From Candidatus Euphemobacter frigidus (GTDB taxonomy: Bacteria > Auribacterota > Erginobacteria > Erginobacterales > Erginobacteraceae), in the NCBI GenBank assembly GCA_030765805.1, contig JAVCDH010000017.1, forward strand, positions 2,467 to 66,466: a stretch of 64,000 nt of DNA, in the 5' to 3' direction. The notes under the pieces were generated by a model. The model did not search any database. It was not told the DNA's origin and saw nothing but the letters and a program-made list of their open reading frames with translations. Of this stretch, positions 1 to 64,000 are shown one piece after another; within the stretch, counting starts at the first letter, position 1; every line of letters starts with the position of its first letter. The translations under genes and the position numbers were made by a program.

Positions 1-147
1 GCTCGTATTCAAAGAGACGAAAAAATCACTCAGGTCCTGTTCTTCTCCCTCCTGACGGGTGATCTCAACATTTTTAATAAAAGGAATCTCACTAAAAACG
101 TTTTCCAACATTTGCCTGGATTTCTGTTCTATTTCATTGATTTTCAT
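1..147 (-). CDS. 5' part of a gene running off the window start (MKINEIEQKSRQMLENVFSEIPFIKNVEITRQEGEEQDLSDFFVSLNTS...), possibly another AbiEi-type antitoxin or transcriptional regulator
   Basis: ATG at 147 with AAGGGG about 7 nt upstream and an open frame to base 1. A sigma70 promoter and paired operators lie upstream. The family guess rests on context and a loose N-terminal resemblance only. Confidence 0.45.
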   Translation of the reverse strand, partial: MKINEIEQKSRQMLENVFSEIPFIKNVEITRQEGEEQDLSDFFVSLNTS

Positions 148-158
148 TCTATCGCCCC

Positions 159-178
159 TTTTCAGCGTTTGCTGAAAA
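159..178. promoter_or_regulatory. Palindromic operator TTTTCAGC-N4-GCTGAAAA
   Basis: Perfect 8-bp arms immediately downstream of the -10 box; the same core recurs at 234-253. Confidence 0.6.
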
Positions 179-179
179 G

Positions 180-208
180 AATATACACAGTAAAAACGAT
201 CCCGTCAA
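180..208 (-). promoter_or_regulatory. sigma70-like promoter TTGACG-N17-TATATT with TG extension
   Basis: Read directly on the minus strand, upstream of the ATG at 147. Confidence 0.65.
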
Positions 209-228
209 ATAAAAATTTTCATTAATTA

Positions 229-258
229 AGCCATTTTCAGCAAATGCTGAAAATGGCT
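229..258. promoter_or_regulatory. Palindromic operator AGCCATTTTCAGC-N4-GCTGAAAATGGCT
   Basis: Perfect 13-bp arms with the same core as 159-178. Confidence 0.6.
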
Positions 259-353
259 GTTTCAGTGAAAATTATAAGCCATTACCCCATCATCCTTTAA
301 CTGTTTTTTAACCTTCTATGAATATTTAACAATCGCTTAATTTAGGTAAGATA

Positions 354-497
354 TTAATTTCCGGACATTCTTACACAAGCTTTATCGTGTAATAATCGTG
401 TAAAAATCAGATTAATCATGTAGTTGTAAGAAATGACCTTAATTAAAAGTCTCTGGCGAATAGACGCAGGAATATTTTTATGCCGAGACGGCCTCAC
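354..497 (-). pseudogene. Truncated AbiEii toxin: the first 18 codons (MRPSRHKNIPASIRQRLL) followed by unrelated sequence
   Basis: GTG start overlaps the antitoxin stop (GTGA). The N-terminus aligns with MSSTKRKNIGHSVYQRLL of the intact toxin at 2196. Confidence 0.75.
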
Positions 498-1096
498 GCC
501 AACGCCTCAAGATAGGGGCGCATCACATTTGCCACGCGGCAAATTTTGGCGTTGGACCACAGATCATCCATCGAGCATAGTTTTTCCCTCCTGCACTCGC
601 GCAGAGCCTCCAGAACCACATCAAGTCCAATCTTGTTTCTGTATTTAAAGCAATCGGCAACAGTCTTCGCAACACTATATATTTTTACCGATACTCCTTC
701 TATTTCATGAACTTCAATACCGGCGTTGCGGGCTTCGCCCGAAAAACGAACAATCCTGATCGGAGGATATTTCATTCGGGGTTGCCGATCTTTTTCTCCT
801 ATGGCAATCCAGACCTTGTGAGGAATCTGAGTTCCTATATTATAGAATTGAAGAGCGGAAATAAGGCAGATAACTCCGTCGGGTACTCTCCGCGCGACCT
901 GAGCAAGATCATGATTCTCAGTAATATCAGAATCGGCCCGGATATATACTCCCCTTGAAGCTCTATATAGAAGCCCCTTTTCACAGAGACGGCTGAGATA
1001 AACTCTTGGTATCCCGAACTTATCTAGATCACGAGTCCGAAGAACGCCTTTTTCCCGGGCAAGTTTCAGCAGGTTTTCCGCATGATTCTTTTTCAT
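494..1096 (-). CDS. Type IV TA AbiEi family antitoxin
   Basis: N-terminal wHTH (LYRASRGVY), ICLISALQF, and KTVADCFKYRNKIGLDVVLEAL motifs. Confidence 0.9.
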   Translation of the reverse strand: MKKNHAENLLKLAREKGVLRTRDLDKFGIPRVYLSRLCEKGLLYRASRGVYIRADSDITENHDLAQVARRVPDGVICLISALQFYNIGTQIPHKVWIAIGEKDRQPRMKYPPIRIVRFSGEARNAGIEVHEIEGVSVKIYSVAKTVADCFKYRNKIGLDVVLEALRECRREKLCSMDDLWSNAKICRVANVMRPYLEALA

Positions 1097-1102
1097 AGTG
1101 CC

Positions 1103-1132
1103 ATTATGTTACATATTGCAGGTATTTGTCAA
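1103..1132 (-). promoter_or_regulatory. sigma70-like promoter TTGACA-N18-CATAAT, 6 nt before the ATG (probably leaderless)
   Basis: Read directly; no SD between the -10 box and the start codon. Confidence 0.55.
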
Positions 1133-1372
1133 TATCTCCCGACAATTAGTAACATTTCTTGTATCTATTCCATTATTATCCGAAGAAATATTTTTATCTC
1201 CTCCGGGTCGGTAGTGGATATCTTCAATGAAAAATCAGCGTCAAATCCCTACTACTGACAGAAAATAGACAATTCTTAAACCATCCTCCCCTACTCTTTC
1301 ACACTGATATTCAGCCTCCTCTTTTCGGGAAGGAATTATATATATGGGTGAGAAAAAATGGAAGGGAAAAGA

Positions 1373-1461
1373 AAGTGAGCTGCCGACTTCGCCAAAGTAG
1401 CCTCAGGCTACGACGGCTGAAAAAGTGAACTAAAGTTCGAAGTGAGTTAAAGTGACTAAAG
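1373..1461. repeat. AAGTGA(A)CT tandem repeat with an embedded REP-like palindrome (GTAGCC-TCA-GGCTAC)
   Basis: 1379-1428 is identical to 59109-59158. Confidence 0.85.
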
Positions 1462-1602
1462 AATCTTGCCCCGCAAAATGACCTGCGGTCATCGCGGGGT
1501 AAAAATGCAAAAATCCGTCCCGGCATCGAAAAGCAGAAAAAATTGGTTGCATATCCTTGGTACTTGTCTACAATTACCGAGGATATGCAACTGGAGGGAC
1601 CT

Positions 1603-2199
1603 ATGGATCGGAAAGAAAAAATCATCGAACTTGCCAAGCAGAGAGGGATCATTCGTCCCCGTGATGTCGAGGCGGCGGGGATTCCCCGCGAATACCTTCT
1701 GAGGCTATACCGAAATGGGGAGCTGGTTAGGGTGGGGCGAGGACTCTATGCCATGCCGGAAACGCTGACCAGCGAGTCCATTTCGCTGGCAGAAGTCTCC
1801 AAGAGGGTGCCGACTGCGGTAATCTGCCTGATTTCGGCCCTACAATTTCACGACCTGACAACACAGATTACTAACCGGGTGTGGATAGCCATCGAGAACA
1901 AGAAATGGAAGCCGGTAATCGAATACCCCCCCATCGAGCTTGTACGCCTGACCGGGAAAGCTTTCAACTTCGGCATCGAACAACACGAGGTAAACCGCGT
2001 ACAGGTTAAAGTCTACAGCCCCGCTAAAACAGTTGCCGATTGTTTTAAGTTTCGTAACAAAATCGGACTCGACATCGCACTGGAAGCCCTCCGCGAGACC
2101 TGGAAAAGTCGTAAGGCTTCGATGGACGAACTATGGGAAGCCGCCAAGGTGTGTCGCGTGGCGAATGTTATACGTCCCTATCTGGAAGCGATCACATGA
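1603..2199 (+). CDS. Type IV TA AbiEi family antitoxin
   Basis: Start moved to MDRKEK at 1603 (GGAGG SD upstream). Motifs GELVRVGRGLY, ICLISALQF and KTVADCFKFRNKIGLD. Confidence 0.9.
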   Translation: MDRKEKIIELAKQRGIIRPRDVEAAGIPREYLLRLYRNGELVRVGRGLYAMPETLTSESISLAEVSKRVPTAVICLISALQFHDLTTQITNRVWIAIENKKWKPVIEYPPIELVRLTGKAFNFGIEQHEVNRVQVKVYSPAKTVADCFKFRNKIGLDIALEALRETWKSRKASMDELWEAAKVCRVANVIRPYLEAIT

Positions 2200-3119
2200 G
2201 TTCGACCAAGAGAAAAAACATCGGCCACTCTGTCTATCAACGGCTCTTGAACCACGCAAAGACCCACGGCGATGACTTCAATCTCCTGCTCTTCCGATAC
2301 GGCGTTGAACGCCTTCTCTACCGCCTCAGCATTTCTCCCTTCGCCGATATATTCATTCTGAAGGGTGCAAGTCTGTTCCTCGTATGGAAAGGACAGAACT
2401 ACAGAGTGACCAGGGACGCTGACTTGCTTGGTCTGGGTCCTGTGGACGCAGAAAATATAGCCGATATTTTTAAGGAAATATGCCAGGCCGTCTCTGATGA
2501 TGTTGACGGCATTCAATTCATGCCCGACACCATCAGAGTAGCGCCTATCCGTGAAGAGCATGAGTATGGAGGTATCCGGGTAACGCTCGTGGGTATGCTC
2601 CATCATGCCCGTATACCCCTTCAGATTGACATCGGTTGGGGCGATGCCGTCACACCGGCACCGGAAAAGATCGACTTCCCGACGATTCTGGACGCTCCCA
2701 AACCACATCTTCTGGCGTACCCCCGGTATACGATGGTTGCCGAGAAGCTTGAGACCATGGTGCGACTGGGAATAGCCAACAGTCGGATGAAGGATTTTTT
2801 CGACGTCTGGCTGTTGAGCCGGCTGTTTGAGTTTGACGGCCGAACGCTTTGTGAAGCCGTGCGTAACACCTTCCAGCAACGCTCAACCCTCCTGGCGGCC
2901 GGGTTACCGATGGCTTTTACGGAAGAATTCCGGAAAGATACGCAGAAGCAGACCCAATGGCGGGCATTTATACGTAAGTCAAAACCCAAAACCGAGCCTG
3001 GGGACCTTGATACCGTTATCAGCGAAATATCGGAGTTCTTGCTGCCGGCAATAAAATCGTTGCAGAGAGATGAGATGCTTGAATCGGCCTGGGCGAAGGG
3101 TGGACCCTGTTGGAAGTGA
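2196..3119 (+). CDS. AbiEii/AbiGii nucleotidyltransferase toxin
   Basis: ATGA overlap with the antitoxin. Motifs FILKGASLF, TRDADLL, QIDIGWGD, AEKLETM and SRMKDFFD. Confidence 0.9.
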   Translation: MSSTKRKNIGHSVYQRLLNHAKTHGDDFNLLLFRYGVERLLYRLSISPFADIFILKGASLFLVWKGQNYRVTRDADLLGLGPVDAENIADIFKEICQAVSDDVDGIQFMPDTIRVAPIREEHEYGGIRVTLVGMLHHARIPLQIDIGWGDAVTPAPEKIDFPTILDAPKPHLLAYPRYTMVAEKLETMVRLGIANSRMKDFFDVWLLSRLFEFDGRTLCEAVRNTFQQRSTLLAAGLPMAFTEEFRKDTQKQTQWRAFIRKSKPKTEPGDLDTVISEISEFLLPAIKSLQRDEMLESAWAKGGPCWK

Positions 3120-3164
3120 ACTAAAGTTTGGAACTGGGGAATGGGGAATAGAGAATGGGGAATA
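3114..3164. repeat. AAGTGAACTAAAGTT unit followed by five GGGAAT(G/A)-type heptamers
   Basis: The toxin TGA stop lies inside the first unit, which is identical to 1423-1437. Confidence 0.8.
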
Positions 3165-3231
3165 AATGACGAAATCCGCCCCGCAAATCACGCACCACAG
3201 GGTCACATCACAGATAAAGAAATATTCGCCG

Positions 3232-3268
3232 GGGGATAGATACTCTACATGGAGTCCGGGGCGGAGAC
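3232..3268. repeat. 37-bp direct repeat, a copy of the argS 3' end (att-like)
   Basis: Identical to 4266-4302; imperfect similarity extends about 15 nt further. Confidence 0.9.
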
Positions 3269-3311
3269 CCCACTCGGTCTCGAGATTCTTGATTTCTGAA
3301 TGTTGGATCAT
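3258..3311 (-). pseudogene. N-terminal stub of an AbiEii-type toxin (MIQHSEIKNLETEWGLRP)
   Basis: Starts 4 nt after the antitoxin stop and resembles the MI..EI.....WGLRP..VEKDY toxin N-terminus. The resemblance ends where the argS repeat begins. Confidence 0.65.
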
Positions 3312-3315
3312 CGCA

Positions 3316-4143
3316 TCATTCGCCCGCTCGGAGATTCACATTGACTTCGAGATTCCACCGTCTGAGCAGCTTGCCCCGCATGGACGCAGACGGATCAAGC
3401 TTGGAGTAACCTGCACTGATATTCTTCTCGCAGAACATCACCGTATCGGGGGCGTTGATTCCAAGTGTCTCAATAACATATCCCAGACGCTTGATGGCAG
3501 CTCGATTGTTCAGTTTCTCAAGACATTCGCGTAACTCGTTGTCATCTCTGTGCTCACTATCGAAATACTCGGCTACGAACTCAGCCGCATGTTTCATCCC
3601 TCCACCGAGGCGTGGTGTATTCAGAATGTCCGCAATAGTTCGAGAGGGCGATGAGACAGACAGCTTGATGCTGTTCCGCCAGACCGTGGAAAGAGAGAAC
3701 AGTTTCTTATTTGGAATCGCGGTTATAACATACTTGGTTCCTTTGATAAGAGGCGTTCGGTCGCGCACAGGTGATGATGTGAAGACCACCACGTCCGAGA
3801 AGATTTGTTCTGTCAGTCCCCAATGCTCGGCAGCACTCCAGCCACCAATGTAACAAGGGGAGAAAATAGCGTTCGCGACAATCCAGGGATCTTCACGCCA
3901 CTCTGAAGGGTTACTCGCGTTGAGCGGTACGGTAATGTACGTACCTCGTCGTATTCGCGACAACCAGCCTCTCGACGACCAGTAGCAGAGCAGAGATCTT
4001 GTTTTGGGTCGTGACAGCTCAAGTGTCGCGGCGGCTTCATCTATGCCAAAAGGTGCAGAAAGTGCGCGATGCAGTCGCGACAGAAGCTCTCGATGGTATT
4101 TCGAGATACCCAACAAGTTGTCTCTGGTATATCGTGAGTTCAT
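3316..4143 (-). CDS. Type IV TA AbiEi family antitoxin (long type)
   Basis: Motifs GWLSRIRRGTY, YIGGWSAAEHWGLTEQI, SSPSRTIADIL, KRLGYVIE and RRWNLEVN. Confidence 0.85.
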   Translation of the reverse strand: MNSRYTRDNLLGISKYHRELLSRLHRALSAPFGIDEAAATLELSRPKTRSLLCYWSSRGWLSRIRRGTYITVPLNASNPSEWREDPWIVANAIFSPCYIGGWSAAEHWGLTEQIFSDVVVFTSSPVRDRTPLIKGTKYVITAIPNKKLFSLSTVWRNSIKLSVSSPSRTIADILNTPRLGGGMKHAAEFVAEYFDSEHRDDNELRECLEKLNNRAAIKRLGYVIETLGINAPDTVMFCEKNISAGYSKLDPSASMRGKLLRRWNLEVNVNLRAGE

Positions 4144-4174
4144 TTATCCATACTCCGTCTAAACTAATGCACGT

Positions 4175-4203
4175 AGAATATACCAAACCTATCACAGTGA
4201 CAA
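4175..4203 (-). promoter_or_regulatory. sigma70-like promoter TTGTCA-N17-TATTCT
   Basis: Read directly, upstream of the ATG at 4143. Confidence 0.45.
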
Positions 4204-4265
4204 GCGAAATATAGAAAAAAACAGGAAAAAATAGGAAGCGGGCGATAGAACAAGAATATTCACCC

Positions 4266-4302
4266 GGGGATAGATACTCTACATGGAGTCCGGGGCGGAG
4301 AC
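4266..4302. repeat. 37-bp direct repeat covering the last 7 argS codons, the stop and 13 downstream nt
   Basis: Identical to 3232-3268. Confidence 0.9.
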
Positions 4303-5982
4303 GCCGAGAATAGAGAGGCCTTCGGAGATCACCAGCTGGGTCGCCCGGGCCAGGGCCAGGCGGGCGGCCGTCAGGTCGGGATCATCGGTAATCACCCGGC
4401 AGTGATTGTAGTAGCTGTGGAAGATCGCGGCTAACTCCTCCAGATAGGCGGGGATAAGATGGTTCTGGTGGGTCAGGGCGGCCGTTTTAACCACCCCGGG
4501 GAAGAGAACAAGTTTCTTTATAAGTTCCAGCTCCGCCGGTTCGGAAAGACAGGCGAGATCAATCTTCGTAAAATCCGGCAGGGGGCGGCCGGTCACGGCC
4601 CGGAATTTCTTAAAGATGCTGTTGATGCGGGCGTGGGCGTATTGGACATAATAAACCGGATTGTCGTTTGTCTTCTTCCGGGCCAGTTCAAGATCGAAAT
4701 CAAGATGGCTCTCCTTCCGGCGGCGGACGAAGAAATAGCGGGCGGCGTCCTTGCCTACTTTATCCAGCACCTGTCGGAGAGAGATAAATTCACCCATCCG
4801 GGTGGACATCGAGAGCTTCTTCTTCCCCTCATAGAGCGTGGAGAGCTGGACAATGATAATATCCAGACGAGCGGGATTCAATCCCAGGGCTTTCATGGCT
4901 CCCTTCAGCCGGGCGATATAACCGTGATGATCGGGCCCCCAGAAGTCAATCATCTCTGAATAGCCCCTCCCGTACTTCTCCCGGTGATAGGCGATATCCG
5001 AACTGATATAGGTCAGATCGCCGTTTTTCTTTCTCAGGACGCGATCTTTCTCATCTCCATACGCCGATGAGCGAAACCAGAGAGCCCCGTCCTTTTCATA
5101 AGTGCTCCCCCGGGCCGCCAGGTCCCGTAAGACAGCCGTCACTCTACCTTCCGCCACCAGTTCGCTCTCACTCACCCAGGTCTCCATCTCGACACCGAAA
5201 TCCCTTAATTCTTTTTTGATCATCTCCAGCAACGCGCCGGAGGCGAAGGTGCCGCAGTAATCGATTGCCTCTTCCGGGGGTAGCTCGGACAATTCTCTTC
5301 CAGCCGGTTTCAGTCCTCCTTCCAGGATCCGGCGGGCCAGGCCGATGATGTAATCGCCCTGATAATAATCGGCCGGAAGATCAACTTCTTCGCCCCTCAA
5401 TTCACGCCAGCGCAGATAGACCGACTCTCCCAGGATCTTCATCTGGCGCCCGCGATCGTTCAGATAGTACTCCCGGGAGACCCGGTAACCGGCTTTGGCC
5501 AGGAGATTCGCCAGAACGTCCCCCACCGCCGCCTGCCGGCCGTGAGCCACAGTGAGCGGGCCGGTGGGGTTGGCGCTGACAAACTCCAGCAAGACCTTCT
5601 CCCCTTCCCCGGCTCTACTCTCCCCCCAATGTCCGGGAACTCGCAGAAGATGCCGGAGGGCGTCATGGAAGGCGCCCGGGGTAACTGTGAAGTTGAGAAA
5701 ACCCTTGCGGGGGTCGGCTTCCACCCGGGAGATGATCGTCTTCCGGCTGATCCGTTTCTCTATCAGGGAGGCAATGATCTTGGCCGTCTCAACCGGGGAG
5801 CGCTTTACCCGGGAGGCCACCTTCATCGCGATATTTGAGGCCAGATCACCATGCCCTTTCTCCCGGGGAATCTTAAGCTCGACTGAAGGCAGAGAGACGG
5901 GGGGAAGCAAGTTTTGAGCGGCTGCTTCCCGGAAAGCATTTCCGATCAACTCCGAGATACGATCGTTGATCTCAGGCAGCAT
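4279..5982 (-). CDS. argS: Arginine--tRNA ligase
   Basis: Motifs LEFVSANPTGPLTVAHGR, MSTRMGEF and YYVQYAHARI. Confidence 0.97.
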   Translation of the reverse strand: MLPEINDRISELIGNAFREAAAQNLLPPVSLPSVELKIPREKGHGDLASNIAMKVASRVKRSPVETAKIIASLIEKRISRKTIISRVEADPRKGFLNFTVTPGAFHDALRHLLRVPGHWGESRAGEGEKVLLEFVSANPTGPLTVAHGRQAAVGDVLANLLAKAGYRVSREYYLNDRGRQMKILGESVYLRWRELRGEEVDLPADYYQGDYIIGLARRILEGGLKPAGRELSELPPEEAIDYCGTFASGALLEMIKKELRDFGVEMETWVSESELVAEGRVTAVLRDLAARGSTYEKDGALWFRSSAYGDEKDRVLRKKNGDLTYISSDIAYHREKYGRGYSEMIDFWGPDHHGYIARLKGAMKALGLNPARLDIIIVQLSTLYEGKKKLSMSTRMGEFISLRQVLDKVGKDAARYFFVRRRKESHLDFDLELARKKTNDNPVYYVQYAHARINSIFKKFRAVTGRPLPDFTKIDLACLSEPAELELIKKLVLFPGVVKTAALTHQNHLIPAYLEELAAIFHSYYNHCRVITDDPDLTAARLALARATQLVISEGLSILGVSAPDSM

Positions 5983-6331
5983 TGTCTTCCCCCGAAGTCA
6001 ACGTCCGGGGAGCATCTCCCCACAACGTCTCCAGCGAATAGTAGGCGCGAGTTTCAGCCAGAAAGACATGGATCAGGATCACGCCATAATCCATGACCAC
6101 CCATCTTGCTTCCGGGAAGCCCTCGATCCAGCTCGCGCGGGACCCCGCTTTTCTGAGCGCCTCTTCTACCTCATCGACAATCGCTTTAACCTGCCGGGTG
6201 TTCTCCGCGCTGCAGATAAAGAAATAATCAGCGACCGAAGAGAGACCACGCATGTCCAGAGCGATGATATCCTTCGCCTTCTTTGTCCGGCATGCCCGGG
6301 CGGCAATCTTGATGATCTCCCGTGTCTTCAT
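5972..6331 (-). CDS. rsfS: Ribosome silencing factor
   Basis: Motifs KKAKDIIALDM, ADYFFICS, WVVMDYG and YSLETLWGD; ATGA overlap with nadD. Confidence 0.93.
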   Translation of the reverse strand: MKTREIIKIAARACRTKKAKDIIALDMRGLSSVADYFFICSAENTRQVKAIVDEVEEALRKAGSRASWIEGFPEARWVVMDYGVILIHVFLAETRAYYSLETLWGDAPRTLTSGEDNAA

Positions 6332-6954
6332 AACCGGTAAAGCCCTTTCTCCTTGATGTAGGCGGCTACCCCGGGCGGTACCCATTGATCCGGGTCGCTC
6401 CCCGCCCGGACGGCCTCCCGGATTCCGGTGGATGAGACCGGGAAGGAGAGCTTGATAATATTTGACCGATCCGGCCGGATGATCCTCTCGGCCCAGTACT
6501 TGTTCTTTCCGGTTAATCGTTCCGGTTTAAACTCGGGCCGCGTGACCACGATAAAGCGGCAGAGGTCGATCAAGGTCCCGATCCGCTCCCAGCCGGCGAT
6601 CTCCAGGAGACTATCCATCCCGATGATCAGGAAGATCTCCACCCCCGCTCCACGGTCCCGCTGTAGCTGGAGGATGGTGTCGATGGTATATGATATTCCT
6701 CCCCGTTCCAGCTCAATCCCGGAGATCCGGTATTCCGGGCAACCGTCGATCGCGCGCTGCAACATGGCGACCCGGTCATCTCCGGAAGCAACCGGCTCAC
6801 CGGTCTTATAAGGAGAGATCGCGGCCGGGACAAAGATAACCCGCTGAAGCCCGAACTTATTCAGCGCGGCCCGGGCCATCGCCAGGTGGCCGTTATGGAC
6901 AGGATCAAAGGTGCCGCCCAGGACACCGATCTTTAAGAGCTCTTGTCGGCTCAT
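6328..6954 (-). CDS. nadD: Nicotinate-nucleotide adenylyltransferase
   Basis: Motifs GGTFDPVHNGH, SYTIDT and SSTGIR. Confidence 0.95.
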   Translation of the reverse strand: MSRQELLKIGVLGGTFDPVHNGHLAMARAALNKFGLQRVIFVPAAISPYKTGEPVASGDDRVAMLQRAIDGCPEYRISGIELERGGISYTIDTILQLQRDRGAGVEIFLIIGMDSLLEIAGWERIGTLIDLCRFIVVTRPEFKPERLTGKNKYWAERIIRPDRSNIIKLSFPVSSTGIREAVRAGSDPDQWVPPGVAAYIKEKGLYRL

Positions 6955-6971
6955 TCGTTTATAGACAGGTG

Positions 6972-7027
6972 CTTCAGTTCACTTCAGTCACTTTAGTTCA
7001 CTTCGAACTTTAGTCACTTTACTTCAC
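6972..7027. repeat. ACTT(T/C)AG(T)TC tandem repeat
   Basis: About six degenerate 8-9-mer units; the proA TGA stop is in the last unit. Confidence 0.8.
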
Positions 7028-8280
7028 TCCCTGATCTGTCCCTCCCCCCGGACCACGTACTTATACGTGGTCAGCTCTTCCAGCCCCATCGGACCGCGGG
7101 CGTGAAGCTTATCGGTGCTGATGCCGATCTCCGCGCCCAGCCCGAACTGGCCCCCATCGGTAAATCGGGTGGAAGCGTTCACATAGACAGCGGCGGAGTC
7201 TACCCGGCGGGTAAAGAACTCCGCCTCTTCTTCATCTTCCGTGATGATGGCGTCGGAATGGTGCGAACCGTAGTTATTTATATGGTCGACGGCCTCGACC
7301 ACCCCTTCAACCACTTTCACGGAGAGGATAAGATCAAGGTACTCTTCATACCAATCGGACTCAACCGCCCGCTTTATCTCCGAAAGCACGGCCCGGGTCT
7401 GGTCGCAGCCCCTCAATTCAACACCCTTCCCGACCAAGCGCGCCCGGAGATCGGGCAGGAAACTATCGGCGATCTTCCTGTCCACCAGAAGCGTCTCCAC
7501 CGCATTACAGACTCCGGGACGCTGGGTCTTGGCATTGTCCACGATCTTAAGCGCCATCTCCGGATCAGCGCTGGCCGCCACGTAAATATGACAGATCCCC
7601 TTATAGTGCTTGATCACCGGGATGGTTGAGTTCTCAACCACCGCCCTAATCAGAGATTCTCCCCCCCGGGGGATAATCAGGTCCAGATATTGATCGAGTT
7701 TGAGCAGTTCGCCGACTACCGCCCGGTCAACTACGTTCACAATCTGGAGGGCGTCAACGGGAAGAGCGGTATCTTCCATCGCCCGCCGCAGGATTCCGGC
7801 CAGAGCGAGATTGGAATGGATCGCCTCCTTCCCCCCTCTCAGGATAACGGCGTTGCCGGCTTTCAGGCAGAGACCGGCCGCGTCAACGGTGACGTTGGGC
7901 CGGGACTCGTAGATAATCCCGATCACTCCGATCGGATCGCGCACCCGGGTAATAACCAGACCATTCGGCCGGACCCGTCTATCGATCACCCGGCCGACCG
8001 GGTCTTCCAGATTGGCCACTTCCCGCAGACCGGCGGCCATCCCCCGGAGACGGTCGGGGGTAACCCGCAACCGGTCCAGCAGCGCCGCGCTCAGACCCGC
8101 CTTCTCACCGGCCCGGAGGTCTTTCCGGTTGGCGGACTCAATCTCGGTCGAGCTCTTCTTAAGCTCCCCGGCCATGGCGACCAGCGCCCGGTTCTTCTCC
8201 GCCGTATTCAGCGAGGCGACCTTTCGGGAAGCTCTCCGCGCTTTCTGTGCTAGTTCAAGCGCATATTTTGTGTGGTCCAT
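7024..8280 (-). CDS. proA: Glutamate-5-semialdehyde dehydrogenase
   Basis: Motifs YESRPNVTVD, CNAVET and NASTRFTDGGQFGLGAEIGIST. Confidence 0.97.
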   Translation of the reverse strand: MDHTKYALELAQKARRASRKVASLNTAEKNRALVAMAGELKKSSTEIESANRKDLRAGEKAGLSAALLDRLRVTPDRLRGMAAGLREVANLEDPVGRVIDRRVRPNGLVITRVRDPIGVIGIIYESRPNVTVDAAGLCLKAGNAVILRGGKEAIHSNLALAGILRRAMEDTALPVDALQIVNVVDRAVVGELLKLDQYLDLIIPRGGESLIRAVVENSTIPVIKHYKGICHIYVAASADPEMALKIVDNAKTQRPGVCNAVETLLVDRKIADSFLPDLRARLVGKGVELRGCDQTRAVLSEIKRAVESDWYEEYLDLILSVKVVEGVVEAVDHINNYGSHHSDAIITEDEEEAEFFTRRVDSAAVYVNASTRFTDGGQFGLGAEIGISTDKLHARGPMGLEELTTYKYVVRGEGQIRE

Positions 8281-8349
8281 TTATTACTCCTCAACATCAC
8301 CGGGGCAGGCTACCCCGGCCTATTGTTTGTTGACCCCTTGAGGCTTTAC

Positions 8350-8390
8350 GTTCGACGTTCAGTGTTGAACGTTGGACGTTCGACGTTCAT
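8350..8390. repeat. GTT(C/G)(G/A)AC heptamer tandem repeat, six units
   Basis: gttcgac gttcagt gttgaac gttggac gttcgac gttcat; same family as 59192-59239. Confidence 0.8.
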
Positions 8391-8400
8391 TCTTTTGCTT

Positions 8401-9537
8401 TTATAATATCAGCAGATTATCCCGATGGACAACCTCGTCATAGTACTTATACCCCAGGATGGACTCGATCCGCCCCGTCTTCTGCCCCTTAATCTGCTCC
8501 AGTTCGCGGGAACTGTAATTGACCAGCCCCCGACAGAACTCCTTGCCTTCCTCTCCCGTTATGGACACCATGTCACCCGCCTGAAAGTCGCCGTCCACCC
8601 CGGTAACCCCAGAAGCGAGCAGACTTTTGTCTCTCTCCACCAGTGCCTGACGGGCGCCACCGTCAACTATGATCCGGCCCTTCTGGAGACGGGAGAAAGC
8701 AATCCAGCTTTTCCGGGCCCGCATCCGCGCGAAGGTGGTGGGGAAGAAGGTTCCCACTTCTTCTCCCGCCACGATATCGGTTAGAACATTGGGTCGCGCG
8801 CCGCCGGCGATCACCACCCTCCCCCCGGCTCTGGTTACAATTTCAGCCGCTTCAATCTTGCTCCGCATCCCGCCCCGCGAGTACTCCTTGTAACCATTCT
8901 CTATCATCGCCAGAATATCAGGAGTAACCCGCTCCACTTGGTGAATTACTTCGCGGGGACCGTCCGGATGGACAGCCGGCTCCAGAAGCCCCTCCACGTC
9001 GGTCAGAAGGATCAGAAGGTCGGCCTGGACCAGGTTCGCGACCAGGGCCGCCAGATAGTCATTGTCCCCGAATTTAATCTCATCGACCGCGACGGAATCA
9101 TTCTCATTTATAATCGGGATAACTCCCTTCTCCAGGAGTGCCAGAAGGGTATGACGGACATTCAGATGGCGGACACGATGATGCAGGCCGTCCCGGGTGA
9201 GAAGGATCTGACCAACGCGGAGACCGGCTTTGCCGAAATATTCATGGTAGATATGCATCAGGACAGTTTGGCCGACCGCCGCCGCCGCCTGCAGGGCCGG
9301 GAGGTCACGGGGTTTTCTCCTCAACCCCAGCTCCTGCCGGCCGGCCGCTATCGCTCCGGAAGTTACCAGGAGAATCTCTCTCCCCTGACTCTTCAAATCA
9401 GCGATCTGCGCTACGATCCGTCCGACCAGCCTTTTGTTGAGCGAACCTTTCTTCCCGGTCAAGAGACGGCTCCCGACCTTTACGACCAGTCGCTTTGTCT
9501 CGGGCAATATCTCTCTGTTTTTTGTGATTGGGTCCAT
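8401..9537 (-). CDS. proB: Glutamate 5-kinase with PUA domain
   Basis: Motifs VVKVGS, PIINENDSV, FGDNDYLA and GGMRSKI. Confidence 0.97.
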   Translation of the reverse strand: MDPITKNREILPETKRLVVKVGSRLLTGKKGSLNKRLVGRIVAQIADLKSQGREILLVTSGAIAAGRQELGLRRKPRDLPALQAAAAVGQTVLMHIYHEYFGKAGLRVGQILLTRDGLHHRVRHLNVRHTLLALLEKGVIPIINENDSVAVDEIKFGDNDYLAALVANLVQADLLILLTDVEGLLEPAVHPDGPREVIHQVERVTPDILAMIENGYKEYSRGGMRSKIEAAEIVTRAGGRVVIAGGARPNVLTDIVAGEEVGTFFPTTFARMRARKSWIAFSRLQKGRIIVDGGARQALVERDKSLLASGVTGVDGDFQAGDMVSITGEEGKEFCRGLVNYSSRELEQIKGQKTGRIESILGYKYYDEVVHRDNLLIL

Positions 9538-9604
9538 AGTACCTTCTAAAAAAATGTGTTACATTATCTAATAATACAAAAACGGTACGACGTGTTTTGT
9601 ATCA

Positions 9605-10612
9605 TTAGCCGGCCAGATCGAAGAGCGCTTTCTTTAACTCCGTCAAACCCTCTCCTTCCAACGCCGATATCGGAAACACCCGGGACGCGGGAAGTCGGGA
9701 AGACCGCAAGAAATCCCGAAAATTATCTCCCGCTTCCGGCCGGTCCATCTTATTGGCCGCCACCAGAAACTGCTTGGCGGCCAGCTCCGGCTTATGCAGC
9801 TCAAGTTCATGACGAAGATGAAAATAGTCGTCAGCCGGGAGACGGCCATCCACGCCGGCCACATCCAGTATCAATAATAACACCCGGCTTCGCTCAATAT
9901 GACGGAGGAATTCATGACCCAGGCCGACGTTTCTGTGCGCGCCGTCGATCAAGCCGGGAATATCGGCGATTGTGATCGTTTGATACGTGTCAGCCGGATT
10001 GGTCACAATCCCCAGGGTGGGGCTGAGGGTGGTAAAGGGATAGGCCGCGATCCGGGGATGGGCATGGGATATACGGGACAACAGGGTGGACTTACCCGCG
10101 TTGGGATATCCGACTAAACCGACCATAGCCAGGAGCTTCAGCTCGAGATTAAAGCCCCCCCCTTCCCCGGGCTTTCCCTTCTCGGCTATCCGGGGCGCGC
10201 GGCGAGTGGAGGTGGCAAAGCTGGCATTGCCCCGGCCTCCTTTTCCACCGCGGGCCAGGAGAATACGCTGCCCCGCTTCTACCAGATCGTCGATGGTCTC
10301 ACCGGTCTCATCGTTTATGACCAGTGTCCCGAGTGGGACCGGCCGGACGATCGTCTTACCTCTTCTTCCCTGCTTATTTTTGCCCTGACCGGGATGACCT
10401 TTCTCGGCTTTAAGGAGCGGCCGGTAATAAAAAGGTAGCAGCGTGCCAACCTGCTCACTCGCTTCCAGGTAGACACTTCCTCCATCACCGCCGCCGCCAC
10501 CGTCCGGGCCGCCCCGGGGAACATACTTCTCCCTTCTGAAACTCACACACCCGTCTCCCCCTCGACCGGCTTTTACGGTAATCGTCGCTCTGTCAATAAA
10601 GGGTTTTTTCAA
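9605..10612 (-). CDS. obgE: GTPase Obg
   Basis: Motifs GGPDGGGGG, GYPNAGKST, YPFTTL and DIPGLI. Confidence 0.97.
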   Translation of the reverse strand: MKKPFIDRATITVKAGRGGDGCVSFRREKYVPRGGPDGGGGGDGGSVYLEASEQVGTLLPFYYRPLLKAEKGHPGQGKNKQGRRGKTIVRPVPLGTLVINDETGETIDDLVEAGQRILLARGGKGGRGNASFATSTRRAPRIAEKGKPGEGGGFNLELKLLAMVGLVGYPNAGKSTLLSRISHAHPRIAAYPFTTLSPTLGIVTNPADTYQTITIADIPGLIDGAHRNVGLGHEFLRHIERSRVLLLILDVAGVDGRLPADDYFHLRHELELHKPELAAKQFLVAANKMDRPEAGDNFRDFLRSSRLPASRVFPISALEGEGLTELKKALFDLAG

Positions 10613-10639
10613 ACCAACGGGTGGGTGGAGACGAATCGG

Positions 10640-10900
10640 TTAAGCAACGGCGCCCGGAGTAATTGAGACGTGCTTCTTCCGGCCATGGCTCTCGAAGTTG
10701 ACAATGCCATCGATCAGGGCGAAGAGAGTATCATCCCGGCCCCGGCCGACATTCTTCCCGGGGAGAACCCGCGTACCCCTTTGCCGAATGATAATCGTCC
10801 CCCCCCGGATAAATTGCCCGGTGTTTCTTTTTACTCCCAGCCGTTTAGAATGGCTGTCTCTCCCGTTTCGGGAGCTTCCTTGTCCTGTTTTATGAGACAT
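10640..10900 (-). CDS. rpmA: 50S ribosomal protein L27
   Basis: Motifs GSSRNGRDS and RQRGT. Confidence 0.97.
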
Positions 10901-10929
10901 ATTTGCCTCCTCTTAAATTCCTATATATA

Positions 10930-11436
10930 TTATTTTTTCGTTTTTTTTGCGGGCGCCGGTTTTTCTTTGCCGGCTTCCTTCTTCTTCGCGACCGGTTTTT
11001 TGCGCGGCGCCGCCTTCTTCTTTTTGGCCGGCGCTTTTGCGGCCGGAGCGGTGGAAACTTTTTTCGCCGGTTTCGCTTTCGCCCCACCGGTCTTTCCTGC
11101 CGGGGGCTTTTCACTCGCGCCCGGCGTGACTATCTGCCGGATCTCTACCCGGCAGAGATCCTGACGATGACCCATTTTTCGGTGCGAATCTTTCCGTCGC
11201 TTGTATTTATAAACAATTAACTTCGGGCCCCGGCCAAACTCAAGGATCCGCCCTTTAACGGCATAACCATCGAGATGGGGGTGCCCCAGTAAAATATTCT
11301 TTCCGTCCCAGTAAAGCAAAACCTGCGTAAAAGTCACCTCATCGCCGACCTGTCCCGGTAATCTCGGTGTCTCTATATTATCATTCTTCTGAATCAAATA
11401 TTGCTTTCCGGCTATCTTTACAACCGCAAAGTTCAT
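10930..11436 (-). CDS. rplU: 50S ribosomal protein L21 with a Lys/Ala/Pro-rich C-terminal tail
   Basis: Motifs IAGKQY and KYKRRKDSHRKMGHRQ, plus a low-complexity tail of about 60 aa. Confidence 0.95.
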   Translation of the reverse strand: MNFAVVKIAGKQYLIQKNDNIETPRLPGQVGDEVTFTQVLLYWDGKNILLGHPHLDGYAVKGRILEFGRGPKLIVYKYKRRKDSHRKMGHRQDLCRVEIRQIVTPGASEKPPAGKTGGAKAKPAKKVSTAPAAKAPAKKKKAAPRKKPVAKKKEAGKEKPAPAKKTKK

Positions 11437-11469
11437 TATATATTCCTCCGGATTAATGCACTTTTTTAT

Positions 11470-11498
11470 AAATTATGTAAGAAAGAGAGTGTTGTCAA
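11470..11498 (-). promoter_or_regulatory. sigma70-like promoter for rplU-rpmA, TTGACA-N17-TAATTT
   Basis: Read directly; GGAGG SD before the rplU start. Confidence 0.55.
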
Positions 11499-11514
11499 CG
11501 AAAAAGAGCATGGC

Positions 11515-13044
11515 CTACACCTGTTCCTGCCCGTTGGGGGAGAGGGCCCAGAGGATATATTCTTGAAAACCTAGGTCCGCGTTATCGATAATACTGATCC
11601 TGATCCCCCGGCGGCGAGCCACGTGACGTAACTGATTCCATTCTTCTTCCAGAATATACCGGGCCAGGTGCGGCGCGGCCTCAAGCCGAAACCGCTTGAT
11701 TTTCGGGTATTTATAAACGGCCGTCCCGAGTTTTCTCTCTATCTCCAACCCCAGGCTGAATAAGGACTTGACGACGCCCAGACCCCGGCAGTACGGGCAC
11801 GGCTCATAAGCCTTCTGCAAAAAACTCTCCTCCTCCCGCTGCCGGGTCAACTGGATCAGGCCAAAATCGGAGAACGGAAGAACTCTGGTTCGGGCTCGGT
11901 CCTTCTTCAGTTCCTTCAGGAGCGCGGACATCACCCGCTTCTGATACCTCCGGGAAGCCATATCGATAAAGTCGATAACTATGATCCCCCCCATATTCCT
12001 GAGTCGTAATTGAATCGCCACTTCTTCGGCCGCTTCCAGGTTCGCCTTCAGGACCGTCTCTTCCTGATCCTTTCCTCCTTTATGCTTTCCCGTGTTGACA
12101 TCGACCGCGACCAGCGCCTCGGTTTGATTGAAGACCAGAAATCCCCCGCATTTAAGCCATATCTTGGGCTGGAAGAGCTTCTCGACTTCCGCCTCCAATC
12201 CGTATTTCTCGAAGAGAGGCTTCCGGCCCCGATAGAAAACAAGCTGGGACTGGGCCTGGGGAGAGAAGTTTCCCAAAAAATGATTTATCTTCTTATATTC
12301 CGTCTTGGAATCAACGATTATATGTTCAACATCGGTCAACAATGAATCACGGATAACCTTCAGCACCAATCCAATTTCTTCATGCAAAAGAGCGGGGGCG
12401 GACGCTTTCCGCTCCAATTTCTGAACTGCCTTCCAGGCATTGAGAAGATAGTACAGATCTTTCTTTAAATTCTTCTTATTGGCGGTGAGGGCGGCCGTCC
12501 GGACGATGACCCCGCTCTCTTCTTTAGCCTTGAACTCCACCATGGTCTTCCGCAACTGGTGCCGCTGTTCTCTCTGTATGATCTTGCGGGAGATGCCGAT
12601 TCGTCTGTCCTGGGGAGTCAGAACCAGGTAGCGGCCCGGGAGGCTGATCTGGGTAGTCAGTCGCGGGCCTTTATTGCTGATCGACTCCTTAACCACCTGG
12701 ACCATTATCTCCTGCCCTTTCCGGAGCATCTGTTCTATGGTGCGGGGTTTACCCTGGGAGGAGTTCCCGGCCGAGGTGGTATCCTCATCATCGACATATT
12801 CCTCCCAGAGCGAAGATGATTGAGCGGTCTCGCTCATCGGCAGGAAACCGTCTTTTTCCAGGCCGATATCAACGAAGGCGGCTCCCAGGCCGTGGAGGAT
12901 GGTGGTCACTCTCCCTTTATAGACGTTCCCTAAAGGCCGCTGCTCCTCGCCCCGTTCGAGGAAGAACTGTTCCAGCTTGCCGTCCACCATAACGGCTACC
13001 CGATTCTCCCGCGGGTGACAGTTGATTAGAATTTCCTTCTTCAT
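11515..13044 (-). CDS. Rne/Rng family ribonuclease
   Basis: Motifs GNVYKGRV, AVDVNTGK and GGIIVIDFIDM; start moved to MKKEILINC. Confidence 0.93.
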   Translation of the reverse strand: MKKEILINCHPRENRVAVMVDGKLEQFFLERGEEQRPLGNVYKGRVTTILHGLGAAFVDIGLEKDGFLPMSETAQSSSLWEEYVDDEDTTSAGNSSQGKPRTIEQMLRKGQEIMVQVVKESISNKGPRLTTQISLPGRYLVLTPQDRRIGISRKIIQREQRHQLRKTMVEFKAKEESGVIVRTAALTANKKNLKKDLYYLLNAWKAVQKLERKASAPALLHEEIGLVLKVIRDSLLTDVEHIIVDSKTEYKKINHFLGNFSPQAQSQLVFYRGRKPLFEKYGLEAEVEKLFQPKIWLKCGGFLVFNQTEALVAVDVNTGKHKGGKDQEETVLKANLEAAEEVAIQLRLRNMGGIIVIDFIDMASRRYQKRVMSALLKELKKDRARTRVLPFSDFGLIQLTRQREEESFLQKAYEPCPYCRGLGVVKSLFSLGLEIERKLGTAVYKYPKIKRFRLEAAPHLARYILEEEWNQLRHVARRRGIRISIIDNADLGFQEYILWALSPNGQEQV

Positions 13045-13075
13045 TATAACTTTTCCCTTCAATATTACTTCATCG

Positions 13076-13768
13076 TTACAGAATATCCCGATCGTCGAAA
13101 TCCGCAACCCCTTTCTTCCCGTGGAATCCAAGGCGCTGCCATTTAAGAGCCCTCAAGAGAGCCCGGGGCGCCCCCGAAAGGGCCGCCAGAACCTCAAGGG
13201 GGCGGCCGTTCTCCTTCACTGAGAGGAGCATCTTCAGAGTGCGTCCATTACCCTGAGTTTTCAACAGATCCAGTTCCAGGACACCCCGGCGCGCGTTGAC
13301 GCTCTTGATCCGACCGTCTTTCTCATATTCCACCCGGGCCTCGGAAGCGGATAGAAAGGAACCGATCTCCCGGTCCGTCACCCGAACAGGTGATCTTAAT
13401 CGCACCTGATATTCCACCTCCCGGATGGCTTTCCCGAGGGATATCGTATCGGGCGATAGAAGTTCCGCTCCGCTTACCCTCACTCCCGGGGGAAGAACCC
13501 GGTTCAGATCAACTACCGCCTGATCCTCCTCAACCGGGCGGATCAAGACCATCTCAAGAAGTTCGTTTAAGCCCTCCATCCCCACTTTAAGAGGAGGACA
13601 GAAGGATACCCGGGGATGAGGATTAAAGCCCTCGGAATAGGCAACCGGCAACTTCGCCCGGGTAAAGGACCGGAAGAAGAGACGGAGCAGGTCACGGTGG
13701 GAGATAAAACGGATCAGACCGGTCTTGGAATATGTAAGACGGAGTTTGAGGGGATTCAGCGCCTTCAT
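13076..13768 (-). CDS. TIGR03936-type radical SAM-associated protein
   Basis: Motifs RFISHRDL and AYSEGFNPHPRVSF; overlaps the radical SAM gene. Confidence 0.88.
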   Translation of the reverse strand: MKALNPLKLRLTYSKTGLIRFISHRDLLRLFFRSFTRAKLPVAYSEGFNPHPRVSFCPPLKVGMEGLNELLEMVLIRPVEEDQAVVDLNRVLPPGVRVSGAELLSPDTISLGKAIREVEYQVRLRSPVRVTDREIGSFLSASEARVEYEKDGRIKSVNARRGVLELDLLKTQGNGRTLKMLLSVKENGRPLEVLAALSGAPRALLRALKWQRLGFHGKKGVADFDDRDIL

Positions 13769-15507
13769 TTATCTTTCTTTTCCCCGAACGCCCTCCTCGC
13801 CTCCCGGATCAATGTCTCTTTCGCCACACCGGTCCCGATATGGTCCCAGGGTAGAGCATCATGATAATCATAAGGGAAAGCAAGATACCGGTCCATCGGG
13901 ATCTCCGCTCTTTGAAAGGCCCGCGCCCATTTATCTTCGTCGAAACATTCCTTCCAGCCGTCGAAACGGCAGCCCTCTTCCCAGGCCGCTCGCAGCACGC
14001 TCCCCAGGAGACGATCCCCCCGGGCCAGAATTCCTTCTATCCGGCTCAACTCCACCGGATGAAACTTCAATCTAACCCTCCGGGAAGGGACCAGACGTCT
14101 GAGGATACCCTTCTTTCTGATGACCGATCCGGCTTCTTCCATCGGAGACCACTGGAAAGGGGTGGCCGCCTTGGGGACGAAATTCGATATCGTCACATTC
14201 AGGTTCCCTCCCCAGCGGGAGATCCGGTTGATGACTTCCGTGATAGCTGTGACATCATCTTCGGTCTCGGTCGGAAGACCGATCATAAAATACAGCTTGA
14301 TCAACCGCCAGCCCAGCTCCTTGATCTTCCCGCTGATCTCCCAGAGATAATCAGCATCAACGAACTTCTTGATAACCCGCTGGAGACGCGGGGTGGCCGC
14401 CTCCGGGGCCATGGTGATGCCGCTTCTTCTCAACCGTCTCAACTCCCGCAAGATCCGCTCGTTAACGGAAGCCACGTTGAGAGAAGGCAGGGAGAGACTC
14501 ACCTTCCGTTCGGCCAGGCGCGGGGAGAGTTCTTCCAGCATCCTCTCGATCTCTCGATAATCTCCGGCCGAGAGGGAGAGGAGGGAGACTTCCTCAAATC
14601 CACCCTCCTCCGCCAGGTTTTCGACCTGCCGGATGATAACCTCGCCGCTCTTCTCCCGGACCGGACGCCCCACCCAACCCGCCTGGCAGAACCGGCACCC
14701 CCGCTTACATCCTCTCATTATCTCCACCACCGCGCGGTCATGTACGATCTGGGTAACGGGAATCAGGGGCCGTTCAATCCGCGAAGAGTCGAGTTCTCGA
14801 AGCACCCTCTTCTCTATCCGCGCCGGCGCCTGCGGATCGATCGGAAGGATCCTCCGGAAGAGACCGGATTCATCATACTCCACCCGGTAGAGAGAAGGGG
14901 CATAGAGGCCGGGGACTCTCGACACCAGAGCCGCGAGGAGATCTTCTTTCTTCTCCGCCCCGATCTCCCGGTAGGCGGCCAGGATCTCCACGATCGCTTC
15001 TTCCCCGTCTCCGATCAAAAAAAGATCAAAGAAATCCGCCAGAGGCTCCGGGTTAAAGGCTCCCGCTCCCCCTCCCAGGATCAGGGGAAAACCGGGCCAG
15101 GGACGATCACCCGCGGCGAGCGGCAACCCGGCCAGATCCAGCATGGTGAGGATATTGGTATAGGTAAGTTCAACCTGGAGAGAAAAACCCCAGATATCGA
15201 ATTCCGCGGCCGGACGAAAGGACTCCAGGGAGAAGAGCGGGATCCGCTGCCGCCGAAGCGCGGCTTCCATATCCTTCCAGACGGCGTACGTCCGTTCCGC
15301 TCCGGCCCAGCTCAATCGGTTGACAATGTCATAGAGAATATGCAGCCCGTGGTGACTCATCCCAACTTCATAGAGATCGGGGTAACTGAGCAACAGGCTG
15401 ACCTCAACATCCGGACGGACCGCGGCATTGATCTCCCCCCCGATATAGCGAGCTGGACGCTCGACAAAAGGCAAGACATCTTTCTCAAGTTTCTCGCGGA
15501 TGTTCAA
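13765..15507 (-). CDS. TIGR03960-type B12-binding radical SAM protein
   Basis: Motifs RPARYIGGE, YPDLYEVGMSH and RGCKRGCRFCQAG. Confidence 0.9.
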   Translation of the reverse strand: MNIREKLEKDVLPFVERPARYIGGEINAAVRPDVEVSLLLSYPDLYEVGMSHHGLHILYDIVNRLSWAGAERTYAVWKDMEAALRRQRIPLFSLESFRPAAEFDIWGFSLQVELTYTNILTMLDLAGLPLAAGDRPWPGFPLILGGGAGAFNPEPLADFFDLFLIGDGEEAIVEILAAYREIGAEKKEDLLAALVSRVPGLYAPSLYRVEYDESGLFRRILPIDPQAPARIEKRVLRELDSSRIERPLIPVTQIVHDRAVVEIMRGCKRGCRFCQAGWVGRPVREKSGEVIIRQVENLAEEGGFEEVSLLSLSAGDYREIERMLEELSPRLAERKVSLSLPSLNVASVNERILRELRRLRRSGITMAPEAATPRLQRVIKKFVDADYLWEISGKIKELGWRLIKLYFMIGLPTETEDDVTAITEVINRISRWGGNLNVTISNFVPKAATPFQWSPMEEAGSVIRKKGILRRLVPSRRVRLKFHPVELSRIEGILARGDRLLGSVLRAAWEEGCRFDGWKECFDEDKWARAFQRAEIPMDRYLAFPYDYHDALPWDHIGTGVAKETLIREARRAFGEKKDK

Positions 15508-15521
15508 AATATACGTAATTA

Positions 15522-16619
15522 TTAATAATAGTATCGATGCGCGTAGACACTCTCGCAGAGACCCAGAATGATCAGGAACGTTATGGTCACCGAACCCCCG
15601 TAACTTATCAGCGGCAACGGTAATCCGGTAGCCGGAAGTAATCCGGCCGCCATCCCGATGTTGATCCCCACGTGGCCGGCCAGGACCAGGATCCCCCCCG
15701 CGACCAGCAACTTACCGGTCATCTCCCGGCACTTCCACCCGATTATAAAGAGGCGAAGAAAGATGAACGCGTAAATAGCCAGGACCAGCAGACACCCGGC
15801 AAAACCCCATTCTTCCGCCACCACCGAGAAGATGAAGTCGGTTTGGCGTTCCGGGAGAAAACTCAGCATATTCTGGGTCCCGGCCAGCCAGCCCTTTCCC
15901 CAGATCCCTCCGGATCCGATCGCGATCTTGGATTGGAGGATAGTATAGCCGGCCCCGGAGGGATCGAGATCGGGGTTGATAAAGACCAGAAGCCGGGTCT
16001 TCTGATAATCCTTGAGGAAAAACCAGAACGCGGGGGCAAGCAACGCCAGAATCAGGAGGATAATCAGGATATACTTCAGCCGTCCCCCGGCGACAAAGAT
16101 CACACCTAAAGTTACCGGCAAGAAGATCAAGGCGGTCCCCAGATCCGGCTGCTTGAGGATCAGGAGAGCCGGGATTGCGGCCATCAGGCAGGGGAGGAGG
16201 ATATATGACCAACGCCGGCGACGGTCGACCTTAACCGAGAGAAAGCGGGCCAGCATTAAGATCAGCGTTATCTTGGCGAACTCGGACGGCTGAACGGTAA
16301 AGCCCCCAATCTGGATCCATCGGCGGGCACCGAACCGCGTCTCCCCCAATATCACGATTGCCACCAGCAGAAAGGTCGTACACCCGGCTAAAAAATACGC
16401 ATGGGCGACCACCTTCCGGTAATCAACGGCGGAGAGGATTAAGAAGAGAAGAAGACCCGCTACCATCCAGATGACCTGCCGCTTGAAATAAAGAATACCT
16501 GAGGCGGCGCTCAACTGGTATGAGGCGCTGTAGACAGCCATTGTCCCGATCACACTCAGCAACAACACCCCAACCAGCAGAAACCAATCAAGATATTTAA
16601 GAACTCTCAGTATATTCAT
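15522..16619 (-). CDS. rodA: Rod shape-determining protein RodA
   Basis: Motifs QPSEFAK, KQPDLGT, TDFIFS and PLISYGGS. Confidence 0.95.
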   Translation of the reverse strand: MNILRVLKYLDWFLLVGVLLLSVIGTMAVYSASYQLSAASGILYFKRQVIWMVAGLLLFLILSAVDYRKVVAHAYFLAGCTTFLLVAIVILGETRFGARRWIQIGGFTVQPSEFAKITLILMLARFLSVKVDRRRRWSYILLPCLMAAIPALLILKQPDLGTALIFLPVTLGVIFVAGGRLKYILIILLILALLAPAFWFFLKDYQKTRLLVFINPDLDPSGAGYTILQSKIAIGSGGIWGKGWLAGTQNMLSFLPERQTDFIFSVVAEEWGFAGCLLVLAIYAFIFLRLFIIGWKCREMTGKLLVAGGILVLAGHVGINIGMAAGLLPATGLPLPLISYGGSVTITFLIILGLCESVYAHRYYY

Positions 16620-16623
16620 TATA

Positions 16624-16729
16624 AATTAGCGCCTTCGGCGCAAATTTGGGGAATAGGGATTAGGGAATAGGGATTGGTTCACCTAATTCCTATAAAATGT
16701 TGCTTATTCAATAGTTTTATTGAAATTCC
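16624..16729. repeat. Dispersed element of about 105 bp (UUCG hairpin, GGGAATAGGGATT array, AT-rich hairpin), copy A
   Basis: Near-identical to 25068-25174 and 61809-61920; contains the mrdA stop codon. Confidence 0.88.
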
Positions 16730-18483
16730 AGAACATTAAAATAACGCCGCATGAATTCTCCCGCCAGGGGGGCGGCATCCCGGGGGCCGGATTCCGCGTC
16801 TTCCAGGATGATGGCCAGCACGACCTCCGGATTATCCGCCGGCGCCAGAGCCAGAAACCAGGCGTGCTTCCCGTATTCAGGAGGGGTACCCACCTGCACC
16901 GTGCCGGACTTCCCGGCCACCGTGATGACGGGATGGGCGGCCGCTCTCCCGGTGCCGTGCTCTTCGTTTACCACCCGTACCATCCCGGAGAGAAGCTCAG
17001 ACCAGATCTCTTCCGGGACATCCAGCTTCTTCCGGATTACCGGCTCAAACTCTTTTATGATCTCGCCCTCCGGCGAGATCATCCTCTTCACAATACGCGG
17101 CTGATAGAGCGTGCCTCGATTGGCGATAATACACCCCATGCTCGCCATCTGGAGGGGAGTAACCAGAAGATAGCCCTGCCCGATTGAGAGATTGACCGTA
17201 TCCCCGGTATACCAGGACTCCCCGATAATCTTTTTTTTCCAGGCCCGATCCGGGATAAGGCCTCCGCTTTCTCCTCTAATCTCCAGCCCGGATCTCTCTC
17301 CCAGCCCGATCGCCCGGGCCATTTTGGAGATCCTTTCCACTCCCACCTCCAATCCCAGGTTGTAAAAGTATATATTGCAGGAGTGCTTGATGGCTTGCTG
17401 GAGATCCAGCTCCCCATGGCCGCCCGGCAGCCAACAACGGAAGGTACTCTCGCCCAGAAGAAAGACACCCCGACAGTCAAAGGTGGTTTTCGGGGTGGAA
17501 ACCCGGGAACTGAGGGCGGTCAGTGCCATCACCAGCTTAAAAGGAGAGCCGGGCGGATACTCTCCACTCAAGGCCCGGTTCATAAGAGGAGCTTCCGGAT
17601 CGGAAAATACTCTCTCCGCGTCTTCCTTCCAAACCGGCCGGATCAGGAGGTTGGGATCGAAGGAAGGATGACTGACCAGGGCCAGGAGATCTCCATTGCG
17701 GGGATCCATCGCTACCGCCGCCCCATTCCACTCTTCCAGCAGTTCTTCCAGTATCTCCTGAGCCCGAATATCCAGTGTCAGATAGATATCATCTCCGGGA
17801 CGGGGTTCTTTGTGGCTCAATACCTTATCCCGGTACCCGCGGGCGTCCACCTGTAGTTGTTCAGCGCCGGGCTCTCCCCGGAGATACCGGTCATAAGCTT
17901 CTTCCACTCCCATCTTTCCGATATCGTCCTGGGCGCGGTAGCCTGAATCCTTCAACTTTACCAGCTCCCGGGGACTGATCTGGCCGACATAACCGAGCAG
18001 ATGAACCGGCACCTCTCCATACGGATAACTCCGGATCGGGTTCACCTGGACATCGACTCCGGGCAGCTCCGGGCCTTTCTCTTCCAGGATGGTGGCGGCG
18101 ACAATCCCGATATCGGCCGCCAACCGCACCGGCTCAAAAGGGCGGTCCCGAAAAGTATCCAGCCGGCGGTTTAACCGCTCCGGGGAGAGGTTGAGAATGG
18201 AACTGAGGGTCGCGATCAGTCTCTCCCGGTCTTCAACTTCAGTCGGATTGATCACCACGTCAAAACTGGGGCGGTTGTCAGCCAGTACGACCCCGTTCCG
18301 GTCGAAGATAGTCCCGCGAGGGGCAGAGATTCGCACCAGACGAACCCGGTTCCGGACCGCCCGCTCCTGGTATTTCTCCCCCTTTACCACCTGCATATAC
18401 CAGAGAGTGGCAACGATCACCCCCCCCCAGATAACCAGGAAGATAGCCAGGATCCGCAACCGCGCGTCAATCGACTTCTTCAT
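16717..18483 (-). CDS. mrdA: Penicillin-binding protein 2
   Basis: Motifs GSPFK (SxxK), SCN and KSGT. Confidence 0.95.
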   Translation of the reverse strand: MKKSIDARLRILAIFLVIWGGVIVATLWYMQVVKGEKYQERAVRNRVRLVRISAPRGTIFDRNGVVLADNRPSFDVVINPTEVEDRERLIATLSSILNLSPERLNRRLDTFRDRPFEPVRLAADIGIVAATILEEKGPELPGVDVQVNPIRSYPYGEVPVHLLGYVGQISPRELVKLKDSGYRAQDDIGKMGVEEAYDRYLRGEPGAEQLQVDARGYRDKVLSHKEPRPGDDIYLTLDIRAQEILEELLEEWNGAAVAMDPRNGDLLALVSHPSFDPNLLIRPVWKEDAERVFSDPEAPLMNRALSGEYPPGSPFKLVMALTALSSRVSTPKTTFDCRGVFLLGESTFRCWLPGGHGELDLQQAIKHSCNIYFYNLGLEVGVERISKMARAIGLGERSGLEIRGESGGLIPDRAWKKKIIGESWYTGDTVNLSIGQGYLLVTPLQMASMGCIIANRGTLYQPRIVKRMISPEGEIIKEFEPVIRKKLDVPEEIWSELLSGMVRVVNEEHGTGRAAAHPVITVAGKSGTVQVGTPPEYGKHAWFLALAPADNPEVVLAIILEDAESGPRDAAPLAGEFMRRYFNVLEFQ

Positions 18484-18508
18484 TTTATAACTTAGCTTCG
18501 CAACTTAT

Positions 18509-18551
18509 TTGAACCGCAGAGACCCGCTTTCAGCGGGTCTCTGCGGTTCAA
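18509..18551. repeat. Perfect 20-bp-stem hairpin between mreD and mrdA
   Basis: TTGAACCGCAGAGACCCGCT-TTC-AGCGGGTCTCTGCGGTTCAA. Confidence 0.85.
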
Positions 18552-18593
18552 TTATCTTTCTTCCCATCTTTGTGGTTAGATTTTAGTTTACTG

Positions 18594-19136
18594 TTATCTT
18601 CCCCTGCCCAGAGCCCGGTCCATCATCCAGAGCCAGAGGGGAGAGACCAGCGTGGTCTGCCAGATGGAGGGCCAGATCGCTTCCCGCCAGGCATAGGACC
18701 AGGGCGGTGGACTGGAGAACACAACCAGCAGCAGATAATAGAGCAGACTGCTGATCAGAGTTGATCCGGCCACCATGAAGACCCGGGTGGTAAGATGGGC
18801 CCGGTAAAGTGGGGCACTGGCGAGCGCAACCAGCAATCCCGTGGCGGCCAACGTGAGAGAATGCAGCCCCAATCTTCCGGCGGAGAAGATATCGACCATC
18901 GCACCCCCCGCCATCCCCACGAACCATCCTGAGGCCGGACCCTTCCTCAGCGCCCAGTAAACCACGACTATTAAGACCAAGTCGGGACGGAAATCAAAGA
19001 GGAATCCCGCCTCTCCCCATGCCCCCGGGATGATAACCGATGCCAGAAGAAATGCCGATAATATGGTTCTTCGGCGCCATCTCCTTCCCCGGGTTGAGAT
19101 AAAATGATGGAAGGGACGCCGGACCGTGATGCTCAT
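18594..19136 (-). CDS. mreD: Rod shape-determining protein MreD
   Basis: PDLVLIVVVYW motif, hydrophobic profile and synteny. Confidence 0.85.
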   Translation of the reverse strand: MSITVRRPFHHFISTRGRRWRRRTILSAFLLASVIIPGAWGEAGFLFDFRPDLVLIVVVYWALRKGPASGWFVGMAGGAMVDIFSAGRLGLHSLTLAATGLLVALASAPLYRAHLTTRVFMVAGSTLISSLLYYLLLVVFSSPPPWSYAWREAIWPSIWQTTLVSPLWLWMMDRALGRGR

Positions 19137-19141
19137 AATTT

Positions 19142-19918
19142 TTATTGCAGGACCATGACCTGCTCCAGGCGGTCGAAATGGGTAGCCGGCTCCAGGTCGG
19201 CTGACTTGAATAACCCGAACTCCTGTTCGGAGACACTGGTAATGGTACCGATGAGAAGACCGGGCGGGTAGATCCGCCCTAGACCGGAGGTCAGCACAAT
19301 CTTTCCGGGCGAGATCGGAAGGCGACGCGGCAGGTATTTCATCACACAGGTTCCTCCCGCCCCCTCCACAATTCCAGCCTGCCGGGAACCCTGAAGCACT
19401 CCTCCCACCCCGCTGGTCCGGTCGATGATCAAGAGCACCCGGCTCAGGTGAGGGGCAACCTCGATAACCTTCCCCACCACCCCCCGCGCCGATACCACGG
19501 GCGCTTCCTTTACCACGCCGTCCGCGCCACCTTTGTTGATCAGGATACTCTGGTTCCAGTGATGAAGATCCCGTCCGATGACCCGCGCCACAACCCCGGT
19601 ATAGGGCTGTTTCCGCTTGAATTCCAGCAGAGCCCTCAACGCCTTATTCTCCTCCTCCACCTCCCGGAGCCTTACCAACTCGCCGGTAAGATAATCCACT
19701 CGTTCTTCCAGCCGGGGGTTGATCCGGGCGGCCCATATGACCCGTCCGATGTTCTTTACCACGATCCCCACCGGCGCAAACGCGTTTCCGGCGATAGTCT
19801 GAAGAGGAGAGAACAGATCAGCCAGTTTGATCTTCAAGGAGGAAGAAAGCGAAGGGGACAGACTGAGGAGGACAATAAAAGCGAGACCAACCACCGCCCC
19901 TACGATAATCCTCCTCAT
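19142..19918 (-). CDS. mreC: Rod shape-determining protein MreC
   Basis: Motifs EEENKALRALL, LTSGLGRIYPPG; synteny. Confidence 0.93.
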   Translation of the reverse strand: MRRIIVGAVVGLAFIVLLSLSPSLSSSLKIKLADLFSPLQTIAGNAFAPVGIVVKNIGRVIWAARINPRLEERVDYLTGELVRLREVEEENKALRALLEFKRKQPYTGVVARVIGRDLHHWNQSILINKGGADGVVKEAPVVSARGVVGKVIEVAPHLSRVLLIIDRTSGVGGVLQGSRQAGIVEGAGGTCVMKYLPRRLPISPGKIVLTSGLGRIYPPGLLIGTITSVSEQEFGLFKSADLEPATHFDRLEQVMVLQ

Positions 19919-19933
19919 AATATCCAGACCTGA

Positions 19934-20974
19934 TTAGAAGCCCGACTTTTCGGTAACCACGATCCTCTTCAAGAAACGGAGCTCCTGGAGCACCTTCCCC
20001 GTCCCCAGCACCACCGACTCAATCGGTTCGTCCGCCACATTGACCGGCAACCCCGTTTCCTCGCCCAGCAGCTTATCAAGCCCCCGGAGAAGCGATCCTC
20101 CGCCGGCCAGGATCATGCCCCGATCCACCAGGTCGGCGGACAACTCGGGAGGACACCGTTCCAGACTGATTCTCACCGCTTCGATGATCGTTGACATCGG
20201 TTCCGCTATTGCCTCTCGGACTTCCTCGGAGTTGATGGTCATGGTCTTGGGGAGGCCGGCCACCAGGTCACGCCCCTTTACTTCCATGGTGAGTTCCTCT
20301 TCCAGTGGGTAGCAGGAACCGATATTGATCTTGATCATCTCGGCCATCCGGGGGCCGATCAGCAGATTATAAGTTCGTTTTAAATACTGGATGATGGCTT
20401 CATCAAGTTCATCACCACCCACCCGAACGGAGCGGCTGAAGACGATTCCGGCCAGTGAGATAATAGCCACCTCGGAAGTCCCACCCCCGACATCAACAAT
20501 CATATTTCCCGCCGCTTCCTGGACCGGAAGGCCGACTCCGATCGCGGCTGCCATCGGTTCTTCAATCAGGTAGACTTCGCGGGCGCCGGCATGCTCCGCG
20601 GAGTCCTTCACCGCCCTCTTCTCGACCTCGGTGATCCCGGAAGGGATCGCCACCACAACCCGGGGCCGAACCAGGGCCTTGCGGTTGTGTACTTTGGTAA
20701 TAAAATAACGGAGCATGCTCTCCGTGATCTCGAAATCGGCGATTACCCCGTCTTTCAGGGGGCGGATGGCGACAATGCTGCCCGGGGTTCTCCCCAGCAT
20801 ATTCTTCGCCTCTTCACCCACCGCCAGAACGTTGTTGGTCCCTTTCTGGATGGCCACCACAGACGGTTCATTGAGTACGATGCCGCGCCCCTTGACAAAG
20901 ACCAGGGTCGTGGCGGTCCCAAGATCGATTCCCATATCCGAGGAAAACATCCCCAAAACGTGATTGAGTAGCAT
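19934..20974 (-). CDS. mreB: Rod shape-determining protein MreB
   Basis: Motifs [17 protein letters not shown] and DVGGGT. Confidence 0.97.
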
Positions 20975-21068
20975 ATTATCCTCCTTAAAATCTTCCGGTG
21001 GAAAATTTTAATTTTCTCTTGATAATAATCGATATAATAATGGATTGTATAATTTTGACAAGTTAATT

Positions 21069-22349
21069 TTACCCGTCAAGTAGATACTGCCGGGCATCCT
21101 CCAGGAAACGGTCTTCGATCATTACTTCCACATATACGTCTTTCTTGTGATAATCGATCTTGACGACCCGGCCGTCCCGGTGGAGGCGGGCGACCAGATC
21201 CGGGCGGTTCTGAGGGATCAGCAGCCGATGTGATCGGCGCAGGCCGGCCAACTTTTCGTCGAGGGCTTTTAAAAGATCTTCCAGGCCGGTCTTTCGCAGA
21301 GCTGAGATCGGGACTCCGCCGTCGATGCGGCCCCTTGCCTCGCCCAGCAGAAATTCATCTTCAACCAGATCTATCTTGTTCAGAACAACGACCATCGGTT
21401 TCTCATCGGCCGAGAGCTCCTTTAAGACCACCTCTACCGACCGCTTCCGTTCCCAGACCATCCGATGGGAGAGATCCAGGACCTCGAGAAGGAGATCGGC
21501 TTCACCGACCTCCTCCAGGGTCGCCCGAAAGGCGTCGATCAGGTGATGGGGGAGCTGGCGGATAAATCCGACCGTATCACTGAAGAGAACGGCTCTTCCG
21601 GACGGGAGGACCGCCTTCCGGATGATCGGGTCGAGTGTGGCAAACAGCTTGTCTTCCGTTGGCGCTGCCGCCGCGGTCAGAGTGTTGAGAAGAGTAGACT
21701 TTCCGGAGTTAGTATATCCGATGATGGAGACGAGGGGGATCCCCGCCCGGCGGCGTTGTTTTCTCTGCGCCTCGCGGTGGCGCCGGACCTTTGCGATCTC
21801 TTTGTTCAGGTGTTGAATCCGGGTCCGGGTCTTCCTCCGGTCAATCTCGATCTGCTTCTCACCCGCGTCCCGGGTTCCTTTCACGCCCCCTTTCTGACGG
21901 GAGAGGTGGGTCCAGGCACCGGTCAGCCGGGGCAGGAGATACTGAAGCTGCGCCAGTTCGATCTGGAGCCGGGCCTCCCGGGTCCGGGCCCGTTGGACGA
22001 AGATCTCCAGGATCAGCTCGGTTCGGTCGAGTACCCTCACCCCGCTTACGTCCTGGAGGTTGCGGGTCTGGGCGGGAGAAAGGTCTCCATTAAATATGAG
22101 GAGCGAGACCCCATCCTGCCGGCATCGATCGGCGATCTCTCTTGCCTTCCCCGTCCCGATATAAGTAGCGGGATGAGGTTTTGATCGGCGTGAGATATTC
22201 ATGCCGACCACCTCCAGCCCGGCGGTCGCGGCCAGTTGAGATAGTTCGGCCAGAAGATCCTCGATCTCCCAGCGATCGTTCCGTTTGAACTCAATCCCCA
22301 CCAGGAGCGCCCTCTCCCGGGGTTCCGAATTCTCTTTAACCTCTATCAT
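21069..22349 (-). CDS. hflX: GTPase HflX
   Basis: Motifs GYTNSGKST, LFATLDP and DTVGFI; start moved to MIEVKE. Confidence 0.95.
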   Translation of the reverse strand: MIEVKENSEPRERALLVGIEFKRNDRWEIEDLLAELSQLAATAGLEVVGMNISRRSKPHPATYIGTGKAREIADRCRQDGVSLLIFNGDLSPAQTRNLQDVSGVRVLDRTELILEIFVQRARTREARLQIELAQLQYLLPRLTGAWTHLSRQKGGVKGTRDAGEKQIEIDRRKTRTRIQHLNKEIAKVRRHREAQRKQRRRAGIPLVSIIGYTNSGKSTLLNTLTAAAAPTEDKLFATLDPIIRKAVLPSGRAVLFSDTVGFIRQLPHHLIDAFRATLEEVGEADLLLEVLDLSHRMVWERKRSVEVVLKELSADEKPMVVVLNKIDLVEDEFLLGEARGRIDGGVPISALRKTGLEDLLKALDEKLAGLRRSHRLLIPQNRPDLVARLHRDGRVVKIDYHKKDVYVEVMIEDRFLEDARQYLLDG

Positions 22350-22350
22350 T

Positions 22351-23325
22351 TTATTTTTTTTCTTCCAAAAAAAATAATCTTGTAATCTTCTCAACCGCGA
22401 CTTCCGGTTCGTCATCAGCTTCGAGATCGATCCAGTGAATCCGCTTCTCCCTCCTCCACCAGGTCATCTGTCTTTTGGCGAAATGCCGGGTGTCGGCGGC
22501 CAGCTTGCGGATGGACGCCGGGCGAGAATATTCTCCCCTCAGATAGCCTTCCACCTCTTTATAACCCAGCGCCTGCCAGGCGACCCGGTTGGACTTGAGT
22601 CCCCTCCGTAAAAGTTCCTCCGTCTCCTCAACCAGACCATGATCGAACATCTCTTCGGCCCTTCGGTTGATCCGGTTATAGAGGTCCTCTCGTTCTCTTC
22701 GCAAGCCAAAGATTAGATAGTGACTGGTGACTGGTGACTGGTGACTGGACTTATCTCCCCACTGACTTTGCCACCGGGAGATGGGGATGCCGGTCAACTC
22801 CAGCACCTCCAGGGCCCGGATGATCCTCTTCAGGTTATTCTTGTGGATGCGTTGGGCTGATATTGGATCGCGCTCGGAGAGAAGGCCGTAAAGATAACCG
22901 GGGCCGTTCTCTCTCTCTTTCTCACGAAGGGTGGCGCGGAAGACCGGGTCGGCGGGGGGTGAGTCGAAGAGACCGTCCACCAGGGCTTTGAGATAGAGCC
23001 CCGATCCTCCCACTACCAGGGGGATTACGGCTCGGCTCCTGATCTCACCGATCAGGGGGATCGCCAGTTCCCGAAAGCGGGCCGCGCTGTATTGCTCGGA
23101 GATATCAAGGATGTCGATCAGGTGATGGGGGACGCGGGAGAGTTCGGATTTTCCCGGCTGGGCGGTCGCGATCTTCATTCCCCGGTACACCTGGAAAGCG
23201 TCGGCGGAGATTATCTCCCCCCCGATCCGTTCCGCCAGAAGCACCGAGACCGCTGTCTTCCCTACCGCGGTAGGGCCCAGGACAACAATTGTCTCTTTGA
23301 ATTTATCTTTGTGATTTATCTGCAC
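22351..23325 (-). CDS. miaA: tRNA dimethylallyltransferase
   Basis: Motifs GPTAVGKT, VGGSGLY, RIIRALEV and FAKRQMTW. Confidence 0.96.
   Translation of the reverse strand: MQINHKDKFKETIVVLGPTAVGKTAVSVLLAERIGGEIISADAFQVYRGMKIATAQPGKSELSRVPHHLIDILDISEQYSAARFRELAIPLIGEIRSRAVIPLVVGGSGLYLKALVDGLFDSPPADPVFRATLREKERENGPGYLYGLLSERDPISAQRIHKNNLKRIIRALEVLELTGIPISRWQSQWGDKSSHQSPVTSHYLIFGLRREREDLYNRINRRAEEMFDHGLVEETEELLRRGLKSNRVAWQALGYKEVEGYLRGEYSRPASIRKLAADTRHFAKRQMTWWRREKRIHWIDLEADDEPEVAVEKITRLFFLEEKK
22720..22747. repeat. (GTGACTG)x4 perfect tandem repeat inside miaA
   Basis: Read directly; encodes SHQSPVTSH. Confidence 0.9.
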
Positions 23326-23334
23326 CTGATCTGT

Positions 23335-25059
23335 TTACCGCCTCCCGAACTTCCGCTCCAGGTCTTCCCAGGAATAGGTAAGAAAGGTGGGGCGGCCATG
23401 AGGGCAGCGGTAGGGGTCCCGACAGGCGAAGAGTTCCTCAACCAGCTTATCCAGCTCAACCGGGGCCAGCCGGTCGCGAGCTTTGACCGCGGCCAGACAG
23501 GACATCCGGATGATAATCTCCTCCCGGGGATCGGTCGGCTCTCTGCCCTCCTCTTCCAGATCGGCGATTACGTCTAGGACCAGCTCCTCCCGGTTCCAAT
23601 CCGAAAGAATCGCCGGCAATACAGTGATGATGAAGGAGTCGCTGCCGAACGGTTCGATCTCGATACCGAGCTCCCGCAGGAGCGGGATCTTCTCCAGAAG
23701 CCGGGCGGCCCGCGGCGGATCCAGATCGAGATTGATCGGCGAAAGCAGAGGCTGCAGCTCTATCTTCTCTCTCTTAAACGCGCGCTGGAGCCGCTCATAG
23801 ACAATCCGTTCATGGGCCGCGTGCTGATCGATGACGATGATCCCCTCCGGAGACTGGGCCAGTACATAACGGTTGGCGGCCTGCCCCAGAATATGATATC
23901 GAGACGGACCCGGGGTAACGTCCGATCCTTCTTCCGGCCGCGAGATCTCCGCCAGAGGGGAAGAAGCCGGGAGTTCAGCAAGCGAAATATCATAAGACGC
24001 CGCGTCCACCAACTCCCCCACCCCGCGGGCCGGGTCGACCCGTCGTTTGTCATATAACCAACCGGCCGGGCCGGTGTTCTGCAGGGCGTTCCGAACCGTC
24101 CGGATCACCAGGTTCCGGATCGATGCGGGATGGGCAAACTTTACTTCCCGCTTGGCCGGATGAATGTTCACATCCACCGACCGGCCTCCCAGGTCGATAA
24201 AAATCACCCCCGCCGGAGAACGACGGGCCGGAAGCTGTGGAGCATATCCCTCCAATACCGCGCGGAAGATCAACCGGTCCCGGACCGGACGGTGGTTTAC
24301 GAAGATGGAGAGCCCCTTCCGAACAACCCCGGCCAGATCGGGTGGAACAATAAAACCGCTCAACCTGGTTTCTTCCTCAACTTCTTCCAGAGGGATCAGG
24401 CGGGCCGAAAGGTCGCCTCCCCAGAGATCCCCCAACCGTTCCCGGAGCGACGATACGGCCGGGAGATCAAAGACCGTCTCACGGTCCCTCTCAAATCTGA
24501 AGGCGACATCCGGAGAGGCCAGGGCGTGCGCGGTCACTTCGGCGGTAATATGCCCCATCTCGGTTCGGTCCGTCTTTAAAAACTTCAGTCGGGCGGGCGT
24601 ATTGAAGAAGAGCCTCCTTATTTCCACCGTCGTTCCGATGGGGGCGCCGACCTCGGAGACATCCCGGATTCGGCCGGCGGAGATATAGATCCGGGTCGCG
24701 GCCAGGGATTCCCCCGGACGGGAAGTTATCCGGATCTCCGAGACCCCGGCTATGCTGGGAAGGGCTTCCCCCCGAAAGCCGAGGGTGGAGAGATCCTCCA
24801 GGTCGGAGAAATTGGCCAGTTTGCTGGTCGAATGCCGCTCAAAGGCCAGCAGCAGGTCGTCCCGTTCCATCCCGCACCCGTCATCCTCCACTCTGATCTC
24901 CTTCCTCCCCCCTCCTTTGACGACCACCCGGAGGGACTTCGCCCCCGCGTCCAGGGCGTTCTCTATCAATTCCTTGACCACGGAAGCCGGGCGCTCCACC
25001 ACTTCTCCGGCGGCGATCTTATTGACCACCGCCTCCGGTAATAATCTGATTCTACTCAT
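23335..25059 (-). CDS. mutL: DNA mismatch repair protein MutL
   Basis: Motifs GFRGEAL, DVNIHPAK, DQHAAHER and CPHGRP. Confidence 0.97.
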   Translation of the reverse strand: MSRIRLLPEAVVNKIAAGEVVERPASVVKELIENALDAGAKSLRVVVKGGGRKEIRVEDDGCGMERDDLLLAFERHSTSKLANFSDLEDLSTLGFRGEALPSIAGVSEIRITSRPGESLAATRIYISAGRIRDVSEVGAPIGTTVEIRRLFFNTPARLKFLKTDRTEMGHITAEVTAHALASPDVAFRFERDRETVFDLPAVSSLRERLGDLWGGDLSARLIPLEEVEEETRLSGFIVPPDLAGVVRKGLSIFVNHRPVRDRLIFRAVLEGYAPQLPARRSPAGVIFIDLGGRSVDVNIHPAKREVKFAHPASIRNLVIRTVRNALQNTGPAGWLYDKRRVDPARGVGELVDAASYDISLAELPASSPLAEISRPEEGSDVTPGPSRYHILGQAANRYVLAQSPEGIIVIDQHAAHERIVYERLQRAFKREKIELQPLLSPINLDLDPPRAARLLEKIPLLRELGIEIEPFGSDSFIITVLPAILSDWNREELVLDVIADLEEEGREPTDPREEIIIRMSCLAAVKARDRLAPVELDKLVEELFACRDPYRCPHGRPTFLTYSWEDLERKFGRR

Positions 25060-25067
25060 TTCTTATT

Positions 25068-25174
25068 AATTAGCGCCTTCGGCGCTAATTTGGGGAATAG
25101 GGATTAGGGAATAGGGATTGGTTCACCTTAATCCCTATAAAATGTTACCTATTCAATAGTTTTATTGAAATTCC
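25068..25174. repeat. Dispersed element of about 105 bp, copy B
   Basis: Near-identical to 16624-16729. Confidence 0.88.
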
Positions 25175-25208
25175 GATACAGTAAAATACAATTTCCTATG
25201 CGATTAAA

Positions 25209-25784
25209 TTATTTCCTCAGCAGGTTCTCCTTGTGGATCACCGCCCAGATATGCTTGCAGGCAAAACCATGCTTTCTGCCCCGGTAGGTGTAATCCGGTC
25301 CGGTGCAGGAGGCCCCCAGCAATGGTCCTGCCCGGACCAGCGTTACCGTGAACTTCTCGACTTCATATTGATTGTCGCCGATTTTCTTGACCTTGGGCGC
25401 AATTACGCTCCCATCGTCATACCGTTTCCCCTCCCGGGTCATTCCGGGCCGGATCTCGACATAGCCCTTCGGGAGCTTAAATATCTTCCTGCCGATCGTC
25501 TCGGACTGTTCTTTACACTCTTCGATCTTGGTCCGGATCGCGGGCGCCTGCCAATCGGGGAACCGCTCGGCGATCATCTTATAGACGTCCTCCGCCTCGA
25601 TATACCGGTCGTAGGCCTTCCGTTCTTCCTTTTGAAAGATCGCCTTCTTCGCCTCCCGAACCAGGAAATACGCCTTTCGATTCAATTCCTGGGGCCCCGC
25701 TTCCCCCTCCGTTCCCTGAACAAGTCCTAAAGATATGAATGCTCCGCCCCAGGCCAACACCAACAATAGAACCATCTTATTCAT
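25209..25784 (-). CDS. Exported protein with a helical TPR-like N-domain and a degenerate SWIM-like zinc finger
   Basis: Signal peptide MNKMVLLLVLAWGG; C-terminal SCTGPDY...CKHIWAV. Confidence 0.7.
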   Translation of the reverse strand: MNKMVLLLVLAWGGAFISLGLVQGTEGEAGPQELNRKAYFLVREAKKAIFQKEERKAYDRYIEAEDVYKMIAERFPDWQAPAIRTKIEECKEQSETIGRKIFKLPKGYVEIRPGMTREGKRYDDGSVIAPKVKKIGDNQYEVEKFTVTLVRAGPLLGASCTGPDYTYRGRKHGFACKHIWAVIHKENLLRK

Positions 25785-25844
25785 ATTATTTCTTCCTCTT
25801 AAGTTTTAAATAATTCTTATGATAATGCGATATCTTCAAAACAT

Positions 25845-26025
25845 GTAACTACTCAGGTTATCCGGTTCACCGTTCACGGTTCACGGTTTATTGCCTTGCG
25901 CGCTTCATATATCTTGAGATAGTTAATGAATCCGCGAACGGCAGTCCCGCTGTGGCGGGATTCAATCTTCATCACCCTCTAACCGTGAACCCTTGAACCG
26001 TGAACCCCTGAACCTGATTATTTAT
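25845..26025. mobile_element. Non-autonomous GTAACTACTCAGG-TIR element, 181 bp
   Basis: Left TIR is perfect and right TIR degenerate, with inverted GGTTCAC/GTGAACC arrays. No TSD visible. Confidence 0.8.
25874..25972 (-). pseudogene. Collapsed four-helix-bundle gene (32-codon ORF MKIESRHSGTAVRGFINYLKIYEARKAINREP)
   Basis: Its ends match the larger relic at 40968-41159. Confidence 0.75.
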
Positions 26026-27554
26026 AACCAGAGTTTCCGGTCCAGCACCCGGTACTGGATAGCTTCGGAGAGGTGAGGCGGCCGGATCTCCTCCTCCCCC
26101 GCTAGGTCGGCGATGGTACGGGAGACCTTGAGGATCCGGTCATACGCCCGGGCGGAGAGCCCCATCTCGCTCATCGCCATCTCCAGGAGTTCCTTTCCTG
26201 CCCGGCTCAATCCGCAGAACTTCCTGAGAAGAGACGATTCCATATCGGCGTTGCAGTAAATGCCGCTCCCCCGGAAACGCTCCCGCTGAAGGGCTCGGGC
26301 CTCCCCCACCCTCTGGCGAATCGATTCCGAGTTCTCTCCCGACTCCCCCTTCGAGAGGTCGTGGTAGTCAACCGGCCCCACTTCCACGTGAATGTCAATC
26401 CGGTCCAGGAGTGGACCGGAGATCTTGGCCATATACTTCTGGATCTGTCCTGGGGTGCATCGGCACTCCCGCCGGGGATCGGTGTAATAACCGCAGGGAC
26501 AGGGATTCATCGCCGCTACCAGCATAAAACGGGAAGGAAAGGTGAGCGAACCGGCCGCCCGCGAGATCGTCACCTCCCCGTTCTCCAGGGGTTGACGGAG
26601 CACCTCCAGGACATTCCGGTGGAACTCGGGGAGCTCATCCAGGAAGAGAACGCCGTTGTGGGCGAGACTAACCTCTCCCGGCCTGATCTTCGACCCCCCG
26701 CCGATCAACGCGATATCCGAGATCGTATGATGTGGGCTTCGCACCGGGCGGGTGGCGATTAGCGCCTCCCCCTTCTGGAGCAGCCCCACGCTGCTGTGGA
26801 TCCGGGTGGTCTCCAGCGCCTCTTCCAGACCCATCACCGGCAGGATCGTGGGGATCCGTTTGGCCAGCATCGACTTCCCGGCCCCGGGGGGGCCGATCAT
26901 GATCAGGTTGTGGGCGCCCGCGACCGCCACTTCGATCGAGCGCTTGACGTCCTGCTGCCCCTTCACGTCGGCAAAGTCCAGACTGTACCGGCCGGAGTCC
27001 TGAAAGACCTGATCAAGATCTACCCGGACCGGGGGGATATCCTCCTCGCCGGCGAGGTATTTCACCGCTTCGGACAGGTTCCTCACCGGCCGGGCTTCCA
27101 GGCCCCGCGCGATGGCCGCCTCCCGAACGTTCCCCACCGGGACCAGCAGCGACTTGACCCCCATCTTCCTCGCCCACATAGCGATTGAGAGCACACCCTT
27201 GACGGTGCGAACCTGGCCGTTGAGAGACAGCTCCCCCAGGATAACATGAGAAGCAAGTCCCCGGGACGGCATCTGGCCCGAGGCAACCAGGACCCCCAGT
27301 GCGATCGGGAGGTCGAAGCTCGGCCCCTCTTTCTTAATGTCCGCGGGCGCCAGGTTGACCGTGATCTTGTCGTCGGGGTACTCGAACCCCGAGTTGTTGA
27401 GCGCGGTGCGGACCCGGTCCCGGCTCTCTTTTACCGCCGCGTCCGGGAGGCCCACCACCACCACAGCCGGCAAACCCGGGCTCACATCCACCTCGATCTC
27501 GATCGGGTAGGCGTCTACACCCAGAAGCCCCGCGGATAAAACTTTGGCCAGCAT
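26022..27554 (-). CDS. comM: YifB/ComM family Mg-chelatase-like AAA+ ATPase
   Basis: Motifs VGLPDAAVKESR, GPPGAGKSM, LFLDELPEF and CPCG. Confidence 0.93.
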   Translation of the reverse strand: MLAKVLSAGLLGVDAYPIEIEVDVSPGLPAVVVVGLPDAAVKESRDRVRTALNNSGFEYPDDKITVNLAPADIKKEGPSFDLPIALGVLVASGQMPSRGLASHVILGELSLNGQVRTVKGVLSIAMWARKMGVKSLLVPVGNVREAAIARGLEARPVRNLSEAVKYLAGEEDIPPVRVDLDQVFQDSGRYSLDFADVKGQQDVKRSIEVAVAGAHNLIMIGPPGAGKSMLAKRIPTILPVMGLEEALETTRIHSSVGLLQKGEALIATRPVRSPHHTISDIALIGGGSKIRPGEVSLAHNGVLFLDELPEFHRNVLEVLRQPLENGEVTISRAAGSLTFPSRFMLVAAMNPCPCGYYTDPRRECRCTPGQIQKYMAKISGPLLDRIDIHVEVGPVDYHDLSKGESGENSESIRQRVGEARALQRERFRGSGIYCNADMESSLLRKFCGLSRAGKELLEMAMSEMGLSARAYDRILKVSRTIADLAGEEEIRPPHLSEAIQYRVLDRKLWL

Positions 27555-27849
27555 TTTAAAATTTTCCTTCGGAATATTATAGTGGCTCAGACTGCGTCGA
27601 AGCTATAATTTTTGCTGCCTAAGAATTAAACTGAAGCAAAAATTGCACATATGCACGGACTGTTCCCTTTTCTTGTCTTATCTCATGTTTCTTTGCGTCA
27701 ATTATTTTTAGTCGAGTTGAGATTGATTGTACACCTCCGGTCCCTTTTTAAAATATATAAAAATTTTTAAAGAGGAAATAGATAGATTCCCACCTTGCGG
27801 AAGGACGGAAAAAGAGTTATATTATTAATAATAAAGGTAAATTATAAGA

Positions 27850-28467
27850 GTGAAGATGAAATTAACAGAGATGGTTTTGAGCATAGGATTAGCGCTATTC
27901 TTTTCAAATCCGGGATATACCATGCAGCCACCTCCCGCGCCTCTGGATTCTCCGGGGTTTCAAGCGCTTACCGGGAAAGCGGATATAATTGTTGTCGGGA
28001 AGGTAGTCCAGGTGACAGAGACCGAAGAAGCAGCTAAAACAGGGAGAGAGATAACAGTAGAAGTTACTTTAAAGATTGGAGATCTATTAAAAGGTGACGT
28101 CTCAGGTGAAAATATTCATATTCAAGAATCCTATCCCGGTTTCGATTCAATAGTCAAAGATTTAACTTCCTCGAAGAATAAAATCTCACGAGGGCAGATT
28201 GTTTCCACCAGCGCCGGGCCGCGTCCTTATCACGGCAAATATAAAGAAGGAGACCGAATTATCGTCCTCCTCAAAGTAATCGAGGGAAAGGATAAATATC
28301 GACCATTAGGATCCGGAACTTATGATGAATACTTCTGTGAGTTTCTCATCCAGGCAGGGGGCATTAAGACATTATATTTCAAGTTCGCCGACGATATTGA
28401 AAAATACACTCGTTCTGAAGATGAATTCATCGGCTTGATTAAGAAACTATCGGAGAAAAACTTATAA
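27850..28467 (+). CDS. Exported hypothetical protein, possibly with a TIMP/NTR-like OB fold
   Basis: Signal peptide and ADIIVVGKV motif; AGAGGA SD-like sequence upstream; 14 nt before the peptidase gene. Confidence 0.7.
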   Translation: MKMKLTEMVLSIGLALFFSNPGYTMQPPPAPLDSPGFQALTGKADIIVVGKVVQVTETEEAAKTGREITVEVTLKIGDLLKGDVSGENIHIQESYPGFDSIVKDLTSSKNKISRGQIVSTSAGPRPYHGKYKEGDRIIVLLKVIEGKDKYRPLGSGTYDEYFCEFLIQAGGIKTLYFKFADDIEKYTRSEDEFIGLIKKLSEKNL

Positions 28468-28481
28468 CAAAGGAGAGAAAA

Positions 28482-30281
28482 ATGACACTATTATCAAAGA
28501 AGAAAATCAGTATGATCGCCGGCTTCTTAATCGGGGCTATCTTCATGGCTCAGGCAATAGCTGACGATACTGTCTATAATAGAAGGGCGAGAAACCCATA
28601 TCTGGTAAGAACATTCTGGGAGGATGGGAAACAGATCGATGAGATTATTGTACCGGGACGTCCTCCCAAGGATTTCCGAGCGGCAAAAGCCCAGATCCCC
28701 GAGCCTGATCTCGCTTTAGGAATCAATACCCTCTCCAATGTTCCCGCCTTCGACTGGTGTTACGGATGTTCGGCCACCTCCGCCGCCATGTTGGCGGGTT
28801 ATTATGACCGTACCGGATATTCTAACATGTACGCCGGCCCGGCGGATGGCGGTGTCTGTCCTATGAACAACGTTATCTGGGGTTCGGGTGAGTGTCCTTT
28901 AAGCGCGACCCACCAGGGATACGATGGATTGAGTGCCAGGGGACATGTGGAGGACTACTGGTACGATTATGGAAGTACCATAGATCCCTACCTTGGCAAT
29001 TGGACGGAGCACGCTTACGCTGACTGCACTGCTGATTTCATGGGAACTAACCAGTACCAAAACTGGCAAAACGTAGACGGCTCGACTACGTTCTTCAATT
29101 ATCCTAGCGGCAATCCCTTCTATGATTATTCCGGGTGTGAACCTGGCAGACGAGATGGTTGTCACGGTGCGCGTCTCTTTGTCGAGTCGCGGGGTTATAC
29201 CGTACCCTATCATGGTAATTTTAATCAGTATATCAAGGGCCAGGGCTCAGATTCTAACCTGGGGTTTACTTTCTTTAATTTTCAGTCGGAGATCGATGCC
29301 GGCCGTCCCGTCCTCATCCAGGTTGAGGGTCACACCATGCTGGGTTTCGGGTACGATACCTCCGGGTCGCTTATCTACATACATGACACCTGGGATCACA
29401 GCGATCACTCGATGACCTGGGGTGGAACTTACCCCTACTGGACCGGTAGCGTATGGGTATATCTGCAGCACTACGGAGTAACGGTTCTTCGACTTGATGC
29501 CATCGGGCCGACCCCTACACCGGTCCCTCCGACACCGGCGGCTCCTCTCTGGATCTACGACTATAATGGCGACGGAACATCCGACATCGCCATCTTTCGG
29601 GAGACCTCGGGCCTCTGGTCGGTAAGAGGAATAACGCGAGTCTACTTCGGCTCTTTCTCAGATCTACCGGTCCCCGGTGATTACAGCGGCAACGGAGCCA
29701 CGGATATCGGCATCTTCCGGGGGAGTTCCGGCCTGTGGGGAGTCAGAGGGGTGACCAGGATTTACTTCGGCTCTTCTCCCGACATCCCCGTACCGGGTGA
29801 TTATAATGGTGACGGGCTGTGCGACGCTGGGATCTTCCGGAATACCAGCGGTCTCTGGGCTTTCCGGGGAGTAACCCGCGTTTATTTCGGGGGCTCCGGG
29901 GATACCCCTGTTCCCGGATACTACGACGGGGACGGGACGAAGGATATCGCCCTCTTCCGGGGGAGTTCCGGTCTCTGGGCGATTAAGGGACTCAGCCGGA
30001 TATACTTCGGCGGCTCAACCGATGAGGCCGTTCCCGGAGACTACGATGGAAGTGGGACCTGGACTCCGGGAATCTTTCGTTCCTCTTCCGGACTCTGGGC
30101 GATCCGGGGAGTGACAAGAGCATACTTTGGGAGTTCTTTTGATCAACCGTTACCAGCCGATTACACCGGAAACTCCCGGGATGACATCGGCATCTTCCGT
30201 GATAGCTCAGGGCTGTGGGCGGTAAAAGGGACTACCAGGGTTTATTACGGGAGTTCGGGGGATATCCCGGTGACAAGGTAA
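28482..30281 (+). CDS. Secreted papain-fold (C39/C10-like) cysteine peptidase with a P/T linker and six C-terminal SGLW repeats
   Basis: Motifs YGCSATSAAM (Cys) and GHTMLGFGYD (His); GGAG SD. Confidence 0.8.
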   Translation: MTLLSKKKISMIAGFLIGAIFMAQAIADDTVYNRRARNPYLVRTFWEDGKQIDEIIVPGRPPKDFRAAKAQIPEPDLALGINTLSNVPAFDWCYGCSATSAAMLAGYYDRTGYSNMYAGPADGGVCPMNNVIWGSGECPLSATHQGYDGLSARGHVEDYWYDYGSTIDPYLGNWTEHAYADCTADFMGTNQYQNWQNVDGSTTFFNYPSGNPFYDYSGCEPGRRDGCHGARLFVESRGYTVPYHGNFNQYIKGQGSDSNLGFTFFNFQSEIDAGRPVLIQVEGHTMLGFGYDTSGSLIYIHDTWDHSDHSMTWGGTYPYWTGSVWVYLQHYGVTVLRLDAIGPTPTPVPPTPAAPLWIYDYNGDGTSDIAIFRETSGLWSVRGITRVYFGSFSDLPVPGDYSGNGATDIGIFRGSSGLWGVRGVTRIYFGSSPDIPVPGDYNGDGLCDAGIFRNTSGLWAFRGVTRVYFGGSGDTPVPGYYDGDGTKDIALFRGSSGLWAIKGLSRIYFGGSTDEAVPGDYDGSGTWTPGIFRSSSGLWAIRGVTRAYFGSSFDQPLPADYTGNSRDDIGIFRDSSGLWAVKGTTRVYYGSSGDIPVTR

Positions 30282-31593
30282 AAATGGGCTTGCCATCGAA
30301 ATCATCCGGTATCGGTAGATCCAGAATATCGAGGATAGTGGCGGGGAGATCGTAGACCACGGGACGTTTGGTGATCGGGGAATCGCCTGGAAGATACAAC
30401 ATGGCGTCATAATATGTGTGCATGCCGCTGAGCGGACCGGTCTCGAAGATAGAGTCTTTCTTCAATCCGGCTTTTAAGTCGTAGCCATCATTAGGATCGA
30501 CGATTATGTCCGGGGCCGAGTCGAGATATGGACCGGACAACACTTCTTCTTTCTTAAAGATTTGTTTGCAGACGGATCTCCCATCTTCCAGTAAATTTTT
30601 AAGATCATTCATGATCTTTTCCCGCACCCGTTCATAATCCTGATCTTTCACCCCTCCATTCTTCCAATAATTTTCTTTGAGGATATAGATTCTTCCGGGG
30701 ACAAGTGAAAACGCTCTTGATTCGGGGGAGATGGCTTCGAAATCAAGGTCATGGGCCGGGGGGCGGGAGAAGACCAGATAACCCCGGTCCTGGAGCCACC
30801 GGTTCAACTGGACCTCTTTTCGAATCCGGCAGAATCCATGATCCGACATTATAATCAACTCTATCTCTTCGGTTAATTTTTGAGCTACCTGTCCGATAAA
30901 GTCATCGATCCGGCGGAGGAAATTCATATAGTAATCATGGTTTAAACCGTCGGATTCTTCCGGATCCAGAAATTTAAACATGAAGTGTCCCATCCGGTCG
31001 GTATCCATGAAGTGGACGGTGAAGAGATCCCATTCTTCGGAATCCCAGAGATCGAATAATGTCTTTACCCGCCCCTCAAAGACTTTCCGGTTCTCCGCCT
31101 TGAAAAAATCCAGGGACTCACGGGCTTTCATCGGGTTGATATCTATCATGTAGCCGGTCCGCTCAAGATCGGGCAGGATCGACTGAGGATAGACCGCTTT
31201 TTCCAGCGAAGGACTGAGAAAACCGCCCACCGTGATTCCATCTACTGGCCGGGGAGGATAAGTTCCCGGAACGCCCAGCGATATAACCCGCTTCCCCTGC
31301 TCGGAGATAATTTCCTGGATGGTCTTCGATCGGCAGTTGGTTGAGTTCGGGATATAGAGTTCAAGATCACGGGTCAGTTCAGCGAAACCATAGACCCCGA
31401 ATTTTCCGGGATTCTTACCGGTTTGGTAGCAGGTCCAGGCAACATTTGAGACCGTGGGATAGATGGAATCCATCTGGACGAAGGAGCCAGCTTCCAAACG
31501 AGATTTGAAGTTGGGCATAACTCCCGCCTCCATCAAACGGACGGCCAGAGTATAGGGAAAGCCATCCAAGCCGATTACCAGTACTTTTTTCAT
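30232..31593 (-). CDS. Alkaline phosphatase superfamily protein (type I phosphodiesterase/nucleotide pyrophosphatase)
   Basis: Motifs VIGLDG, PTVSNVAW...TGKNPG, TDRMGH, SDHGF and GMH. Confidence 0.88.
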   Translation of the reverse strand: MKKVLVIGLDGFPYTLAVRLMEAGVMPNFKSRLEAGSFVQMDSIYPTVSNVAWTCYQTGKNPGKFGVYGFAELTRDLELYIPNSTNCRSKTIQEIISEQGKRVISLGVPGTYPPRPVDGITVGGFLSPSLEKAVYPQSILPDLERTGYMIDINPMKARESLDFFKAENRKVFEGRVKTLFDLWDSEEWDLFTVHFMDTDRMGHFMFKFLDPEESDGLNHDYYMNFLRRIDDFIGQVAQKLTEEIELIIMSDHGFCRIRKEVQLNRWLQDRGYLVFSRPPAHDLDFEAISPESRAFSLVPGRIYILKENYWKNGGVKDQDYERVREKIMNDLKNLLEDGRSVCKQIFKKEEVLSGPYLDSAPDIIVDPNDGYDLKAGLKKDSIFETGPLSGMHTYYDAMLYLPGDSPITKRPVVYDLPATILDILDLPIPDDFDGKPIFTLSPGYPPNSRNKPW

Positions 31594-31598
31594 ATTGA

Positions 31599-32840
31599 CT
31601 ATTGACCGATTATCGCGTGGGCGATGATTCCGCCGGCGACGACATCGTTATTCCGGACGATGACGAAACGTCCAAGTTCCCTGGTCTTATAAAACGATTC
31701 CACAACCACGGGGTTTTCCGTAGAGATGATCACTTCACCAACCTCGGTATCCTCGAGCTTGGAAGCGTCTTCTTCCAGAACTTCCAGAGTGGAGGAGTCG
31801 ATCCGTTCCTCAATCTTCTCTATTTTAGCTGGGGCTTCTTCCGTGGCGCATCGGAATAACAGCTTCTCATTTATGTCAAGTGGTTGAGGAGACATCCAGA
31901 AGATACTGGCTTTGAATCGATTACTGACCGGCGGGGTATCTGCCGGCCGAGACGCCACCTCGCCGCGCTTGATATCTTCGTCGGGTTCGATCGTCAGGCC
32001 GATTGATTCCCCCGCTTCCGCCGTCCGCCTTCCATCATCTAAAAATACCTCGATGGTCTTAATCCGGGCGCCCTGTTGGGAGGGCAGAAATACGATCTCG
32101 TCTCCGAGACGCACCTTCCCGGCCTCGACTCTGCCCACCAGGATCTTCTTCTCCCCGACTTCATAAGCATCCTGAACTGGAAACCGGAACGGCTTCTCAA
32201 CCGAAGACGGCAGGTTTTTGAATGAGTCAAGGGCCTGAAGGAATGTAACCCCGTCATACCAGGGCATTTTCCCGGACTTATTTGATACGTTGTCCCCTTT
32301 CTTGGCGGAGATGGGAATTACAAAGGTTGGATGGATGTCGATCTTCTTTAAAAAAACTTCCAGTTTCGCCGTCAGGTCCATAAATCTTTCTTCAGAAAAA
32401 TTTATAAGATCCATCTTGTTTGCCACCACGATCACCTGATCCAATCCCAGCAGGCTGATAATAACGGCATGCCGTTGAGTCTGCTCCTGAATTCCTTCAT
32501 CCGCGTCCACGATCAGGACGGCGGCTTCCGCCTGGGAGGCGCCGGTGATCATGTTCTTCAGGAACTCCTTATGCCCCGGGGCGTCGATAATCACGTATTC
32601 CCGACGCTTTGTCCGGAAGAAGGTCTGGGCGGTATCGATAGTAATGTTCCGGCTCCTTTCTTCTTCCAGGTGGTCCATCACGTAGGCGAACTCCACGTCC
32701 TTCCCCTGTTCTCGCGAGGCTAGCTTGATCTCTTCCAGCTTATCCGGGGGGAGCGACCCGGTATCGTAGAGGAGACGCCCGATTAAAGTCGATTTCCCGT
32801 GATCCACATGCCCGACCATCACAAATGCCAGTTTATCCAT
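31599..32840 (-). CDS. cysN: Sulfate adenylyltransferase subunit 1 (no CysC domain)
   Basis: Motifs [13 protein letters not shown] and DAPGH; follows cysD. Confidence 0.88.
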
Positions 32841-32854
32841 ATTATCTCTCCTAA

Positions 32855-33658
32855 TTACATATATCCCAGAGCGCGGAGTTTCTGCATGGTGGTGACGGAT
32901 TCCTTATCCTGAGCGCGCCCGGCCCGTTCCGAGGTTGTTGTGGTCTTCAGCTCCTCGATTACTTTGTCAATAGTATCCGCCGTGGAGGGAACGGGGGCGC
33001 AACAGGGAGCGCAACCGATACTACGGTATCTCTTCCCGTCCTGGGCAAAGTAAAGCTCGGTAATGGGGATATTCTCCCGCTTGATGTAAGTCCAGATATC
33101 CAGCTCGGTCCAGTGGAGCAAGGGGTGAACCCGGATGTGTTCTTCATCTTCCGCCCGCGACTTGTACTGATCCCAGAGTTCGGGGGGCTGGTTCTCATAG
33201 TCCCACTTAAAGCTCTGATCCCGGGGAGAGAAATATCTCTCCTTGGCCCGGATCCCGTGCTCATCTCTTCTGATTCCCAGAAGGAGCGCCTTGAAGTGCC
33301 ATCTGTCGATCGCCTGTTTCAGGGCGTCTGTCTTCAATGCGTTGCAGCAGGCCAGCTTCTCGCCCTGGTCCGGGCCCATCCCGGCCGCCAGCGCTTCTTC
33401 ATTACGCGCGATCAATAACTTCAACCCCCATTTCTTCGCGTACTTATCGCGGAATCGGTACATCTGCGGAAACTTGTAGCTGGTATCGATATGCATAGCC
33501 GGGAAAGGGAGAGTACCGAAGAACGCTTTTCGGCAAAGCCACATCAGGGTGGTGGAGTCCTTTCCGATCGACCAGAGAACGGCGATATCCTTGAATTGGT
33601 AGTAGGCCTCCCTGATGATGTAAATGCTTTTGCTCTCCAGTTCGGATAGTTTATCCAT
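32855..33658 (-). CDS. cysD: Sulfate adenylyltransferase subunit 2
   Basis: Motifs [25 protein letters not shown] and RAQDKE. Confidence 0.93.
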
Positions 33659-34740
33659 CAGATTTCTCCATTAATCACGCTTTGAATGACATTTTTATTT
33701 TCCCCCACCCAATCATAAAGCCTCTCTATCCCCTCCCGGTATCCCGTCCGAGGTTTCCAACCTAGTTCTTTCTCAGCTTTGGTGATATCGCTGACATAGG
33801 TCGGTTGATCGCCGGGGCGCCACCCGGCAAAGGCGGGGGTTATCTTCCGGCCGGTTAAATCCGAGAGCAGATCCAGGAATTCGAGGAGTGAGATCCGGTT
33901 TTCCAGACCACCCCCGATATTATAGATCCGCCCTTTCGCGGTCTCTATATTCTCGATCGTTTGATCAAAGCAGTTCAACAGGTCATCGATATAAAGAATA
34001 TCGCGAACCTGTTTTCCATTGCCGTAAATAGTCAACGGCTTTCCCAGCAGAAGAGCGATAATGAACCAGGCAACCCAGCCCTGGTCTTCAATCCCGAACT
34101 GGCGCGGGCCGTAGATGCAAGATTGACGTAAGACCACTGTTCTAAGCCCATACATCCTAAAATAATCTCTCACATACTGGTCAGCCGATCCTTTTGAACA
34201 ACCATAGGGAGAGTGAAAATCAAGCGCTTCCTCCTCGCTTACTCCATCAGGAGCATCTTTAAAGCTGTATCTCTTCTCCCCCTCGATCAGATCAAGATTT
34301 TCCAGGTTTCCATATACCTTATTGGTGGAGGCAAATATGAAGATCGGGTCTTGCCCTGATCTCCTTATCGCCTCCAGGAGATTAAAGGTGCCGAGCACGT
34401 TTATCTCCAGATCATCTCGAGGGTTTTCGACCGAAGTAGTTACCGCTACTTGAGCGGCCAGATGCAGAATTACATCATAATTTTTTCCGGGGCGTTCCGA
34501 TTCTCGACCATCATCAGTCGAATTGCGGGGATCAGAAAAAATTTCATTTAAAGATGAATAATCTCTTATATCCGCGTCAATGAACTTAAATTTTCCAATG
34601 GATCCGAGCCATTGAAGATTTATCCCGGTTCCGGGACGGGAGAGATTATCCAGAACGGTTACCTCATCACCTCTCTGAATAAATCTTGCCGCCGCGTTGC
34701 AGCCGATGAATCCGGCGCCGCCTGTAATCAGGATTTTCAT
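33658..34740 (-). CDS. NAD-dependent nucleotide-sugar epimerase (CDP-tyvelose epimerase-like)
   Basis: Motifs GGAGFIG, STNKVYG, YGCSK, RQSCIYG and EDQGW. Confidence 0.88.
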   Translation of the reverse strand: MKILITGGAGFIGCNAAARFIQRGDEVTVLDNLSRPGTGINLQWLGSIGKFKFIDADIRDYSSLNEIFSDPRNSTDDGRESERPGKNYDVILHLAAQVAVTTSVENPRDDLEINVLGTFNLLEAIRRSGQDPIFIFASTNKVYGNLENLDLIEGEKRYSFKDAPDGVSEEEALDFHSPYGCSKGSADQYVRDYFRMYGLRTVVLRQSCIYGPRQFGIEDQGWVAWFIIALLLGKPLTIYGNGKQVRDILYIDDLLNCFDQTIENIETAKGRIYNIGGGLENRISLLEFLDLLSDLTGRKITPAFAGWRPGDQPTYVSDITKAEKELGWKPRTGYREGIERLYDWVGENKNVIQSVINGEI

Positions 34741-34787
34741 GATGATATCTATTATAGATTAATACCTAAATTGAGCGATTCAAAATT

Positions 34788-35708
34788 TTACCCGGAGTCC
34801 CCGGTCAGGCGGGAAAGATAGTCCAGGCTGTTCTTTATTTCGTCCGCCGTGGCATTGGCGTGTAATTCAAAAACTTTTAACAGATCATCTCTCAGGTATT
34901 CGGTAAACCGGGTGAAATCAAGCTCTCCCTGAAGCGGAGCTTTATGGTCCCGGGTAATGGTGACATCATGGATGTGTACCCCGATGAGGTTCGGGCCATA
35001 TCTCTTTAAATACTCTTCATGGTGCTCCCAGCCGATATTCTCCTTAACCGCCGCATGGCCCAGATCGTGCCAGTAACCGACCGCCGGGGAATCGGCCCAC
35101 TCGAGAAACCAGCCGATCTCTTCCAGGGAAGGTATCTCCTCGGGGTAGTAGCGGTTCTCTATCCCCAACCGGACTCCCAGTTCCTCAGCTTTCCGGGCCA
35201 ACTCCCGGAGGCTTCGGGCGGCCTGTTCCAGGTAAAGCCCTTTTTTAGCCTCCCTCCTTCTCCACAGCTTCATCTTGAGCCGGTGATATCTCCCGGTCCC
35301 CGTTTCCCCGTTCTCCGCCATAACCATCAGCTTCGGACTGATCGGGTGGATGGGGACCTTCCCCAGATGCAGAACAACGGCTGAAGCCCCCACTTCTTGA
35401 GCGGCGGAGATCGTACCCATGGTCTGCCGCACCGCCCATCTTCTCTCTTCCTCGTCCGGATTCGACAATGGGAGAACAGCATGAGAGAGAGTCTTGCCTT
35501 TCCGGAGGACAGGGGCGGGACAATAATTATGGAGGCTCGTAACTTTGATCCGCCCCTCTCTCACCATCTCCCCTATATCCCTCACCATCTCCGCCGGCAA
35601 GCCGAAACTCAACTCCAGATGATGGAAGCCAAGACCTTCCAGTTCTTCGACCAGGGAGGAGGCTTTTCGATGACGCCAGGCATTCCAGACTGTCGAGATT
35701 GAGAACAT
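34788..35708 (-). CDS. Sugar phosphate isomerase/epimerase family TIM-barrel protein
   Basis: Motifs SLHN, LGIENR, WHDLGH, HIHD and DHKAP. Confidence 0.85.
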   Translation of the reverse strand: MFSISTVWNAWRHRKASSLVEELEGLGFHHLELSFGLPAEMVRDIGEMVREGRIKVTSLHNYCPAPVLRKGKTLSHAVLPLSNPDEEERRWAVRQTMGTISAAQEVGASAVVLHLGKVPIHPISPKLMVMAENGETGTGRYHRLKMKLWRRREAKKGLYLEQAARSLRELARKAEELGVRLGIENRYYPEEIPSLEEIGWFLEWADSPAVGYWHDLGHAAVKENIGWEHHEEYLKRYGPNLIGVHIHDVTITRDHKAPLQGELDFTRFTEYLRDDLLKVFELHANATADEIKNSLDYLSRLTGDSG

Positions 35709-35862
35709 AAATCGTATACAACGAACCCGCCTTACCCGGGAAGATTATTCATTCTCACGGATAATGCGGGTCATTGGTCAGGAGCCCATCCGAGTAACGG
35801 GCTCTCAGATAATTTACTCATGAAGAACGATTATGTTTCCCTTATTTTGATCAAGGGGGGAC

Positions 35863-36033
35863 TCAGAAACTTGGTCTGGTCCTCTTCTTTATTCTCCGTT
35901 TTCTATCGCTGGGTTTCTCGTAGTGGCGATGTTTTTTAAGCTGTTTGATAATTCCCTCTTTATCCATCTTTTTCTTAAGTCTCCGCAGGGCCCGGTCGAC
36001 CGGCTCGTTTGATTTTAATACGACTTTTGGCAC
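35863..36033 (-). CDS. rpsU: 30S ribosomal protein S21 (56 aa, GTG start, absent from the ORF track)
   Basis: [56 protein letters not shown]; AAGGGGG SD. Confidence 0.93.
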
Positions 36034-36137
36034 GTATATACACCCCCTTTAAATTTTTCTGAGAAAGTTACCAGCATGGCTCATATTCACGAAACCTTTA
36101 TCCCGGATTATTTCAAAACTGTCAATGATAATACTGC

Positions 36138-36162
36138 CTATTCCCCATTCCCCATTCCCCAT
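36138..36162. repeat. (ATTCCCC)x3 heptamer array directly after the ribE stop
   Basis: Read directly; same family as 3130-3164. Confidence 0.75.
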
Positions 36163-36795
36163 CTATATAATTCCCGTTTCTTCTAGAAACGTTTTATCCA
36201 GAGGGCGGGCGGGGGCGTTCGTCTTCTCCAGGTAACGCACCACGTACTTCCCCAGCAGATCTGTCTCCACGTTCAGGCGGGAGCCCTCCGGTTTCTCTCC
36301 CAGGTTGGTGTGGGATAAAGTATAAGGGATAATATGGACCGATATTACGTTCTCCGATATCTCCGCGATCGTCAAGCTTACTCCTTCCAGAGCGATGGAA
36401 CCTTTCTCAACCACGTATGCTTTCAGCTCCGCGGGAAGCGCGATCTTCATGATCCAATCGTGCCCGTTTTTTCGCCGGGAGATTAACTCTCCTCGCCCAT
36501 CAATGTGGCCGGTGACGAAATGACCTCCCAGTTCCTCATCCAATTTCAGAGCCGGCTCCAGGTTTACCGCGTCGCCCGGCTTCAATTCGCCCAGATTGGT
36601 CCGGCGGAGTGTCTCTTCCAGGATATCCATGGTCAAACGCGGCGGGGAGACCTCAACGATGGTCAGACAGACTCCGCTTACCGCCAGACTCTCGCCGGGA
36701 CGGCGGGCCGAAGCCGACTTTCCGACGTTAATCACCAGCTTGCCGTCTCTCAGACTGATAAGTTCTCCCAGATCCTGTATTATTCCGGTGAACAT
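36163..36795 (-). CDS. ribE: Riboflavin synthase (alpha type)
   Basis: Motifs MFTGII, GVCLT, GGHFVTGHID and NVETDLLGKY. Confidence 0.96.
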   Translation of the reverse strand: MFTGIIQDLGELISLRDGKLVINVGKSASARRPGESLAVSGVCLTIVEVSPPRLTMDILEETLRRTNLGELKPGDAVNLEPALKLDEELGGHFVTGHIDGRGELISRRKNGHDWIMKIALPAELKAYVVEKGSIALEGVSLTIAEISENVISVHIIPYTLSHTNLGEKPEGSRLNVETDLLGKYVVRYLEKTNAPARPLDKTFLEETGII

Positions 36796-36797
36796 CT

Positions 36798-37895
36798 CTA
36801 ACCTCTCTTGATATAGCCGAAAACATGGATGTCATTTCCCAGACGATTGACGTCCATCCCGGATAAACAATAGGCATCCTTTACGCTCTTTACTCCCAGT
36901 CCTCCCACGGCGGGAGGAGACTTCCGTCCGCCGATGATGATCGGGGCGATAAAGAGATGGACCTCATCCACCAGCCCTTCTTCCAGAACGGCAGCAGCGG
37001 TCTCTCCCCCCCCCTCCACCAGCAGCCTCATCACCCCCTGCTCCGCCAGTCTCCGGAAGAGGACTTTCAAACTCACCCGTCCCTTTCGGGCCGGGACTTT
37101 CAGGCAGGCGGCGCCGCCCTCGGTTATCTTCTTCAGCTTATCCGGTGGGGCCAGAGAAGTCATCGCCAAAATGGTATTGCTCGCCCCTCTCCCCCGAAAG
37201 AGGCGGGCCGTGGGGGGAGCATCCCCTCTGCTGTCCAGGACCACCCTCTTCAGGCCCGGGTTGCGGTAACCCATCCGGACGGTCAGAAGTGGGTCATCGG
37301 CGATGACGGTATTCAATCCGACCATGATCGCGTCGGAAAGGCTTCTGAGATAGTGAACATATCTCCGACTCGGGAGAGAGCTGATCCACCGCGATCTTCC
37401 CCGGCGGTCGGCGATCTTCCCATCAAGAGAGAGAGCCAGCTTTAAAGTGGTATAGGGGCGGCGTTTCTCCGTCCAGATGAAGAAATCACGGTTCAGTTCA
37501 AAACTTTCTTCTTCCAGGACACCCGTCTCCACCGAGATGCCGGATTTTTTGAGAATTTTTTCCGCGTGATCCCGATTGAGAGGATCGCGATCGCGGCACC
37601 CGATAACCACCCGTCTCACCCCGGAACTGATGATGGCCTCGGTGCAGGGGGGCGTCTTGCCGTAACTGGAGCAAGGCTCCAGGTTGATATAAAGAGTGGC
37701 TCCCCGGGCCGACTCCCCGGCCTTTTTCAGGACTTTCGCCTCCGCGTGAGGGGCGCCGTAACTGGAGTGATAGGCCGAGGCGATCACCTGATCGCTTTTG
37801 ACCAAAACAGCCCCCACCCTCGGGTTCGGCCGCACCGCGAGACCCCCCCTCGCGGCCAGGGAGAGCGCTCTTCGCATATAGTGAATGTCCTTCAT
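36798..37895 (-). CDS. ribD: Bifunctional riboflavin deaminase/reductase
   Basis: Motifs PNPRVGAV, HAE, LEPC and LVEGGG. Confidence 0.96.
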   Translation of the reverse strand: MKDIHYMRRALSLAARGGLAVRPNPRVGAVLVKSDQVIASAYHSSYGAPHAEAKVLKKAGESARGATLYINLEPCSSYGKTPPCTEAIISSGVRRVVIGCRDRDPLNRDHAEKILKKSGISVETGVLEEESFELNRDFFIWTEKRRPYTTLKLALSLDGKIADRRGRSRWISSLPSRRYVHYLRSLSDAIMVGLNTVIADDPLLTVRMGYRNPGLKRVVLDSRGDAPPTARLFRGRGASNTILAMTSLAPPDKLKKITEGGAACLKVPARKGRVSLKVLFRRLAEQGVMRLLVEGGGETAAAVLEEGLVDEVHLFIAPIIIGGRKSPPAVGGLGVKSVKDAYCLSGMDVNRLGNDIHVFGYIKRG

Positions 37896-37923
37896 GAAGA
37901 TCCTGACAAATTACGAGATCAGA

Positions 37924-38862
37924 TTATTCCGCTAATAAAGCCTCCGTGAACGCGCGGGGGTCGAACTCAAGCAGGTCAGAGAGGGCTTCGCCGACCCCCA
38001 CCGCTACTACCGGGATTCCCAGCTCCTGCTGGATGGAGACAACGATGCCGCCCCGGGCGGTTCCATCCAGCTTGGCCAGCAATACGCCGGTCAGCGGTAA
38101 TGCCTCCGCGAATCGGCCGGCCTGGACCAACCCATTCTGTCCAAACGTCGCGTCCAGGCAGAGGTATATCTCGTCGGGCGCCGACGGCTTTATCTTTCGC
38201 AACACCCGGGCAATCTTTTCCAGTTCATCCATCAGACCGGTCCGGGTATGGAGTCGCCCCGCCGTATCGAGGATAAGATAATCATATCCCCGGGAGACAG
38301 CCGCCTGCAAGGCGTCGAAGGCGACCGCGGCGGGGTCTCCCCCGTATCTCTGCTGGATAAGGTCGACCCCGATCCGCTGGGCCCAGATCTGGAGCTGCTC
38401 GATAGCGGCGGCGCGGAAGGTATCACAGGCACCCAGAAGAACCCGGCTCCCTCCGGCCCGCAGTCTATGCGCCAGCTTGGCGATGGTGGTGGTCTTCCCG
38501 GTCCCGTTGACCCCCACCACCATGATAACAACCGGGCTCTCCCGAGCTTTCCCCACCACGGAGAGCGGCTTCGCGTTCTTCGAAAGTAGAGCGATCAGCT
38601 CTTCAATCAGTCTCGACTTGACCATCTCCGGCGTCACTCCCTTCTTGTTCTTCATCTCCATCCGGACACGATCCAGCAGATTCACGGTCGTCTCAACCCC
38701 GAGATCAACCTCAATCAACGCGGCTTCCCAGTCTTCCCAGAAATCATCGGAAAGCTCCCCCGACTTCCCCAGCCAGTGGGAGATCTTATTCTTTAAAGAG
38801 CGGCGGGTCTTACCCAGGCTGTTTCTGTATTGCCTCTTTTTAGTTTTAAGGTTCCCGGTCAT
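37924..38862 (-). CDS. ftsY: SRP receptor FtsY (no acidic N-domain)
   Basis: Motifs GVNGTGKTTT, DTFRAAA, DTAGR and KLDGTARGG. Confidence 0.96.
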   Translation of the reverse strand: MTGNLKTKKRQYRNSLGKTRRSLKNKISHWLGKSGELSDDFWEDWEAALIEVDLGVETTVNLLDRVRMEMKNKKGVTPEMVKSRLIEELIALLSKNAKPLSVVGKARESPVVIMVVGVNGTGKTTTIAKLAHRLRAGGSRVLLGACDTFRAAAIEQLQIWAQRIGVDLIQQRYGGDPAAVAFDALQAAVSRGYDYLILDTAGRLHTRTGLMDELEKIARVLRKIKPSAPDEIYLCLDATFGQNGLVQAGRFAEALPLTGVLLAKLDGTARGGIVVSIQQELGIPVVAVGVGEALSDLLEFDPRAFTEALLAE

Positions 38863-38868
38863 CTAATA

Positions 38869-38940
38869 TTTTAATCCTGTTATTCCCGTCAAATAAAATT
38901 TTTAATCCTGTTAATCCCGTCAAATAAATAATCCTGTCAA
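38869..38940. repeat. AATCCTGT-family repeats: two 29-bp direct copies (one mismatch) plus a partial unit
   Basis: 38869-38897 versus 38900-38928. Confidence 0.8.
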
Positions 38941-38963
38941 ATATTTTTCTTAGAAAAATCGGG

Positions 38964-39857
38964 TTAAGTCTTTCCGTCCGAAGCCGACCCTTCGATAATG
39001 CGTGCTTCGGCCGTTGGAGGAATCTTTCGTCTCCGGATCTCCTCCGCCTTCTCTCTCAACTGCTCCACCACCTGGTAGGGGACCTTCACCGATCCTATAA
39101 AAATATTCTCTTTATTTGACCCGTGACAGTCCGATCCCCCCGTCACCAGAATTCCATAATGGCGGGCCAGTTCCAGGTAGTGGTTGGTAATAAACCTGGA
39201 ATGGGTCGGGTAATAGGCTTCCAGCCCGGCTAAGCCGAGACCTATCAGTTCCGGGATCAACTCATCCCGGCCCAGTTGATTCGGATGGGCCAGAACCGGC
39301 ACCCCCCCGGCCCGGAGGATCATCCCCAGAGCCTCTTTCTTGCTGAGTTTCATCTTCGGGACATAGGCGGGGCCATCATTGCCGATGTATTTATGAAAGG
39401 CTTCGCGCAGGTTCTTGATATAACCGGCGCGGAGGAGTCCCAGTGCGATATGAAGTCGGCCGATCGACCCGGAGATCTGTCCTGGAAGCAGCCTCTCCAG
39501 ATCCAGGGGAAACCCCATCTTTTCGAGTTTCTGCAGCATCTTCGTCGCCCGCTCGGATCGAATCTTCCGCAAGAGGGAGAGACGTTCCAAAAGTTCTCTG
39601 TCTTCGTATTTTAGGAAGTACCCGAGGATATGCATCTCGGCGTCACCAAGTTCAACGGAGATCTCGATCCCCGGAATGATCTCCACCCCATAGCTCGGGG
39701 CCAGCAACACCGCTTCCGGCAACGATTTCACCGAATCATGATCGGTGATGGCGATAGCGGAAAGCTCCGCTTTCCGGGCCTCTTCCAGCGCCTCCCGGAC
39801 CGAATAAGTGCCGTCCGAGGCGATGGTGTGAATGTGGAGATCCGCAAATTTATTCAT
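38964..39857 (-). CDS. PHP domain phosphoesterase
   Basis: Motifs DLHIHT, AITDHD, LAHP and GGSDCH. Confidence 0.92.
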   Translation of the reverse strand: MNKFADLHIHTIASDGTYSVREALEEARKAELSAIAITDHDSVKSLPEAVLLAPSYGVEIIPGIEISVELGDAEMHILGYFLKYEDRELLERLSLLRKIRSERATKMLQKLEKMGFPLDLERLLPGQISGSIGRLHIALGLLRAGYIKNLREAFHKYIGNDGPAYVPKMKLSKKEALGMILRAGGVPVLAHPNQLGRDELIPELIGLGLAGLEAYYPTHSRFITNHYLELARHYGILVTGGSDCHGSNKENIFIGSVKVPYQVVEQLREKAEEIRRRKIPPTAEARIIEGSASDGKT

Positions 39858-40264
39858 CAGGTTTTAATCTCTTGTCTTACCTGATCCAGGATACCGTTCA
39901 CGAACTGGCCGGACTGGGCGGTGCTGAATTTTTTCGCGATCTCCACCGCTTCGTTGATCGATACGAGGGGAGGGATATCATCCCGGAATTTGAGTTCGTA
40001 GATGGAGAGTCGTAATATGTTCTTATCAACCAGGGCGATCCGGTCCAGCCGCCAATTCCGGGCATGATCGGCGATAATCCCGTCAACTCGGTCGAGTTGC
40101 TCAATCGTACCCCTGATCAGTTCTCCGGCAAACCGGCGAACCTTGTCGGGGGCGCGATTAACATTCCAGAAATCGGATAAAGTCTCGTCGAGATCCTTCC
40201 GGTTCAGATCATAGCCGTATAAAAACTGGAGGGCCAACTCTCTCGCCTGTCGTCTCTGTCCCAT
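39857..40264 (-). CDS. nusB: Transcription antitermination factor NusB
   Basis: Motifs RRQARELALQ, INEAVEIAK and FVNGILD. Confidence 0.96.
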   Translation of the reverse strand: MGQRRQARELALQFLYGYDLNRKDLDETLSDFWNVNRAPDKVRRFAGELIRGTIEQLDRVDGIIADHARNWRLDRIALVDKNILRLSIYELKFRDDIPPLVSINEAVEIAKKFSTAQSGQFVNGILDQVRQEIKT

Positions 40265-40306
40265 ATTGCTCTCTTTATCCCGGGAACGTTATTTCCGGGC
40301 TAAATC

Positions 40307-40439
40307 GTAACTACTCAGGTTATCAGGTTCAAGGTTCAAGGTTCAAGGTTGAAAACATGTATAAAGCTGCAATTTCGGGAACCAGGCAACCGTGAACCGT
40401 GAACCCCTCAACCGTGAACCCCTGAACCTGAGTAGTTAC
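40307..40439. mobile_element. Empty GTAACTACTCAGG-TIR element, 133 bp, with an 8-bp TSD GCTAAATC
   Basis: Perfect TIRs; TSD at 40299-40306 and 40440-40447; supplies the ribH TAA stop. Confidence 0.9.
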
Positions 40440-40900
40440 GCTAAATCTTTATACAGGTTCGCCATCTCGATCGCGGCCATGGCGGCATCGAAGCCTTTAT
40501 TCCCCGCCTTGGTCCCCGCTCTTTCTATCGCCTGTTCCAGCGTATAGGGAGTGATGACCCCGTAAGAGACGGGGATGGCACTCTCCTGTCCGGCCGCGGC
40601 GATACCCCGGGTGACCTGGGTGCTGATATACTGCCAATGAGCTGTATCCCCTTTGATTACCGCTCCCAGGCAGATGACGGCGTCATACTTGTCGCCCCGG
40701 GCCATCCGGGCGGCAACCGCGGGGATCTCCCATGAACCGGGGACCCAGGCGACCTCGATATCATCGTCATCGGCCCCGTTTCTCTTCAGGGCGTCCACCG
40801 CTCCTTCGAGGAGCTTCCCGGTAATAAATTCATTAAAACGACTGATCACGATTCCAAACTTCAGCCCTTCAGCCGAAAGTTTCCCTTCAAATATCTTCAC
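40436..40900 (-). CDS. ribH: 6,7-dimethyl-8-ribityllumazine synthase
   Basis: Motifs SRFNEFIT, VPGSWEIP, LEQAIERAG and NKG. Confidence 0.96.
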   Translation of the reverse strand: MKIFEGKLSAEGLKFGIVISRFNEFITGKLLEGAVDALKRNGADDDDIEVAWVPGSWEIPAVAARMARGDKYDAVICLGAVIKGDTAHWQYISTQVTRGIAAAGQESAIPVSYGVITPYTLEQAIERAGTKAGNKGFDAAMAAIEMANLYKDLA

Positions 40901-40931
40901 AATACACCTCCTTGCATTAGTATGTTTTCAC

Positions 40932-41212
40932 GTAACTTCTCAGGTTGTCAGGTTCACGGTTCACGGTTCACGGTTCACGGTTTGTTGCCTTGCGCACTTC
41001 ATATGTCTTGAGATAGTTGATGAATCCACGAACGGCAGCACGTGTTCGTCTGACCTGCTCGTAAACAACTTTGAATTCGTTGGGCAAACGGTACACTTTC
41101 CGAGTCAATTCGCGTGCCAATTGCCAAGCATCAATATCTTAAAACCGTTCAATCTTCATCACTCTCTAACCGTGAACCTCTGAACCGTGAACCCCTGAAC
41201 TTGAGTAGTTAT
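40932..41212. mobile_element. GTAACTACTCAGG-TIR element, 281 bp, with an 8-bp TSD GTTTTCAC and a four-helix-bundle relic
   Basis: TSD at 40924-40931 and 41213-41220; inverted GGTTCAC arrays. Confidence 0.9.
40968..41159 (-). pseudogene. Four-helix-bundle (TIGR02436-like) gene relic with a nonsense codon and a central deletion
   Basis: MKIERF*DIDAWQLARELTRKVYRL joined to NEFKVVYEQVRRTRAAVRGFINYLKTYE. Confidence 0.82.
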
Positions 41213-41225
41213 GTTTTCACTTCAA

Positions 41226-41337
41226 ACTTTAGTCACCCTCCTTCGCTATTACATAGCTACGGCGGGTAAACTTTAGTCACTTTAGCTCACTTTAGTCACT
41301 TTAGTTCACTTTAGTCACTTTAGTCACTTCACTTCAC
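41226..41337. repeat. ACTTTAG(T/C)TC tandem array with an embedded REP-like unit
   Basis: Contains the reverse complement of the right part of 52331-52468; the ribBA TGA stop is in the last unit. Confidence 0.85.
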
Positions 41338-42533
41338 AGCCTATGACCCATCTTCTCCTTCTTGGTCTGGAGATAGCGATAATTATGTTTATTTGGGGGG
41401 ATCTTGATGGGAACAATCTCTGTAATACTCAGCCCGTATCCGCTCAAGCCGATAATCTTGCGCGGGTTGTTGGTCATAAGACGGATACTGGTCAAGCCTA
41501 ATTCCCGGAGGATCTGGGCGCCGATCCCGTACTCCCTGAGATCGGCATCGAAACCAAGCTGTTCATTGGCCTCTACCGTGTCGAGCCCCTGGTCCTGGAG
41601 GTAGTAAGCCATGAGCTTGCTCTCCAGGCCGATCCCCCGCCCCTCCTGGTCCATATAGAGAATGACCCCCCGGCCTTCTTTCGCGACTCTCTTCAGGGCA
41701 AAATCAAGCTGTTCCCCGCAATCACAACGTCTGGATTTAAAGACATCGCCGGTCAAGCACCTTGAATGTACCCGGACCAGGACATCCTTCTCTCCTGCTA
41801 CGTCTCCCATTATCAGCGCCAGATGAGGTCGGCCATTATCCACAGTTGACGTAAAGAGTTTGAGAATAAAATCCCCATAGGCGGTCGGGAGAAAAGTGGT
41901 CACTATCTCTGTAACCAGCTTCTCAGTGGAGCGGCGGAGATGGATCAGATCGGCGATCGTCCCCATCTTCAGTCCGAACTTCGCCTTAAACCGCCGTAAC
42001 TGGGGAAGGCGGGCCATGGTCCCGTCATCATTGATAATCTCGCAGATGACCGCGGCCGGTTCCAGACCGCTTAAACGCATCAGGTCAACCGCGGCCTCGG
42101 TATGACCGGCCCTGACCAGCACTCCTCCCGGCCGGGCTTCAAGGGGAAAGACATGTCCGGGTGTAACGACATCCCCCGGACCGGAGTGCGGGCGGGAGAG
42201 TATCTTTATCGTTCGGGCCCGATCTCCGGGGGAGATGCCGGTCGTTATCCCCCGGCTCGCGTCGACTGAGACCGTAAAGGCGGTGCCAAAGGTATCCCGG
42301 TTACTCTTTACCATCGGCTCCAACCCCAGCGTCGTCAACCGCTCCGCGGTCATCGGGACGCAGACCAGGCCCCGGCCCCGGGAGATCATGAAATTAATCG
42401 CCTCCGGCGTAACTTTCTCCGCCGCCATGACCAGATCCCCCTCATTCTCCCGGCCTTCGTCATCGGCCAAGATAATCATCTTCCCGACTTTTAAGTCCTC
42501 GACCAAGCTCTCTACTGGATCAAATCCCGTCAT
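41334..42533 (-). CDS. ribBA: Bifunctional DHBP synthase/GTP cyclohydrolase II
   Basis: Motifs [27 protein letters not shown] and QEGRGIG. Confidence 0.97.
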
Positions 42534-42574
42534 ATTTCAAACCCCACAAAGTACAGCGAAATAAATATAAATCT

Positions 42575-42612
42575 AAAAACAAAAACGCCTCAGAGAGATC
42601 TTCTCCGAGGCG
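42575..42612 (-). terminator. Intrinsic terminator of the riboswitch expression platform
   Basis: CGCCTCGGAGA-AGAT-CTCTCTGAGGCG followed by a U-rich tract. Confidence 0.75.
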
Positions 42613-42637
42613 AAACAAGATAATGCCACTGTAATCT

Positions 42638-42805
42638 AATCTTCTTCCATCCGGACTCTACCGTCGGCACCGGTCTTTCACCGGTTCATTCCTCCCCGCT
42701 CTTCTTCAAAAGCGACGGGTATAGTTCGCGGGCTTACGGAGAGGCCGGTTAATCCACGCTCCTCCGATCACCGCCGGTCGGGAATTTCACCCTGCCCCGA
42801 AGATT
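42638..42805 (-). ncRNA. FMN riboswitch (RFN element)
   Basis: Segments CTTCGGGGCAGGGTGAAATTCCCGACCGGCGGT, AGCCCGCGA and GCCGACGGTAGAGTCCGGATGGAAGAAG; upstream of ribBA. Confidence 0.95.
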
Positions 42806-42862
42806 ATGTAGATACTATGGTAGACTAAGTCTAAAAAAGCAAGTAAAATATAAGTGATTCCT

Positions 42863-43016
42863 ATGAGTCCTGCATAATGGTGATCGCTGGGTCATTGCGA
42901 GGATCCCGATGAATATCGGGGAACGAAGCAATCTCAATACATTGATCCACACTGAATTATAACTTATCAAATGAGATTGCTTCACAATGACTAATTAGGC
43001 TATTTTGCAGAAGCCT
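42863..43016. mobile_element. 154-bp MITE-like element flanked by a 14-bp direct repeat TATAAGTGATTCCT
   Basis: Direct repeat at 42849-42862 and 43017-43030, imperfect CTGCA(T/A)AAT ends, and inner GTCATTGCGA..GAAGCAATCTC / GAGATTGCTTC..CAATGAC arms. Confidence 0.78.
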
Positions 43017-43291
43017 TATAAGTGATTCCTCGGTTTTACTTGGAGATCAGCGCATTGAGTCTTCTCTTCGCTGTTTTGGTAGATGCTTCGGAAGGATGGC
43101 GAGGGGTGAGGATGCCCGAGCCGATACGACACCTCCTTATTCAAATGAGGGACGATCCTGACTCATTATGGGAGGACCCGGATTTAACAATACTGGCCGT
43201 ATAAATTGATTCAGGAACTATTCTCAAAACTAAAAGTGTGAAAAATTTTGGACACTACCAAACGCCGCCTTTTCTTCTTTATTCAATTAAA

Positions 43292-43549
43292 CTAGGAGCC
43301 TGTCCGAGTAATAATCTCTGACGCGCCGCCTGTCACTTGCGAGCGAATCAAGGCGCGAGGCCGGAGCAACGCAGAGTCGCGACGCAAGTGACGGCTGCCT
43401 AAAGGGTTTCGGCGGGGGGCAGCTGCCTGTGGCGTTGTCCGGCCCTTGGCGGGAACGATGCGTTCAGCATCGCCTGCGTTGCCGTACCTTGCATTCGGCC
43501 GCCCGGCGCTCGAAACGCGTCGAGAGCCATTACTCGGACAGGCTCCTAG
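43292..43549. mobile_element. MITE of about 250 bp with a perfect 21-bp inverted terminus including CTAG (IS5-like target)
   Basis: CTAGGAGCCTGTCCGAGTAAT ... ATTACTCGGACAGGCTCCTAG. Confidence 0.85.
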
Positions 43550-43550
43550 G

Positions 43551-45461
43551 TTATCTCGTCACCGGGATATCACCGGAATTCCCGTAATACGCGCGGGTTA
43601 AACCCCGGATCGCCCACAGGCCGGAGGTATCCCGGAAGATCCCGATGTCATCCGAAGAGTTACCATCGAAGTCGGCGGGTACCGGCTCGTCGGAGCTCGT
43701 TCCGTAGTAGCACCGGGTCAGACCTCTCACCGCCCACAGGCCGGACGATGATCGGAATATCCCGGCCTCCCAGGTCCCGTCACCTGAGTAGTCACCAGGG
43801 ATCGCCCTATCGCTACTCCCCCCGAAGTAGAGCCGACTTACGCCTTTCAGCGCCCAAAGCCCCGAACTCTCACAGTATAGCCCGATCTCCTTCGTGCCGT
43901 CCCCATCGTAGTCCCCGGGCACCGGGATGCCCCCTCCCTGACCGAAGTAGACTCGGGTCACGCCCTTTACCGCCCAGAGGCCGGACGAACCCCGGAAGAT
44001 CCCGATCTCACAGGCGCTCGAGGGGTTGAATTGCAGGGGTACTGCGATGTCGGAGGAAGACCCAAAGTAAGCCCGGGTCACTCCCCTTATCGCCCAAAGA
44101 CCAGATGATCCCCGGTAAACCCCGATCACGGCTGTGCCGTTGCCGTTATAGTCCCCGGAAATAGGCATATCCAAACTCGTGCCGTAGTAGCACCGGGTTA
44201 TCCCCCGAATCGCCCACAAGCCTGAAGTCCTCCTGAAGAGAGCTATGTCTGAGGTGCCATCCCCATCATAGTCTCCTGAATCAAGGATTATAATCGGAGG
44301 GATGGGAGTGGGCGTGGGAGTGGGAATAGGAGTCGGTCCCCCGGTATGATAAAGTACGACCAGCCCGTGATTATAATCACCGATCACCAAGTCCGGCCAG
44401 CCGTCGTTATTAATGTCCTTCACGTCAAGACCCTGAGCATTATAATGGCTGGCGTAGGGAATATTATAAAGTTCTTCCGGGAAGAGGGTTCCGCCCGGAA
44501 GCTGGAGAAAAATCCCCACCTTACACCAGCCACCGTGGACTACTACTACATCTTTCCGTCCGTCTAGATTTACATCGGCCACGGCAACAGTTTCAGGAAT
44601 GTCGTAGGCATTATATGTAGCGGTATGGGCAAGAGTACCACTGGCGGTCTGGGAAAAAATAGCAAGCCTGGCATTAGGACTATTACCCCCATAAGTCATA
44701 ACCACATCGTCGAGCCCATCTCCGGTTACGTCCCCGACAGCGATATTGTTAGCATTGCCAACGTCTATATCATAGTCCACTTTTGGGGCTAAGGTCCCAT
44801 CAGGCTTTTGAAGGAAAACCGAGAAGTTGGGATTGGCATATCCCTGCCCGTTCATTTTAACCGCATCGATCCTGCCGTCATGATTGAGATCTCCAACAGC
44901 GACGTCATCATATCCGGCCTGATTGCAGGGATACGTGGTCATGTCGCTAAAAGTTCCGCTCTCATTCTGAATAAAGACACCGATATAACTTTCCCGCCAG
45001 TGGGGAATAACAACATCGGCGCGCCCATCTCCATTGAGATCACCCACAGCAATCGCATCAGGGCCATCACCGGTAATGTAAACCACCTCGTCTGCCATGG
45101 TGCCGTCCATCTGTTGCAAAAAGACACCGATATAGTTCCCCGTTTCCACCACTATATCGTCCCTTCCGTCGTAATTTAAATCTCCCACAGCCAGATTATC
45201 CGGCGAGGGAGGAGCGTAATAGATAGTAGGAGAACCAAGAGAACCGTCGGTTTGCTGGTAGAAAATGTAGAGGTAGTCTTCTGTGGTCAGGGCCACATCA
45301 TTTCGGAAGTCGTGGTTAAAGTCACCGATCCCGACACCATCACCGTCCGGGGCGTCATATACTACATAGGGCTCAAAAAGCTCCTCCTGGCTGTATATTA
45401 AAGAAGGAAAAGTTGCGCCCAAGGTCAGTACAAATGATGCCATAAGATATATTTTTTTCAC
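43551..45461 (-). CDS. Secreted FG-GAP/VCBS repeat protein with a P/T linker and six C-terminal SGLW repeats
   Basis: Signal peptide, repeated GDLNxDGRxD motifs, PTPIPTPTPTP linker and terminal GDIPVTR. Confidence 0.88.
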   Translation of the reverse strand: MKKIYLMASFVLTLGATFPSLIYSQEELFEPYVVYDAPDGDGVGIGDFNHDFRNDVALTTEDYLYIFYQQTDGSLGSPTIYYAPPSPDNLAVGDLNYDGRDDIVVETGNYIGVFLQQMDGTMADEVVYITGDGPDAIAVGDLNGDGRADVVIPHWRESYIGVFIQNESGTFSDMTTYPCNQAGYDDVAVGDLNHDGRIDAVKMNGQGYANPNFSVFLQKPDGTLAPKVDYDIDVGNANNIAVGDVTGDGLDDVVMTYGGNSPNARLAIFSQTASGTLAHTATYNAYDIPETVAVADVNLDGRKDVVVVHGGWCKVGIFLQLPGGTLFPEELYNIPYASHYNAQGLDVKDINNDGWPDLVIGDYNHGLVVLYHTGGPTPIPTPTPTPIPPIIILDSGDYDGDGTSDIALFRRTSGLWAIRGITRCYYGTSLDMPISGDYNGNGTAVIGVYRGSSGLWAIRGVTRAYFGSSSDIAVPLQFNPSSACEIGIFRGSSGLWAVKGVTRVYFGQGGGIPVPGDYDGDGTKEIGLYCESSGLWALKGVSRLYFGGSSDRAIPGDYSGDGTWEAGIFRSSSGLWAVRGLTRCYYGTSSDEPVPADFDGNSSDDIGIFRDTSGLWAIRGLTRAYYGNSGDIPVTR

Positions 45462-45948
45462 TATTACTTCCTCCGGGGAGATATTAATTCATTTTCGTTC
45501 ATATTTCGGTTATATTGTAATCGTGTTTTATGATAGGTTAAAGAGGCTTAACCTCCGAGATTTTAATGCCAAAGGCATTATTTTACCTTTGTTCACAAGT
45601 CGAATATGAGTTTTAATTTTCCGGGATTTATCTACGATAACAATTATAGGTTGTTTTGTCAAAATAATTTCACGAAAATTCTTCTCCTACGATATTTCCC
45701 TCCTCCAGTCCGGACCTGGTGGAAAATTTTCACAATCTCACCAGGGGAATACACTACTCCAGAGAAAAAGCCGGGTCTCTCCTTCCGGGCTCAGGGCCAG
45801 ACTCACTGAAAATCTCGTGGCAAGATTTATTCCCTCAGTTCTCACAGGATGTCACCCTGATTCTTGCTGGGAATAGAGAAGAAGAGTATTTATTGCGGAG
45901 GAGAAAGAAAAACGACGGATGGGGAGGGGGGAGTTTGACTGGGGGGAT

Positions 45949-48900
45949 TTAACTCGCTTTAGCTTTTTTCTTGTCTCTCTCCCCGGAAGCGAGGCGGACG
46001 GAGACGACCTTGGAGACACCCGACTCCTCCATGGTAATCCCATAGAGAATGTCGGCCTGACTGATCGAAAGTTTATTATGGGTGATGATGATGAACTGTG
46101 CCTCCGCGACCAGTTTCTTGACCAGCTCAACGAACCGGCCGATATTGGCTTCATCGAGGGGGGCGTCAATCTCATCCAGTATATAGAAGGGGCTGGGCTG
46201 CACTTTGAAGAGGGCGAAGATCAGGGCGATGGTGGTGAGGGCTCTCTCCCCGCCGGAGAGAAGAGCGATATGGGATAGTTTCTTCCCCGGGGGCTGGGCA
46301 ATAATATCGAGCCCCGACTCCAGGATATCTTTCTCATTGTCCAGGACCAGGTCCGCCTTTCCTCCCCCGAAGAGTTGGGAGAAGAGGTCCTGGAAATGCA
46401 GTCGGACCACATCATAGGTCTCCTGCAGTTTCTCGCGGGCGGTGATATTGATCCTGGTGATCGCCACCTCGATATCCCGGGCCGCGTTTTCCAGGTCTTC
46501 CTTCTGCTCGGTGAGGAGAGAAAACCGTGACTCGTAGTTCTCCTTATCCGAAAGCGCCGCTAAATTAACATCGGTCATCCGGCCCATCTTCTCCCGAAGC
46601 CGGTCTATCTCCGCGTCCAACGCTTCGGGGGCCTGCTCCTGGGATGAGGGCTCCAGTTCATCCAGTTCGAGGCCGTATTTTTCCCTCATCCGCTGACAGA
46701 TAGACTGTTCCTTTACCCGCAACTCGGCCAGGGTAACATCCTGGGAACCCAGGTGGGCCTGCACTTCCTGGAAACGAGGACGCACCTTATGGTAAACCTC
46801 TTCTTTCTCTTCATAGCTCCGGTCCAGCTGGCCGATCTCCTCCTCCATTACCCCGACCCGTGCTTGCAGATCATCAACGGTCCGTTCCCATTTCTCGATC
46901 TCCTCCCGGAGCCGCTCGGTCTCCTCCCGCAACGATTCTTCCCGCCCTTCATCTTCCGAAATCCTCCGGTGTCTCGCCTCCAGCAACGCTTCCTGGTTCC
47001 GGTTCTCGGAGAGAAGCCGATCGTAACGACCGGAGAACCCCTCCTCCCTCTCCCGGGAAGATGCCAGCGCGATCTTCAACTCGGTCACCTCCGTCTCCAG
47101 TCGACGCAGGGCGTGAACGCGTTCATTCAACCGTTCCCGGATCCGGGCGATCTCATTCTCCTTGTCCTGATCCCCAATGGGGCTATCGGCAAGGTTCTTT
47201 TCCAGTTGCTTCAAGCGGCCGGTCGCCTTCTGTTCTTCTTCCAGCAAGGAGTTAAGTTCATCTCGCGCCCCCGCCAGATTCAGGGTTAATTTCTGGAGAT
47301 TCTTAAGGCTTCGTTCCTGCTCGTTCCGGCTCAGGGCATGATCTAGTTCCTGCTGATGCAGATCCCGGAGCGCCAGCTCAACCTGTTCCCGGCTCTTCTT
47401 CAAAAGGTTGTCGGCCTCCTCCTCCTCGGTCTCCAGGACGCTTCTTTCAGCGCGCAGACGCGACAGTTCCGTCTCGATCTCTCCCGGTTCAAGCCTCGAT
47501 GAGGGCGCCTCTTCCCCCGCCCAGAAGATGATTCCCGGGGGAGAGACCGTCGCCCCCTCGGAGGTTATCCCGGTCCCGGGTAAAGTGGGAACTCCCCGAT
47601 TCAGATATCGGGTAAGATCGGAGACGGGAAACGCCTCTTCCAGAAGAACCTGCCCCGCCCCCTGAAGAGGTTCGAGGAAAGTTGCCTGATCAACAATCCC
47701 TGTTCCGTCGGGGCCTTCCGCCCGGTTTGGACGGGAGGCGGCGGTCTCCTGAAGCCACTCATGCACGATAAGCCGAATCGGTCCCGCCTTCTTTGCCTTC
47801 AGGTACTCGATCGCAGCCAGCGCGGCGGAGGCGCCCCGGACCACTACGGCCTGCCCATTCTCGCCCAGGGCGGACCGGACCATCTTCTCGGACCCGGGCC
47901 GGATCTCAATAAAATCTTCCAGCCGGCCGATTACTCCTTCCAGCCCCTCCGCCTTCTCCCGGGCGGCGCTGATGAGGATCTCCGCGGCGGAACCCGGTCC
48001 TTCTTCAGCCCGGTTCCGCAACAGCGTCTTCTGTGACTCCCGCTCGCTGATCTTCACCAGCATCTCTTCTTTCCGGCGTTGCAACGCCCAAACCTGCTCC
48101 TCCATCTTTCGAGCCCGCTCTCTTTCTCCGGCCAGCTTCTCCTTGAGACCGCTCAAATTCTCCTCCGCTTCCTCGACCCGGGGCCCGGCTTTCTCGATCT
48201 CGGCCCGCAGTTCATCTTCTTCCGCTTCAATACCTTCCAGCTCCACTTCCAGTCTTCTTTTCCGGAGGATGATCCCCTTTCCCCCCACCTGCAGGCCCAA
48301 TAGCTCGTTCCGGAGGTGACCTTCCCGGCGGAATATTTCCAGAGACCGCGATTGGACGGCGGCCAGTTCTTTCTCCACCGCCGACCGGTCGAGGCGAAGA
48401 GACTTCAACCCCTGCTCCTTCTCCCGGAGGGCCTCCGCTCCAGCCCGATTGTCCCTTATTAATACCTCGCGGGCCTTTCTCAGTTCTTCCGCCTCCTTCT
48501 TCCCGGCGGATAAAGAACTCTTGATATCGCTTATCTCCTCCCCCACCCGCTCGCGCTCATGTTTCAGTTCACCCCCCCGCTCGGCGTTCAACTCGATCCG
48601 ATGACGATCCTTATCGATCTCCGCCCTCTTGCCGATCAGTTCCGCCCGGAGTGAAGAGAGCTCCTCCCCTCTCTTCCGGCGGTGATCCCGAAGTTTAAAC
48701 AGTTCCTTCTCTACCTCTTCCACTTCCTTCTCCAGGTCCCGATACTTCCCCTCCCAGCGCTGTTTCTCATCGCCCAGTTCCCCTGCCCGACGTCGGATCT
48801 CGGCCAGCTGCAACAGGCCCGATTGGGTCTCCAGTTCACGTAACCGGTCCCGATGCCGGCTATATTTTTCCGCCTGCCGGGCCTGGCGTTCGGCAATGGA

Positions 48901-49506
48901 GAGCTGGCGCTGGACCTCTTTTAAGATGTCATCCACCCGGAGGAGGTTCGTCCGGGTCAATTCAAGCTTCCGGAGGGCTTCTTCTTTCTTCTTCCGGTAG
49001 CGGCTGATCCGGGCCGCTTCTTCCAGCAGTTCTCTTCTTTCTTCGGGACGAGCCTGGAGGATCTGATCAACCCGGCCCTGACCGACCAGGGAATAAGAGC
49101 GGGTGCCCAGCCCGGTGCCCAGGAGCAGCTCATTGATATCCTTAAGCCGGCAGGGCTTCTTATTGAGAAAATACTCACTCTCGCCGGAGCGATAGATTCG
49201 GCGCGAGATGCTTACTTCAGAATACTCGATCGGGAGTTTCCCGTCCGAGTTGTCAAAGATGAGATTTACCTCCGCCATTCCGACCGGCGGTCGACCGGAG
49301 GTCCCGTTAAAGATGATATCTTCCATCTTATAACCGCGCAGTATCCGCACCCGCTGTTCGCCCAGCACCCAGCTGATCGCGTCGACAATATTGGTCTTCC
49401 CGCAGCCGTTGGGACCAACGATGGAGGTTATACCGGGGAGAATCTGGAGGGTCGTCTTGTCGGCAAACGACTTAAATCCGTTCAGCTCCAGTTTTTTTAA
49501 ATACAT
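45949..49506 (-). CDS. smc: Chromosome segregation protein SMC
   Basis: Motifs GPNGCGKTN, LSGGE, ILDEID and IIITH; coiled coils. Confidence 0.97.
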   Translation of the reverse strand: MYLKKLELNGFKSFADKTTLQILPGITSIVGPNGCGKTNIVDAISWVLGEQRVRILRGYKMEDIIFNGTSGRPPVGMAEVNLIFDNSDGKLPIEYSEVSISRRIYRSGESEYFLNKKPCRLKDINELLLGTGLGTRSYSLVGQGRVDQILQARPEERRELLEEAARISRYRKKKEEALRKLELTRTNLLRVDDILKEVQRQLSIAERQARQAEKYSRHRDRLRELETQSGLLQLAEIRRRAGELGDEKQRWEGKYRDLEKEVEEVEKELFKLRDHRRKRGEELSSLRAELIGKRAEIDKDRHRIELNAERGGELKHERERVGEEISDIKSSLSAGKKEAEELRKAREVLIRDNRAGAEALREKEQGLKSLRLDRSAVEKELAAVQSRSLEIFRREGHLRNELLGLQVGGKGIILRKRRLEVELEGIEAEEDELRAEIEKAGPRVEEAEENLSGLKEKLAGERERARKMEEQVWALQRRKEEMLVKISERESQKTLLRNRAEEGPGSAAEILISAAREKAEGLEGVIGRLEDFIEIRPGSEKMVRSALGENGQAVVVRGASAALAAIEYLKAKKAGPIRLIVHEWLQETAASRPNRAEGPDGTGIVDQATFLEPLQGAGQVLLEEAFPVSDLTRYLNRGVPTLPGTGITSEGATVSPPGIIFWAGEEAPSSRLEPGEIETELSRLRAERSVLETEEEEADNLLKKSREQVELALRDLHQQELDHALSRNEQERSLKNLQKLTLNLAGARDELNSLLEEEQKATGRLKQLEKNLADSPIGDQDKENEIARIRERLNERVHALRRLETEVTELKIALASSREREEGFSGRYDRLLSENRNQEALLEARHRRISEDEGREESLREETERLREEIEKWERTVDDLQARVGVMEEEIGQLDRSYEEKEEVYHKVRPRFQEVQAHLGSQDVTLAELRVKEQSICQRMREKYGLELDELEPSSQEQAPEALDAEIDRLREKMGRMTDVNLAALSDKENYESRFSLLTEQKEDLENAARDIEVAITRINITAREKLQETYDVVRLHFQDLFSQLFGGGKADLVLDNEKDILESGLDIIAQPPGKKLSHIALLSGGERALTTIALIFALFKVQPSPFYILDEIDAPLDEANIGRFVELVKKLVAEAQFIIITHNKLSISQADILYGITMEESGVSKVVSVRLASGERDKKKAKAS

Positions 49507-49576
49507 AGGGCTTAGCCCTCACTTCGTTCGGGCAACTATCATCATTTTTTTGACCCCGATAAATCGGGGCAGGCAC

Positions 49577-49661
49577 GATTAACAAGATTTACAGGATTTT
49601 AGAAAACAAACGCTTTAACGTCAAAACCAGCCGTTTTTTTATCTATCCTGTTAATCCTGTC
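49577..49661. repeat. Inverted ACAGGAT / ATCCTGT tandem arms around a short spacer
   Basis: GATTAACAAGATTTACAGGAT ... ATCCTGTTAATCCTGTC. Confidence 0.7.
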
Positions 49662-49790
49662 TAATAACTTTTTGAAATTCCGAAGCAGTAAGTTATCGCC
49701 TTCGACGCTAACTTAACAGAGACGCACTGAAACTACCGCCGATTGAAATATTTGATACTCTCCGATACTTTATTTTAGCGCGGCTCCAGC

Positions 49791-49946
49791 TTAAAATAAA
49801 GTATAGATGAAGGGGGAGGTGGCGGGATTACTGGTCAGAAAGATCAGCGCAAAAAGCAGAAGCAGCAGTACCATAATCGGCAGGAGCCACCATTTCTTCC
49901 TGACTCTTAAAAAATCCCAGAGTTCTTTCAATAGACCAATTTTCAT
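49791..49946 (-). CDS. DUF5989/SxtK-like small membrane protein (51 aa, absent from the ORF track)
   Basis: MKIGLLKELWDFLRVRKKWWLLPIMVLLLLLFALIFLTSNPATSPFIYTLF. Confidence 0.88.
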   Translation of the reverse strand: MKIGLLKELWDFLRVRKKWWLLPIMVLLLLLFALIFLTSNPATSPFIYTLF

Positions 49947-49976
49947 GATATTGATTTAGTCCGTAACTTAACAGAA

Positions 49977-50390
49977 TTAAAATTGACGCTCGTAATGCTC
50001 TTGGCTGAAAGAGTAAGGATCGCGCCTGATCCAGTACGAGTCGGCGTTCCGGTCGAACTTCCGGTCGAGGGGGTTTTTCCCAAGTAACCGCATAATGAGC
50101 CCGATTACTGTAAAACCAATATAAAATACCAGACTTAGAACAAGGGTTGTGACTAAAAATGCTATCGTACGGGTAATTACCATCCAGACCAGATAGATCG
50201 GCTTCAGAGAATAGAGAAAGATCAGGCCCCAAAGATAGAGAATAACGGCTATCCCGTAGAATACCAAGTTAAAGGTCATAAAGCCTTTAATCAAGCCGAA
50301 ACCGGTCGCGACCACGATCAAAGCAGCCGGAACAAACCGGGCAAAGGCCTGTAAGTCTTTCCTGGTCGGATTAAAATCGTAATCAATCAA
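49977..50390 (-). CDS. SxtJ-family membrane protein
   Basis: Motifs LKPIYLVWM, LLGKNPL and DSYWI; synteny. Confidence 0.85.
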   Translation of the reverse strand: MIDYDFNPTRKDLQAFARFVPAALIVVATGFGLIKGFMTFNLVFYGIAVILYLWGLIFLYSLKPIYLVWMVITRTIAFLVTTLVLSLVFYIGFTVIGLIMRLLGKNPLDRKFDRNADSYWIRRDPYSFSQEHYERQF

Positions 50391-52317
50391 GGGTAAACTC
50401 CTTCATCCAGTCGAACTCTTCCTTCCACTCCTTCTGCTTCTTCTTATCAAGGATATAATTCCCCAGCACCAGATAGTCCATCTTGGTCCGCATAAAACAG
50501 CGAAAGGCTTCCTCCGGGGTGCAGACGATCGGCTCCCCGCGCACGTTGAAGGAAGTGTTCACGATCACCGGGCAGCCGGTCATCTCGTCAAATTTCTTGA
50601 TGATATCGTAATAGAAAGGGTTGTCCTCCCGTTCCACCGTCTGGAGGCGGGCGGAATAATTCACATGGGTGATCGCGGGGACATCCGAACGAACCTGGTG
50701 GATAATAGTCCGGAAACGAAGATAGTCTTCATTCCCGATCATCTTCTCCACTTTTTCCGCGTCTTCTATCCGGTTGACTTCTCTCAGTTCCTGAACTTCT
50801 TTCCGGAGCCGTTCTTTCTGCTCCGCCAGCAATCCGTCAAGTTCATCGGGACCCGGCATCGGCTTTCTTCGCTCTTCCAGGACATCCGTCACCAGCAGCA
50901 TATAGGGACTGGCGTAATCGGTCTCAAAGAAGTCGGCTACCCGTTCCCGCAGGACAGCCGGGGCGAAGGGCCGGAATGATTCCCGGAACTTGATCTTCAG
51001 GTTCATGATCGACTGCATCTCGGGGGAACGGGCGTCGCCCAGGATGCTGCGCGCCCCCAGGGCGCGGGGCCCGAACTCCATCCTCCCCCGGTACAATCCG
51101 ATCACATTCTGGTCCAGGATCAGATCGGCCACTCTCTTGGACAATTCCTCATCCGGAACGTACTCATAATCGGCCTTGATCTCCTTGAGATACCGCTCGA
51201 TCTCATCGTTGGTAAACTCGGGCCCCAGGTAGGAGCCTTTTTGAAAGTCCTGGCCCGGCGTCACCCGGCGGGGGTTTTCCAGATACTGATACCAGACGAA
51301 GAGGGCCACGCCCAGGGCGCCTCCCGCGTCGCTGGCGGCGGGCTGGATCCAGATATCTTTGAATGGCCCTTCCCTGAGGAGACGGCCGTTGGCGACGCAG
51401 TTCAGCGCCACTCCACCGGCCAGGCAGAGATTCTCCATCCCGGTCTCTTGATGAATATGCCGGGCCATCTTGAGTAAGATCTCCTCGGTAACATCCTGGA
51501 CTGAACGGGCACAGTCCATGTAAAACTGGGTCATGGTCGCCTCGGGCTTCTGGGGAGGGGCTCCGAAGAGCCGGCTGAACTTCTTCCCTACCATCTTCAA
51601 GCCTACGGGATAATCAAAATAATCGACGTTGAGCTTGAAGGAGCCATCGTCCTTGATATCGATAAGATTGTCCTTGATCAGATCGACATACTTCGGTCTC
51701 CCGTATGGCGCCAACCCCATCAACTTGTACTCGCCGGAGTTGACCTTGAAGCCACAGTAGTAGGTAAAGGCGGCATACAAAAGCCCCAGGGAGTGGGGGA
51801 AGTAGATATCCGCCAGCAACTCCACCCGGTTATCCCGGCCAACCCCGTAGCTGGTGGTCGTCCACTCCCCTACCCCGTCAATGGTGAGAATGGCCGATTC
51901 CTGAAAGGGAGAGGGGAAGAAGGCGGACGCGGCGTGGGATTCATGATGCTCCGGGAATATGATCTTTCCTCGAAAGCCCAGTTCCTTGCTCAGTGTCTCG
52001 CGGATATGTATTTTCTGCTTGAGCCAGATCGGCATCGCCTGATGGAACGAACGGATACCCCGGGGGGCGTAGGAGAGGTAGGTCTCCAGAATTCGTTCAA
52101 ACTTCAAGAGGGGCTTATCATAAAAACCGACATACTCGACCTCATCCATGGTGATCCCGGCCTCCCGGAGACAGTAATCGATCGACTGGCGGGGAAAATC
52201 AAGGTCGTGTTTGACCCGGCTGAAGCGTTCCTCCTGGGCGGCGGCGATAATTTCTCCATCCTTAATCAGGGCGGCGGCGGCGTCATGATAGAAAGCTGAG
52301 ATACCGAGGATGTACAT
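50383..52317 (-). CDS. NodU/CmcH/SxtI-family O-carbamoyltransferase
   Basis: Motifs AFYHDAAAA, HHESHAASAF, EFGPRALGARS and NTSFNVRGEPIV. Confidence 0.95.
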   Translation of the reverse strand: MYILGISAFYHDAAAALIKDGEIIAAAQEERFSRVKHDLDFPRQSIDYCLREAGITMDEVEYVGFYDKPLLKFERILETYLSYAPRGIRSFHQAMPIWLKQKIHIRETLSKELGFRGKIIFPEHHESHAASAFFPSPFQESAILTIDGVGEWTTTSYGVGRDNRVELLADIYFPHSLGLLYAAFTYYCGFKVNSGEYKLMGLAPYGRPKYVDLIKDNLIDIKDDGSFKLNVDYFDYPVGLKMVGKKFSRLFGAPPQKPEATMTQFYMDCARSVQDVTEEILLKMARHIHQETGMENLCLAGGVALNCVANGRLLREGPFKDIWIQPAASDAGGALGVALFVWYQYLENPRRVTPGQDFQKGSYLGPEFTNDEIERYLKEIKADYEYVPDEELSKRVADLILDQNVIGLYRGRMEFGPRALGARSILGDARSPEMQSIMNLKIKFRESFRPFAPAVLRERVADFFETDYASPYMLLVTDVLEERRKPMPGPDELDGLLAEQKERLRKEVQELREVNRIEDAEKVEKMIGNEDYLRFRTIIHQVRSDVPAITHVNYSARLQTVEREDNPFYYDIIKKFDEMTGCPVIVNTSFNVRGEPIVCTPEEAFRCFMRTKMDYLVLGNYILDKKKQKEWKEEFDWMKEFTLD

Positions 52318-52330
52318 TTTTAAGTGCCTT

Positions 52331-52468
52331 AAGTGACTAAAGTGAACTTCCGCCTTCGCTAGCCTCCTTCGCCATAGTAGCCTATGGCTACGGCGGCTGA
52401 AAAGCTACGGCGGATAAAAAAGTTTACCCGCCGTAGCTATGTAATAGCGAAGGAGGGTGACTAAAGTT
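52331..52468. repeat. 138-bp composite of tandem repeats and nested REP-like palindromes, copy 1
   Basis: Differs from 54496-54633 at two positions. Confidence 0.92.
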
Positions 52469-52499
52469 AAATCAGCTCCCTTTTTATGAATGTTAAATT

Positions 52500-53693
52500 T
52501 TATTTCCGACGGGCTTTCAGGTTTTTTATCAACGCGGGGACAATCTCAAAGAGGTCCCCGATCAGCCCGTAGGTGGCCACTGTGAAGATCGGGGCGTCCG
52601 GATCCTTATTAATGGCTACGATCGTGTCGGAAGACTGCATGCCGACCAGATGCTGGATCGCCCCGGAGATTCCACAGGCGATATACATCTTAGGCTGGAC
52701 GGTCTTCCCGGTCTGACCTACCTGGTGCGAATAAGGGATCCAGCCGGCGTCCACCGCGGCCCGGGAAGCGCCGACCGCTCCTTCCAGAAGGTCCGCCAGC
52801 TCCTGGAGAAGGGCGTAATTCTCCGGTCCTTTCATCCCCCGCCCCCCTGAAATGATGATATCGGCCTCGGCGATATTGACGGCATATCCCAGCTCTTCTA
52901 CCGATTCCAAAAACCGGGTTCGGGAAACGCATTCCTCCGGTTTAACCTCAACCCGGATAATCTCACCCCGGCGGTCCGGATCCGGGGTTGCTTCCTTCAT
53001 CACTTTATGGCGGACGGTAGCCATCTGAGGGCGATAATCTTCACAGATAATAGTCGCCATGATATTGCCCCCGAAAGCCGGACGGGTCTGGAGCAAGAGA
53101 CCACGCTCCTCATCGATAGCCAGGCCGGTGCAGTCCGCGGTCAATCCGGTCTTGATCTCAGCCGCTACCCGGGGGATGAGAGAACGCCCGATAGAGGTTG
53201 CTCCGGTCAGCACAATCTCCGGCTTATGTTCTCGGATCAGACGGGAGATAATCCGGGAGTACGGCTCGTCGAGAAAATCGGCGAGGCTCGCGGACTCCAC
53301 CAGGAAGACTTTATCAGCGCCCCGCGCGAAAAGACCGGGCACCTCCTTCTCCACATCGTTCCCGATCAGGACCGCGGAGAGTTCAACGCCTTTTACATCG
53401 GCCAATTGCCGACCCGCGCCCAGGAGTTCAAAGGTCACGGACTGGATCTTTCCCTTCTTCTGTTCAGCGCAGACCCAGACCCCTTGGTAGGTATCGAGTT
53501 CATCTTCGGCGTGGTGCTCCTTCCGCAAAATGATGGCCCCGAATTTGCAGGCTTCCACACACGCCCCGCACAACGTGCAGGCATCATGATCGATGACCGC
53601 CAGGCCGTCCTGCATCTCGATGGCCCCGTAAGGGCATGACCTAACGCAGATCGAACAACCGACGCATTTCTGTTTTATTATTTCAATCGGCAT
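52500..53693 (-). CDS. etfA: Electron transfer flavoprotein alpha with an N-terminal 2[4Fe-4S] ferredoxin domain
   Basis: Two CxxCxxCxxxC motifs, plus GLTADCT, QVGQTG and GISGAIQH. Confidence 0.94.
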
Positions 53694-53703
53694 TAAAATT
53701 AGG

Positions 53704-54489
53704 TTAAAAAAACTTCTGTTTTTCCAGAGCGGCGACCAGGCGATCTACCATCTCCGCGGGTTCTCCTTGAAATATCTCTCCCCCCTCGCGAGCGGGCGGA
53801 GAAAAGATCTTTACCACCTGGGTGGGAGAACCATCCAGACCGATAAATTGTTCATCAACACTGATATCGGCGGCAGTCCAGGTAATAATCTCCGCTTTCT
53901 TCGCTTTCAGCTTCCCTTTCAAAGAAGGGAGACGCGGTTCGTTGATCTCTTTGACCACGGTCAGGAGAATGGGCAGATCCCCTTCTATAATCTCGTAGCC
54001 TTCCTCGGTCATCCTCTGAACGCGGATCGTCTCTTCTCCGATCTCCTCGATCTTCTTGACATAGGTAATCTGGGGAATATCCAGCTGGACGGCGATGCCA
54101 GGACCGACCTGGGCGGTATCACCGTCGATCGCCTGCTTCCCGCAGATAATAATATTATAATCCCCTTTCTTCTCTATCCCCCGGGCAAGGGTATAGGCAG
54201 TCGCCAGGGTATCGGCCCCGGCGAAGGCCCGGTCACAGAGATGAATCGCCTCATCCACCCCCAGCGAAATCGTCTCACGCAGAGCGTCCTCCACCTGGGG
54301 CGGCCCCATGCTGATCACGCTGACCGTGCCTCCGTACTTCTCTTTGATCCGGACCCCCTCCTCGATGGCGTAGAGGTCGAAGGGGTTGATGATGCTCTCC
54401 ACCCCTTCCCGGACCAGGGTATTGGTCTCCGGGTTGATCCGGATCTCGGTAGTGTCAGGGACCTGTTTGATGCAGACGATTATGTTCAT
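53704..54489 (-). CDS. etfB: Electron transfer flavoprotein beta
   Basis: Motifs KQVPDT, NPFD and GKQAIDGDTAQVG. Confidence 0.95.
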   Translation of the reverse strand: MNIIVCIKQVPDTTEIRINPETNTLVREGVESIINPFDLYAIEEGVRIKEKYGGTVSVISMGPPQVEDALRETISLGVDEAIHLCDRAFAGADTLATAYTLARGIEKKGDYNIIICGKQAIDGDTAQVGPGIAVQLDIPQITYVKKIEEIGEETIRVQRMTEEGYEIIEGDLPILLTVVKEINEPRLPSLKGKLKAKKAEIITWTAADISVDEQFIGLDGSPTQVVKIFSPPAREGGEIFQGEPAEMVDRLVAALEKQKFF

Positions 54490-54495
54490 GAAAAA

Positions 54496-54633
54496 AAGTG
54501 ACTAAAGTGAGCTTCCGCCTTCGCTAGCCTCCTTCGCCAAAGTAGCCTATGGCTACGGCGGCTGAAAAGCTACGGCGGATAAAAAAGTTTACCCGCCGTA
54601 GCTATGTAATAGCGAAGGAGGGTGACTAAAGTT
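54496..54633. repeat. 138-bp composite repeat, copy 2
   Basis: Direct repeat of 52331-52468; abuts the acyl-CoA dehydrogenase stop. Confidence 0.92.
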
Positions 54634-55791
54634 TCATTTCTTGCTCGCGCTCTCCCGGATCAACTGGGTGCCGATCACGTCCCGCTGGATCTGATTGGTC
54701 CCTTCGTAGATCTGAGTAATCTTGGCGTCGCGCATCATCTTCTCAACCGGATACTCCTTCATATAGCCGTACCCGCCGAAGATCTGAACCGCGTCGGTGG
54801 TCACGCTCATGGCTACATCGGAAGCGAACAGTTTGCAGATCGCCGAATCCTTGGATATCCTCTTCGCCCCCGCGTCGACCGTCCGGGCAACGCTGTAGAC
54901 CAGGGCCCGGGCCGCTTCCACCCGGGTCGCCATGTCAGCCAGCATCCACTGGAGCCCCTGGAAGGTGATAATGGGCCGGCCGAACTGTTTCCTCTGACGG
55001 GCATACTCAACCGCCGCGTCCAGCGCCCCCTGGGCAATGCCAAGCGACTGGGACGCTACTCCCGGACGGGACTGATCCAGCGTCTTCATGGCAACGATGA
55101 AGCCCATCCCTTCCCGGGAGATCAGGTTTTCCGCGGGAACTTTGCAGTCCTCAAAGATAAGTTCCGCGGTGGAGGAAGCCCGGATGCCCATCTTGTGCTC
55201 ATCCTTTCCGACGGAGAAACCATCCATTCCTTTCTCAACTATGAAGGCGCTCGCACCCCGGCTTCCTCTGCTCTTATCCGTCATCGCGATAACGGTAACA
55301 ATATCCGCGACACTTCCGTTGGTGATGAAACACTTGGTTCCGTTGAGAATGTAATAATCACCTTCTTTTCTGGCGGTCGTCCTGGTCGCTCCGGCGTCGC
55401 TTCCGGCTTCCGGTTCGGTCAGGGCGAAGGCGGCCAGGGTCTTGCCCGTGGCCAGATCGGGAAGGTACTTCTTCTTCTGCTCGTCATTTCCAAAGAGAAG
55501 GACAGGGAAAGCCGCCAGGGCGGTAGCGGCCAGGGAGAGCGACATCCCCCCACAGACCCGGCTCAACTCCTCCACCGCGAGGCATAACTCCAGAACCCCC
55601 CCACCCAATCCACCGTACTCTTCCGGAAGGTAGATCCCGAACATATCCGACTGCCGCAGGACTTCGACTATCTCCCAGGGGAACTCCGCTTTCTCATCCA
55701 TCTCCGCCCGGAGCGGTTCTAATTTCTCCTCCGCGATCTGACGGGCAAGGTCCTGTATCATTACCTGTTCTTCGGTTAAAAAATAGTTCAT
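54634..55791 (-). CDS. Acyl-CoA dehydrogenase (butyryl-CoA dehydrogenase-like)
   Basis: Motifs FALTEPEAGSDA, QIFGGYGY and IYEGTNQIQR. Confidence 0.93.
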   Translation of the reverse strand: MNYFLTEEQVMIQDLARQIAEEKLEPLRAEMDEKAEFPWEIVEVLRQSDMFGIYLPEEYGGLGGGVLELCLAVEELSRVCGGMSLSLAATALAAFPVLLFGNDEQKKKYLPDLATGKTLAAFALTEPEAGSDAGATRTTARKEGDYYILNGTKCFITNGSVADIVTVIAMTDKSRGSRGASAFIVEKGMDGFSVGKDEHKMGIRASSTAELIFEDCKVPAENLISREGMGFIVAMKTLDQSRPGVASQSLGIAQGALDAAVEYARQRKQFGRPIITFQGLQWMLADMATRVEAARALVYSVARTVDAGAKRISKDSAICKLFASDVAMSVTTDAVQIFGGYGYMKEYPVEKMMRDAKITQIYEGTNQIQRDVIGTQLIRESASKK

Positions 55792-55892
55792 GGCTCCCCC
55801 TTAAAATTTTTCTTCGAATAATATTATTTCTAAATTAACAAACAGCCCCCCGAATGAATCAGTCGGGGGGCCCGGTAAAAAGATACTCAGTC

Positions 55893-56153
55893 CTACTTAC
55901 TGAAACGTCGGAAGACCAGGGTGCCGTTATGCCCACCAAAGCCGAACGAGTTGCTAAGAGAGAGATCTAACTCTGTGGGGTCAAAGTTCTTCACCTCCCC
56001 GCCGATCTGCGACGCGAACTCGGAAGGATCAAAAGCCGTAATCCGGCCGATCCCGCTTCGGCAGGTAACCAACGAGTCCCAGAACTCAACCGGGTTATTG
56101 CCGATCGGTGATATCACTCCCATACCGGTGACAACAACTCTCCGTTCCAACAT
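55893..56153 (-). pseudogene. fabF: FabF with a large in-frame internal deletion (about 60 N-terminal aa fused to about 25 C-terminal aa)
   Basis: [15 protein letters not shown]...[11 protein letters not shown] joined to [15 protein letters not shown]; follows acpP. Confidence 0.88.
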
Positions 56154-56261
56154 TCCTTCCTCCTTAAATACGACACTTCCCTATTACACACACCTCTATC
56201 CGTCTAAAACCAATGGCGGATAGAGGTGGGTTGCGGATTGATTTATTAGATCTTTTCTTTC

Positions 56262-56504
56262 TTATTCAGACTTGGCGGTCGCTTCAATATACTTGATAGC
56301 GGCGCCGACTGTGGTCAATTTCTCCGCTTCTTCATCAGGAACTTCGATATCGAAGGCCTCTTCCAAGGCCATAACCAATTCTACGGTATCCAGAGAGTCG
56401 GCCCCCAGATCGTCAATAAATGACGCCTCTTCGGTAACCTCTTCCGGATTGACGCCCAGCTGCTCCACAATGATATCCTTTACTTTCTGAGTTACGTCCG
56501 CCAT
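56262..56504 (-). CDS. acpP: Acyl carrier protein
   Basis: Motif [12 protein letters not shown]. Confidence 0.97.
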
Positions 56505-56534
56505 CTTACTTCCTCCTTTATGGTTTGTACTACT

Positions 56535-57275
56535 TTATATATACATTCCCCCATCAATAATTAAAACCTGGCCGGTGATGTAGGAAGCGGATGGGGAGGC
56601 CAGGAAGACAACCACTCCGGCTACATCTTCCGGGGTCCCCATCCTGCTCAGCGGGATCGCTTTTACCATCTCCTCCTTGATCTGAGGAGGTATCTTGTCC
56701 GTCATCTCGGTGGCAATAAAACCGGGGGCGACCGCGTTAACTCGAATTCCCCTCGGTGCCATCTCTTTGGCCAGGGACTTGGTCAGAGCAATCAACCCAC
56801 CTTTGGAGGCAGCGTAATTGGCCTGCCCCGCGTTTCCCATCAATCCGATAATTGAAGCCACGTTTACAATACAGCCGGAACGCTGCTTCATCATGCTCCG
56901 GGCGGTGGCCCGGCTCAGGTTGAAGGCCCCTTTCAGATTAACCGCGAGAACCGAATCCCAGTCTTCTTCACTCATCCTGATCAAGAGAGCGTCACGGGTA
57001 ATCCCGGCATTATTTACCACTATATCTATGCTTCCCCAGAGGTCAAGAATTTTATTAACCGCTTCCTGAACCTGGGAAAGCAGGGAGATATCGACCGTCC
57101 AGGCCAGAGATCTCCGCCCGGCTTTCTCGATCAAAGCCGCGGTTTCCTTCGCGCCCGGCTCATCCATATCCAAGACGGCGATGGCGGCCCCCTCCCCGGC
57201 CAGCGCCAGGGCGATGGCCCGGCCGATTCCTCTCGCGCCACCTGTGACAATCGCTTTTTTGCCCTCCAAAAACAT
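56535..57275 (-). CDS. fabG: 3-oxoacyl-ACP reductase
   Basis: Motifs TGGARGIG, NNAGITRD and YAASK; start moved to MFLEGK. Confidence 0.95.
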   Translation of the reverse strand: MFLEGKKAIVTGGARGIGRAIALALAGEGAAIAVLDMDEPGAKETAALIEKAGRRSLAWTVDISLLSQVQEAVNKILDLWGSIDIVVNNAGITRDALLIRMSEEDWDSVLAVNLKGAFNLSRATARSMMKQRSGCIVNVASIIGLMGNAGQANYAASKGGLIALTKSLAKEMAPRGIRVNAVAPGFIATEMTDKIPPQIKEEMVKAIPLSRMGTPEDVAGVVVFLASPSASYITGQVLIIDGGMYI

Positions 57276-57303
57276 GACTCTCCTCCTGATTTCTTTGTTA
57301 AAC

Positions 57304-57352
57304 CTAAATTGAGCGATTATTGCAGTTCGCCGCATAGAATCGCTCAATTTAG
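57304..57352. repeat. 15-bp inverted repeat CTAAATTGAGCGATT ... AATCGCTCAATTTAG
   Basis: Perfect arms; a single arm also occurs at 34766-34780. Confidence 0.8.
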
Positions 57353-57359
57353 ATTTGAA

Positions 57360-57542
57360 TTAACTCTTTTCTGCCTGGATTACAAGCTTGCCTTTATAGT
57401 AACCGCAGTAGGGACAGATTCGATGAGGTTGCCGCGGTTGGTGACAATGAGGACAGGGAACAGTCCGAGGAAGACTGAATTTATGCCCCGCCCGGCGGGA
57501 TCGCTTTCGAGTTTTACTGATCTTTCTCTTTGGAACAGCCAT
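57360..57542 (-). CDS. rpmF: 50S ribosomal protein L32 (Zn-ribbon type)
   Basis: MAVPKRKISK...CPHC...HRICPYCGYY. Confidence 0.96.
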   Translation of the reverse strand: MAVPKRKISKTRKRSRRAGHKFSLPRTVPCPHCHQPRQPHRICPYCGYYKGKLVIQAEKS

Positions 57543-57561
57543 AAAACCACCTACTCCTCGG

Positions 57562-58020
57562 TTAAAATTTAATTTTATCCAACTCCGCGAAGGGGGAGAC
57601 ACTTCGTTCAACAGAGCAGTCACAACTCCCCTGGTTCAAATCCTGACCGCAAGACGGGCAGATCCCCCGACATTCCGGTTGACAGAGAGGTTTCACTGAA
57701 ACGGCGAGAATAATATCCGTCCTGATATCGTCCGTCAAGTCAATTGTCTCCCCGCGATCGGTCACCTCTCTCTGGACCTGAAAATCCTTTATCTCCAGCG
57801 GTGCTTCAAATTTCTTAAGGCACCGGGAACAGGTAAAACGGACTACCGTGGTCAGCCGTCCTCGAACCAGCAAGATATTGCCGGCCAGAGAAATATCCAG
57901 ATCATACTGTATCGGCCGATAAAATTCAGCCCCCGGATCCTGGATATCGATAATAGAGGGGGCTTCTTCTCCCCGCGCGGTCAAACCATGGGGAGGAATT
58001 GATCTGAGATCGATGAGCAT
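57562..58020 (-). CDS. DUF177/YceD family protein
   Basis: Motifs CSRCL and KPLCQPECRGICPSCG; precedes rpmF. Confidence 0.92.
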   Translation of the reverse strand: MLIDLRSIPPHGLTARGEEAPSIIDIQDPGAEFYRPIQYDLDISLAGNILLVRGRLTTVVRFTCSRCLKKFEAPLEIKDFQVQREVTDRGETIDLTDDIRTDIILAVSVKPLCQPECRGICPSCGQDLNQGSCDCSVERSVSPFAELDKIKF

Positions 58021-59078
58021 TATCCGGATTTAAAAGCCTTCACCACAGGGGTCGGAACGAATGCTGAGATATCCCCGCCCAGAAGAAAAATCTCCTTCAC
58101 CATTCTGGAACTGATATAGGAACAGGCTTCGCTGGGCATCAAGAAAATTATCTCCAGCTCGGGGGATAGCTTCCGGTTGGTCAGTGCCATCTGGAACTCA
58201 TACTCGAAGTCGGAGACCACCCGCAACCCCCGGATCAAGATCCGGGCGCCCTTCCGGGCGGCAAAATCAATCAACAACCCTGAGAATGACTCAACTTCGA
58301 CCTCCGGCAAGGATGTTATGGACTCACGAATTAACGAAAGCCTCTGAGATAGTGGGAAGAAGGGCTTCTTCTCCATATTGTCGGCAACGGCGATCGTCAG
58401 TTGGGGGAAGACCCGGGCGGATCTCTGAATCAGATCCAGATGGCCCAGAGTAATCGGATCGAAGCTTCCCGCGTAGATCGCCCGTTTCCCATTTTTCCTG
58501 TCGCTATTCATATCCCGATACAGAAATGTAAGTCCGGTCTGTCCGTATTTTTTAGCTTGAATCTCCTGCCATGATAAATCGGGGAGGACAGGCTTGGTTC
58601 GGTAAAAATGTTCGATAACCACCAACCCATCCTCGCGCAACATATCAAATTTCCCGATCAGAGACAATATATTTTCACCGATCGTCTTACCTTTCTCTCC
58701 GGAGCTTTCATACGGAGGGTCCGCCAATATCAGATCGAAACGGTCACCCCTCTCCCCCAGCCTTTTCAGGGCAGTCCGGTAATCGTCGGTAATAATCTCG
58801 CTCTCTTCTTCCACTGCCAGCCCAGCGATATTGGCCTTGATTATCTCCAGAACGGGGCCGGATCTCTCCACGAAGATAACCTTCTCCGCCCCCCGGCTCA
58901 GCGCTTCCAGCCCCAGAGCGCCGGTACCGGCAAAGAGATCCAGTACCCGGCTACCGGCCGCCGTATCCCCCAGAATGCTGAATAATGCTTCCCGGACCCG
59001 GTCGGCGGTGGGTCGGACTCGCCGACCACTGAGCGTCTTCAACTTTCGTCCCTTATATTTTCCCGCGATAATCCTCAT
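58020..59078 (-). CDS. rsmD-coaD: In-frame fusion of 16S rRNA m2G966 methyltransferase RsmD and phosphopantetheine adenylyltransferase CoaD
   Basis: RPTADRVRE, LDLFAGTG and DPPY, then with no stop YAGSFDPITLGHLD, RGLRVVSDFEYE and SSRMVKE. Confidence 0.9.
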   Translation of the reverse strand: MRIIAGKYKGRKLKTLSGRRVRPTADRVREALFSILGDTAAGSRVLDLFAGTGALGLEALSRGAEKVIFVERSGPVLEIIKANIAGLAVEEESEIITDDYRTALKRLGERGDRFDLILADPPYESSGEKGKTIGENILSLIGKFDMLREDGLVVIEHFYRTKPVLPDLSWQEIQAKKYGQTGLTFLYRDMNSDRKNGKRAIYAGSFDPITLGHLDLIQRSARVFPQLTIAVADNMEKKPFFPLSQRLSLIRESITSLPEVEVESFSGLLIDFAARKGARILIRGLRVVSDFEYEFQMALTNRKLSPELEIIFLMPSEACSYISSRMVKEIFLLGGDISAFVPTPVVKAFKSG

Positions 59079-59090
59079 ATTAAAAAAAGT

Positions 59091-59318
59091 TTGAAGTGCC
59101 TAAAGTGTGCTGCCGACTTCGCCAAAGTAGCCTCAGGCTACGACGGCTGAAAAAGTGACTAAAGTTAAATTACCTCATTGTGACGCTCTGTGTCGAATGT
59201 TGAACGTTGGACGTTGAAAGTTGAGCGTTGAACGTTCATCCCTTCCAACTTTAGTCACTTTAGTTCACTTTAGTCACTTTAGTCACTTTAGTTCACTTTA
59301 GCTCACTTTAGACACTTC
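59091..59318. repeat. Composite intergenic element: AAGTG arm with REP unit, GTTGAAC array, inverted ACTTTAGTC array
   Basis: 59109-59158 is identical to 1379-1428; heptamers at 59192-59239; array at 59247-59318. Confidence 0.87.
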
Positions 59319-59320
59319 TT

Positions 59321-61393
59321 CTACCCGACATCGCCCAGTTCGAACCGATCTCCATAACGCTCCATAAGCCGGCGGCGGATGGTGGACAGCTCGGGGTCCT
59401 TGAGAGCCGGATCGCGTTCAAGCAACTTGAAGGCTTGCCGGCGCGCAAACTCCATCAGGCGGATATCGGCAATAATATTTCCCATCCGGAGCTCCGGCAG
59501 CCCGGTCTGCTGGGTTCCGAAGAACTCACCGGGCCCCCTGATCTCCAGATCCTCTCGCGCGATCAAGAAACCGTCATCGATGGACTTTATCACCTGGAGG
59601 CGGCGGCGCGCGTCCTCGGTCCGGGGATTGCCCTGGAGGATACAGTAAGCCTGTCGGCGGCTCCTTCCCACCCGTCCCCGGAGTTGATGGAGCTGGGCGA
59701 GACCGAAACGCTCGGCATTCTCAATCAGCATAACAGTCGCGTCGGGCATATCGATACCGATCTCCACCACCACCGTCGATACCAGGATCATGGTCTTCTT
59801 CCGCCGGAAATCATCCATGGCCCGCTGTTTCTCCCCGGCCGTCATCCGGCCGTGAACCAGGCCCAGACTCAAACCGGGAAAGATCCGGCGCTTCAAATGC
59901 TCGAACATCTCAGTAGCGGCCTTCACCTCCAGCACCTCCGATTCTTCCACCAGGGGATAGATGATGAACGCCTGCCCGCCCTGCGCGGCCTGCTCCCGGA
60001 TAAAGGCGTAAGCCCGGTTCAGTCGCTCCGGTCCGATCCAGTAAGTCTTTACCTTCTCCCGGCCCGGGGGCATCTCATCCAGAATTGAAACATCAAGGTC
60101 TCCATAGACGGTCAGGGTCAGGGTCCGGGGAATCGGAGTCGCCGTCATTACCAGAACGTGAGGTTGAAACCCCTTCTTCCTTAACTCCGAGCGTTGCCGG
60201 ACCCCGAATTTATGCTGCTCGTCGATCACGATCATCCCCAGTTGCTTGAAGGCTACCTTCTTCTGGATCAGGGCGTGGGTCCCGGCCACAATCTGAATCG
60301 TTCCCTCCTCTATCTCCCGCAGGATTCTCTTCCGCTCCGCGCCCTTTACCCCGCCGGTCAGCAGGACCGTCTTCAGCCCCAGAGGGGCCAGCTCCCGCTG
60401 GATATTTTCATAATGCTGGGCCGCCAGGATCTCGGTTGGAGCCATGATGGCTCCCTGGTAGCCGTTATCCACCGTGGTTAAAAGAGCGCAGACCGCGACC
60501 ACCGTCTTCCCGGAACCGACATCTCCCTGGAGAAGACGGTTCATGGCCCGAGCGGTGGTCATATCCTCCTTGATCTCCCGGATCACGCGCCGTTGCGCGC
60601 CGGTTAAATTAAAGGGGAGCTCCGCGATATAGCGGTCCCGGAGGGGAGTAACCGGTGAGTGGGGCAGGCTCTCCGCCTGGCTTGCCCGTCTCTCCCGTTT
60701 CAGCCCCAGCGCCAGTTGAAGGATGAAGAACTCATCAAGAATCAGCCGCTTGCGGGCTGCCTTCAGGGCTTCCCGGTCAGCCGGGTAATGGATGGTCCTG
60801 ATGGCTTCGTCTAGGGGAATGACCTGCCAGCGGGCACGGAGGTCGTCCGGAAGTAACTCGGGGACCGAGGGCAGATACTGATCCAGGGCCTGCTTGATGA
60901 TCGTCCGCAGGGCCTTCTGATTCAGACCTTCGGTCAGGGGATAGAGCGGAACAATCCGGCCGGCCTGACTCAGCTCCTCCCCCCCTTCTTTCAGCCGTTC
61001 GAACTCTGGATTGGCCATCTGAAGCGTTTGATACCGTTGAACCTTTCCGGTGAAAACATACTCCTCTCCCTGCTTGATAACATTATCCAGATACGCCTGG
61101 TTAAACCAGAGGCAGGGCAGCCTTCCGCTTCCATCGTCAACTATCAGCCGAAATACTTTCTTCCCCTTCTTGGTCTTGCTCAAGCCCGTGGCCAGGACCT
61201 CTCCCTTGATAACGGCAAATTCTCCTTCCTCAAGAGCCGCGATGGGAGTAAAGTGCCGCCGGTCCTGGTAATCCCGGGGGAAGTAATAGAGAAGATCTTC
61301 TACCGTCCGAACATCCAACCGGCCGAAGAGCGTGGCCCGGCGCGGGCCGACCCCTTTGACATACTGGACGTCATTATGTAAGACTGATCTCAT
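59321..61393 (-). CDS. recG: ATP-dependent DNA helicase RecG
   Basis: Motifs QGDVGSGKT, DEQHKFG, MTATPIPRT and QLRGRVGR. Confidence 0.97.
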   Translation of the reverse strand: MRSVLHNDVQYVKGVGPRRATLFGRLDVRTVEDLLYYFPRDYQDRRHFTPIAALEEGEFAVIKGEVLATGLSKTKKGKKVFRLIVDDGSGRLPCLWFNQAYLDNVIKQGEEYVFTGKVQRYQTLQMANPEFERLKEGGEELSQAGRIVPLYPLTEGLNQKALRTIIKQALDQYLPSVPELLPDDLRARWQVIPLDEAIRTIHYPADREALKAARKRLILDEFFILQLALGLKRERRASQAESLPHSPVTPLRDRYIAELPFNLTGAQRRVIREIKEDMTTARAMNRLLQGDVGSGKTVVAVCALLTTVDNGYQGAIMAPTEILAAQHYENIQRELAPLGLKTVLLTGGVKGAERKRILREIEEGTIQIVAGTHALIQKKVAFKQLGMIVIDEQHKFGVRQRSELRKKGFQPHVLVMTATPIPRTLTLTVYGDLDVSILDEMPPGREKVKTYWIGPERLNRAYAFIREQAAQGGQAFIIYPLVEESEVLEVKAATEMFEHLKRRIFPGLSLGLVHGRMTAGEKQRAMDDFRRKKTMILVSTVVVEIGIDMPDATVMLIENAERFGLAQLHQLRGRVGRSRRQAYCILQGNPRTEDARRRLQVIKSIDDGFLIAREDLEIRGPGEFFGTQQTGLPELRMGNIIADIRLMEFARRQAFKLLERDPALKDPELSTIRRRLMERYGDRFELGDVG

Positions 61394-61578
61394 AGTTACT
61401 CCAACATCCGGGTAAGTGTACTAGGAGCCTCGGGGTGCCGGCAAGCCGCCCCCGATTCTTCCTCAACCGTTAGTTATAATTCTTCGCAGGATTATTTTAT
61501 ACTTGTCTGCCGCCCGGTTTTATGCTAACAATGCAATCTTACATTTAAATACTCTAAAGTTAAAAGGATAATCATACC

Positions 61579-61806
61579 ATGTCCAATGTCTGCGCAATCT
61601 GTGGAAAGCGACCGCATTCCGGGAACAAGATCAGCCGCCGGGGTCTGGCTAAAAAGAAGGGGGGGGTCGGCAAAAGGATAACCGGTGTCTCCAAGAGAAC
61701 GTTCCTGCCCAACCTGCAAAAAGTCAGAGCAGTGATTGACGGGAAGGTTAAGACCATCCGGGTCTGCACCAAATGCATACGCTCCGGAAAGGTCATCAAG
61801 CCTTAA
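61579..61806 (+). CDS. rpmB: 50S ribosomal protein L28
   Basis: Motifs CAICGK, FLPNLQ and VCTKC. Confidence 0.95.
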   Translation: MSNVCAICGKRPHSGNKISRRGLAKKKGGVGKRITGVSKRTFLPNLQKVRAVIDGKVKTIRVCTKCIRSGKVIKP

Positions 61807-61808
61807 GT

Positions 61809-61920
61809 AAATTTGCCCCGTCCCCAGCGGGGCAAATTTAGGGAATGGGGATTAGGGAATAGGGATTGGTTCACCTAATTCTTATAAAATATCGCCTATT
61901 CAATAGTTTTATTAAAATCC
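61809..61920. repeat. Dispersed element of about 105 bp, copy C (different left hairpin)
   Basis: Body matches 16624-16729; hairpin AAATTTGCCCCG-N7-CGGGGCAAATTT. Confidence 0.85.
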
Positions 61921-61967
61921 CGAAGCGCCGGATCGGCGCTCCGCTTCCCGGATTATTACTGCTCTAT

Positions 61968-64000
61968 CTAACGCCGGCTTTTCTCCAATCTCTTCCGATG
62001 CCAGAATAAGAGTACCGGGCTGGCGATAAAGATGGAAGAGTAGGTCCCCACCACGATCCCCACCATCAGCGCGTACGCGAAGTCATTGATCACGGCCCCC
62101 CCGAAGAGAAAGAGGAAGACCACCACGATCATTGTGGTGAGTGAGGTCAAGATCGTTCGGTTCAGTACCTGATTGATACTGGCATTGATGATCGCCTCGT
62201 CCGATTCACCCCGCATGGCTTTCATATTTTCCCGGATCCGGACAAAGACCACGATGGTGTCGTTCAGGGAATACCCCACGATAGTCAGAAGAGCGGCGAT
62301 AATCGGGATACTGAACTCCCGAAGCGGAAGGAGGAAAAATCCCGACAGGAAACCGACCGTAATGACAACATCATGGAGAAGCGCCAGGACCGCCCCCAGG
62401 GCAAACTTGAACTCGTTAAATCTAAACCAGATATAAGCCGCGATCGCCAGAACCGCCAGGATAATCGCTCCCAGGGCCTGGAGTCGCAGGCGCTGTCCCA
62501 CTTTGGGGCCGACCATCTCGGTCCTCTGTTCATAGGTCTCAAGTTCGATCCCCGATGTCAGCTCTTCTTTGATCGCTTCGTCGATCTTCTTAGCCGAGCC
62601 GAGCGGCGCCCGGATAATAATTCCTCTTCCTCCGCCGTAGTGCTGGACGGAACTGTCTTCCAGCCCGATACCGTCTAATATCCCCCGGATATGTTCAGCC
62701 GGCACCTCCTCGGTAAATTGGCGCTGAATCAGAACACCGCCGCTGAAATCAATCCCCAGGTTCTTCTCACCGTTATAGATAAAGATCAGGATACTTACCG
62801 CCATCAGGACACCGGAGACAAGAAAAGCCATACGCCGTTTGCCGATGAAATCAAAGTTCGGGTGCTTGAAGATCTGGAACATCTTCAGATTGGTAAACCG
62901 GGGACTGAGACAGAAGAGTTCAAAGATTGAACGGGTAACCACCAGGGCCGTGAACATACTGGTACAGATACCGATCGTCAGAGTCAGGGCAAACCCCTTA
63001 ATCGGACCCGAGGTGGGGAGATAGCTGAATCCCAGAGGATTAAGGAGAACCAGGGCCGCGATTAAGGTGGTGAGATTGGCGTCGATGATCGTCAGAAAGG
63101 CCTTCCCGTATCCGGCGGAGATGGCCCGTTTCATTCTCTTCCCGGTTGCCAGCTCTTCCCGGATTCGCTCGAAGATCAGAACGTTGGCGTCCACCGCCAT
63201 GCCGATGGTGAGGATAATTCCGGCGATCCCCGGAAGTGTCAGCGTGGCTTTAAAGCCTCCGAAGAGAAACGGGAGTATGCAGAGGACGCCGATAATCAAG
63301 CCGATATTCAGTACAAGAGCAAAGTTAGCTACCAATCCCGCCAGGAGATAATAGAGGGCCATGAAGATGATGACCGTTATCAATCCCGCCAGCGCCGCCT
63401 TGATCCCCTGCCGGATGGAGTCCTTCCCCAGCGAGGGGCCCACCGAGCGTTGTTCCTTGATCATCAACGGAGCCGGATAGGCGCCGGCCGAGAGCTGACT
63501 GGCCAGAAGCTTGGCCGAATCAAAGTCAAAGTTGCCTTCAATGTAGCCCTTGCCGCGGGGGATATAGGTTCTGATCAGGGGAGCGGAGAGGACGTTGCCG
63601 TCCAGGATCATGGCCAACCGACGTCCGGGGGGATTATCTGTGGCGTTATACTGTTTGGTAACCCGACCGAAGATACGCGAACCCTTACCATCGAATTTGA
63701 AGGAAACGATCGGCTCACCGGTTCCGCCCTTGGTGTCGAAGTAAGCGGTGACCAGGTTCTCCCCGTTTAACTCACTCTTCTCCACCAGCAGGAATGTTTC
63801 CTCCTTCTCCTCGCCGTCGGCATTCGTGGCCTGATACGTCTTCAGTTCAAAACCCGGGGGCGCCTCACCTTTCTTGATCGCTTCCGCCAACCGGGCCTCA
63901 TCATCGTCAACCAGCTTGAACTCCAGAAATGCCTGGCCCTGGATCAATTCCAGCGTCTGCTCCGGGTCTCTCACCCCCGGCAACTGGATCAGCAGTTCAT
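61968..64000 (-). CDS. secDF: Fused protein translocase SecDF (5' end outside the window)
   Basis: SecD motifs (TIGMAVDANVLIFERIREE) are continuous with SecF motifs (GIDFSGG, GYSLNDTIVVF); the frame is open to the window end. Confidence 0.93.
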   Translation of the reverse strand, partial: ELLIQLPGVRDPEQTLELIQGQAFLEFKLVDDDEARLAEAIKKGEAPPGFELKTYQATNADGEEKEETFLLVEKSELNGENLVTAYFDTKGGTGEPIVSFKFDGKGSRIFGRVTKQYNATDNPPGRRLAMILDGNVLSAPLIRTYIPRGKGYIEGNFDFDSAKLLASQLSAGAYPAPLMIKEQRSVGPSLGKDSIRQGIKAALAGLITVIIFMALYYLLAGLVANFALVLNIGLIIGVLCILPFLFGGFKATLTLPGIAGIILTIGMAVDANVLIFERIREELATGKRMKRAISAGYGKAFLTIIDANLTTLIAALVLLNPLGFSYLPTSGPIKGFALTLTIGICTSMFTALVVTRSIFELFCLSPRFTNLKMFQIFKHPNFDFIGKRRMAFLVSGVLMAVSILIFIYNGEKNLGIDFSGGVLIQRQFTEEVPAEHIRGILDGIGLEDSSVQHYGGGRGIIIRAPLGSAKKIDEAIKEELTSGIELETYEQRTEMVGPKVGQRLRLQALGAIILAVLAIAAYIWFRFNEFKFALGAVLALLHDVVITVGFLSGFFLLPLREFSIPIIAALLTIVGYSLNDTIVVFVRIRENMKAMRGESDEAIINASINQVLNRTILTSLTTMIVVVFLFLFGGAVINDFAYALMVGIVVGTYSSIFIASPVLLFWHRKRLEKSRR

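What the first reader, a model, noticed from the sequence alone, without database searches (positions are those of the whole stretch)
1..4302. AbiE antitoxin stockpile downstream of argS: three or four antitoxins but one live toxin
Seen: three intact AbiEi genes (494, 1603, 3316), a possible fourth at the window edge, one intact AbiEii toxin and two toxin stubs, packed against the argS 3' end in mixed orientations. Known: AbiEii/MenT toxins are nucleotidyltransferases, and characterised MenT members modify tRNA 3' ends; type IV antitoxins do not need to bind the toxin stably. Inference: this is a repeatedly used integration hotspot where toxins are lost and antitoxins kept, possibly as anti-addiction immunity against incoming AbiE elements.
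Basis: partly seen in the sequence, partly recalled or inferred. Interest (0 to 1): 0.75.

Follow-up and report, generated by a model that had tools for sequence, protein, structure and literature searches.

The report
AbiE toxin-antitoxin islet beside argS
Next to the arginyl-tRNA synthetase gene of an uncultured salt-lake bacterium sit four horizontally acquired AbiE toxin-antitoxin modules; two are complete and two have lost almost all of their toxin gene but keep an intact antitoxin, a tidy example of a known kind of decay rather than a new system.

Summary
Window 1-4302 holds three intact AbiEi antitoxin genes: A (494-1096, minus strand), B (1603-2199, plus strand) and C (3316-4143, minus strand). 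It also holds one intact AbiEii toxin (2196-3119) and the first 49 codons of a fourth antitoxin at the edge.

Identical metagenome contigs extend the window. They show that the edge gene is a 352-aa AbiEi_2 protein overlapping a 292-aa probable nucleotidyltransferase. The tally is therefore four antitoxins to two probably live toxins, not one.

The two "stubs" are much shorter than the ORFs suggest, about 18 and 17 toxin codons. Stub C is fused through an 8-nt microhomology to a roughly 45-nt duplicate of the argS 3' end. This shows one insertion or deletion event at argS. It is not proof of a repeatedly used att site: I found no integrase, no tRNA gene and no further att copies.

Both orphan antitoxins are intact, keep promoter and operator signals, and show dN/dS of 0.1-0.25. 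Close relatives of antitoxin A carry differently broken toxins in two other genomic contexts. Every close relative of antitoxin C has an intact AbiEii-WYL toxin.

"Toxins lost, antitoxins kept" is supported. The anti-addiction idea is untested and already exists in the literature. This is an ordinary member of a known kind, with modest interest.

The parts
1..147 (-). Module D antitoxin, first 49 codons of a 352-aa AbiEi_2 protein. The rest of the gene, and its overlapping 292-aa probable nucleotidyltransferase toxin, lie beyond the window edge.
   Evidence: Contig L001 is identical to the window. L001:10950-12008 matches PF09952 at 7e-16. L001:12002-12880 matches PF08843 at E 2e-4.
159..253 (.). 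Two palindromes, TTTTCAGC-N4-GCTGAAAA, at 159-178 and 234-253. They bracket a promoter-like site (208->180, minus strand) upstream of module D and are candidate operators.
443..497 (-). Remnant of module A toxin, about 18 codons (VRPSRHKNIPASIRQRLL). The start codon overlaps the antitoxin stop codon.
   Evidence: About 90% nucleotide identity to L015, L017 and L027 ends at 432-443. L027 and L015 continue as a genuine AbiEii N-terminus.
494..1096 (-). AbiEi_A, an intact orphan antitoxin of 200 aa.
   Evidence: PF13338 4e-14; PADLOC AbiEi 2.7e-90; S. agalactiae AbiEi structure 6Y8Q 4.6e-11; dN/dS 0.12-0.24 against L015 and L017.
1103..1155 (-). Promoter-like site of AbiEi_A (TTGACA-18-CATAAT, 11 of 12 matches) lying within the inverted repeat ATGTTAC...GTAACAT. 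The region is nearly identical in L015 and L017.
1372..1505 (.). Host-type dispersed repeats between modules A and B: a 40-66-nt REP-like unit (1372-1437), CTAAAGTGA decamer repeats (1423-1460) and a strong hairpin (1466-1502).
   Evidence: Further copies lie elsewhere in the window. Depth is 10-100 times higher in metagenomes. The hairpin fold has z = -4.5.
1546..1591 (+). Inverted repeat with 22-nt arms immediately upstream of AbiEi_B. It is a candidate autoregulatory operator, and its half-site ATATGCAAC resembles ATATGTAAC in module A.
1603..2199 (+). AbiEi_B, an antitoxin of 198 aa, 55% identical to AbiEi_A.
2196..3119 (+). AbiEii_B, an intact DUF1814 nucleotidyltransferase toxin of 307 aa. 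It overlaps AbiEi_B by 4 nt.
   Evidence: PF08843 1.7e-42; PADLOC 1e-110; PDB 9hlo_B 1e-31; full-length alignment with conserved motifs.
3221..3268 (-). Duplicate of the argS 3' end: the last 7 codons, the stop codon and about 24 nt downstream.
   Evidence: 48 of 51 nt identical to 4255-4305, and the 37-nt core is exact. No such match occurred in 100 shuffles.
3261..3311 (-). Remnant of module C toxin, 17 codons (MIQHSEIKNLETEWGLR). It is joined to the argS-end copy within the 8-nt microhomology GTCTCCGC.
   Evidence: The remnant matches the N-terminus of the AbiEii-WYL toxins of L019 and L025 exactly, apart from the GTG start codon of L019, and differs from those of L018 and L020 at one residue each. 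The 5-nt spacing after the antitoxin stop codon is the same as in L018, L019, L020, L025 and L026.
3316..4143 (-). AbiEi_C, an intact orphan antitoxin of 275 aa. Homology to the paired modules runs on through its upstream region to about 4214.
   Evidence: PF09407 1e-5; PADLOC 6e-78; 76-88% identical to five paired homologues; no excess of nonsynonymous change.
4255..4305 (-). Original argS 3' end, the other copy of the direct repeat.
4279..5982 (-). argS (arginine-tRNA ligase), the last gene of the conserved block obg-proB-proA-nadD-rsfS-argS.

Best explanation
This is a small, horizontally acquired toxin-antitoxin (defence) islet at the 3' flank of argS in a Candidatus Auribacterota-like bacterium from salt lakes. 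It is built from four AbiE-family modules of three subfamilies.

**Complete modules.** Module B is complete. Module D, which lies partly outside the window, is probably complete. By homology these should work as described for AbiE and MenAT. The DUF1814 nucleotidyltransferase toxin adds nucleotides to tRNA 3' ends and stops translation. The AbiEi protein represses its own promoter through an inverted-repeat operator, binds the toxin and induces its inactivating auto-phosphorylation.

**Orphan modules.** Modules A and C are intermediates of toxin-first decay. Deletions removed all but 17-18 toxin codons, which is the only order of loss a cell can survive. In C, the deletion or capture joint lies in an 8-nt microhomology between toxin codons 15-17 and the argS 3' end. 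The remaining antitoxin genes are still intact, autoregulated wHTH proteins.

**Shown:** gene content, intactness, junctions, foreign composition, purifying selection over the measured divergence, and fixation of the arrangement in the population.

**Inferred:** biochemical activity, expression, and any present function of the orphans.
For: - Family assignments and intactness.
- Fourth module and its toxin: on a contig identical to the window.
- Stub A limits. Stub C limits and the base-level junction.
- All five close AbiEi_C homologues are paired with an intact 391-475-aa AbiEii-WYL toxin, so C lost its toxin.
- AbiEi_A-lineage genes (90-94% identical) sit in other contexts with differently damaged toxins. 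L015/L016 has 77 codons ending just before the DxD motif. L017 has 19 codons fused to the C-terminal 70. The toxin in L027 reads open for the 49 codons before that contig ends.
- dN/dS is 0.12-0.24 for A and 0.09-0.18 for C. The window C branch has 11 synonymous and 9 nonsynonymous changes, against 32 and 19 in the paired sister.
- GC3 is 0.43-0.61 against 0.67-0.74 for housekeeping genes.
- Six independent assemblies carry the locus at 99.8-100% identity.
- Operator-like inverted repeats and promoter-like sites lie upstream of A, B and D.
- Mechanism from the literature: PMC7450476, PMC10435456, PMC11375011 and bioRxiv 10.64898/2026.01.19.700257.
Against: - No expression data exist. The candidate runs held only related sequences.
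- The D toxin is assigned on a sub-threshold Pfam score, weak PADLOC hits, motif reading and operon structure only.
- Low dN/dS is averaged over divergence that may largely predate toxin loss. It does not show that the orphans are maintained now, and it does not exclude a selected new role either.
- Three of four independent toxin breaks fall at codons 17-19. Purely random deletion does not obviously predict that.
Confidence: 0.6

Rival explanations
1. The orphan antitoxins are kept by selection as standing immunity (anti-addiction, or protection against incoming AbiE-bearing elements), or as extra regulators and neutralisers of the resident B toxin.
For: - Both orphans are intact, with low dN/dS and few lineage-specific changes at conserved positions.
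- The promoter and operator of A are almost unchanged in three orphan copies.
- A and B share 55% identity, the same loop (TQI) at the position of the S. agalactiae AbiEi D85-E86-I87 loop needed for antitoxicity, and similar operator half-sites (bioRxiv 10.64898/2026.01.19.700257).
- Close alleles of the A module (94%, with the toxin N-terminus open as far as the contig runs) and of AbiEi_C occur in the same lakes.
- The A lineage was found orphaned in three contexts.
- The arrangement is fixed across samples.
Against: - There is no functional or expression evidence.
- The selection signal cannot be dated relative to toxin loss.
- Toxin-first decay predicts the same picture without any benefit.
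- Toxin-antitoxin pairs are usually insulated against cross-talk.
- All five close AbiEi_C relatives are paired, so orphan C is a one-off.
- Orphan antitoxins are common in genomes generally (PMC7192599).
Confidence: 0.25
2. The argS 3' end is an att site for an integrase-borne island. Module C is the cargo end of such an island. A later deletion, running from toxin codon 17 into attR, removed the toxin body, the rest of the island and the integrase. Other modules arrived by repeated use of the same site.
For: - A direct repeat of the last 7 argS codons plus about 24 nt brackets a 983-bp segment holding AbiEi_C and keeps argS intact. This is the classic signature of integration into a gene's 3' end.
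- Synteny with relatives ends exactly at argS.
Against: - No integrase or recombinase lies in the 4.3 kb or in the 2.5 kb beyond the window.
- There are only two copies of the repeat. None flanks modules A, B or D.
- The inner end of the repeat coincides with an 8-nt microhomology inside the toxin gene. A single microhomology-mediated capture or template switch that copied the antitoxin plus 17 toxin codons explains this equally well, and then the toxin may never have been present.
- The att core was absent from the viral and metagenome collections searched.
- Host-type dispersed repeats separate the modules.
Confidence: 0.3
3. The arrangement is an assembly chimera or mis-join of several community AbiE loci.
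For: - AbiE modules and the intervening repeats are multi-copy in these metagenomes. Divergent alleles of A and C are present in the same samples.
Against: - Six contigs from different ENA and JGI assemblies carry the same order at 99.8-100% identity, running from argS through module D.
- Logan contigs of run X1 tile the region with no differences.
Confidence: 0.02

Closest known systems
AbiE (AbiEi/AbiEii) of Streptococcus agalactiae and Lactococcus, and the MenAT systems of Mycobacterium tuberculosis (COG5340 antitoxin with a DUF1814 nucleotidyltransferase toxin)
   Same: - Module B has the canonical layout. A wHTH AbiEi gene overlaps by 4 nt a PF08843 toxin that keeps the conserved nucleotidyltransferase motifs.
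- An inverted repeat sits upstream.
- AbiEi_A and AbiEii_B match the solved AbiEi:AbiEii complex 9HLO, AbiEi_A on chain A at 4e-11 and AbiEii_B on chain B at 1e-31.
   Different: - Sequence identity to the characterised proteins is low.
- Four modules of three subfamilies are packed together, and two lack a toxin.
- Activity, tRNA target and phage defence are untested here.
Orphan (solo) antitoxins and the anti-addiction hypothesis (chromosomal ccd of Erwinia, from my own knowledge; Klebsiella survey PMC7192599)
   Same: Intact antitoxin genes sit beside toxin remnants, in a chromosome, next to complete related modules.
   Different: - These orphans are large AbiEi-type wHTH antitoxins rather than small type II antitoxins.
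- No protection assay exists for them.
AbiEii-WYL fusion toxins paired with 275-aa AbiEi (PADLOC PDLC02317 and PDLC02271)
   Same: AbiEi_C and the 17-codon remnant belong to this subfamily.
   Different: In the window the whole toxin body, including the WYL domain, is gone.
Genomic islands integrated in the 3' end of a housekeeping or tRNA gene
   Same: The target gene's 3' end is duplicated as a direct repeat, and the gene stays intact.
   Different: - There is no integrase.
- The segment between the repeats is only 983 bp.
- One repeat boundary is a microhomology joint within a gene.

Membership tests
AbiE / MenAT toxin-antitoxin (abortive infection) system | Antitoxin of the AbiEi (COG5340) type: an N-terminal winged helix-turn-helix plus a C-terminal domain | tested here: met
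   - A and B: PF13338 at 4e-14 and 2e-15; PADLOC AbiEi near 1e-90.
- C: PF09407 1e-5 plus PF13338 2e-4; PADLOC 6e-78.
- D: PF09952 7e-16.

AbiE / MenAT toxin-antitoxin (abortive infection) system | DUF1814 (PF08843) nucleotidyltransferase toxin with conserved catalytic motifs | tested here: met
   - Met for B: 1.7e-42, with GAS...RVTRDAD, EKLE and KDFFDVW all retained.
- Borderline for D: 21.7 bits against a cut-off of 22.5, with GG...STDVD and KDAYDIY motifs read directly.
- Not met for A and C, which keep only 18 and 17 codons.
AbiE / MenAT toxin-antitoxin (abortive infection) system | Bicistronic operon, antitoxin first, with genes overlapping or a few nucleotides apart | tested here: met
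   - B overlaps by 4 nt and D by 7 nt.
- The remnant start codons of A (overlapping the antitoxin stop) and C (5 nt after it) are in the canonical positions.

AbiE / MenAT toxin-antitoxin (abortive infection) system | Negative autoregulation through inverted repeats in the promoter | tested here: inconclusive
   Inverted repeats lie upstream of B (22-nt arms), A (13-nt arms around a -35 box) and D (two palindromes). None was found upstream of C. Binding was not tested.
AbiE / MenAT toxin-antitoxin (abortive infection) system | Toxin arrests growth, the cognate antitoxin neutralises it (by induced auto-phosphorylation), and the system defends against phage | not testable with these tools
   This needs expression and phage assays. 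The mechanism is taken from PMC11375011 and bioRxiv 10.64898/2026.01.19.700257.
Integrase-mediated genomic island at a gene 3' end | Direct repeats (attL and attR) derived from the target gene's 3' end | tested here: met
   3221-3271 against 4255-4305: 48 of 51 nt, with an exact 37-nt core and no such match in 100 shuffles.
Integrase-mediated genomic island at a gene 3' end | A tyrosine or serine recombinase within the element | tested here: not met
   None lies between the repeats, in window 1-4302, or in the 2.5 kb beyond the edge. The far side is unreadable because every contig ends at an ORF6N fragment.
Integron cassette array | attC recombination sites bounding co-oriented cassettes, next to an intI gene | tested here: not met
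   The repeats flanking module B are genome-wide decamer and REP-like repeats found in ordinary intergenic regions. The modules have mixed orientation, and there is no intI gene.

The most novel reading that the evidence does not exclude
Solo AbiEi antitoxins are a selected state rather than debris. After recurrent removal of the toxin at its first 17-19 codons, they would persist as autoregulated proteins that trigger inactivating auto-phosphorylation of related AbiEii toxins. Those toxins could be the resident B toxin or cognate toxins arriving on mobile elements circulating in the same lakes. This would give the cell immunity to AbiE-based addiction or abortive killing.
Probability: 0.15. 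Interest if true: 0.6.

Novelty: new member of a known kind. Interest (0 to 1): 0.3.

Why it matters
The locus gives a clean, base-level snapshot of how large AbiE-type toxin-antitoxin modules decay, with the toxin going first and the antitoxin left intact. It also shows how such modules pile up beside a housekeeping gene in a poorly known phylum.

It offers a ready-made natural panel for testing the specificity of the recently proposed antitoxin-induced auto-phosphorylation mechanism. The panel holds two A/B-type antitoxins that are 55% identical, one toxin of that type, and two further subfamilies.

It does not reveal a new kind of system.

Tried and rejected
1. **15-nt direct repeat around module B.** The exact repeat AAGTGAACTAAAGTT flanks module B (1423 and 3114) and looked like a target duplication. 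I rejected this. The motif is part of genome-wide intergenic decamer arrays, with 9 copies in the window including between nadD and proA.
2. **Contig "joints" skipping module B.** The joints 1445->3109 and 1461->3135 have only 20-22 nt on one side and lie in those repeats. They are not evidence for an allele lacking B.
3. **ORF 2979-3311 as a 110-aa toxin stub.** It has no family hit, and only 17 codons are genuine.
4. **ORF 1311-1652 (-).** It has no hits and overlaps the repeat region, so I treat it as spurious.
5. **Searches for the att core.** The core gave zero hits in both the viral and the metagenome collections.
6. **argS relatives in the metagenome collection.** Only distant relatives (26-29% identity) were found, so there was no close-strain comparison.
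7. **Genome collection.** The nearest ArgS proteins are 71% and 67% identical. They have a sulfatase and an IS200-like gene, or an amidohydrolase and ABC transporter, downstream. These are too distant to test a hotspot.
8. **Profile comparison of the D toxin with the B family.** This was uninformative. NCBIfam and PHROGs gave nothing for module D.
9. **RNA evidence.** The candidate runs contained only related alleles and repeats.
10. **Plasmid search.** Only 68-70% matches to annotated AbiEii genes were found.

Full report
**1. What is in the sequence**

ORF listing and family scans place the following, from left to right.

- The first 49 codons of a gene reading out of the window (147->1, minus strand).
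- AbiEi_A, 494-1096 (minus strand), 200 aa: PF13338 4e-14; PADLOC AbiEi 3e-90.
- AbiEi_B, 1603-2199 (plus strand), 198 aa: PF13338 2e-15.
- AbiEii_B, 2196-3119 (plus strand), 307 aa, overlapping AbiEi_B by 4 nt: PF08843 1.7e-42; PADLOC 1e-110.
- AbiEi_C, 3316-4143 (minus strand), 275 aa: PF09407 1e-5; PADLOC 6e-78.
- argS, 4279-5982 (minus strand): TIGR00456 7e-122.

AbiEi_A and AbiEi_B are 55% identical. AbiEii_B is full length against more than 100 homologues of 64-75% identity. It keeps the conserved blocks KGASLF, RVTRDADLL, DIGWGD, AEKLE and NSRMKDFFDVW. It matches chain B of the solved AbiEi:AbiEii complex 9HLO at 1e-31. AbiEi_A matches S. agalactiae AbiEi (6Y8Q and 9HLO_A) at 4e-11. There is no tRNA gene in the window. 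There is no second AbiEii-like sequence anywhere in the 64 kb (tblastn).

**2. The window edge hides a second complete pair**

The exact AbiEi_A protein occurs on 22 metagenome contigs. Six were fetched. L001 is identical to the window over 6500 nt, and window position 1 corresponds to L001 position 11096.

On these contigs the edge gene is a 352-aa AbiEi_2 protein (PF09952 7e-16). It overlaps by 7 nt a 292-aa ORF. That ORF scores 21.7 bits on PF08843 (E 2e-4, cut-off 22.5). It gives weak PADLOC AbiEii hits. It carries nucleotidyltransferase-like motifs that I read directly from the sequence: IVGGW...GSTDVDMV and MKGMALADRENEKDAYDIY. The second of these is the only stretch a small toxin profile recognises.

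I call it a probable live toxin. The real tally is therefore four antitoxins and two probably intact toxins. All contigs stop about 690 bp further on, at a fragment of an ORF6N domain, so the far boundary of the islet is unknown.

**3. The stubs**

*Stub A.* Three loci carry AbiEi_A-lineage genes of 90-94% identity. About 90% nucleotide identity to the window covers the promoter, the antitoxin and the first 18-21 codons of the downstream gene, and then stops at window 432-443 in every case.

- In L027 the downstream gene continues as a good AbiEii N-terminus to the contig end (49 aa).
- In L015 and L016 it continues for 77 codons and breaks just before the catalytic DxD.
- In L017 codon 19 is fused to the last 70 or so codons.

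So the window keeps only about 18 toxin codons (497->443). The rest of the 47-aa ORF is unrelated read-through.

*Stub C.* The five closest AbiEi_C homologues (76-88% identical) are each followed, 5 nt after the stop codon, by an intact 391-475-aa AbiEii-WYL fusion toxin. The first 17 residues in the window, MIQHSEIKNLETEWGLR, are those of the L019 and L025 toxins, and the L018 and L020 toxins differ from them at one residue each.

At base level the toxin sequence ...GAGTGGGGTCTCCGC runs straight into CCCGGACTCCATGTAG. That is the end of argS (codons VSAPDSM and the stop codon), followed by about 24 nt of argS-downstream sequence. The joint lies in the 8-nt microhomology GTCTCCGC, which the toxin and argS share. 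The rest of the 110-aa ORF is an out-of-frame artefact.

**4. The argS-end duplication**

Positions 3221-3271 and 4255-4305 form a direct repeat of 48 of 51 nt, with an exact 37-nt core. No such match occurred in 100 shuffles. It brackets 983 bp holding only AbiEi_C, its upstream region and the 17-codon remnant, and argS stays intact. This is real evidence for an event at the argS 3' end. Two histories fit.

- **Island plus deletion.** An integrase-borne island entered with attL and attR. A deletion then ran from toxin codon 17 into attR.
- **One-step capture.** A single microhomology-mediated capture or template switch copied the antitoxin plus 17 toxin codons and re-entered argS about 50 nt upstream. 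In that case the C toxin may never have been in this genome.

Several observations bear on this.

- No recombinase gene is visible.
- No other module is flanked by the repeat.
- The att core is absent from the collections I could scan.
- The modules are separated by host-type dispersed repeats.

I therefore regard "repeatedly used integration hotspot" as not shown. The nearest available genomes (ArgS 71% and 67% identical; Ca. Erginobacter occultus, phylum Ca. Auribacterota) have unrelated genes downstream of argS. The one locus that shows the upstream side (L008) has ORFs of nadD and rsfS size upstream of argS, which I did not annotate. This shows that argS marks a synteny break, but these genomes are too distant for more.

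**5. Foreign origin and fixation**

GC3 of the AbiE genes is 0.43 for A, 0.50-0.56 for D, 0.54 for C and 0.60 for B. Values for argS, nadD, proA and proB are 0.67-0.74. This is consistent with several separate acquisitions.

Homology of the A-type and C-type modules to copies in quite different contexts ends sharply at the module edges. Those contexts include ahpC, RadC with type I restriction-modification genes, and sulfatase genes. The modules therefore travel as small cassettes.

The whole arrangement is 99.8-100% identical in six assemblies from different samples of salt-lake metagenomes. It is neither an assembly artefact nor visibly polymorphic.

**6. Are the orphans decaying?**

I found no sign of it.

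- AbiEi_A against its two orphan relatives gives dN/dS of 0.12-0.24 at dS 0.20-0.44.
- AbiEi_C against its paired relatives gives dN/dS of 0.09-0.18.
- By parsimony, the window's own C branch has 11 synonymous and 9 nonsynonymous changes. The paired sister branch has 32 and 19, so there is no detectable relaxation, on small numbers.
- The window C protein has only 3 private changes at positions conserved in the other five sequences, fewer than any of them.
- The A promoter and operator (TTGACA-18-CATAAT inside the inverted repeat ATGTTAC...GTAACAT) are nearly identical in the three orphan copies.

The caveat is that these ratios average over time when the toxin may still have been present. They cannot separate "recently orphaned" from "maintained".

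**7. How it most likely works**

By homology, B and probably D are working AbiE/MenAT-type modules.

- The nucleotidyltransferase toxin extends tRNA 3' ends and blocks translation (PMC7450476, PMC10435456).
- The antitoxin represses its own promoter through inverted repeats. Candidates are 1546-1591 for B and two TTTTCAGC-N4-GCTGAAAA palindromes for D.
- The antitoxin neutralises the toxin by inducing auto-phosphorylation (PMC11375011).
- For S. agalactiae AbiE this involves binding of AbiEi to AbiEii, and that system has been reclassified as type VII (bioRxiv 10.64898/2026.01.19.700257).

A and C are best read as toxin-first decay products.

Cross-talk between A and B is conceivable, for three reasons:

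- the two antitoxins belong to the same subfamily;
- both carry T-Q-I at the position of the functionally important D85-E86-I87 loop;
- their operator half-sites are similar, ATATGTAAC against ATATGCAAC.

It remains untested. Related A-type and C-type alleles, in other contexts and at equal or higher depth, occur in the same lakes. One of them (L027) has a toxin N-terminus that reads open as far as its contig runs. The ecological setting for an immunity role therefore exists, but nothing shows that such a role is used.

**8. Comparison and verdict**

The components are ordinary members of the AbiE family, including the AbiEii-WYL and AbiEi_2 subfamilies. Orphan antitoxins and the anti-addiction idea are established (PMC7192599). 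Small defence or toxin-antitoxin islets are common.

The mildly unusual points are these.

- Four modules of three subfamilies are packed into about 7 kb.
- The junction of a toxin gene to a duplicated argS end is resolved to the base.
- One AbiEi lineage is found with three differently broken toxins.
- Three of four toxin breaks lie at codons 17-19.

Novelty: new member of a known kind. Interest: 0.3.

Noticed in passing
window 1372-1437; also 59102-59166, 54532-54568, 52367-52403: A 40-66-nt REP-like dispersed repeat, GCCGACTTCGCCAAAGTAGCCTCAGGCTACGACGGCTGAA. The copy at 59112 is exact. In lake metagenomes its word depth is 10 to over 1000 times that of its flanks, and the flanks differ on both sides in every copy.
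   Followed up: partly
window 1423-1460, 3114-3128, 6986-7014, 41271-41311, 59257-59308: Tandem decamer arrays (CTAAAGTGAA/G-like) occur in ordinary intergenic regions: 9 motif hits against 0.02 expected. One array overlaps the AbiEii_B stop codon. Their function is unknown.
   Followed up: partly
window 1466-1502: A strong hairpin, CCCCGCAAAATGACCTGCGGTCATCGCGGGG (-23 kcal/mol, z = -4.5). It occurs once in the window but at high copy in the metagenomes, where contig ends cluster at 1468-1472 and 1504-1506.
   Followed up: partly
window 1277-1342 (-): A sub-threshold Rfam match to DUF3800-X RNA (30.5 bits against a gathering score of 38.2, E 0.0025), between modules A and B.
   Followed up: no
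L001 13340-13450 (about 2.3 kb left of window position 1): A fragment of an ORF6N domain (…LYGVPTKVLNQAVRR…). All six contigs end within about 40 bp of each other shortly after it, which suggests a multi-copy element. L017 has a full 185-aa ORF6N gene next to its AbiE pair.
   Followed up: partly
L018:1462-2883, L019:1641-2933, L020:2771-4198, L025:1439-2614: The toxins cognate to AbiEi_C-type antitoxins are AbiEii-WYL fusions. The longer ones end in a Cys-rich tail (CxxCGKRF...HKDKSGWDCxGRTGY). A WYL sensor domain fused to a nucleotidyltransferase toxin may merit its own study.
   Followed up: no
window 443-497 and 3261-3311; L017 about 3045-3100: Three independent toxin deletions leave 17-19 codons. 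The fourth (L015) leaves 77, ending just before the DxD motif. This could be chance, selection to remove the catalytic N-terminal half, or a constraint from the antitoxin 3' end.
   Followed up: partly
window 3285-4189 and 444-1193 in runs X4, X10 and X13: Divergent alleles (about 90-95% identical) of AbiEi_C and AbiEi_A occur in the same lakes, at equal or 2-4 times higher depth, apparently in other genomic contexts.
   Followed up: partly
L015 14823-15745 and 17385-20603; L018 2891-7174: Other loci with these AbiE lineages carry a second AbiEi next to a truncated 104-aa AbiEii (L015), and RadC plus type I restriction-modification genes (L015 and L018). They look like defence-island neighbourhoods in which AbiE decay recurs.
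   Followed up: no

Follow-up and report, generated by a model that had tools for sequence, protein, structure and literature searches.

Stop codons lie inside repeats, or within 2 nt of them, at 119–123 of the 306–309 repeat-facing 3′ flanks (~40%) of the genome studied here, a 2.26-Mb Auribacterota-like MAG (53% GC, very compact) of an uncultured PVC-group bacterium. Uniform placement in the same residual spacers would give about 53 such flanks, with a maximum of 67 in 2000 simulations. The pattern is real and of a kind with precedents in pneumococcal BOX, RUP and Correia elements, and it is probably explained by hairpin/MITE-type insertion at AT-rich junctions followed by selection; we do not think that stop codons themselves are recognised. 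A sequence-only reading of one 64-kb stretch of this genome (64,000 nt, hereafter the window) had proposed the association from ten genes, and the genome-wide comparison of repeat-to-stop distances bears it out, with an excess that is stable over all gene-score and repeat-depth thresholds tried. The genome offers a quantified example of how a compact genome absorbs small mobile elements by the hundred while its operons stay intact, with target duplication preserving stop, RBS and start signals and with element ends serving as spare stop codons.

Repeats at stop codons in the window and genome-wide

All ten stop coordinates in the window are ORF ends, the gene names are backed by Pfam, and at each gene the stop lies in or at a repeat, with at least five repeat families involved, as the sequence-only reading had it; in the FG-GAP gene and recG the stop proved to lie inside the repeat rather than merely adjoining it. 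The abiEii stop (TGA, 3117–3119) falls within a GTTGGAAGTGAACTAAAGTT / AAGTGAACTAAAGTT unit followed by a GGGGAAT/GAGAAT heptamer array (3112–3165, plus strand), while ribE ends (TAG, 36163–36165) against a GGGGAAT heptamer array in minus-strand sense (36137–36163). At proA, the first unit of a AGTGAAGTAAAGTGACTAAAG array built on the 9/10-mer AAGTGA(N)CTA (6972–7033, minus-strand sense) holds the stop (TGA, 7024–7026), and the array stops 17 nt short of the next gene's start at 6954. The ribBA stop (TGA, 41334–41336) likewise sits at the first unit of an AAGTGA(N)CTA array, here combined with a REP-like palindromic unit (41224–41337, minus strand). The recG spacer holds stacked arrays (59079–59325, minus strand) in which a sense AAGTGA(N)CTA arm runs from the recG TAG (59321–59323, inside the BLAST-defined block), followed by GAACGTT heptamers and then by an antisense arm that contains a REP-like insert. 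A further GAACGTT-type heptamer array with terminal motif AAAGAATGAACG (8348–8395, minus strand) begins 5 nt past the stop of the gene at 8401–9537.

Other elements are composite and often fill the spacer. The module that fills the mrdA–rodA spacer (16613–16740, minus strand) comprises CTGGAATTTCAATAA, a palindrome, a GGGAATA/GGGATTA array and a GC hairpin; the mrdA stop (TAA, 16717–16719) lies 24 nt inside it, the MrdA tail NVLEFQ is also encoded by it, and its far end is 4 nt ahead of the rodA ATG at 16619. Three copies of this type occur in the window: the second, together with a further module, fills the spacer from a stop at 25209 to a start near 25059 (25061–25211, minus strand), and the third (61806–61926, minus strand) lies 41 nt past a stop at 61968. 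Upstream of mrdA, a repeat module fills the spacer from the stop at 18594 (probable mreD) to the mrdA start at 18483 (18480–18594, minus strand). A nested palindromic composite within AAGTGACTA units (52320–52470, minus strand) lies 29 nt past a stop at 52500 and 2 nt before a start at 52317; its second copy, 99% identical, adjoins the acyl-CoA dehydrogenase stop (TGA, 54634–54636) at 0 nt and occupies the entire spacer (54489–54633, minus strand), reaching the next gene's ATG at 54489. The FG-GAP gene ends in a 266-bp GC-rich element (43288–43553) whose terminal TAA (43551–43553) is the stop; since one of the two 25-nt TIRs (TAAACTAGGAGCCTGTCCGAGTAAT) that bound the element ends in this TAA, the stop belongs to the repeat and is not 0–2 nt away from it.

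Genome-wide, repeats are present in ~22% of gene-to-gene spacers and are concentrated at gene junctions far beyond uniform placement. Many spacers are wholly occupied by repeats, which therefore adjoin both a stop and a start, and a repeat end is found 12 nt or less from 107 start codons. In the same placement test start flanks showed no clear excess (47 observed, 39 expected). Stops in our data are exact, while starts come from our own Markov gene caller, so comparisons between the two are approximate: in tandem spacers the median distance from the repeat is 9 nt to the stop and 20 nt to the start, an asymmetry that is not significant with longest-ORF starts (P = 0.15), and counts differ little between stops and starts at 0–2 nt (23 vs 16) and at −3 to −1 nt (21 vs 15). 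Divergent spacers, which hold no stop at all, carry repeats in 26% of cases; tandem spacers do so in 21% and convergent ones in 25%. Thus, the earlier proposal that the repeats are insertions at gene 3′ ends stands as regards insertion, which target duplications and empty sites of one family demonstrate, and as regards concentration at junctions, but not as regards exclusivity for 3′ ends; strict targeting to 3′ ends is unsupported. Its companion claim, that element ends are rich in stops, applies to specific ends, namely GTAAC in the MITE described below, TAA in the 266-bp TIR element, AAAGAATGAAC in the GAACGTT family and the oriented arrays. Over all 564 repeat blocks, however, ends are only mildly enriched in stops, the first 30 nt closing on average 1.46 frames when read inward, as against 1.32 for the reverse strand and 1.24 for shuffled sequence.

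Family A insertions, hairpin cassettes and protein C-termini

The best-resolved elements belong to family A, which supplies the ends of comM and ribH. Its 22 complete copies, 117–279 bp long, carry the TIR GTAACTACTCAGGTT at both ends (43 matches at no more than one mismatch, compared with 0 for the reversed control) and are flanked by an 8-bp TSD that is perfect in 13 of the 22 and matches at 7 of 8 positions in 2 more. With its TIRs, fixed-length TSD, small size and lack of a transposase gene, family A is a true MITE, and what remains inside it is the deleted remnant of a four-helix-bundle gene. The genome yielded no transposase with such ends. The 14-nt family A end also occurs in two other genomes (G001 and G019), where four contigs break ~120 nt inside the end, and no transposase was seen there. 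In the window, the terminal TAA (40436–40438) of a 133-bp copy (GTAAC...GTTAC, 40307–40439) is the ribH stop; the left copy of its 8-bp TSD GCTAAATC lies at 40299–40306 and the right copy, at 40440–40447, corresponds to the ribH codons GAT TTA GC. A 281-bp copy nearby (40932–41212; TSD GTTTTCAC at 40924–40931 and 41213–41220) retains an internally deleted relic resembling the four-helix-bundle gene (DIDAWQLARELTRKVY...GFINYLK). The comM stop (TAA, 26022–26024) is contained in the right end, AACCTGATTATTTA, of a degenerate copy at 25842–26025, whose flanks show no recognisable TSD.

Rebuilding the empty sites reveals how genes survive such insertions. At ribH, GAT TTA GCC CGG AAA TAA became GAT TTA GCG TAA. 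Elsewhere, a native TAA was split and remade as TAG with the element's G (C17), AAT TAA became AAG TAA (C20), a 6-nt TGA...ATG spacer was duplicated (C1), a convergent pair of stops 1 nt apart was kept whole (C42), and a tail was replaced while the RBS was duplicated, a C-to-A change in the TIR giving the in-frame TAA (C13). Family A duplication thus keeps both neighbours' signals, and the GTAAC end supplies a TAA. TSDs and empty sites are demonstrated for family A only, and mobility of the remaining arrays and modules is an assumption based on the recurrence of each sequence at many loci.

The short tandem arrays next to stops form the outer arms of hairpin cassettes. Among four array families, stop-proximal arrays are in the stop-bearing (sense) orientation 29 times and antisense twice, distal arrays 18 and 37 times respectively, and inverted pairs have their stops reading inward by 12 to 0. 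One cassette preserves its cargo: an intact PF05635 (23S_rRNA_IVP) gene at C3:26436–26750 (126.6 bits) lies between two arms, a TGGTGAC array that opens with the TGA of the gene upstream and the inverse of that array. A pseudogene on C74 scores 35.6 bits, and the four-helix-bundle relics in the window were recognised by eye alone. The predicted RNA folds are very stable, at −60.3 kcal/mol for the ribH MITE, whose UAA lies inside the stem base, and −61.9 kcal/mol for the composite at 54489–54633; folded elements lie between −60 and −62 kcal/mol (z-scores −6.4 to −7.6).

The proteins concerned have been little altered. Compared with orthologues, changes are confined to the last 0–7 residues, in keeping with the earlier suggestion that such insertions are harmless. 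In RibH, MrdA, ComM, RecG and the acyl-CoA dehydrogenase, whose Pfam domains reach to 4–12 residues from the protein end, the stop lies within a repeat and the protein core is intact. RibH ends in KELA/KDLA in five genomes. The conserved MrdA core ends in RRY[FLW], and the tails beyond it are element-encoded, for example GNGEWGMGNGE, a translated GGGGAAT array found in PBP2 homologues; the closest relative has a 26-nt mrdA–rodA spacer without the module. Many C-termini in this lineage are such element-encoded tails, which matters for annotation, as they should not be taken for conserved protein sequence.

We therefore picture a compact genome that would have been colonised by several families of small non-autonomous hairpin/MITE-type elements, whose arms consist of tandem units of 7 or 9/10 nt. 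Some families at least may descend from cassettes with a four-helix-bundle gene between inverted arms, as in rRNA intervening sequences. Insertion would be into AT-rich sequence, concentrated at gene junctions at this GC content, and copies would survive only where both adjacent genes remain functional. The 8-bp target duplication, as shown by family A, would leave one copy of the junction on each side, so that the upstream gene retains its stop and the downstream gene its RBS and start, and this would work even where the original spacer was 1–6 nt long or the genes overlapped. Should the cut fall in the last few codons, the outer end of the element (GTAAC, TAA-CTAGG, AAAGAATGAAC or a stop-bearing array unit) would give a new in-frame stop after 0–7 residues, an outcome seen in the rebuilt empty sites of ribH and three other genes. 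At the RNA level, the insert is probably kept apart from its neighbours by the hairpin arms. A preference for AT-rich junctions and purifying selection would together lead to the excess of stops in and next to repeats.

Alternative origins of the excess

An alternative that we regard as unlikely is active targeting, in which the transposition machinery would recognise gene 3′ ends or stop-proximal DNA, through a cue such as a sharp AT-rich dip beside GC-rich coding sequence or a termination-linked structure, and placement would be set at insertion. Family A speaks for it, given that the native stop was overlapped or at most 1 nt away in 7 of its 15 rebuilt target sites, compared with 5.3% of AT-matched random non-coding sites (P = 5e-6), but the other eight targets lie 10–55 nt from any gene end or near starts, and the TSDs share AT-richness and no motif. 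The tandem-spacer medians also lean towards stops; against this stand the stop-free divergent spacers, which carry repeats equally often, and the many starts close to repeat ends. A further observation is that the probability of carrying a repeat is almost independent of residual spacer length, at 0.23 for 5–15 nt and 0.31 for 400–1500 nt. This is not predicted by simple per-nucleotide insertion plus selection and could reflect recognition of a feature present once per junction, although long spacers may be under constraint over most of their nucleotides, which would look like a single target at each junction. It is also conceivable, if quite improbable in our view, that the hairpins were kept after stops for acting on the transcript, as a terminator or attenuator, a 3′-end stabiliser, an RNase III site between cistrons or a means of uncoupling translation, with the stop-bearing arms preventing ribosomes from melting the stem. 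The stable predicted hairpins with a stop inside the stem base, the fixed arm orientation, a heptamer hairpin that starts at the ribH stop and is kept across two genera, and the modules whose terminal hairpin leads into CTAATTTATA and an ATG at many starts are all consistent with a function, yet the elements at a given junction differ among related genomes, which looks like turnover rather than conservation. Moreover, Liang, Rudd and Deutscher reportedly found in 2015 that an E. coli REP hairpin within about 15 nt of a stop lowers expression of the upstream gene, so such placement may be costly. Known rRNA intervening sequences, in which the same stem and S23p ORF are combined and which RNase III cleaves (PMC4990558), again point towards function.

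Growth of the arrays in situ, by replication slippage or unequal exchange from a stop-containing local sequence as founder unit, has very little probability. It would also explain why, in four relatives, the last sense codon and stop of ribH (GCA/GCG TAG) are in register with the first unit of the following GCATAGC/GCAGAGA array, and it agrees with a strict periodicity test, in which 18 stops recur in the next unit as against 2–5 for control codons, and with the variable heptamer copy number of the Coxiella intervening sequence (PMC4990558). Against it, the same few units form inverted arms about a common cargo at dozens of unrelated loci, slippage leaves the distal inverted arms unexplained, and family A carries its heptamers inside an element with clear TSDs. 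As for chance or annotation artefacts, short spacers might force stop adjacency, and BLAST edges might creep into similar stops or paralogous ends. Spacers filled from stop to start and the small differences between stop and start distance classes are in line with this; paralogous gene ends, however, account for only 9 of 134 junctions, and the observed 119 flanks exceed every simulated placement at every threshold tried. Where block edges are drawn has no bearing on the 29:2 orientation bias or on the empty sites as rebuilt, and these two results, with the placement simulation, largely refute this explanation, to which we attach next to no credence.

Relation to known repeats

Repeats that end neighbouring genes in this way have close parallels. 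In Streptococcus pneumoniae ATCC 700669, the extreme 3′ end of 36 genes lies in BOX, which encodes the stop, and orthologues reveal no clear truncation (PMC3049150). All six frames are closed by stops in RUP, and all frames in the 155-bp Correia element (PMC2229807). Like BOX, RUP and Correia (NEMIS, Neisseria), our repeats are small, multi-copy, hairpin-forming intergenic elements presumably co-transcribed with their neighbours; unlike them, they form many coexisting families with 7- or 9/10-nt tandem-unit arms, one family having 8-bp TSDs, they affect ~40% of repeat-facing 3′ flanks in an uncultured PVC-group host, and there is no sequence relationship.

The closest structural counterpart is the 23S rRNA intervening sequence (IVS) of Coxiella, Leptospira and Xanthomonas, in which a PF05635 ORF occupies the loop of a long terminal-inverted-repeat stem beside variable-number tandem heptamers, and the RNA stem outlasts the decaying ORF (PMC4990558). 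The copy at C3:26424–26780 has exactly that layout; however, all copies examined here lie between protein-coding genes and none in a 23S rRNA helix, most are without an ORF, and the TSDs of one derivative family indicate DNA transposition. The finding connects the poorly understood four-helix-bundle 'rRNA intervening sequence' genes with heptamer-arm cassettes between ordinary genes, making IVS origin and mobility more approachable. A more far-reaching and, for now, doubtful idea is that S23p/IVS-type hairpin cassettes are a general junction-specialised mobile class, with rRNA helices as one niche and heptamer arms shaped to stop inward-reading ribosomes within a few codons before an RNase III-type stem. 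If so, such arms and a junction-duplicating 8-bp TSD would let cassettes spread in essential operons of a streamlined genome without polar damage, seeding new C-terminal tails and SD-less start contexts.

Two further systems invite comparison. The cyanobacterial STRR, reportedly described by Mazel et al. in 1990 as intergenic tandem heptanucleotide arrays of a few unit families at many loci, resemble ours in being few-family intergenic heptamer arrays dispersed widely, but they belong to another phylum and have other unit sequences, and here the arrays are inverted cassette arms with a fixed orientation to the upstream stop; to our knowledge, no link of STRR to stop codons has been described. 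REP/BIME with RAYT (Y1) transposases likewise place palindromic units at gene 3′ ends inside operons. REPs, however, are single imperfect palindromes of 20–40 nt without TSDs, and neither heptamer-arm cassettes nor an 8-bp-TSD MITE fit the REP mechanism. The genome does hold four Y1_Tnp genes, one of which (C19:8575–8832) has GGAGTGCG..AGCTTGC..CGC palindromes on both sides; these palindromes occur after stops too and form one minor repeat family, distinct from the arrays and the MITE.

Gene ends in repeated DNA

The sequence-only reading had proposed that repeats supply or adjoin the stop codons of ten genes in the window, and each of the ten positions proved to be the stop of the named ORF, lying in or against repeated DNA. 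Pfam agrees with the gene names, namely AbiEii, a ProA-like aldehyde dehydrogenase, PBP2 (mrdA), ComM/Mg-chelatase-like, RibH, RibBA, RibE, an FG-GAP protein, an acyl-CoA dehydrogenase and RecG. Arrays of AAGTGA(N)CTA 9/10-mers end abiEii (3117), proA (7024), ribBA (41334) and recG (59321), and the stop of the acyl-CoA dehydrogenase gene (54634) adjoins a nested palindrome embedded in units of the same type. The end of mrdA (16717) falls within a three-copy composite module, comM (26022) and ribH (40436) are both ended by a MITE-type TIR element (family A), the stop of ribE (36163) adjoins a GGGGAAT array, and a TIR element of 266 bp closes with the TAA that stops the FG-GAP gene (43551); these element types bear out the claim of at least five repeat families. 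The sole Rfam match in the window was an FMN riboswitch (RF00050, 103.8 bits, 42635-42808, minus strand) upstream of ribBA. A (GTGACTG)x4 heptamer array of the intergenic type also occurs inside an ORF (22717-22748 within 22351-23325). Further along, the beta-ketoacyl synthase match of an 86-aa ORF on the minus strand (55893-56153) is confined to the N-terminal 59 positions of that domain; the ORF is a fabF fragment adjoining acpP (56262-56504) and could reflect a deletion or an assembly collapse.

We extended the comparison to the whole source assembly (2.26 Mb in 116 contigs, 53% GC, estimated completeness 94.7%, the window being C6:2467-66466), for which the nearest matches among public genomes were MAGs labelled 'PVC group bacterium' together with Candidatus Erginobacter occultus (Ca. 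Auribacterota). Genes were called with a purpose-written 3-periodic Markov caller with starts refined by RBS matches, which replaced a codon-usage caller that missed many genes and yielded 1803 genes, though it is still imperfect for starts and foreign genes. Gene ends played no part in defining repeats: a position qualified if at least three other intergenic regions matched it in an all-against-all BLAST, which gave 564 blocks that together cover 45 kb; a 12-mer multiplicity map (threshold 5) was dropped in favour of BLAST depth because coding-sequence composition dominated it. Repeats occupied 310 of the 1400 spacers between confident genes. When distances were set against uniform placement of each repeat within the same residual spacer (2000 simulations), the stop lay inside a repeat or at most 2 nt away in 123 of 309 stop flanks (the gene 3' sides facing a repeat block) as against 53 expected, the highest simulated count being 67 against 119 observed. 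Six pairings of a gene-score with a repeat-depth threshold all gave an excess of 2.2- to 2.9-fold, and its main source was stops located 4 nt or more within a repeat (79 stop flanks vs 16 start flanks); at start flanks overall, 47 cases were observed and 39 expected. Paralogous gene ends account for only 9 of 134 junctions. Stops and repeats are thus genuinely associated, and the shortness of spacers does not account for it.

Rebuilt empty sites and orthologues

The complete copies of family A number 22 and range from 117 to 279 bp; they carry the TIR GTAACTACTCAGGTT and subterminal GGTTCAC heptamers. Their TSDs are 8 bp long, perfect in 13 copies and matching at 7 of 8 positions in 2 more. 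Joining the flanks allowed us to rebuild 15 empty sites, and a native stop was touched in 7 of them, as against 5.3% of AT-matched random non-coding sites (P = 5e-6). For example, the ribH end ...GAT TTA GCC CGG AAA TAA of the empty site has become ...GAT TTA GCG TAA, the gene having lost two residues and taken its stop from the TAA of GTAAC. On contig C17 the insertion split a native TAA and the element's G restores TAG, on C20 AAT TAA became AAG TAA, and on C42 a pair of convergent stops separated by 1 nt came through intact. The C1 insertion duplicated a 6-nt TGA...ATG spacer, keeping the signals of both genes, and the one on C13 replaced a gene tail and duplicated the downstream RBS, a C-to-A change in the TIR giving an in-frame TAA. 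A much heavier use of the TAA of GTAAC than of the other two frames finds no support in open-frame counts alone (5, 4 and 2 of 46 ends). The 14-nt end GTAACTACTCAGGT also occurs in two relatives (loci L091-L095), one of the same family (G001) and one of a different family of the same phylum (G019), where a search for an autonomous parent of family A met no transposase. In G019, four contigs break about 120 nt inside an element bearing this end, a sign of a relative present in several copies and possibly longer.

RibH ends in ...KELA or ...KDLA in the source genome and four relatives, and in those four relatives a GCATAGC/GCAGAGA heptamer hairpin has the ribH stop as its first unit; in one relative (G002) a 43-nt duplicated ribH 3' end surrounds a different insert (L002 1920-2072), and in another the frame continues into an array, giving the terminus SASGGNVKK. 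Beyond the RRY[FLW] at which their shared core ends, MrdA homologues carry tails of 1-15 residues, and translated GGGGAAT arrays (LGNGEWGMGNGE) make up several of these. The source-genome tail, NVLEFQ, is encoded by the mrdA module; in the closest relative, where mrdA and rodA are 26 nt apart, the module is absent and MrdA ends in a different tail of 13 residues. It follows from both proteins that repeats replace only the last few residues and that different elements strike the same junctions in different genomes. Within the window, a 51-nt direct repeat of 94% identity (3221-3271 and 4255-4305) surrounds about 1 kb with an AbiEi gene; this repeat resembles the ribH duplication in G002, and both give the impression of gene 3' ends restored on integration of an element.

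Targeting, tolerance and the stop content of ends

The sequence-only reading explained the clustering by insertion that is targeted to gene 3' ends or tolerated only there, an explanation that the results support in part. The clustering itself stands, and targeting proper remains a live rival: family A sites concentrate at native stops, and a spacer's chance of holding a repeat is nearly independent of its residual length (0.23 at 5-15 nt, 0.31 at 400-1500 nt). However, repeats are found in 26% of divergent spacers, as against 21% of tandem and 25% of convergent ones, which counts against strict 3' targeting; AT-richness is the only feature common to family A TSDs; the stop/start asymmetry in tandem spacers is not significant when longest-ORF starts are used (P = 0.15); and 107 starts genome-wide are no more than 12 nt from a repeat end. 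We conclude that insertion favours AT-rich DNA at junctions, after which selection sorts the copies that persist, with the TSD and stop-bearing ends being features that would help insertions to survive.

Starts near repeat ends often consist of a hairpin, then CTAATTTATA and ATG, without a Shine-Dalgarno sequence. Given this recurrent layout and the number of such starts, modules may be a source not only of stops but also of start contexts. The first codon of many genes comes 0-5 nt beyond a distal module end (e.g., 16606-16622, 25055-25075 and 54486-54492), typically with a GC hairpin, then CTAA(T/G)TT(A/C)TA, then ATG, again lacking a Shine-Dalgarno. The motif TCGGAATTTCAATAA, present at 32 sites genome-wide (e.g., 16722-16736 and 25160-25175), usually follows a GC hairpin and CTAAGTTCCTG, with several different modules downstream, and has the appearance of a common junction or 'adapter' sequence.

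The accompanying claim that element ends are rich in TAA/TGA holds for particular families only. Among arrays no more than 12 nt from a stop, four families show the stop-bearing sense in 29 cases and the antisense in 2 (P = 5e-7), the figures for more distal arrays of the same families being 18 to 37, and stops read inward in all 12 detectable inverted array pairs. Heptamers of two other families carry no stop, but their outermost motif does (GTAAC or AAAGAATGAAC). A stop recurred in the next array unit in 18 cases vs 2-5 for control codons, by a strict-periodicity test that is too strict for imperfect arrays. Over the full set of 564 blocks, on the other hand, a mean of 1.46 frames were closed within 30 nt reading inward, compared with 1.32 for the reverse strand and 1.24 for shuffled sequences, a slight enrichment on which strong stop richness of all repeat ends was rejected.

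Relation to known elements

Stop-encoding repeats have already been documented: 36 genes of S. pneumoniae end in BOX elements, without evident truncation (PMC3049150), and RUP and the 155-bp Correia element carry stops in all frames (PMC2229807). The phenomenon is thus of a known type, and in BOX, as here, the repeat encodes the stop of the upstream gene. Less familiar are the array orientation rule, the 8-bp TSD that resolves spacers of 1-6 nt, and heptamer-arm cassettes related to the IVS four-helix-bundle gene. Long family A copies hold an internally deleted relic that reads like such a gene, and an intact PF05635 gene (126.6 bits, C3:26424-26780) is flanked by a long TGGTGAC/TGGGGAC array that begins with the TGA of the upstream gene, the inverse array on its far side leaving 10 nt to the next ATG. 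GAACGTT arrays flank a C74 pseudogene in the same pattern. This layout of an ORF between inverted arrays is shared with rRNA intervening sequences, in which tandem heptamers accompany a terminal stem cut by RNase III (PMC4990558). Predicted RNA hairpins are strong, with energies of -60.3 and -61.9 kcal/mol (z-scores -6.4 and -7.6), and the ribH UAA lies within the base of a predicted stem. The genome also holds four Y1_Tnp (IS200/RAYT-like) genes (C19:8575-8832, C33:10683-11015, C53:14315-14647 and C96:5108-5437), and the one on C19 is flanked by REP-like GGAGTGCG(GT/CA)AGCTTGC palindromes with about 19 copies in the genome, which suggests that a REP/RAYT system is present beside the heptamer cassettes.

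Follow-up and report, generated by a model that had tools for sequence, protein, structure and literature searches.

A decayed AbiE cassette next to argS in a Candidatus Auribacterota genome, with an orphan antitoxin, a clipped toxin gene and a duplicated argS tail

AbiE systems pair a growth-arresting toxin with an antitoxin that counteracts it without binding to it directly, and together the two confer protection against phage. From work on S. agalactiae AbiE, AbiEi is said to act by negative autoregulation. Two further kinds of described events resemble the locus reported here. Islands flanked by att sites at the 3′ end of housekeeping genes, together with the integrase-less cis-mobilisable elements (CIMEs) that deletion and tandem accretion leave behind, are reportedly exemplified by ICESt1/CIME of Streptococcus thermophilus, GIsul2 at guaA and SGI1 at trmE. 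Microhomology-mediated illegitimate recombination in bacteria includes short-homology deletions as well as homology-facilitated illegitimate recombination in natural transformation, reportedly described in Acinetobacter baylyi and Streptococcus pneumoniae. As for the gene content, the closest match is AbiE, a type IV toxin-antitoxin and abortive-infection system consisting of the AbiEi antitoxin and AbiEii, a DUF1814 nucleotidyltransferase (Dy et al., 2014; PMC3985639). The locus lies in a 64,000-nucleotide stretch of a Candidatus Auribacterota genome, analysed as a whole and called the window below. It is the remnant of an AbiE member, with an orphan antitoxin and no working pair; that is, an ordinary decayed type IV cassette, horizontally acquired and located 24 nt past the argS stop codon. 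Unless stated otherwise, all features are on the minus strand.

The abiEi gene (3316–4143) is full-length (275 aa) and, according to Pfam and its homologs, encodes a type IV AbiE antitoxin/repressor, of which the toxin partner is gone. Its product matches AbiEi_1 with 26.0 bits (cutoff 22.2) and AbiEi_4 with 21.9 bits, the latter just below the cutoff of 25, in agreement with an AbiEi-type antitoxin, which consists of an N-terminal winged helix and a C-terminal AbiEi domain. AbiEi homologs, which carry PF13338, number thousands, and the closest ones are 88–91% identical and each 275 aa long. The AbiEi_1/AbiEi_4 domains are one trait shared with AbiE; another is gene spacing, all close homologs having the start of an AbiEii toxin gene (258–475 aa, with or without a WYL domain) 4 nt past the abiEi stop codon. 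We found that the promoter/operator region (4144–4214), detected by a promoter scan, is conserved in the alignments of all homologous operons. The predicted promoter consists of a −35 box TTGTCA at 4198–4203 and a −10 box TATTCT at 4175–4180, and a 20-nt inverted repeat (4125–4144/4166–4185), conserved across homologs, straddles the abiEi start codon. By analogy with AbiE, such a promoter with an inverted repeat would fit AbiEi negative autoregulation, and the relic would be able to express AbiEi only, on the same analogy a self-repressing DNA-binding antitoxin.

In contrast to AbiE, the antitoxin here is an orphan: the AbiEii (PF08843/DUF1814) gene downstream of abiEi is reduced in the window to a stub of 17 codons (MIQHSEIKNLETEWGLR; 3261–3311), homologous to intact toxins, with its ATG at 3311, 4 nt past the abiEi stop. 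The toxins of the intact relatives also depart from classical AbiEii by an extra C-terminal WYL domain, although this domain is not present in all homologs. DNA homology to intact operons extends from 4204/4214 down to 3261, with 91% identity for L030–L035 and L040–L048, 90% for L014 and 83% for L013. The cassette (3261 to ~4214) is foreign-type DNA, the intact relatives of which are abiEi-abiEii operons. The GC content of the insert is 49% versus 55% in the rest of the window. An intact, 91%-identical operon is carried by a related Candidatus Auribacterota organism from the same samples (SMC protein 52–88% identical in segments). An AbiEi variant with an intact toxin (P0121), considered as a possible same-species variant, was rejected as it belongs to the locus type of the other organism. 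Flanking target duplications are not a rule for this cassette family either, since L011–L013 have none; the significant 42-nt repeat of L014 is part of a three-copy unit of 100 nt, and the repeat of L030, which is marginal, forms part of a multi-copy motif.

The neighboring argS gene (4279–5982) encodes an intact arginyl-tRNA synthetase of 567 aa (Pfam DALR_1, tRNA-synt_1d and Arg_tRNA_synt_N) with the ending GVSAPDSM-stop. Its C-terminus is native, because in the 3′-end alignment two relatives (L021 and L022, ArgS 67–71% identical) have the same C-terminal ending (ISAPDSM and VTAPESM). An earlier note on this DNA had described a 37-nt direct repeat made of the argS 3′ end, with one abiEi and a toxin stub between the copies. 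Both the exact copies and the contents were confirmed: the window contains two copies, and no more, of the exact 37-nt sequence GTCTCCGCCCCGGACTCCATGTAGAGTATCTATCCCC, at 3232–3268 and 4266–4302 of the minus strand, and 0 matches are expected according to 100 shuffles. We determined that the repeat continues for another 11 nt on the side away from argS, forming 48-nt blocks identical at 46 of the 48 positions. The proximal copy (4255–4302, exact part 4266–4302) comprises the last 24 nt of argS and 24 nt of its 3′ flank, the distal copy being located at 3221–3268 (exact part 3232–3268). Both mismatches (3228/4262 and 3231/4265) are located inside the 11 nt of the 3′ non-coding part, while the remaining 37 nt have none, and the 9/11 identity in the non-coding part is not due to chance (~1e-4). 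Such confinement of the mismatches fits homologous tails of different origin, be it attP/attB or donor/recipient. Comparison beyond both copies revealed no residual similarity in the flanks on either side of the 48-nt blocks. No third copy of the argS tail was found in the window and 2.5 kb beyond its left end (≤5 mismatches per 24-mer), and an exact 26-mer of the repeat gave 0 matches in the metagenome_contigs and viral_contigs collections, from both of which the source contigs are evidently absent.

The inner edge of the distal copy reveals how the toxin gene was cut. The stub ends in 8 nt (3261–3268) with which the distal repeat also begins, and this octamer, GTCTCCGC, is present in argS at 4295–4302, over the codons V-S-A, where sequence and alignment mark it as the argS-side microhomology partner. 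Intact homologous toxins read W-G-L-R-E-D (GGTCTCCGCGAAGAC; ...TGG GGT CTC CGC GAA GAC...) and not W-G-L-R-P as in the window. At the nucleotide level, the sequence is GGGGTCTCCGCGAAGAC in the L014 and L048 toxins, GGGGTCTCCGCCCCGGAC in the window and GGCGTCTCCGCCCCGGAC in argS; hence, GTCTCCGC is native to the toxin family (L014, L048) as well as to the argS tail. As DNA homology to intact operons stops at 3261, which is 8 nt into the distal repeat, the shared core has 8 nt and not the 11 nt put forward earlier. The core itself is real: homologous toxins do align through W-G-L-R, and the alignment that had been proposed as a check of the idea holds for 8 nt and fails for the claimed 11 nt (W-G-L-R-E-D). 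An overlap of at least 8 nt at a random joint has a probability of 4^-8, about 1.5e-5. Because GTCTCCGC is common to the end of the toxin and the start of the duplicated tail, the sequence identifies the junction as a product of microhomology-mediated illegitimate recombination, the formation of which removed all but 17 of the toxin codons. The proposal that recombination of argS with a toxin-internal core destroyed the toxin is in essence supported, given that homology to intact operons ends at 3261.

A single microhomology joint explains why the toxin was lost and why the tail of a housekeeping gene, argS, is oddly duplicated, and the locus offers a base-resolved example of a chromosomal toxin-antitoxin cassette being disarmed. 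Similar to other events of microhomology-mediated recombination, 8 GC-rich nt can be assigned to both parents and one partner is truncated, with a homologous anchor possibly on the opposite side; in contrast to the usual event, where a net deletion is commoner, a 48-nt duplication is found here. Of the two parents, the recipient is the argS tail, whereas on the donor side the nearest operon reaches only 91% identity, in another context. The direct repeats that flank the insert could also bring to mind a transposase-made target-site duplication. Yet, this duplication is 48 nt long and imperfect, one of its edges is native toxin sequence, and there are neither terminal inverted repeats nor a transposase, so that the junction anatomy effectively refutes this origin and leaves it a negligible probability.

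It is similarly very improbable that the arrangement is an artefact of assembly, produced by chimeric joining or by collapse or expansion of a repeat. Both ends of Logan k31 contig L010 fall in the repeat, and JGI contig L008 stops at it, as is typical for de Bruijn graphs at repeats; however, the identical layout was observed in 17 contigs carrying AbiEi and 14 carrying ArgS (ENA megahit k141, JGI, NCBI MAG and Logan) from different samples, and k141 megahit, JGI and NCBI MAG contigs from many samples span both copies and reach unique flanking sequence at either end. For k141 contigs to cross a 48-nt repeat, real spanning reads are needed, which argues against an artefact. The assembly error that had been named as a possible refutation was accordingly not borne out by these ~30 independent metagenome contigs, and the structure is fixed in the population.

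The repeat blocks also have the appearance of attachment sites, the proximal 48-nt block overlapping the argS 3′ end. The locus thus shares with CIMEs and islands a repeat copy at a conserved gene end, a lower-GC cargo of the defence/toxin-antitoxin type, the lack of an integrase and the presence of more foreign DNA beyond. It differs from them in that the searches gave neither a cognate element with an integrase nor an empty site or excision product, and in that microhomology with the cargo gene, rather than an att arm, defines one boundary of the repeat: the distal copy has 8 nt of native toxin sequence as its inner edge, so this edge is not independent of the cargo. The locus therefore calls for caution, since a repeat resembling attL/attR and including a gene 3′ end can have one edge set by its cargo.

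A search of the 6.8 kb distal to argS, intergenic pieces included, gave no integrase or integrase remnant; the region holds only AbiE genes and an ORF6N fragment, and the reported absence of a nearby integrase is correct as far as these data reach. An empty site would read as the argS tail directly followed by ...GAATATT-TCTTTATCTGTG, and a circle joint as toxin stub-GTCTCCGC...GAATATT-CTTGTTCTATCG. Neither an empty site nor an excised form was found among the ~30 contigs, all 31 of which show the same layout, and the contigs with the identical ArgS, three ArgS variants and AbiEi gave no same-species empty site, undeleted island or intact-toxin variant; the nearest other ArgS in this comparison is only 74% identical, i.e., it does not represent a true sister genome. 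The two nearest relatives (species representatives, ArgS 67–71% identical) have no argS-tail duplication, island or mobile genes directly at argS, and the 1.08-kb unit has no DNA match in plasmid and phage records. A literature search on argS as an integration site, in which the name is confounded with 'ARGs', returned nothing relevant. The other alternative of the earlier note, that a tRNA synthetase gene serves as the att site, is thus possible but not demonstrated by these results.

These results bear on the view that the locus is a CIME-like non-autonomous mini-element, which we consider unlikely. The argS tail would serve as attB for an integrase acting in trans and GTCTCCGC as the crossover core, and a secondary site with the same core in the toxin gene would explain the position of the cut. 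Such a reading is in line with the attL-cargo-attR layout and the identity block reaching from inside the gene to past its stop codon, as in elements residing in tRNA genes or at gene 3′ ends, with the 8 nt that equal the size of a tyrosine-recombinase overlap region, with the small palindrome GGCG-TCTC-CGCC in argS, and with a second repeat-flanked AbiE module with a toxin stub of similar length in the same islet. It is opposed by the lack of an integrase in reach, of an empty site or alternative context in ~30 contigs from many samples, of any other occurrence of the repeat in the searched metagenome and viral collections and of an argS-tail duplication in the relatives. Moreover, the homologous cassettes at other loci have ends without argS-like sequence, and half a toxin gene on a 1-kb circle would make an improbable design for an element. 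The 'mini-island' of the earlier note is thus unsupported as a mobile unit, and the 1,034-bp repeat-flanked piece is better called a relic, which opens no new element class.

To explain how the relic arose we tentatively adopt, with slightly less than even confidence, a history of two steps, Campbell-type insertion and then octamer-to-octamer deletion. In the first step, foreign DNA with abiEi-abiEii and a slightly diverged argS tail would have integrated through one Campbell-type crossover located in the 37 identical bases. This crossover, integrase-mediated or homologous, would leave the tail at both ends, identical at 46 of the 48 positions and with the differences in the non-coding part. 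In the second step, a deletion reaching from GTCTCCGC in the toxin gene to the identical octamer with which the distal tail copy begins would take out the toxin body and all else between, any recombinase included, and an immobile relic of 1,034 bp would remain. The distal copy is not the end of the foreign-looking DNA, which runs on past it with three more AbiE loci (47% GC), so the two-step model needs tandem accretion; this extension fits repeated insertion at argS.

Counting against the path in two steps, no integrase, third tail copy, undeleted island or empty site was found, and the relatives are without an island. There is accordingly no direct record of this history, and an event in a single step would lead to the same end state.

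Such an illegitimate capture in one step, in which a site-specific recombinase would never take part, is almost as probable as the two-step path and can be pictured in two versions. In the first, homology-facilitated illegitimate recombination, a close-relative donor with abiEi-abiEii just 3′ of argS would be anchored in argS, and its other end would join the recipient at GTCTCCGC, 48 nt upstream of the limit of donor/recipient homology, by which the tail is duplicated. In the second, a double template switch in replication would lead from the argS 3′ flank to the donor molecule and back at GTCTCCGC. The 8-nt microhomology exactly at the toxin/tail joint, the sharp edges of the repeat blocks on both sides and the absence of an integrase speak for capture in one step, as do the mismatches only in the non-coding tail, a pattern that two alleles of one locus, from donor and recipient, would be expected to show, and the circulation of closely related operons in the same community. 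Yet, no donor with the cassette adjoining argS was found, the known 91% relatives being located beside amidohydrolase and HNH genes, and the record of such events is generally much sparser than that of island insertions with subsequent deletion. The template switch additionally needs two later substitutions clustered in 11 of the 48 nt (~5% by chance), or a chance donor patch matching at 9 of 11 positions.

The loci past the distal copy are of the same family, and together they make a four-locus AbiE defence/toxin-antitoxin islet at argS in Candidatus Auribacterota, with cassette exchange with a co-occurring relative. An intact AbiE pair on the plus strand, convergent with argS (1543–3119), was recognized by Pfam and the gene calls in L001 and consists of an AbiEi_4 antitoxin (1543–2199) and an AbiEii toxin (~2196–3119). 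A second orphan (352–1096) includes abiEi (494–1096), a toxin stub of 18 codons (497 to ~444) and repeat R1 (352–446), the partner repeat R2 of which is beyond the left edge of the window. Its toxin is cut after ~18 codons and adjoins this other direct repeat. Two different AbiE toxins of the 7-kb islet are therefore cut after 17–18 codons, each stub abutting a direct-repeat copy. L038, from an unrelated metagenome, encodes a 90% relative of the second antitoxin; the accompanying toxin is interrupted no more than ~6 nt from the corresponding position, where it is joined to different DNA. One could suppose that AbiE toxin 5′ ends (~45–57 nt past the start codon) are preferred recombination points and that the argS tail is a reusable docking site where a trans-acting recombinase inserts small AbiE cassettes and clips their toxins, although we regard this as quite improbable.

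Similar to chromosomal orphan antitoxins and anti-addiction modules, the antitoxin with its own promoter was kept after toxin loss, amid toxin-antitoxin loci of the same family. The orphan AbiEi may retain the ability to neutralise related toxins that enter the cell, or decay may simply not have reached it so far; it may be just a recent relic. Its dN/dS is 0.2 against the closest homolog and 0.13 between intact pairs, values that are uninformative on relaxed selection. The toxin stub is the start of a 110-aa fusion ORF (2979–3311), running out of frame through the argS-tail copy and intergenic DNA, which matches no family and probably has no meaning. A pyrimidine-rich spacer of 40 nt (4215–4254), perhaps derived from a donor or element flank, separates the proximal repeat from the cassette and is without a homolog in any related locus. 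On the distal side, CGGGGCGGA followed by a T-rich run (3168–3190) is complementary to TCCGCCCCG of the argS tail and weakly terminator-like, with a fold z-score that is not significant; this pairing hints weakly that the native 3′ UTR of argS is to be found in the distal flank.

The 37-nt sequence that the earlier note reported as a duplication of the argS 3' end does occur twice in the window, exactly and on the minus strand (3232–3268 and 4266–4302), with none expected by chance. Repeat search extended the pair to 48 nt (3221–3268 and 4255–4302) with two mismatches, G at 3228 versus A at 4262 and G at 3231 versus C at 4265, both within the 11 nt farthest from argS; comparison of the flanks outside the copies revealed no similarity on either side. 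The proximal copy comprises the final 24 nt of argS (4279–5982, minus strand; Pfam DALR_1, tRNA-synt_1d and Arg_tRNA_synt_N) and 24 nt of its 3' flank. ArgS proteins of 67–71% identity share the C-terminal ending (ISAPDSM, VTAPESM); argS is therefore intact, with the insertion point 24 nt past its stop codon. Two observations give a weak hint that the distal flank may be the native argS 3' UTR: TCCGCCCCG in the argS tail is able to pair with CGGGGCGGA, which precedes a T-rich run (3168–3190), and of the two 3' flank variants the distal one is slightly nearer to that of contig L021. In L021, which encodes a 71% identical ArgS, the argS stop codon is directly followed by some 225 nt (3588–3815) that form a near-perfect palindrome; variability 3' of argS is thus also seen in that genome.

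Between the two copies lies abiEi (3316–4143, minus strand), encoding a 275-aa protein that passes the Pfam threshold for AbiEi_1 and narrowly misses that for AbiEi_4. It has thousands of homologs and, like all of them, is full length. In every close homolog examined, a gene for an AbiEii (PF08843) toxin of 258–475 aa, frequently with a C-terminal WYL domain, begins 4 nt past the abiEi stop codon. The homologs examined are L014, L013, L011 and L012 (88, 86, 80 and 76% amino acid identity, respectively) and a group sharing 91% nucleotide identity (L029, L030–L035, L040–L048). The window retains an ATG at 3311, at the same spacing, yet the toxin frame continues for only 17 codons (MIQHSEIKNLETEWGLR) before the argS-tail copy. 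The resulting 110-aa ORF (2979–3311), which starts with the toxin stub and continues through the argS tail in a frame other than that of argS, matches no family and is regarded as noise. A stretch of about 70 nt upstream of abiEi (4144–4214) is conserved in all homologs; it contains TTGTCA-17-TATTCT, which resembles a promoter, and the abiEi start codon is spanned by an inverted repeat of 20 nt, which suggests that the cassette carried in its own regulated promoter; the remaining 40 nt before the proximal repeat (4215–4254) match nothing. The dN/dS of abiEi is 0.2 versus the closest relatives and 0.13 among intact pairs, a value that fits either recent orphaning or continued use and does not distinguish them. 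By its sequence, the locus appears to descend from the AbiE type IV toxin-antitoxin system and to work like it (Dy et al. 2014, PMC3985639), but the defining toxin partner is absent; thus, it is an AbiE remnant.

The way in which the toxin was lost can be read from its junction with the argS tail. In blastn comparisons with intact operons, homology runs from 4204 (4212–4214 for L014 and L013) to 3261, i.e., 8 nt into the distal repeat. At this point the L014 and L048 toxins read GAGTGGGGTCTCCGC followed by GAAGAC, the window reads GAGTGGGGTCTCCGC followed by CCCGGACTCC, and argS reads CTCGGCGTCTCCGC followed by CCCGGACTCC. Since the aligned toxins, the window and argS all carry the octamer GTCTCCGC, it is native to argS (V-S-A) as well as, in a different frame, to the toxin family (codons W-G-L-R). 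A core shared by toxin and argS, as previously proposed, thus exists, but the alignment with the L014 and L048 toxins gives it a length of 8 nt rather than 11. The probability of at least 8 common bases at a random joint is 4^-8 (about 1.5e-5). The junction corresponds to the definition of microhomology-mediated illegitimate recombination, and the alignment identifies it as such an event, by which the toxin body was removed. On its inner side the "repeat" is therefore bounded by the cargo gene, not by an att arm. Transposon target duplication was also considered and is rejected, given this junction anatomy, in which the inner repeat edge is toxin sequence, and the repeat search.

The same arrangement, with 0 mismatches over 1.3 kb, was found on 17 contigs with AbiEi and 14 with ArgS or an ArgS variant, originating from various ENA samples (megahit k141), several JGI metagenomes, the NCBI MAG GCA_030765385.1 and one Logan assembly. 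The k141 contigs cross both 48-nt copies and reach unique DNA at each side, while short-k contigs stop at the repeat (L008 ends there; L010 begins and ends inside it), which is expected graph behavior and no sign of a circle. The assembly artefact that the earlier note had asked to be checked is thus rejected, as independent assemblies share an identical layout. None of the contigs with AbiEi (17) or ArgS/variant (14) has an empty site or another neighbor, and the repeat-flanked structure is fixed in this population. This lack of an empty site speaks against a mini-element that is still mobilizable, with attB in the argS tail and GTCTCCGC as crossover core, a reading that we consider improbable. 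No integrase was found within 6.8 kb, in agreement with the earlier note; a search of the window and of 2.5 kb past its left end for a third tail copy returned none, and the repeat does not recur in the searched metagenome and viral collections. Moreover, the two nearest relatives lack the argS-tail duplication, and the ends of homologous cassettes carry no argS-like sequence. In layout the locus resembles an att-flanked island remnant (CIME-like), but it differs by the lack of an integrase, a cognate element and an empty site, and by a repeat edge defined by cargo. It is no categorically new system but a well-resolved case of known kinds.

All viable histories include the microhomology joint and differ in the origin of the second tail copy. 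We tentatively prefer insertion followed by deletion. Foreign DNA with a slightly diverged argS tail would have entered by a Campbell-type crossover inside the 37 identical bases, leaving attL/attR-like tail copies, and a GTCTCCGC-to-GTCTCCGC deletion would then have removed the toxin body and all DNA up to the distal copy, any recombinase included. This order of events would account for the limitation of both mismatches to the non-coding end of the repeat, where 9/11 identity is above chance. It would likewise explain the missing integrase (taken by the deletion), the inner edge of the repeat (where the deletion stopped) and the presence of more foreign-looking DNA past the distal copy (tandem accretion). 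A one-step capture, either by homology-facilitated illegitimate recombination with a relative already carrying the cassette after argS or by a double template switch, leads to the same structure with no recombinase involved; we regard it as somewhat less likely. No donor with the cassette after argS is known, and the template-switch form requires two later, clustered substitutions.

As for the source of the cassette, the GC content of the insert is 49% versus 55% in the remainder of the window. The 91%-identical operon occupies another context (amidohydrolase, a 167-aa gene, then HNH genes) in a related bacterium present in the same samples, whose SMC protein is only 52–88% identical, in segments, to that of the window; the cassette has thus been transferred horizontally among members of this community. 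Judged by the names of its closest ArgS homologs, the host of the window belongs to Candidatus Auribacterota. Plasmid and phage records contain no DNA match to the cassette. The toxins of L030 (6681–7457) and of its equivalents in L029 and L040–L047 have 258 aa, compared to 391–475 aa for AbiEii-WYL toxins, from which they part at ...ELESE(W) in a frameshift-like manner with loss of the WYL domain, so that decay may also be under way in these "intact" partners. A ~27-nt motif, TCAGTCAATAGTCAAGGTTTGAGCCC, repeats around the operon in both orientations (L030 5750–5781 and 7547–7578). Some strains of the co-occurring relative have a gene fragment (L048 1–370) located about 235 nt upstream of the cassette, whose translation resembles a putative IS66-type transposase zinc-finger region. 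In L014, three partial copies of a ~100-nt unit (37–125, 433–474, 2715–2836) surround a VF530 gene, the AbiE operon and the start of a ParB-like gene, an arrangement reminiscent of repeated inter-cassette sequences; its 42-nt flanking repeat is highly significant (z = 11.8).

Downstream of argS, a stretch of roughly 7 kb contains four AbiE-type loci: the abiEi relic between the argS-tail copies, an intact convergent AbiEi_4/AbiEii pair (1543–3119), a second orphan AbiEi_4 (494–1096, minus strand) and, outside the window to its left, an AbiEi_2 gene whose partner is weakly AbiEii-like. The GC content of this islet (window 1–4265 and 9997–12625 of L001, a contig of the locus) is 47% versus 55% for the genome. 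The toxin of the second orphan is reduced to about 18 codons (MRPSRHKNIPASIRQRLL, 497 down to ~444), adjoining R1 (352–446), a direct repeat of 95 nt that shares 83% identity with R2 (L001 11930–12024), which lies outside the window after the fourth locus. R1 and R2 enclose the fourth module and hold three TACA(C/T)GAT motifs. The homologs of the second orphan in other metagenomes (L038 and L036, 90–92% identical) have broken toxins as well: that of L038 (3040–3350) is cut at most ~6 nt from the window breakpoint and joined there to the last 58 codons of its own gene, and that of L036 (6600–6920) ends after about 73 codons. Evidently, these families routinely lose the toxin while keeping the antitoxin; that the stubs are of similar length is intriguing, but the cases are too few for a hot spot claim. 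In many assemblies contigs stop ~700 nt past the last AbiE locus, within an ORF6N-like fragment, which suggests a repeat or strain-variable point. Three short direct-repeat pairs at L001 12030–12200, to the left of the window (ATGTCCGGAAAAATGTCCG, ATGTCACGAAGGATGTCACG, ATGTCCCTAAAAATGTCCCC), look like putative arm-type binding sites or iterons. Just upstream of the AbiEi_2 gene (start at 147, minus strand), a nested pair of inverted repeats at 140–273 (TTTTCAGCNNNTGCTGAAAA, twice) probably constitutes its operator. An exact 15-nt direct repeat, AAGTGAACTAAAGTT, is located upstream of the antitoxin gene of the intact pair (1423–1437) and at the stop codon of its toxin gene (3114–3128), with a third, 80% copy at 1440–1454, and may be due to chance.
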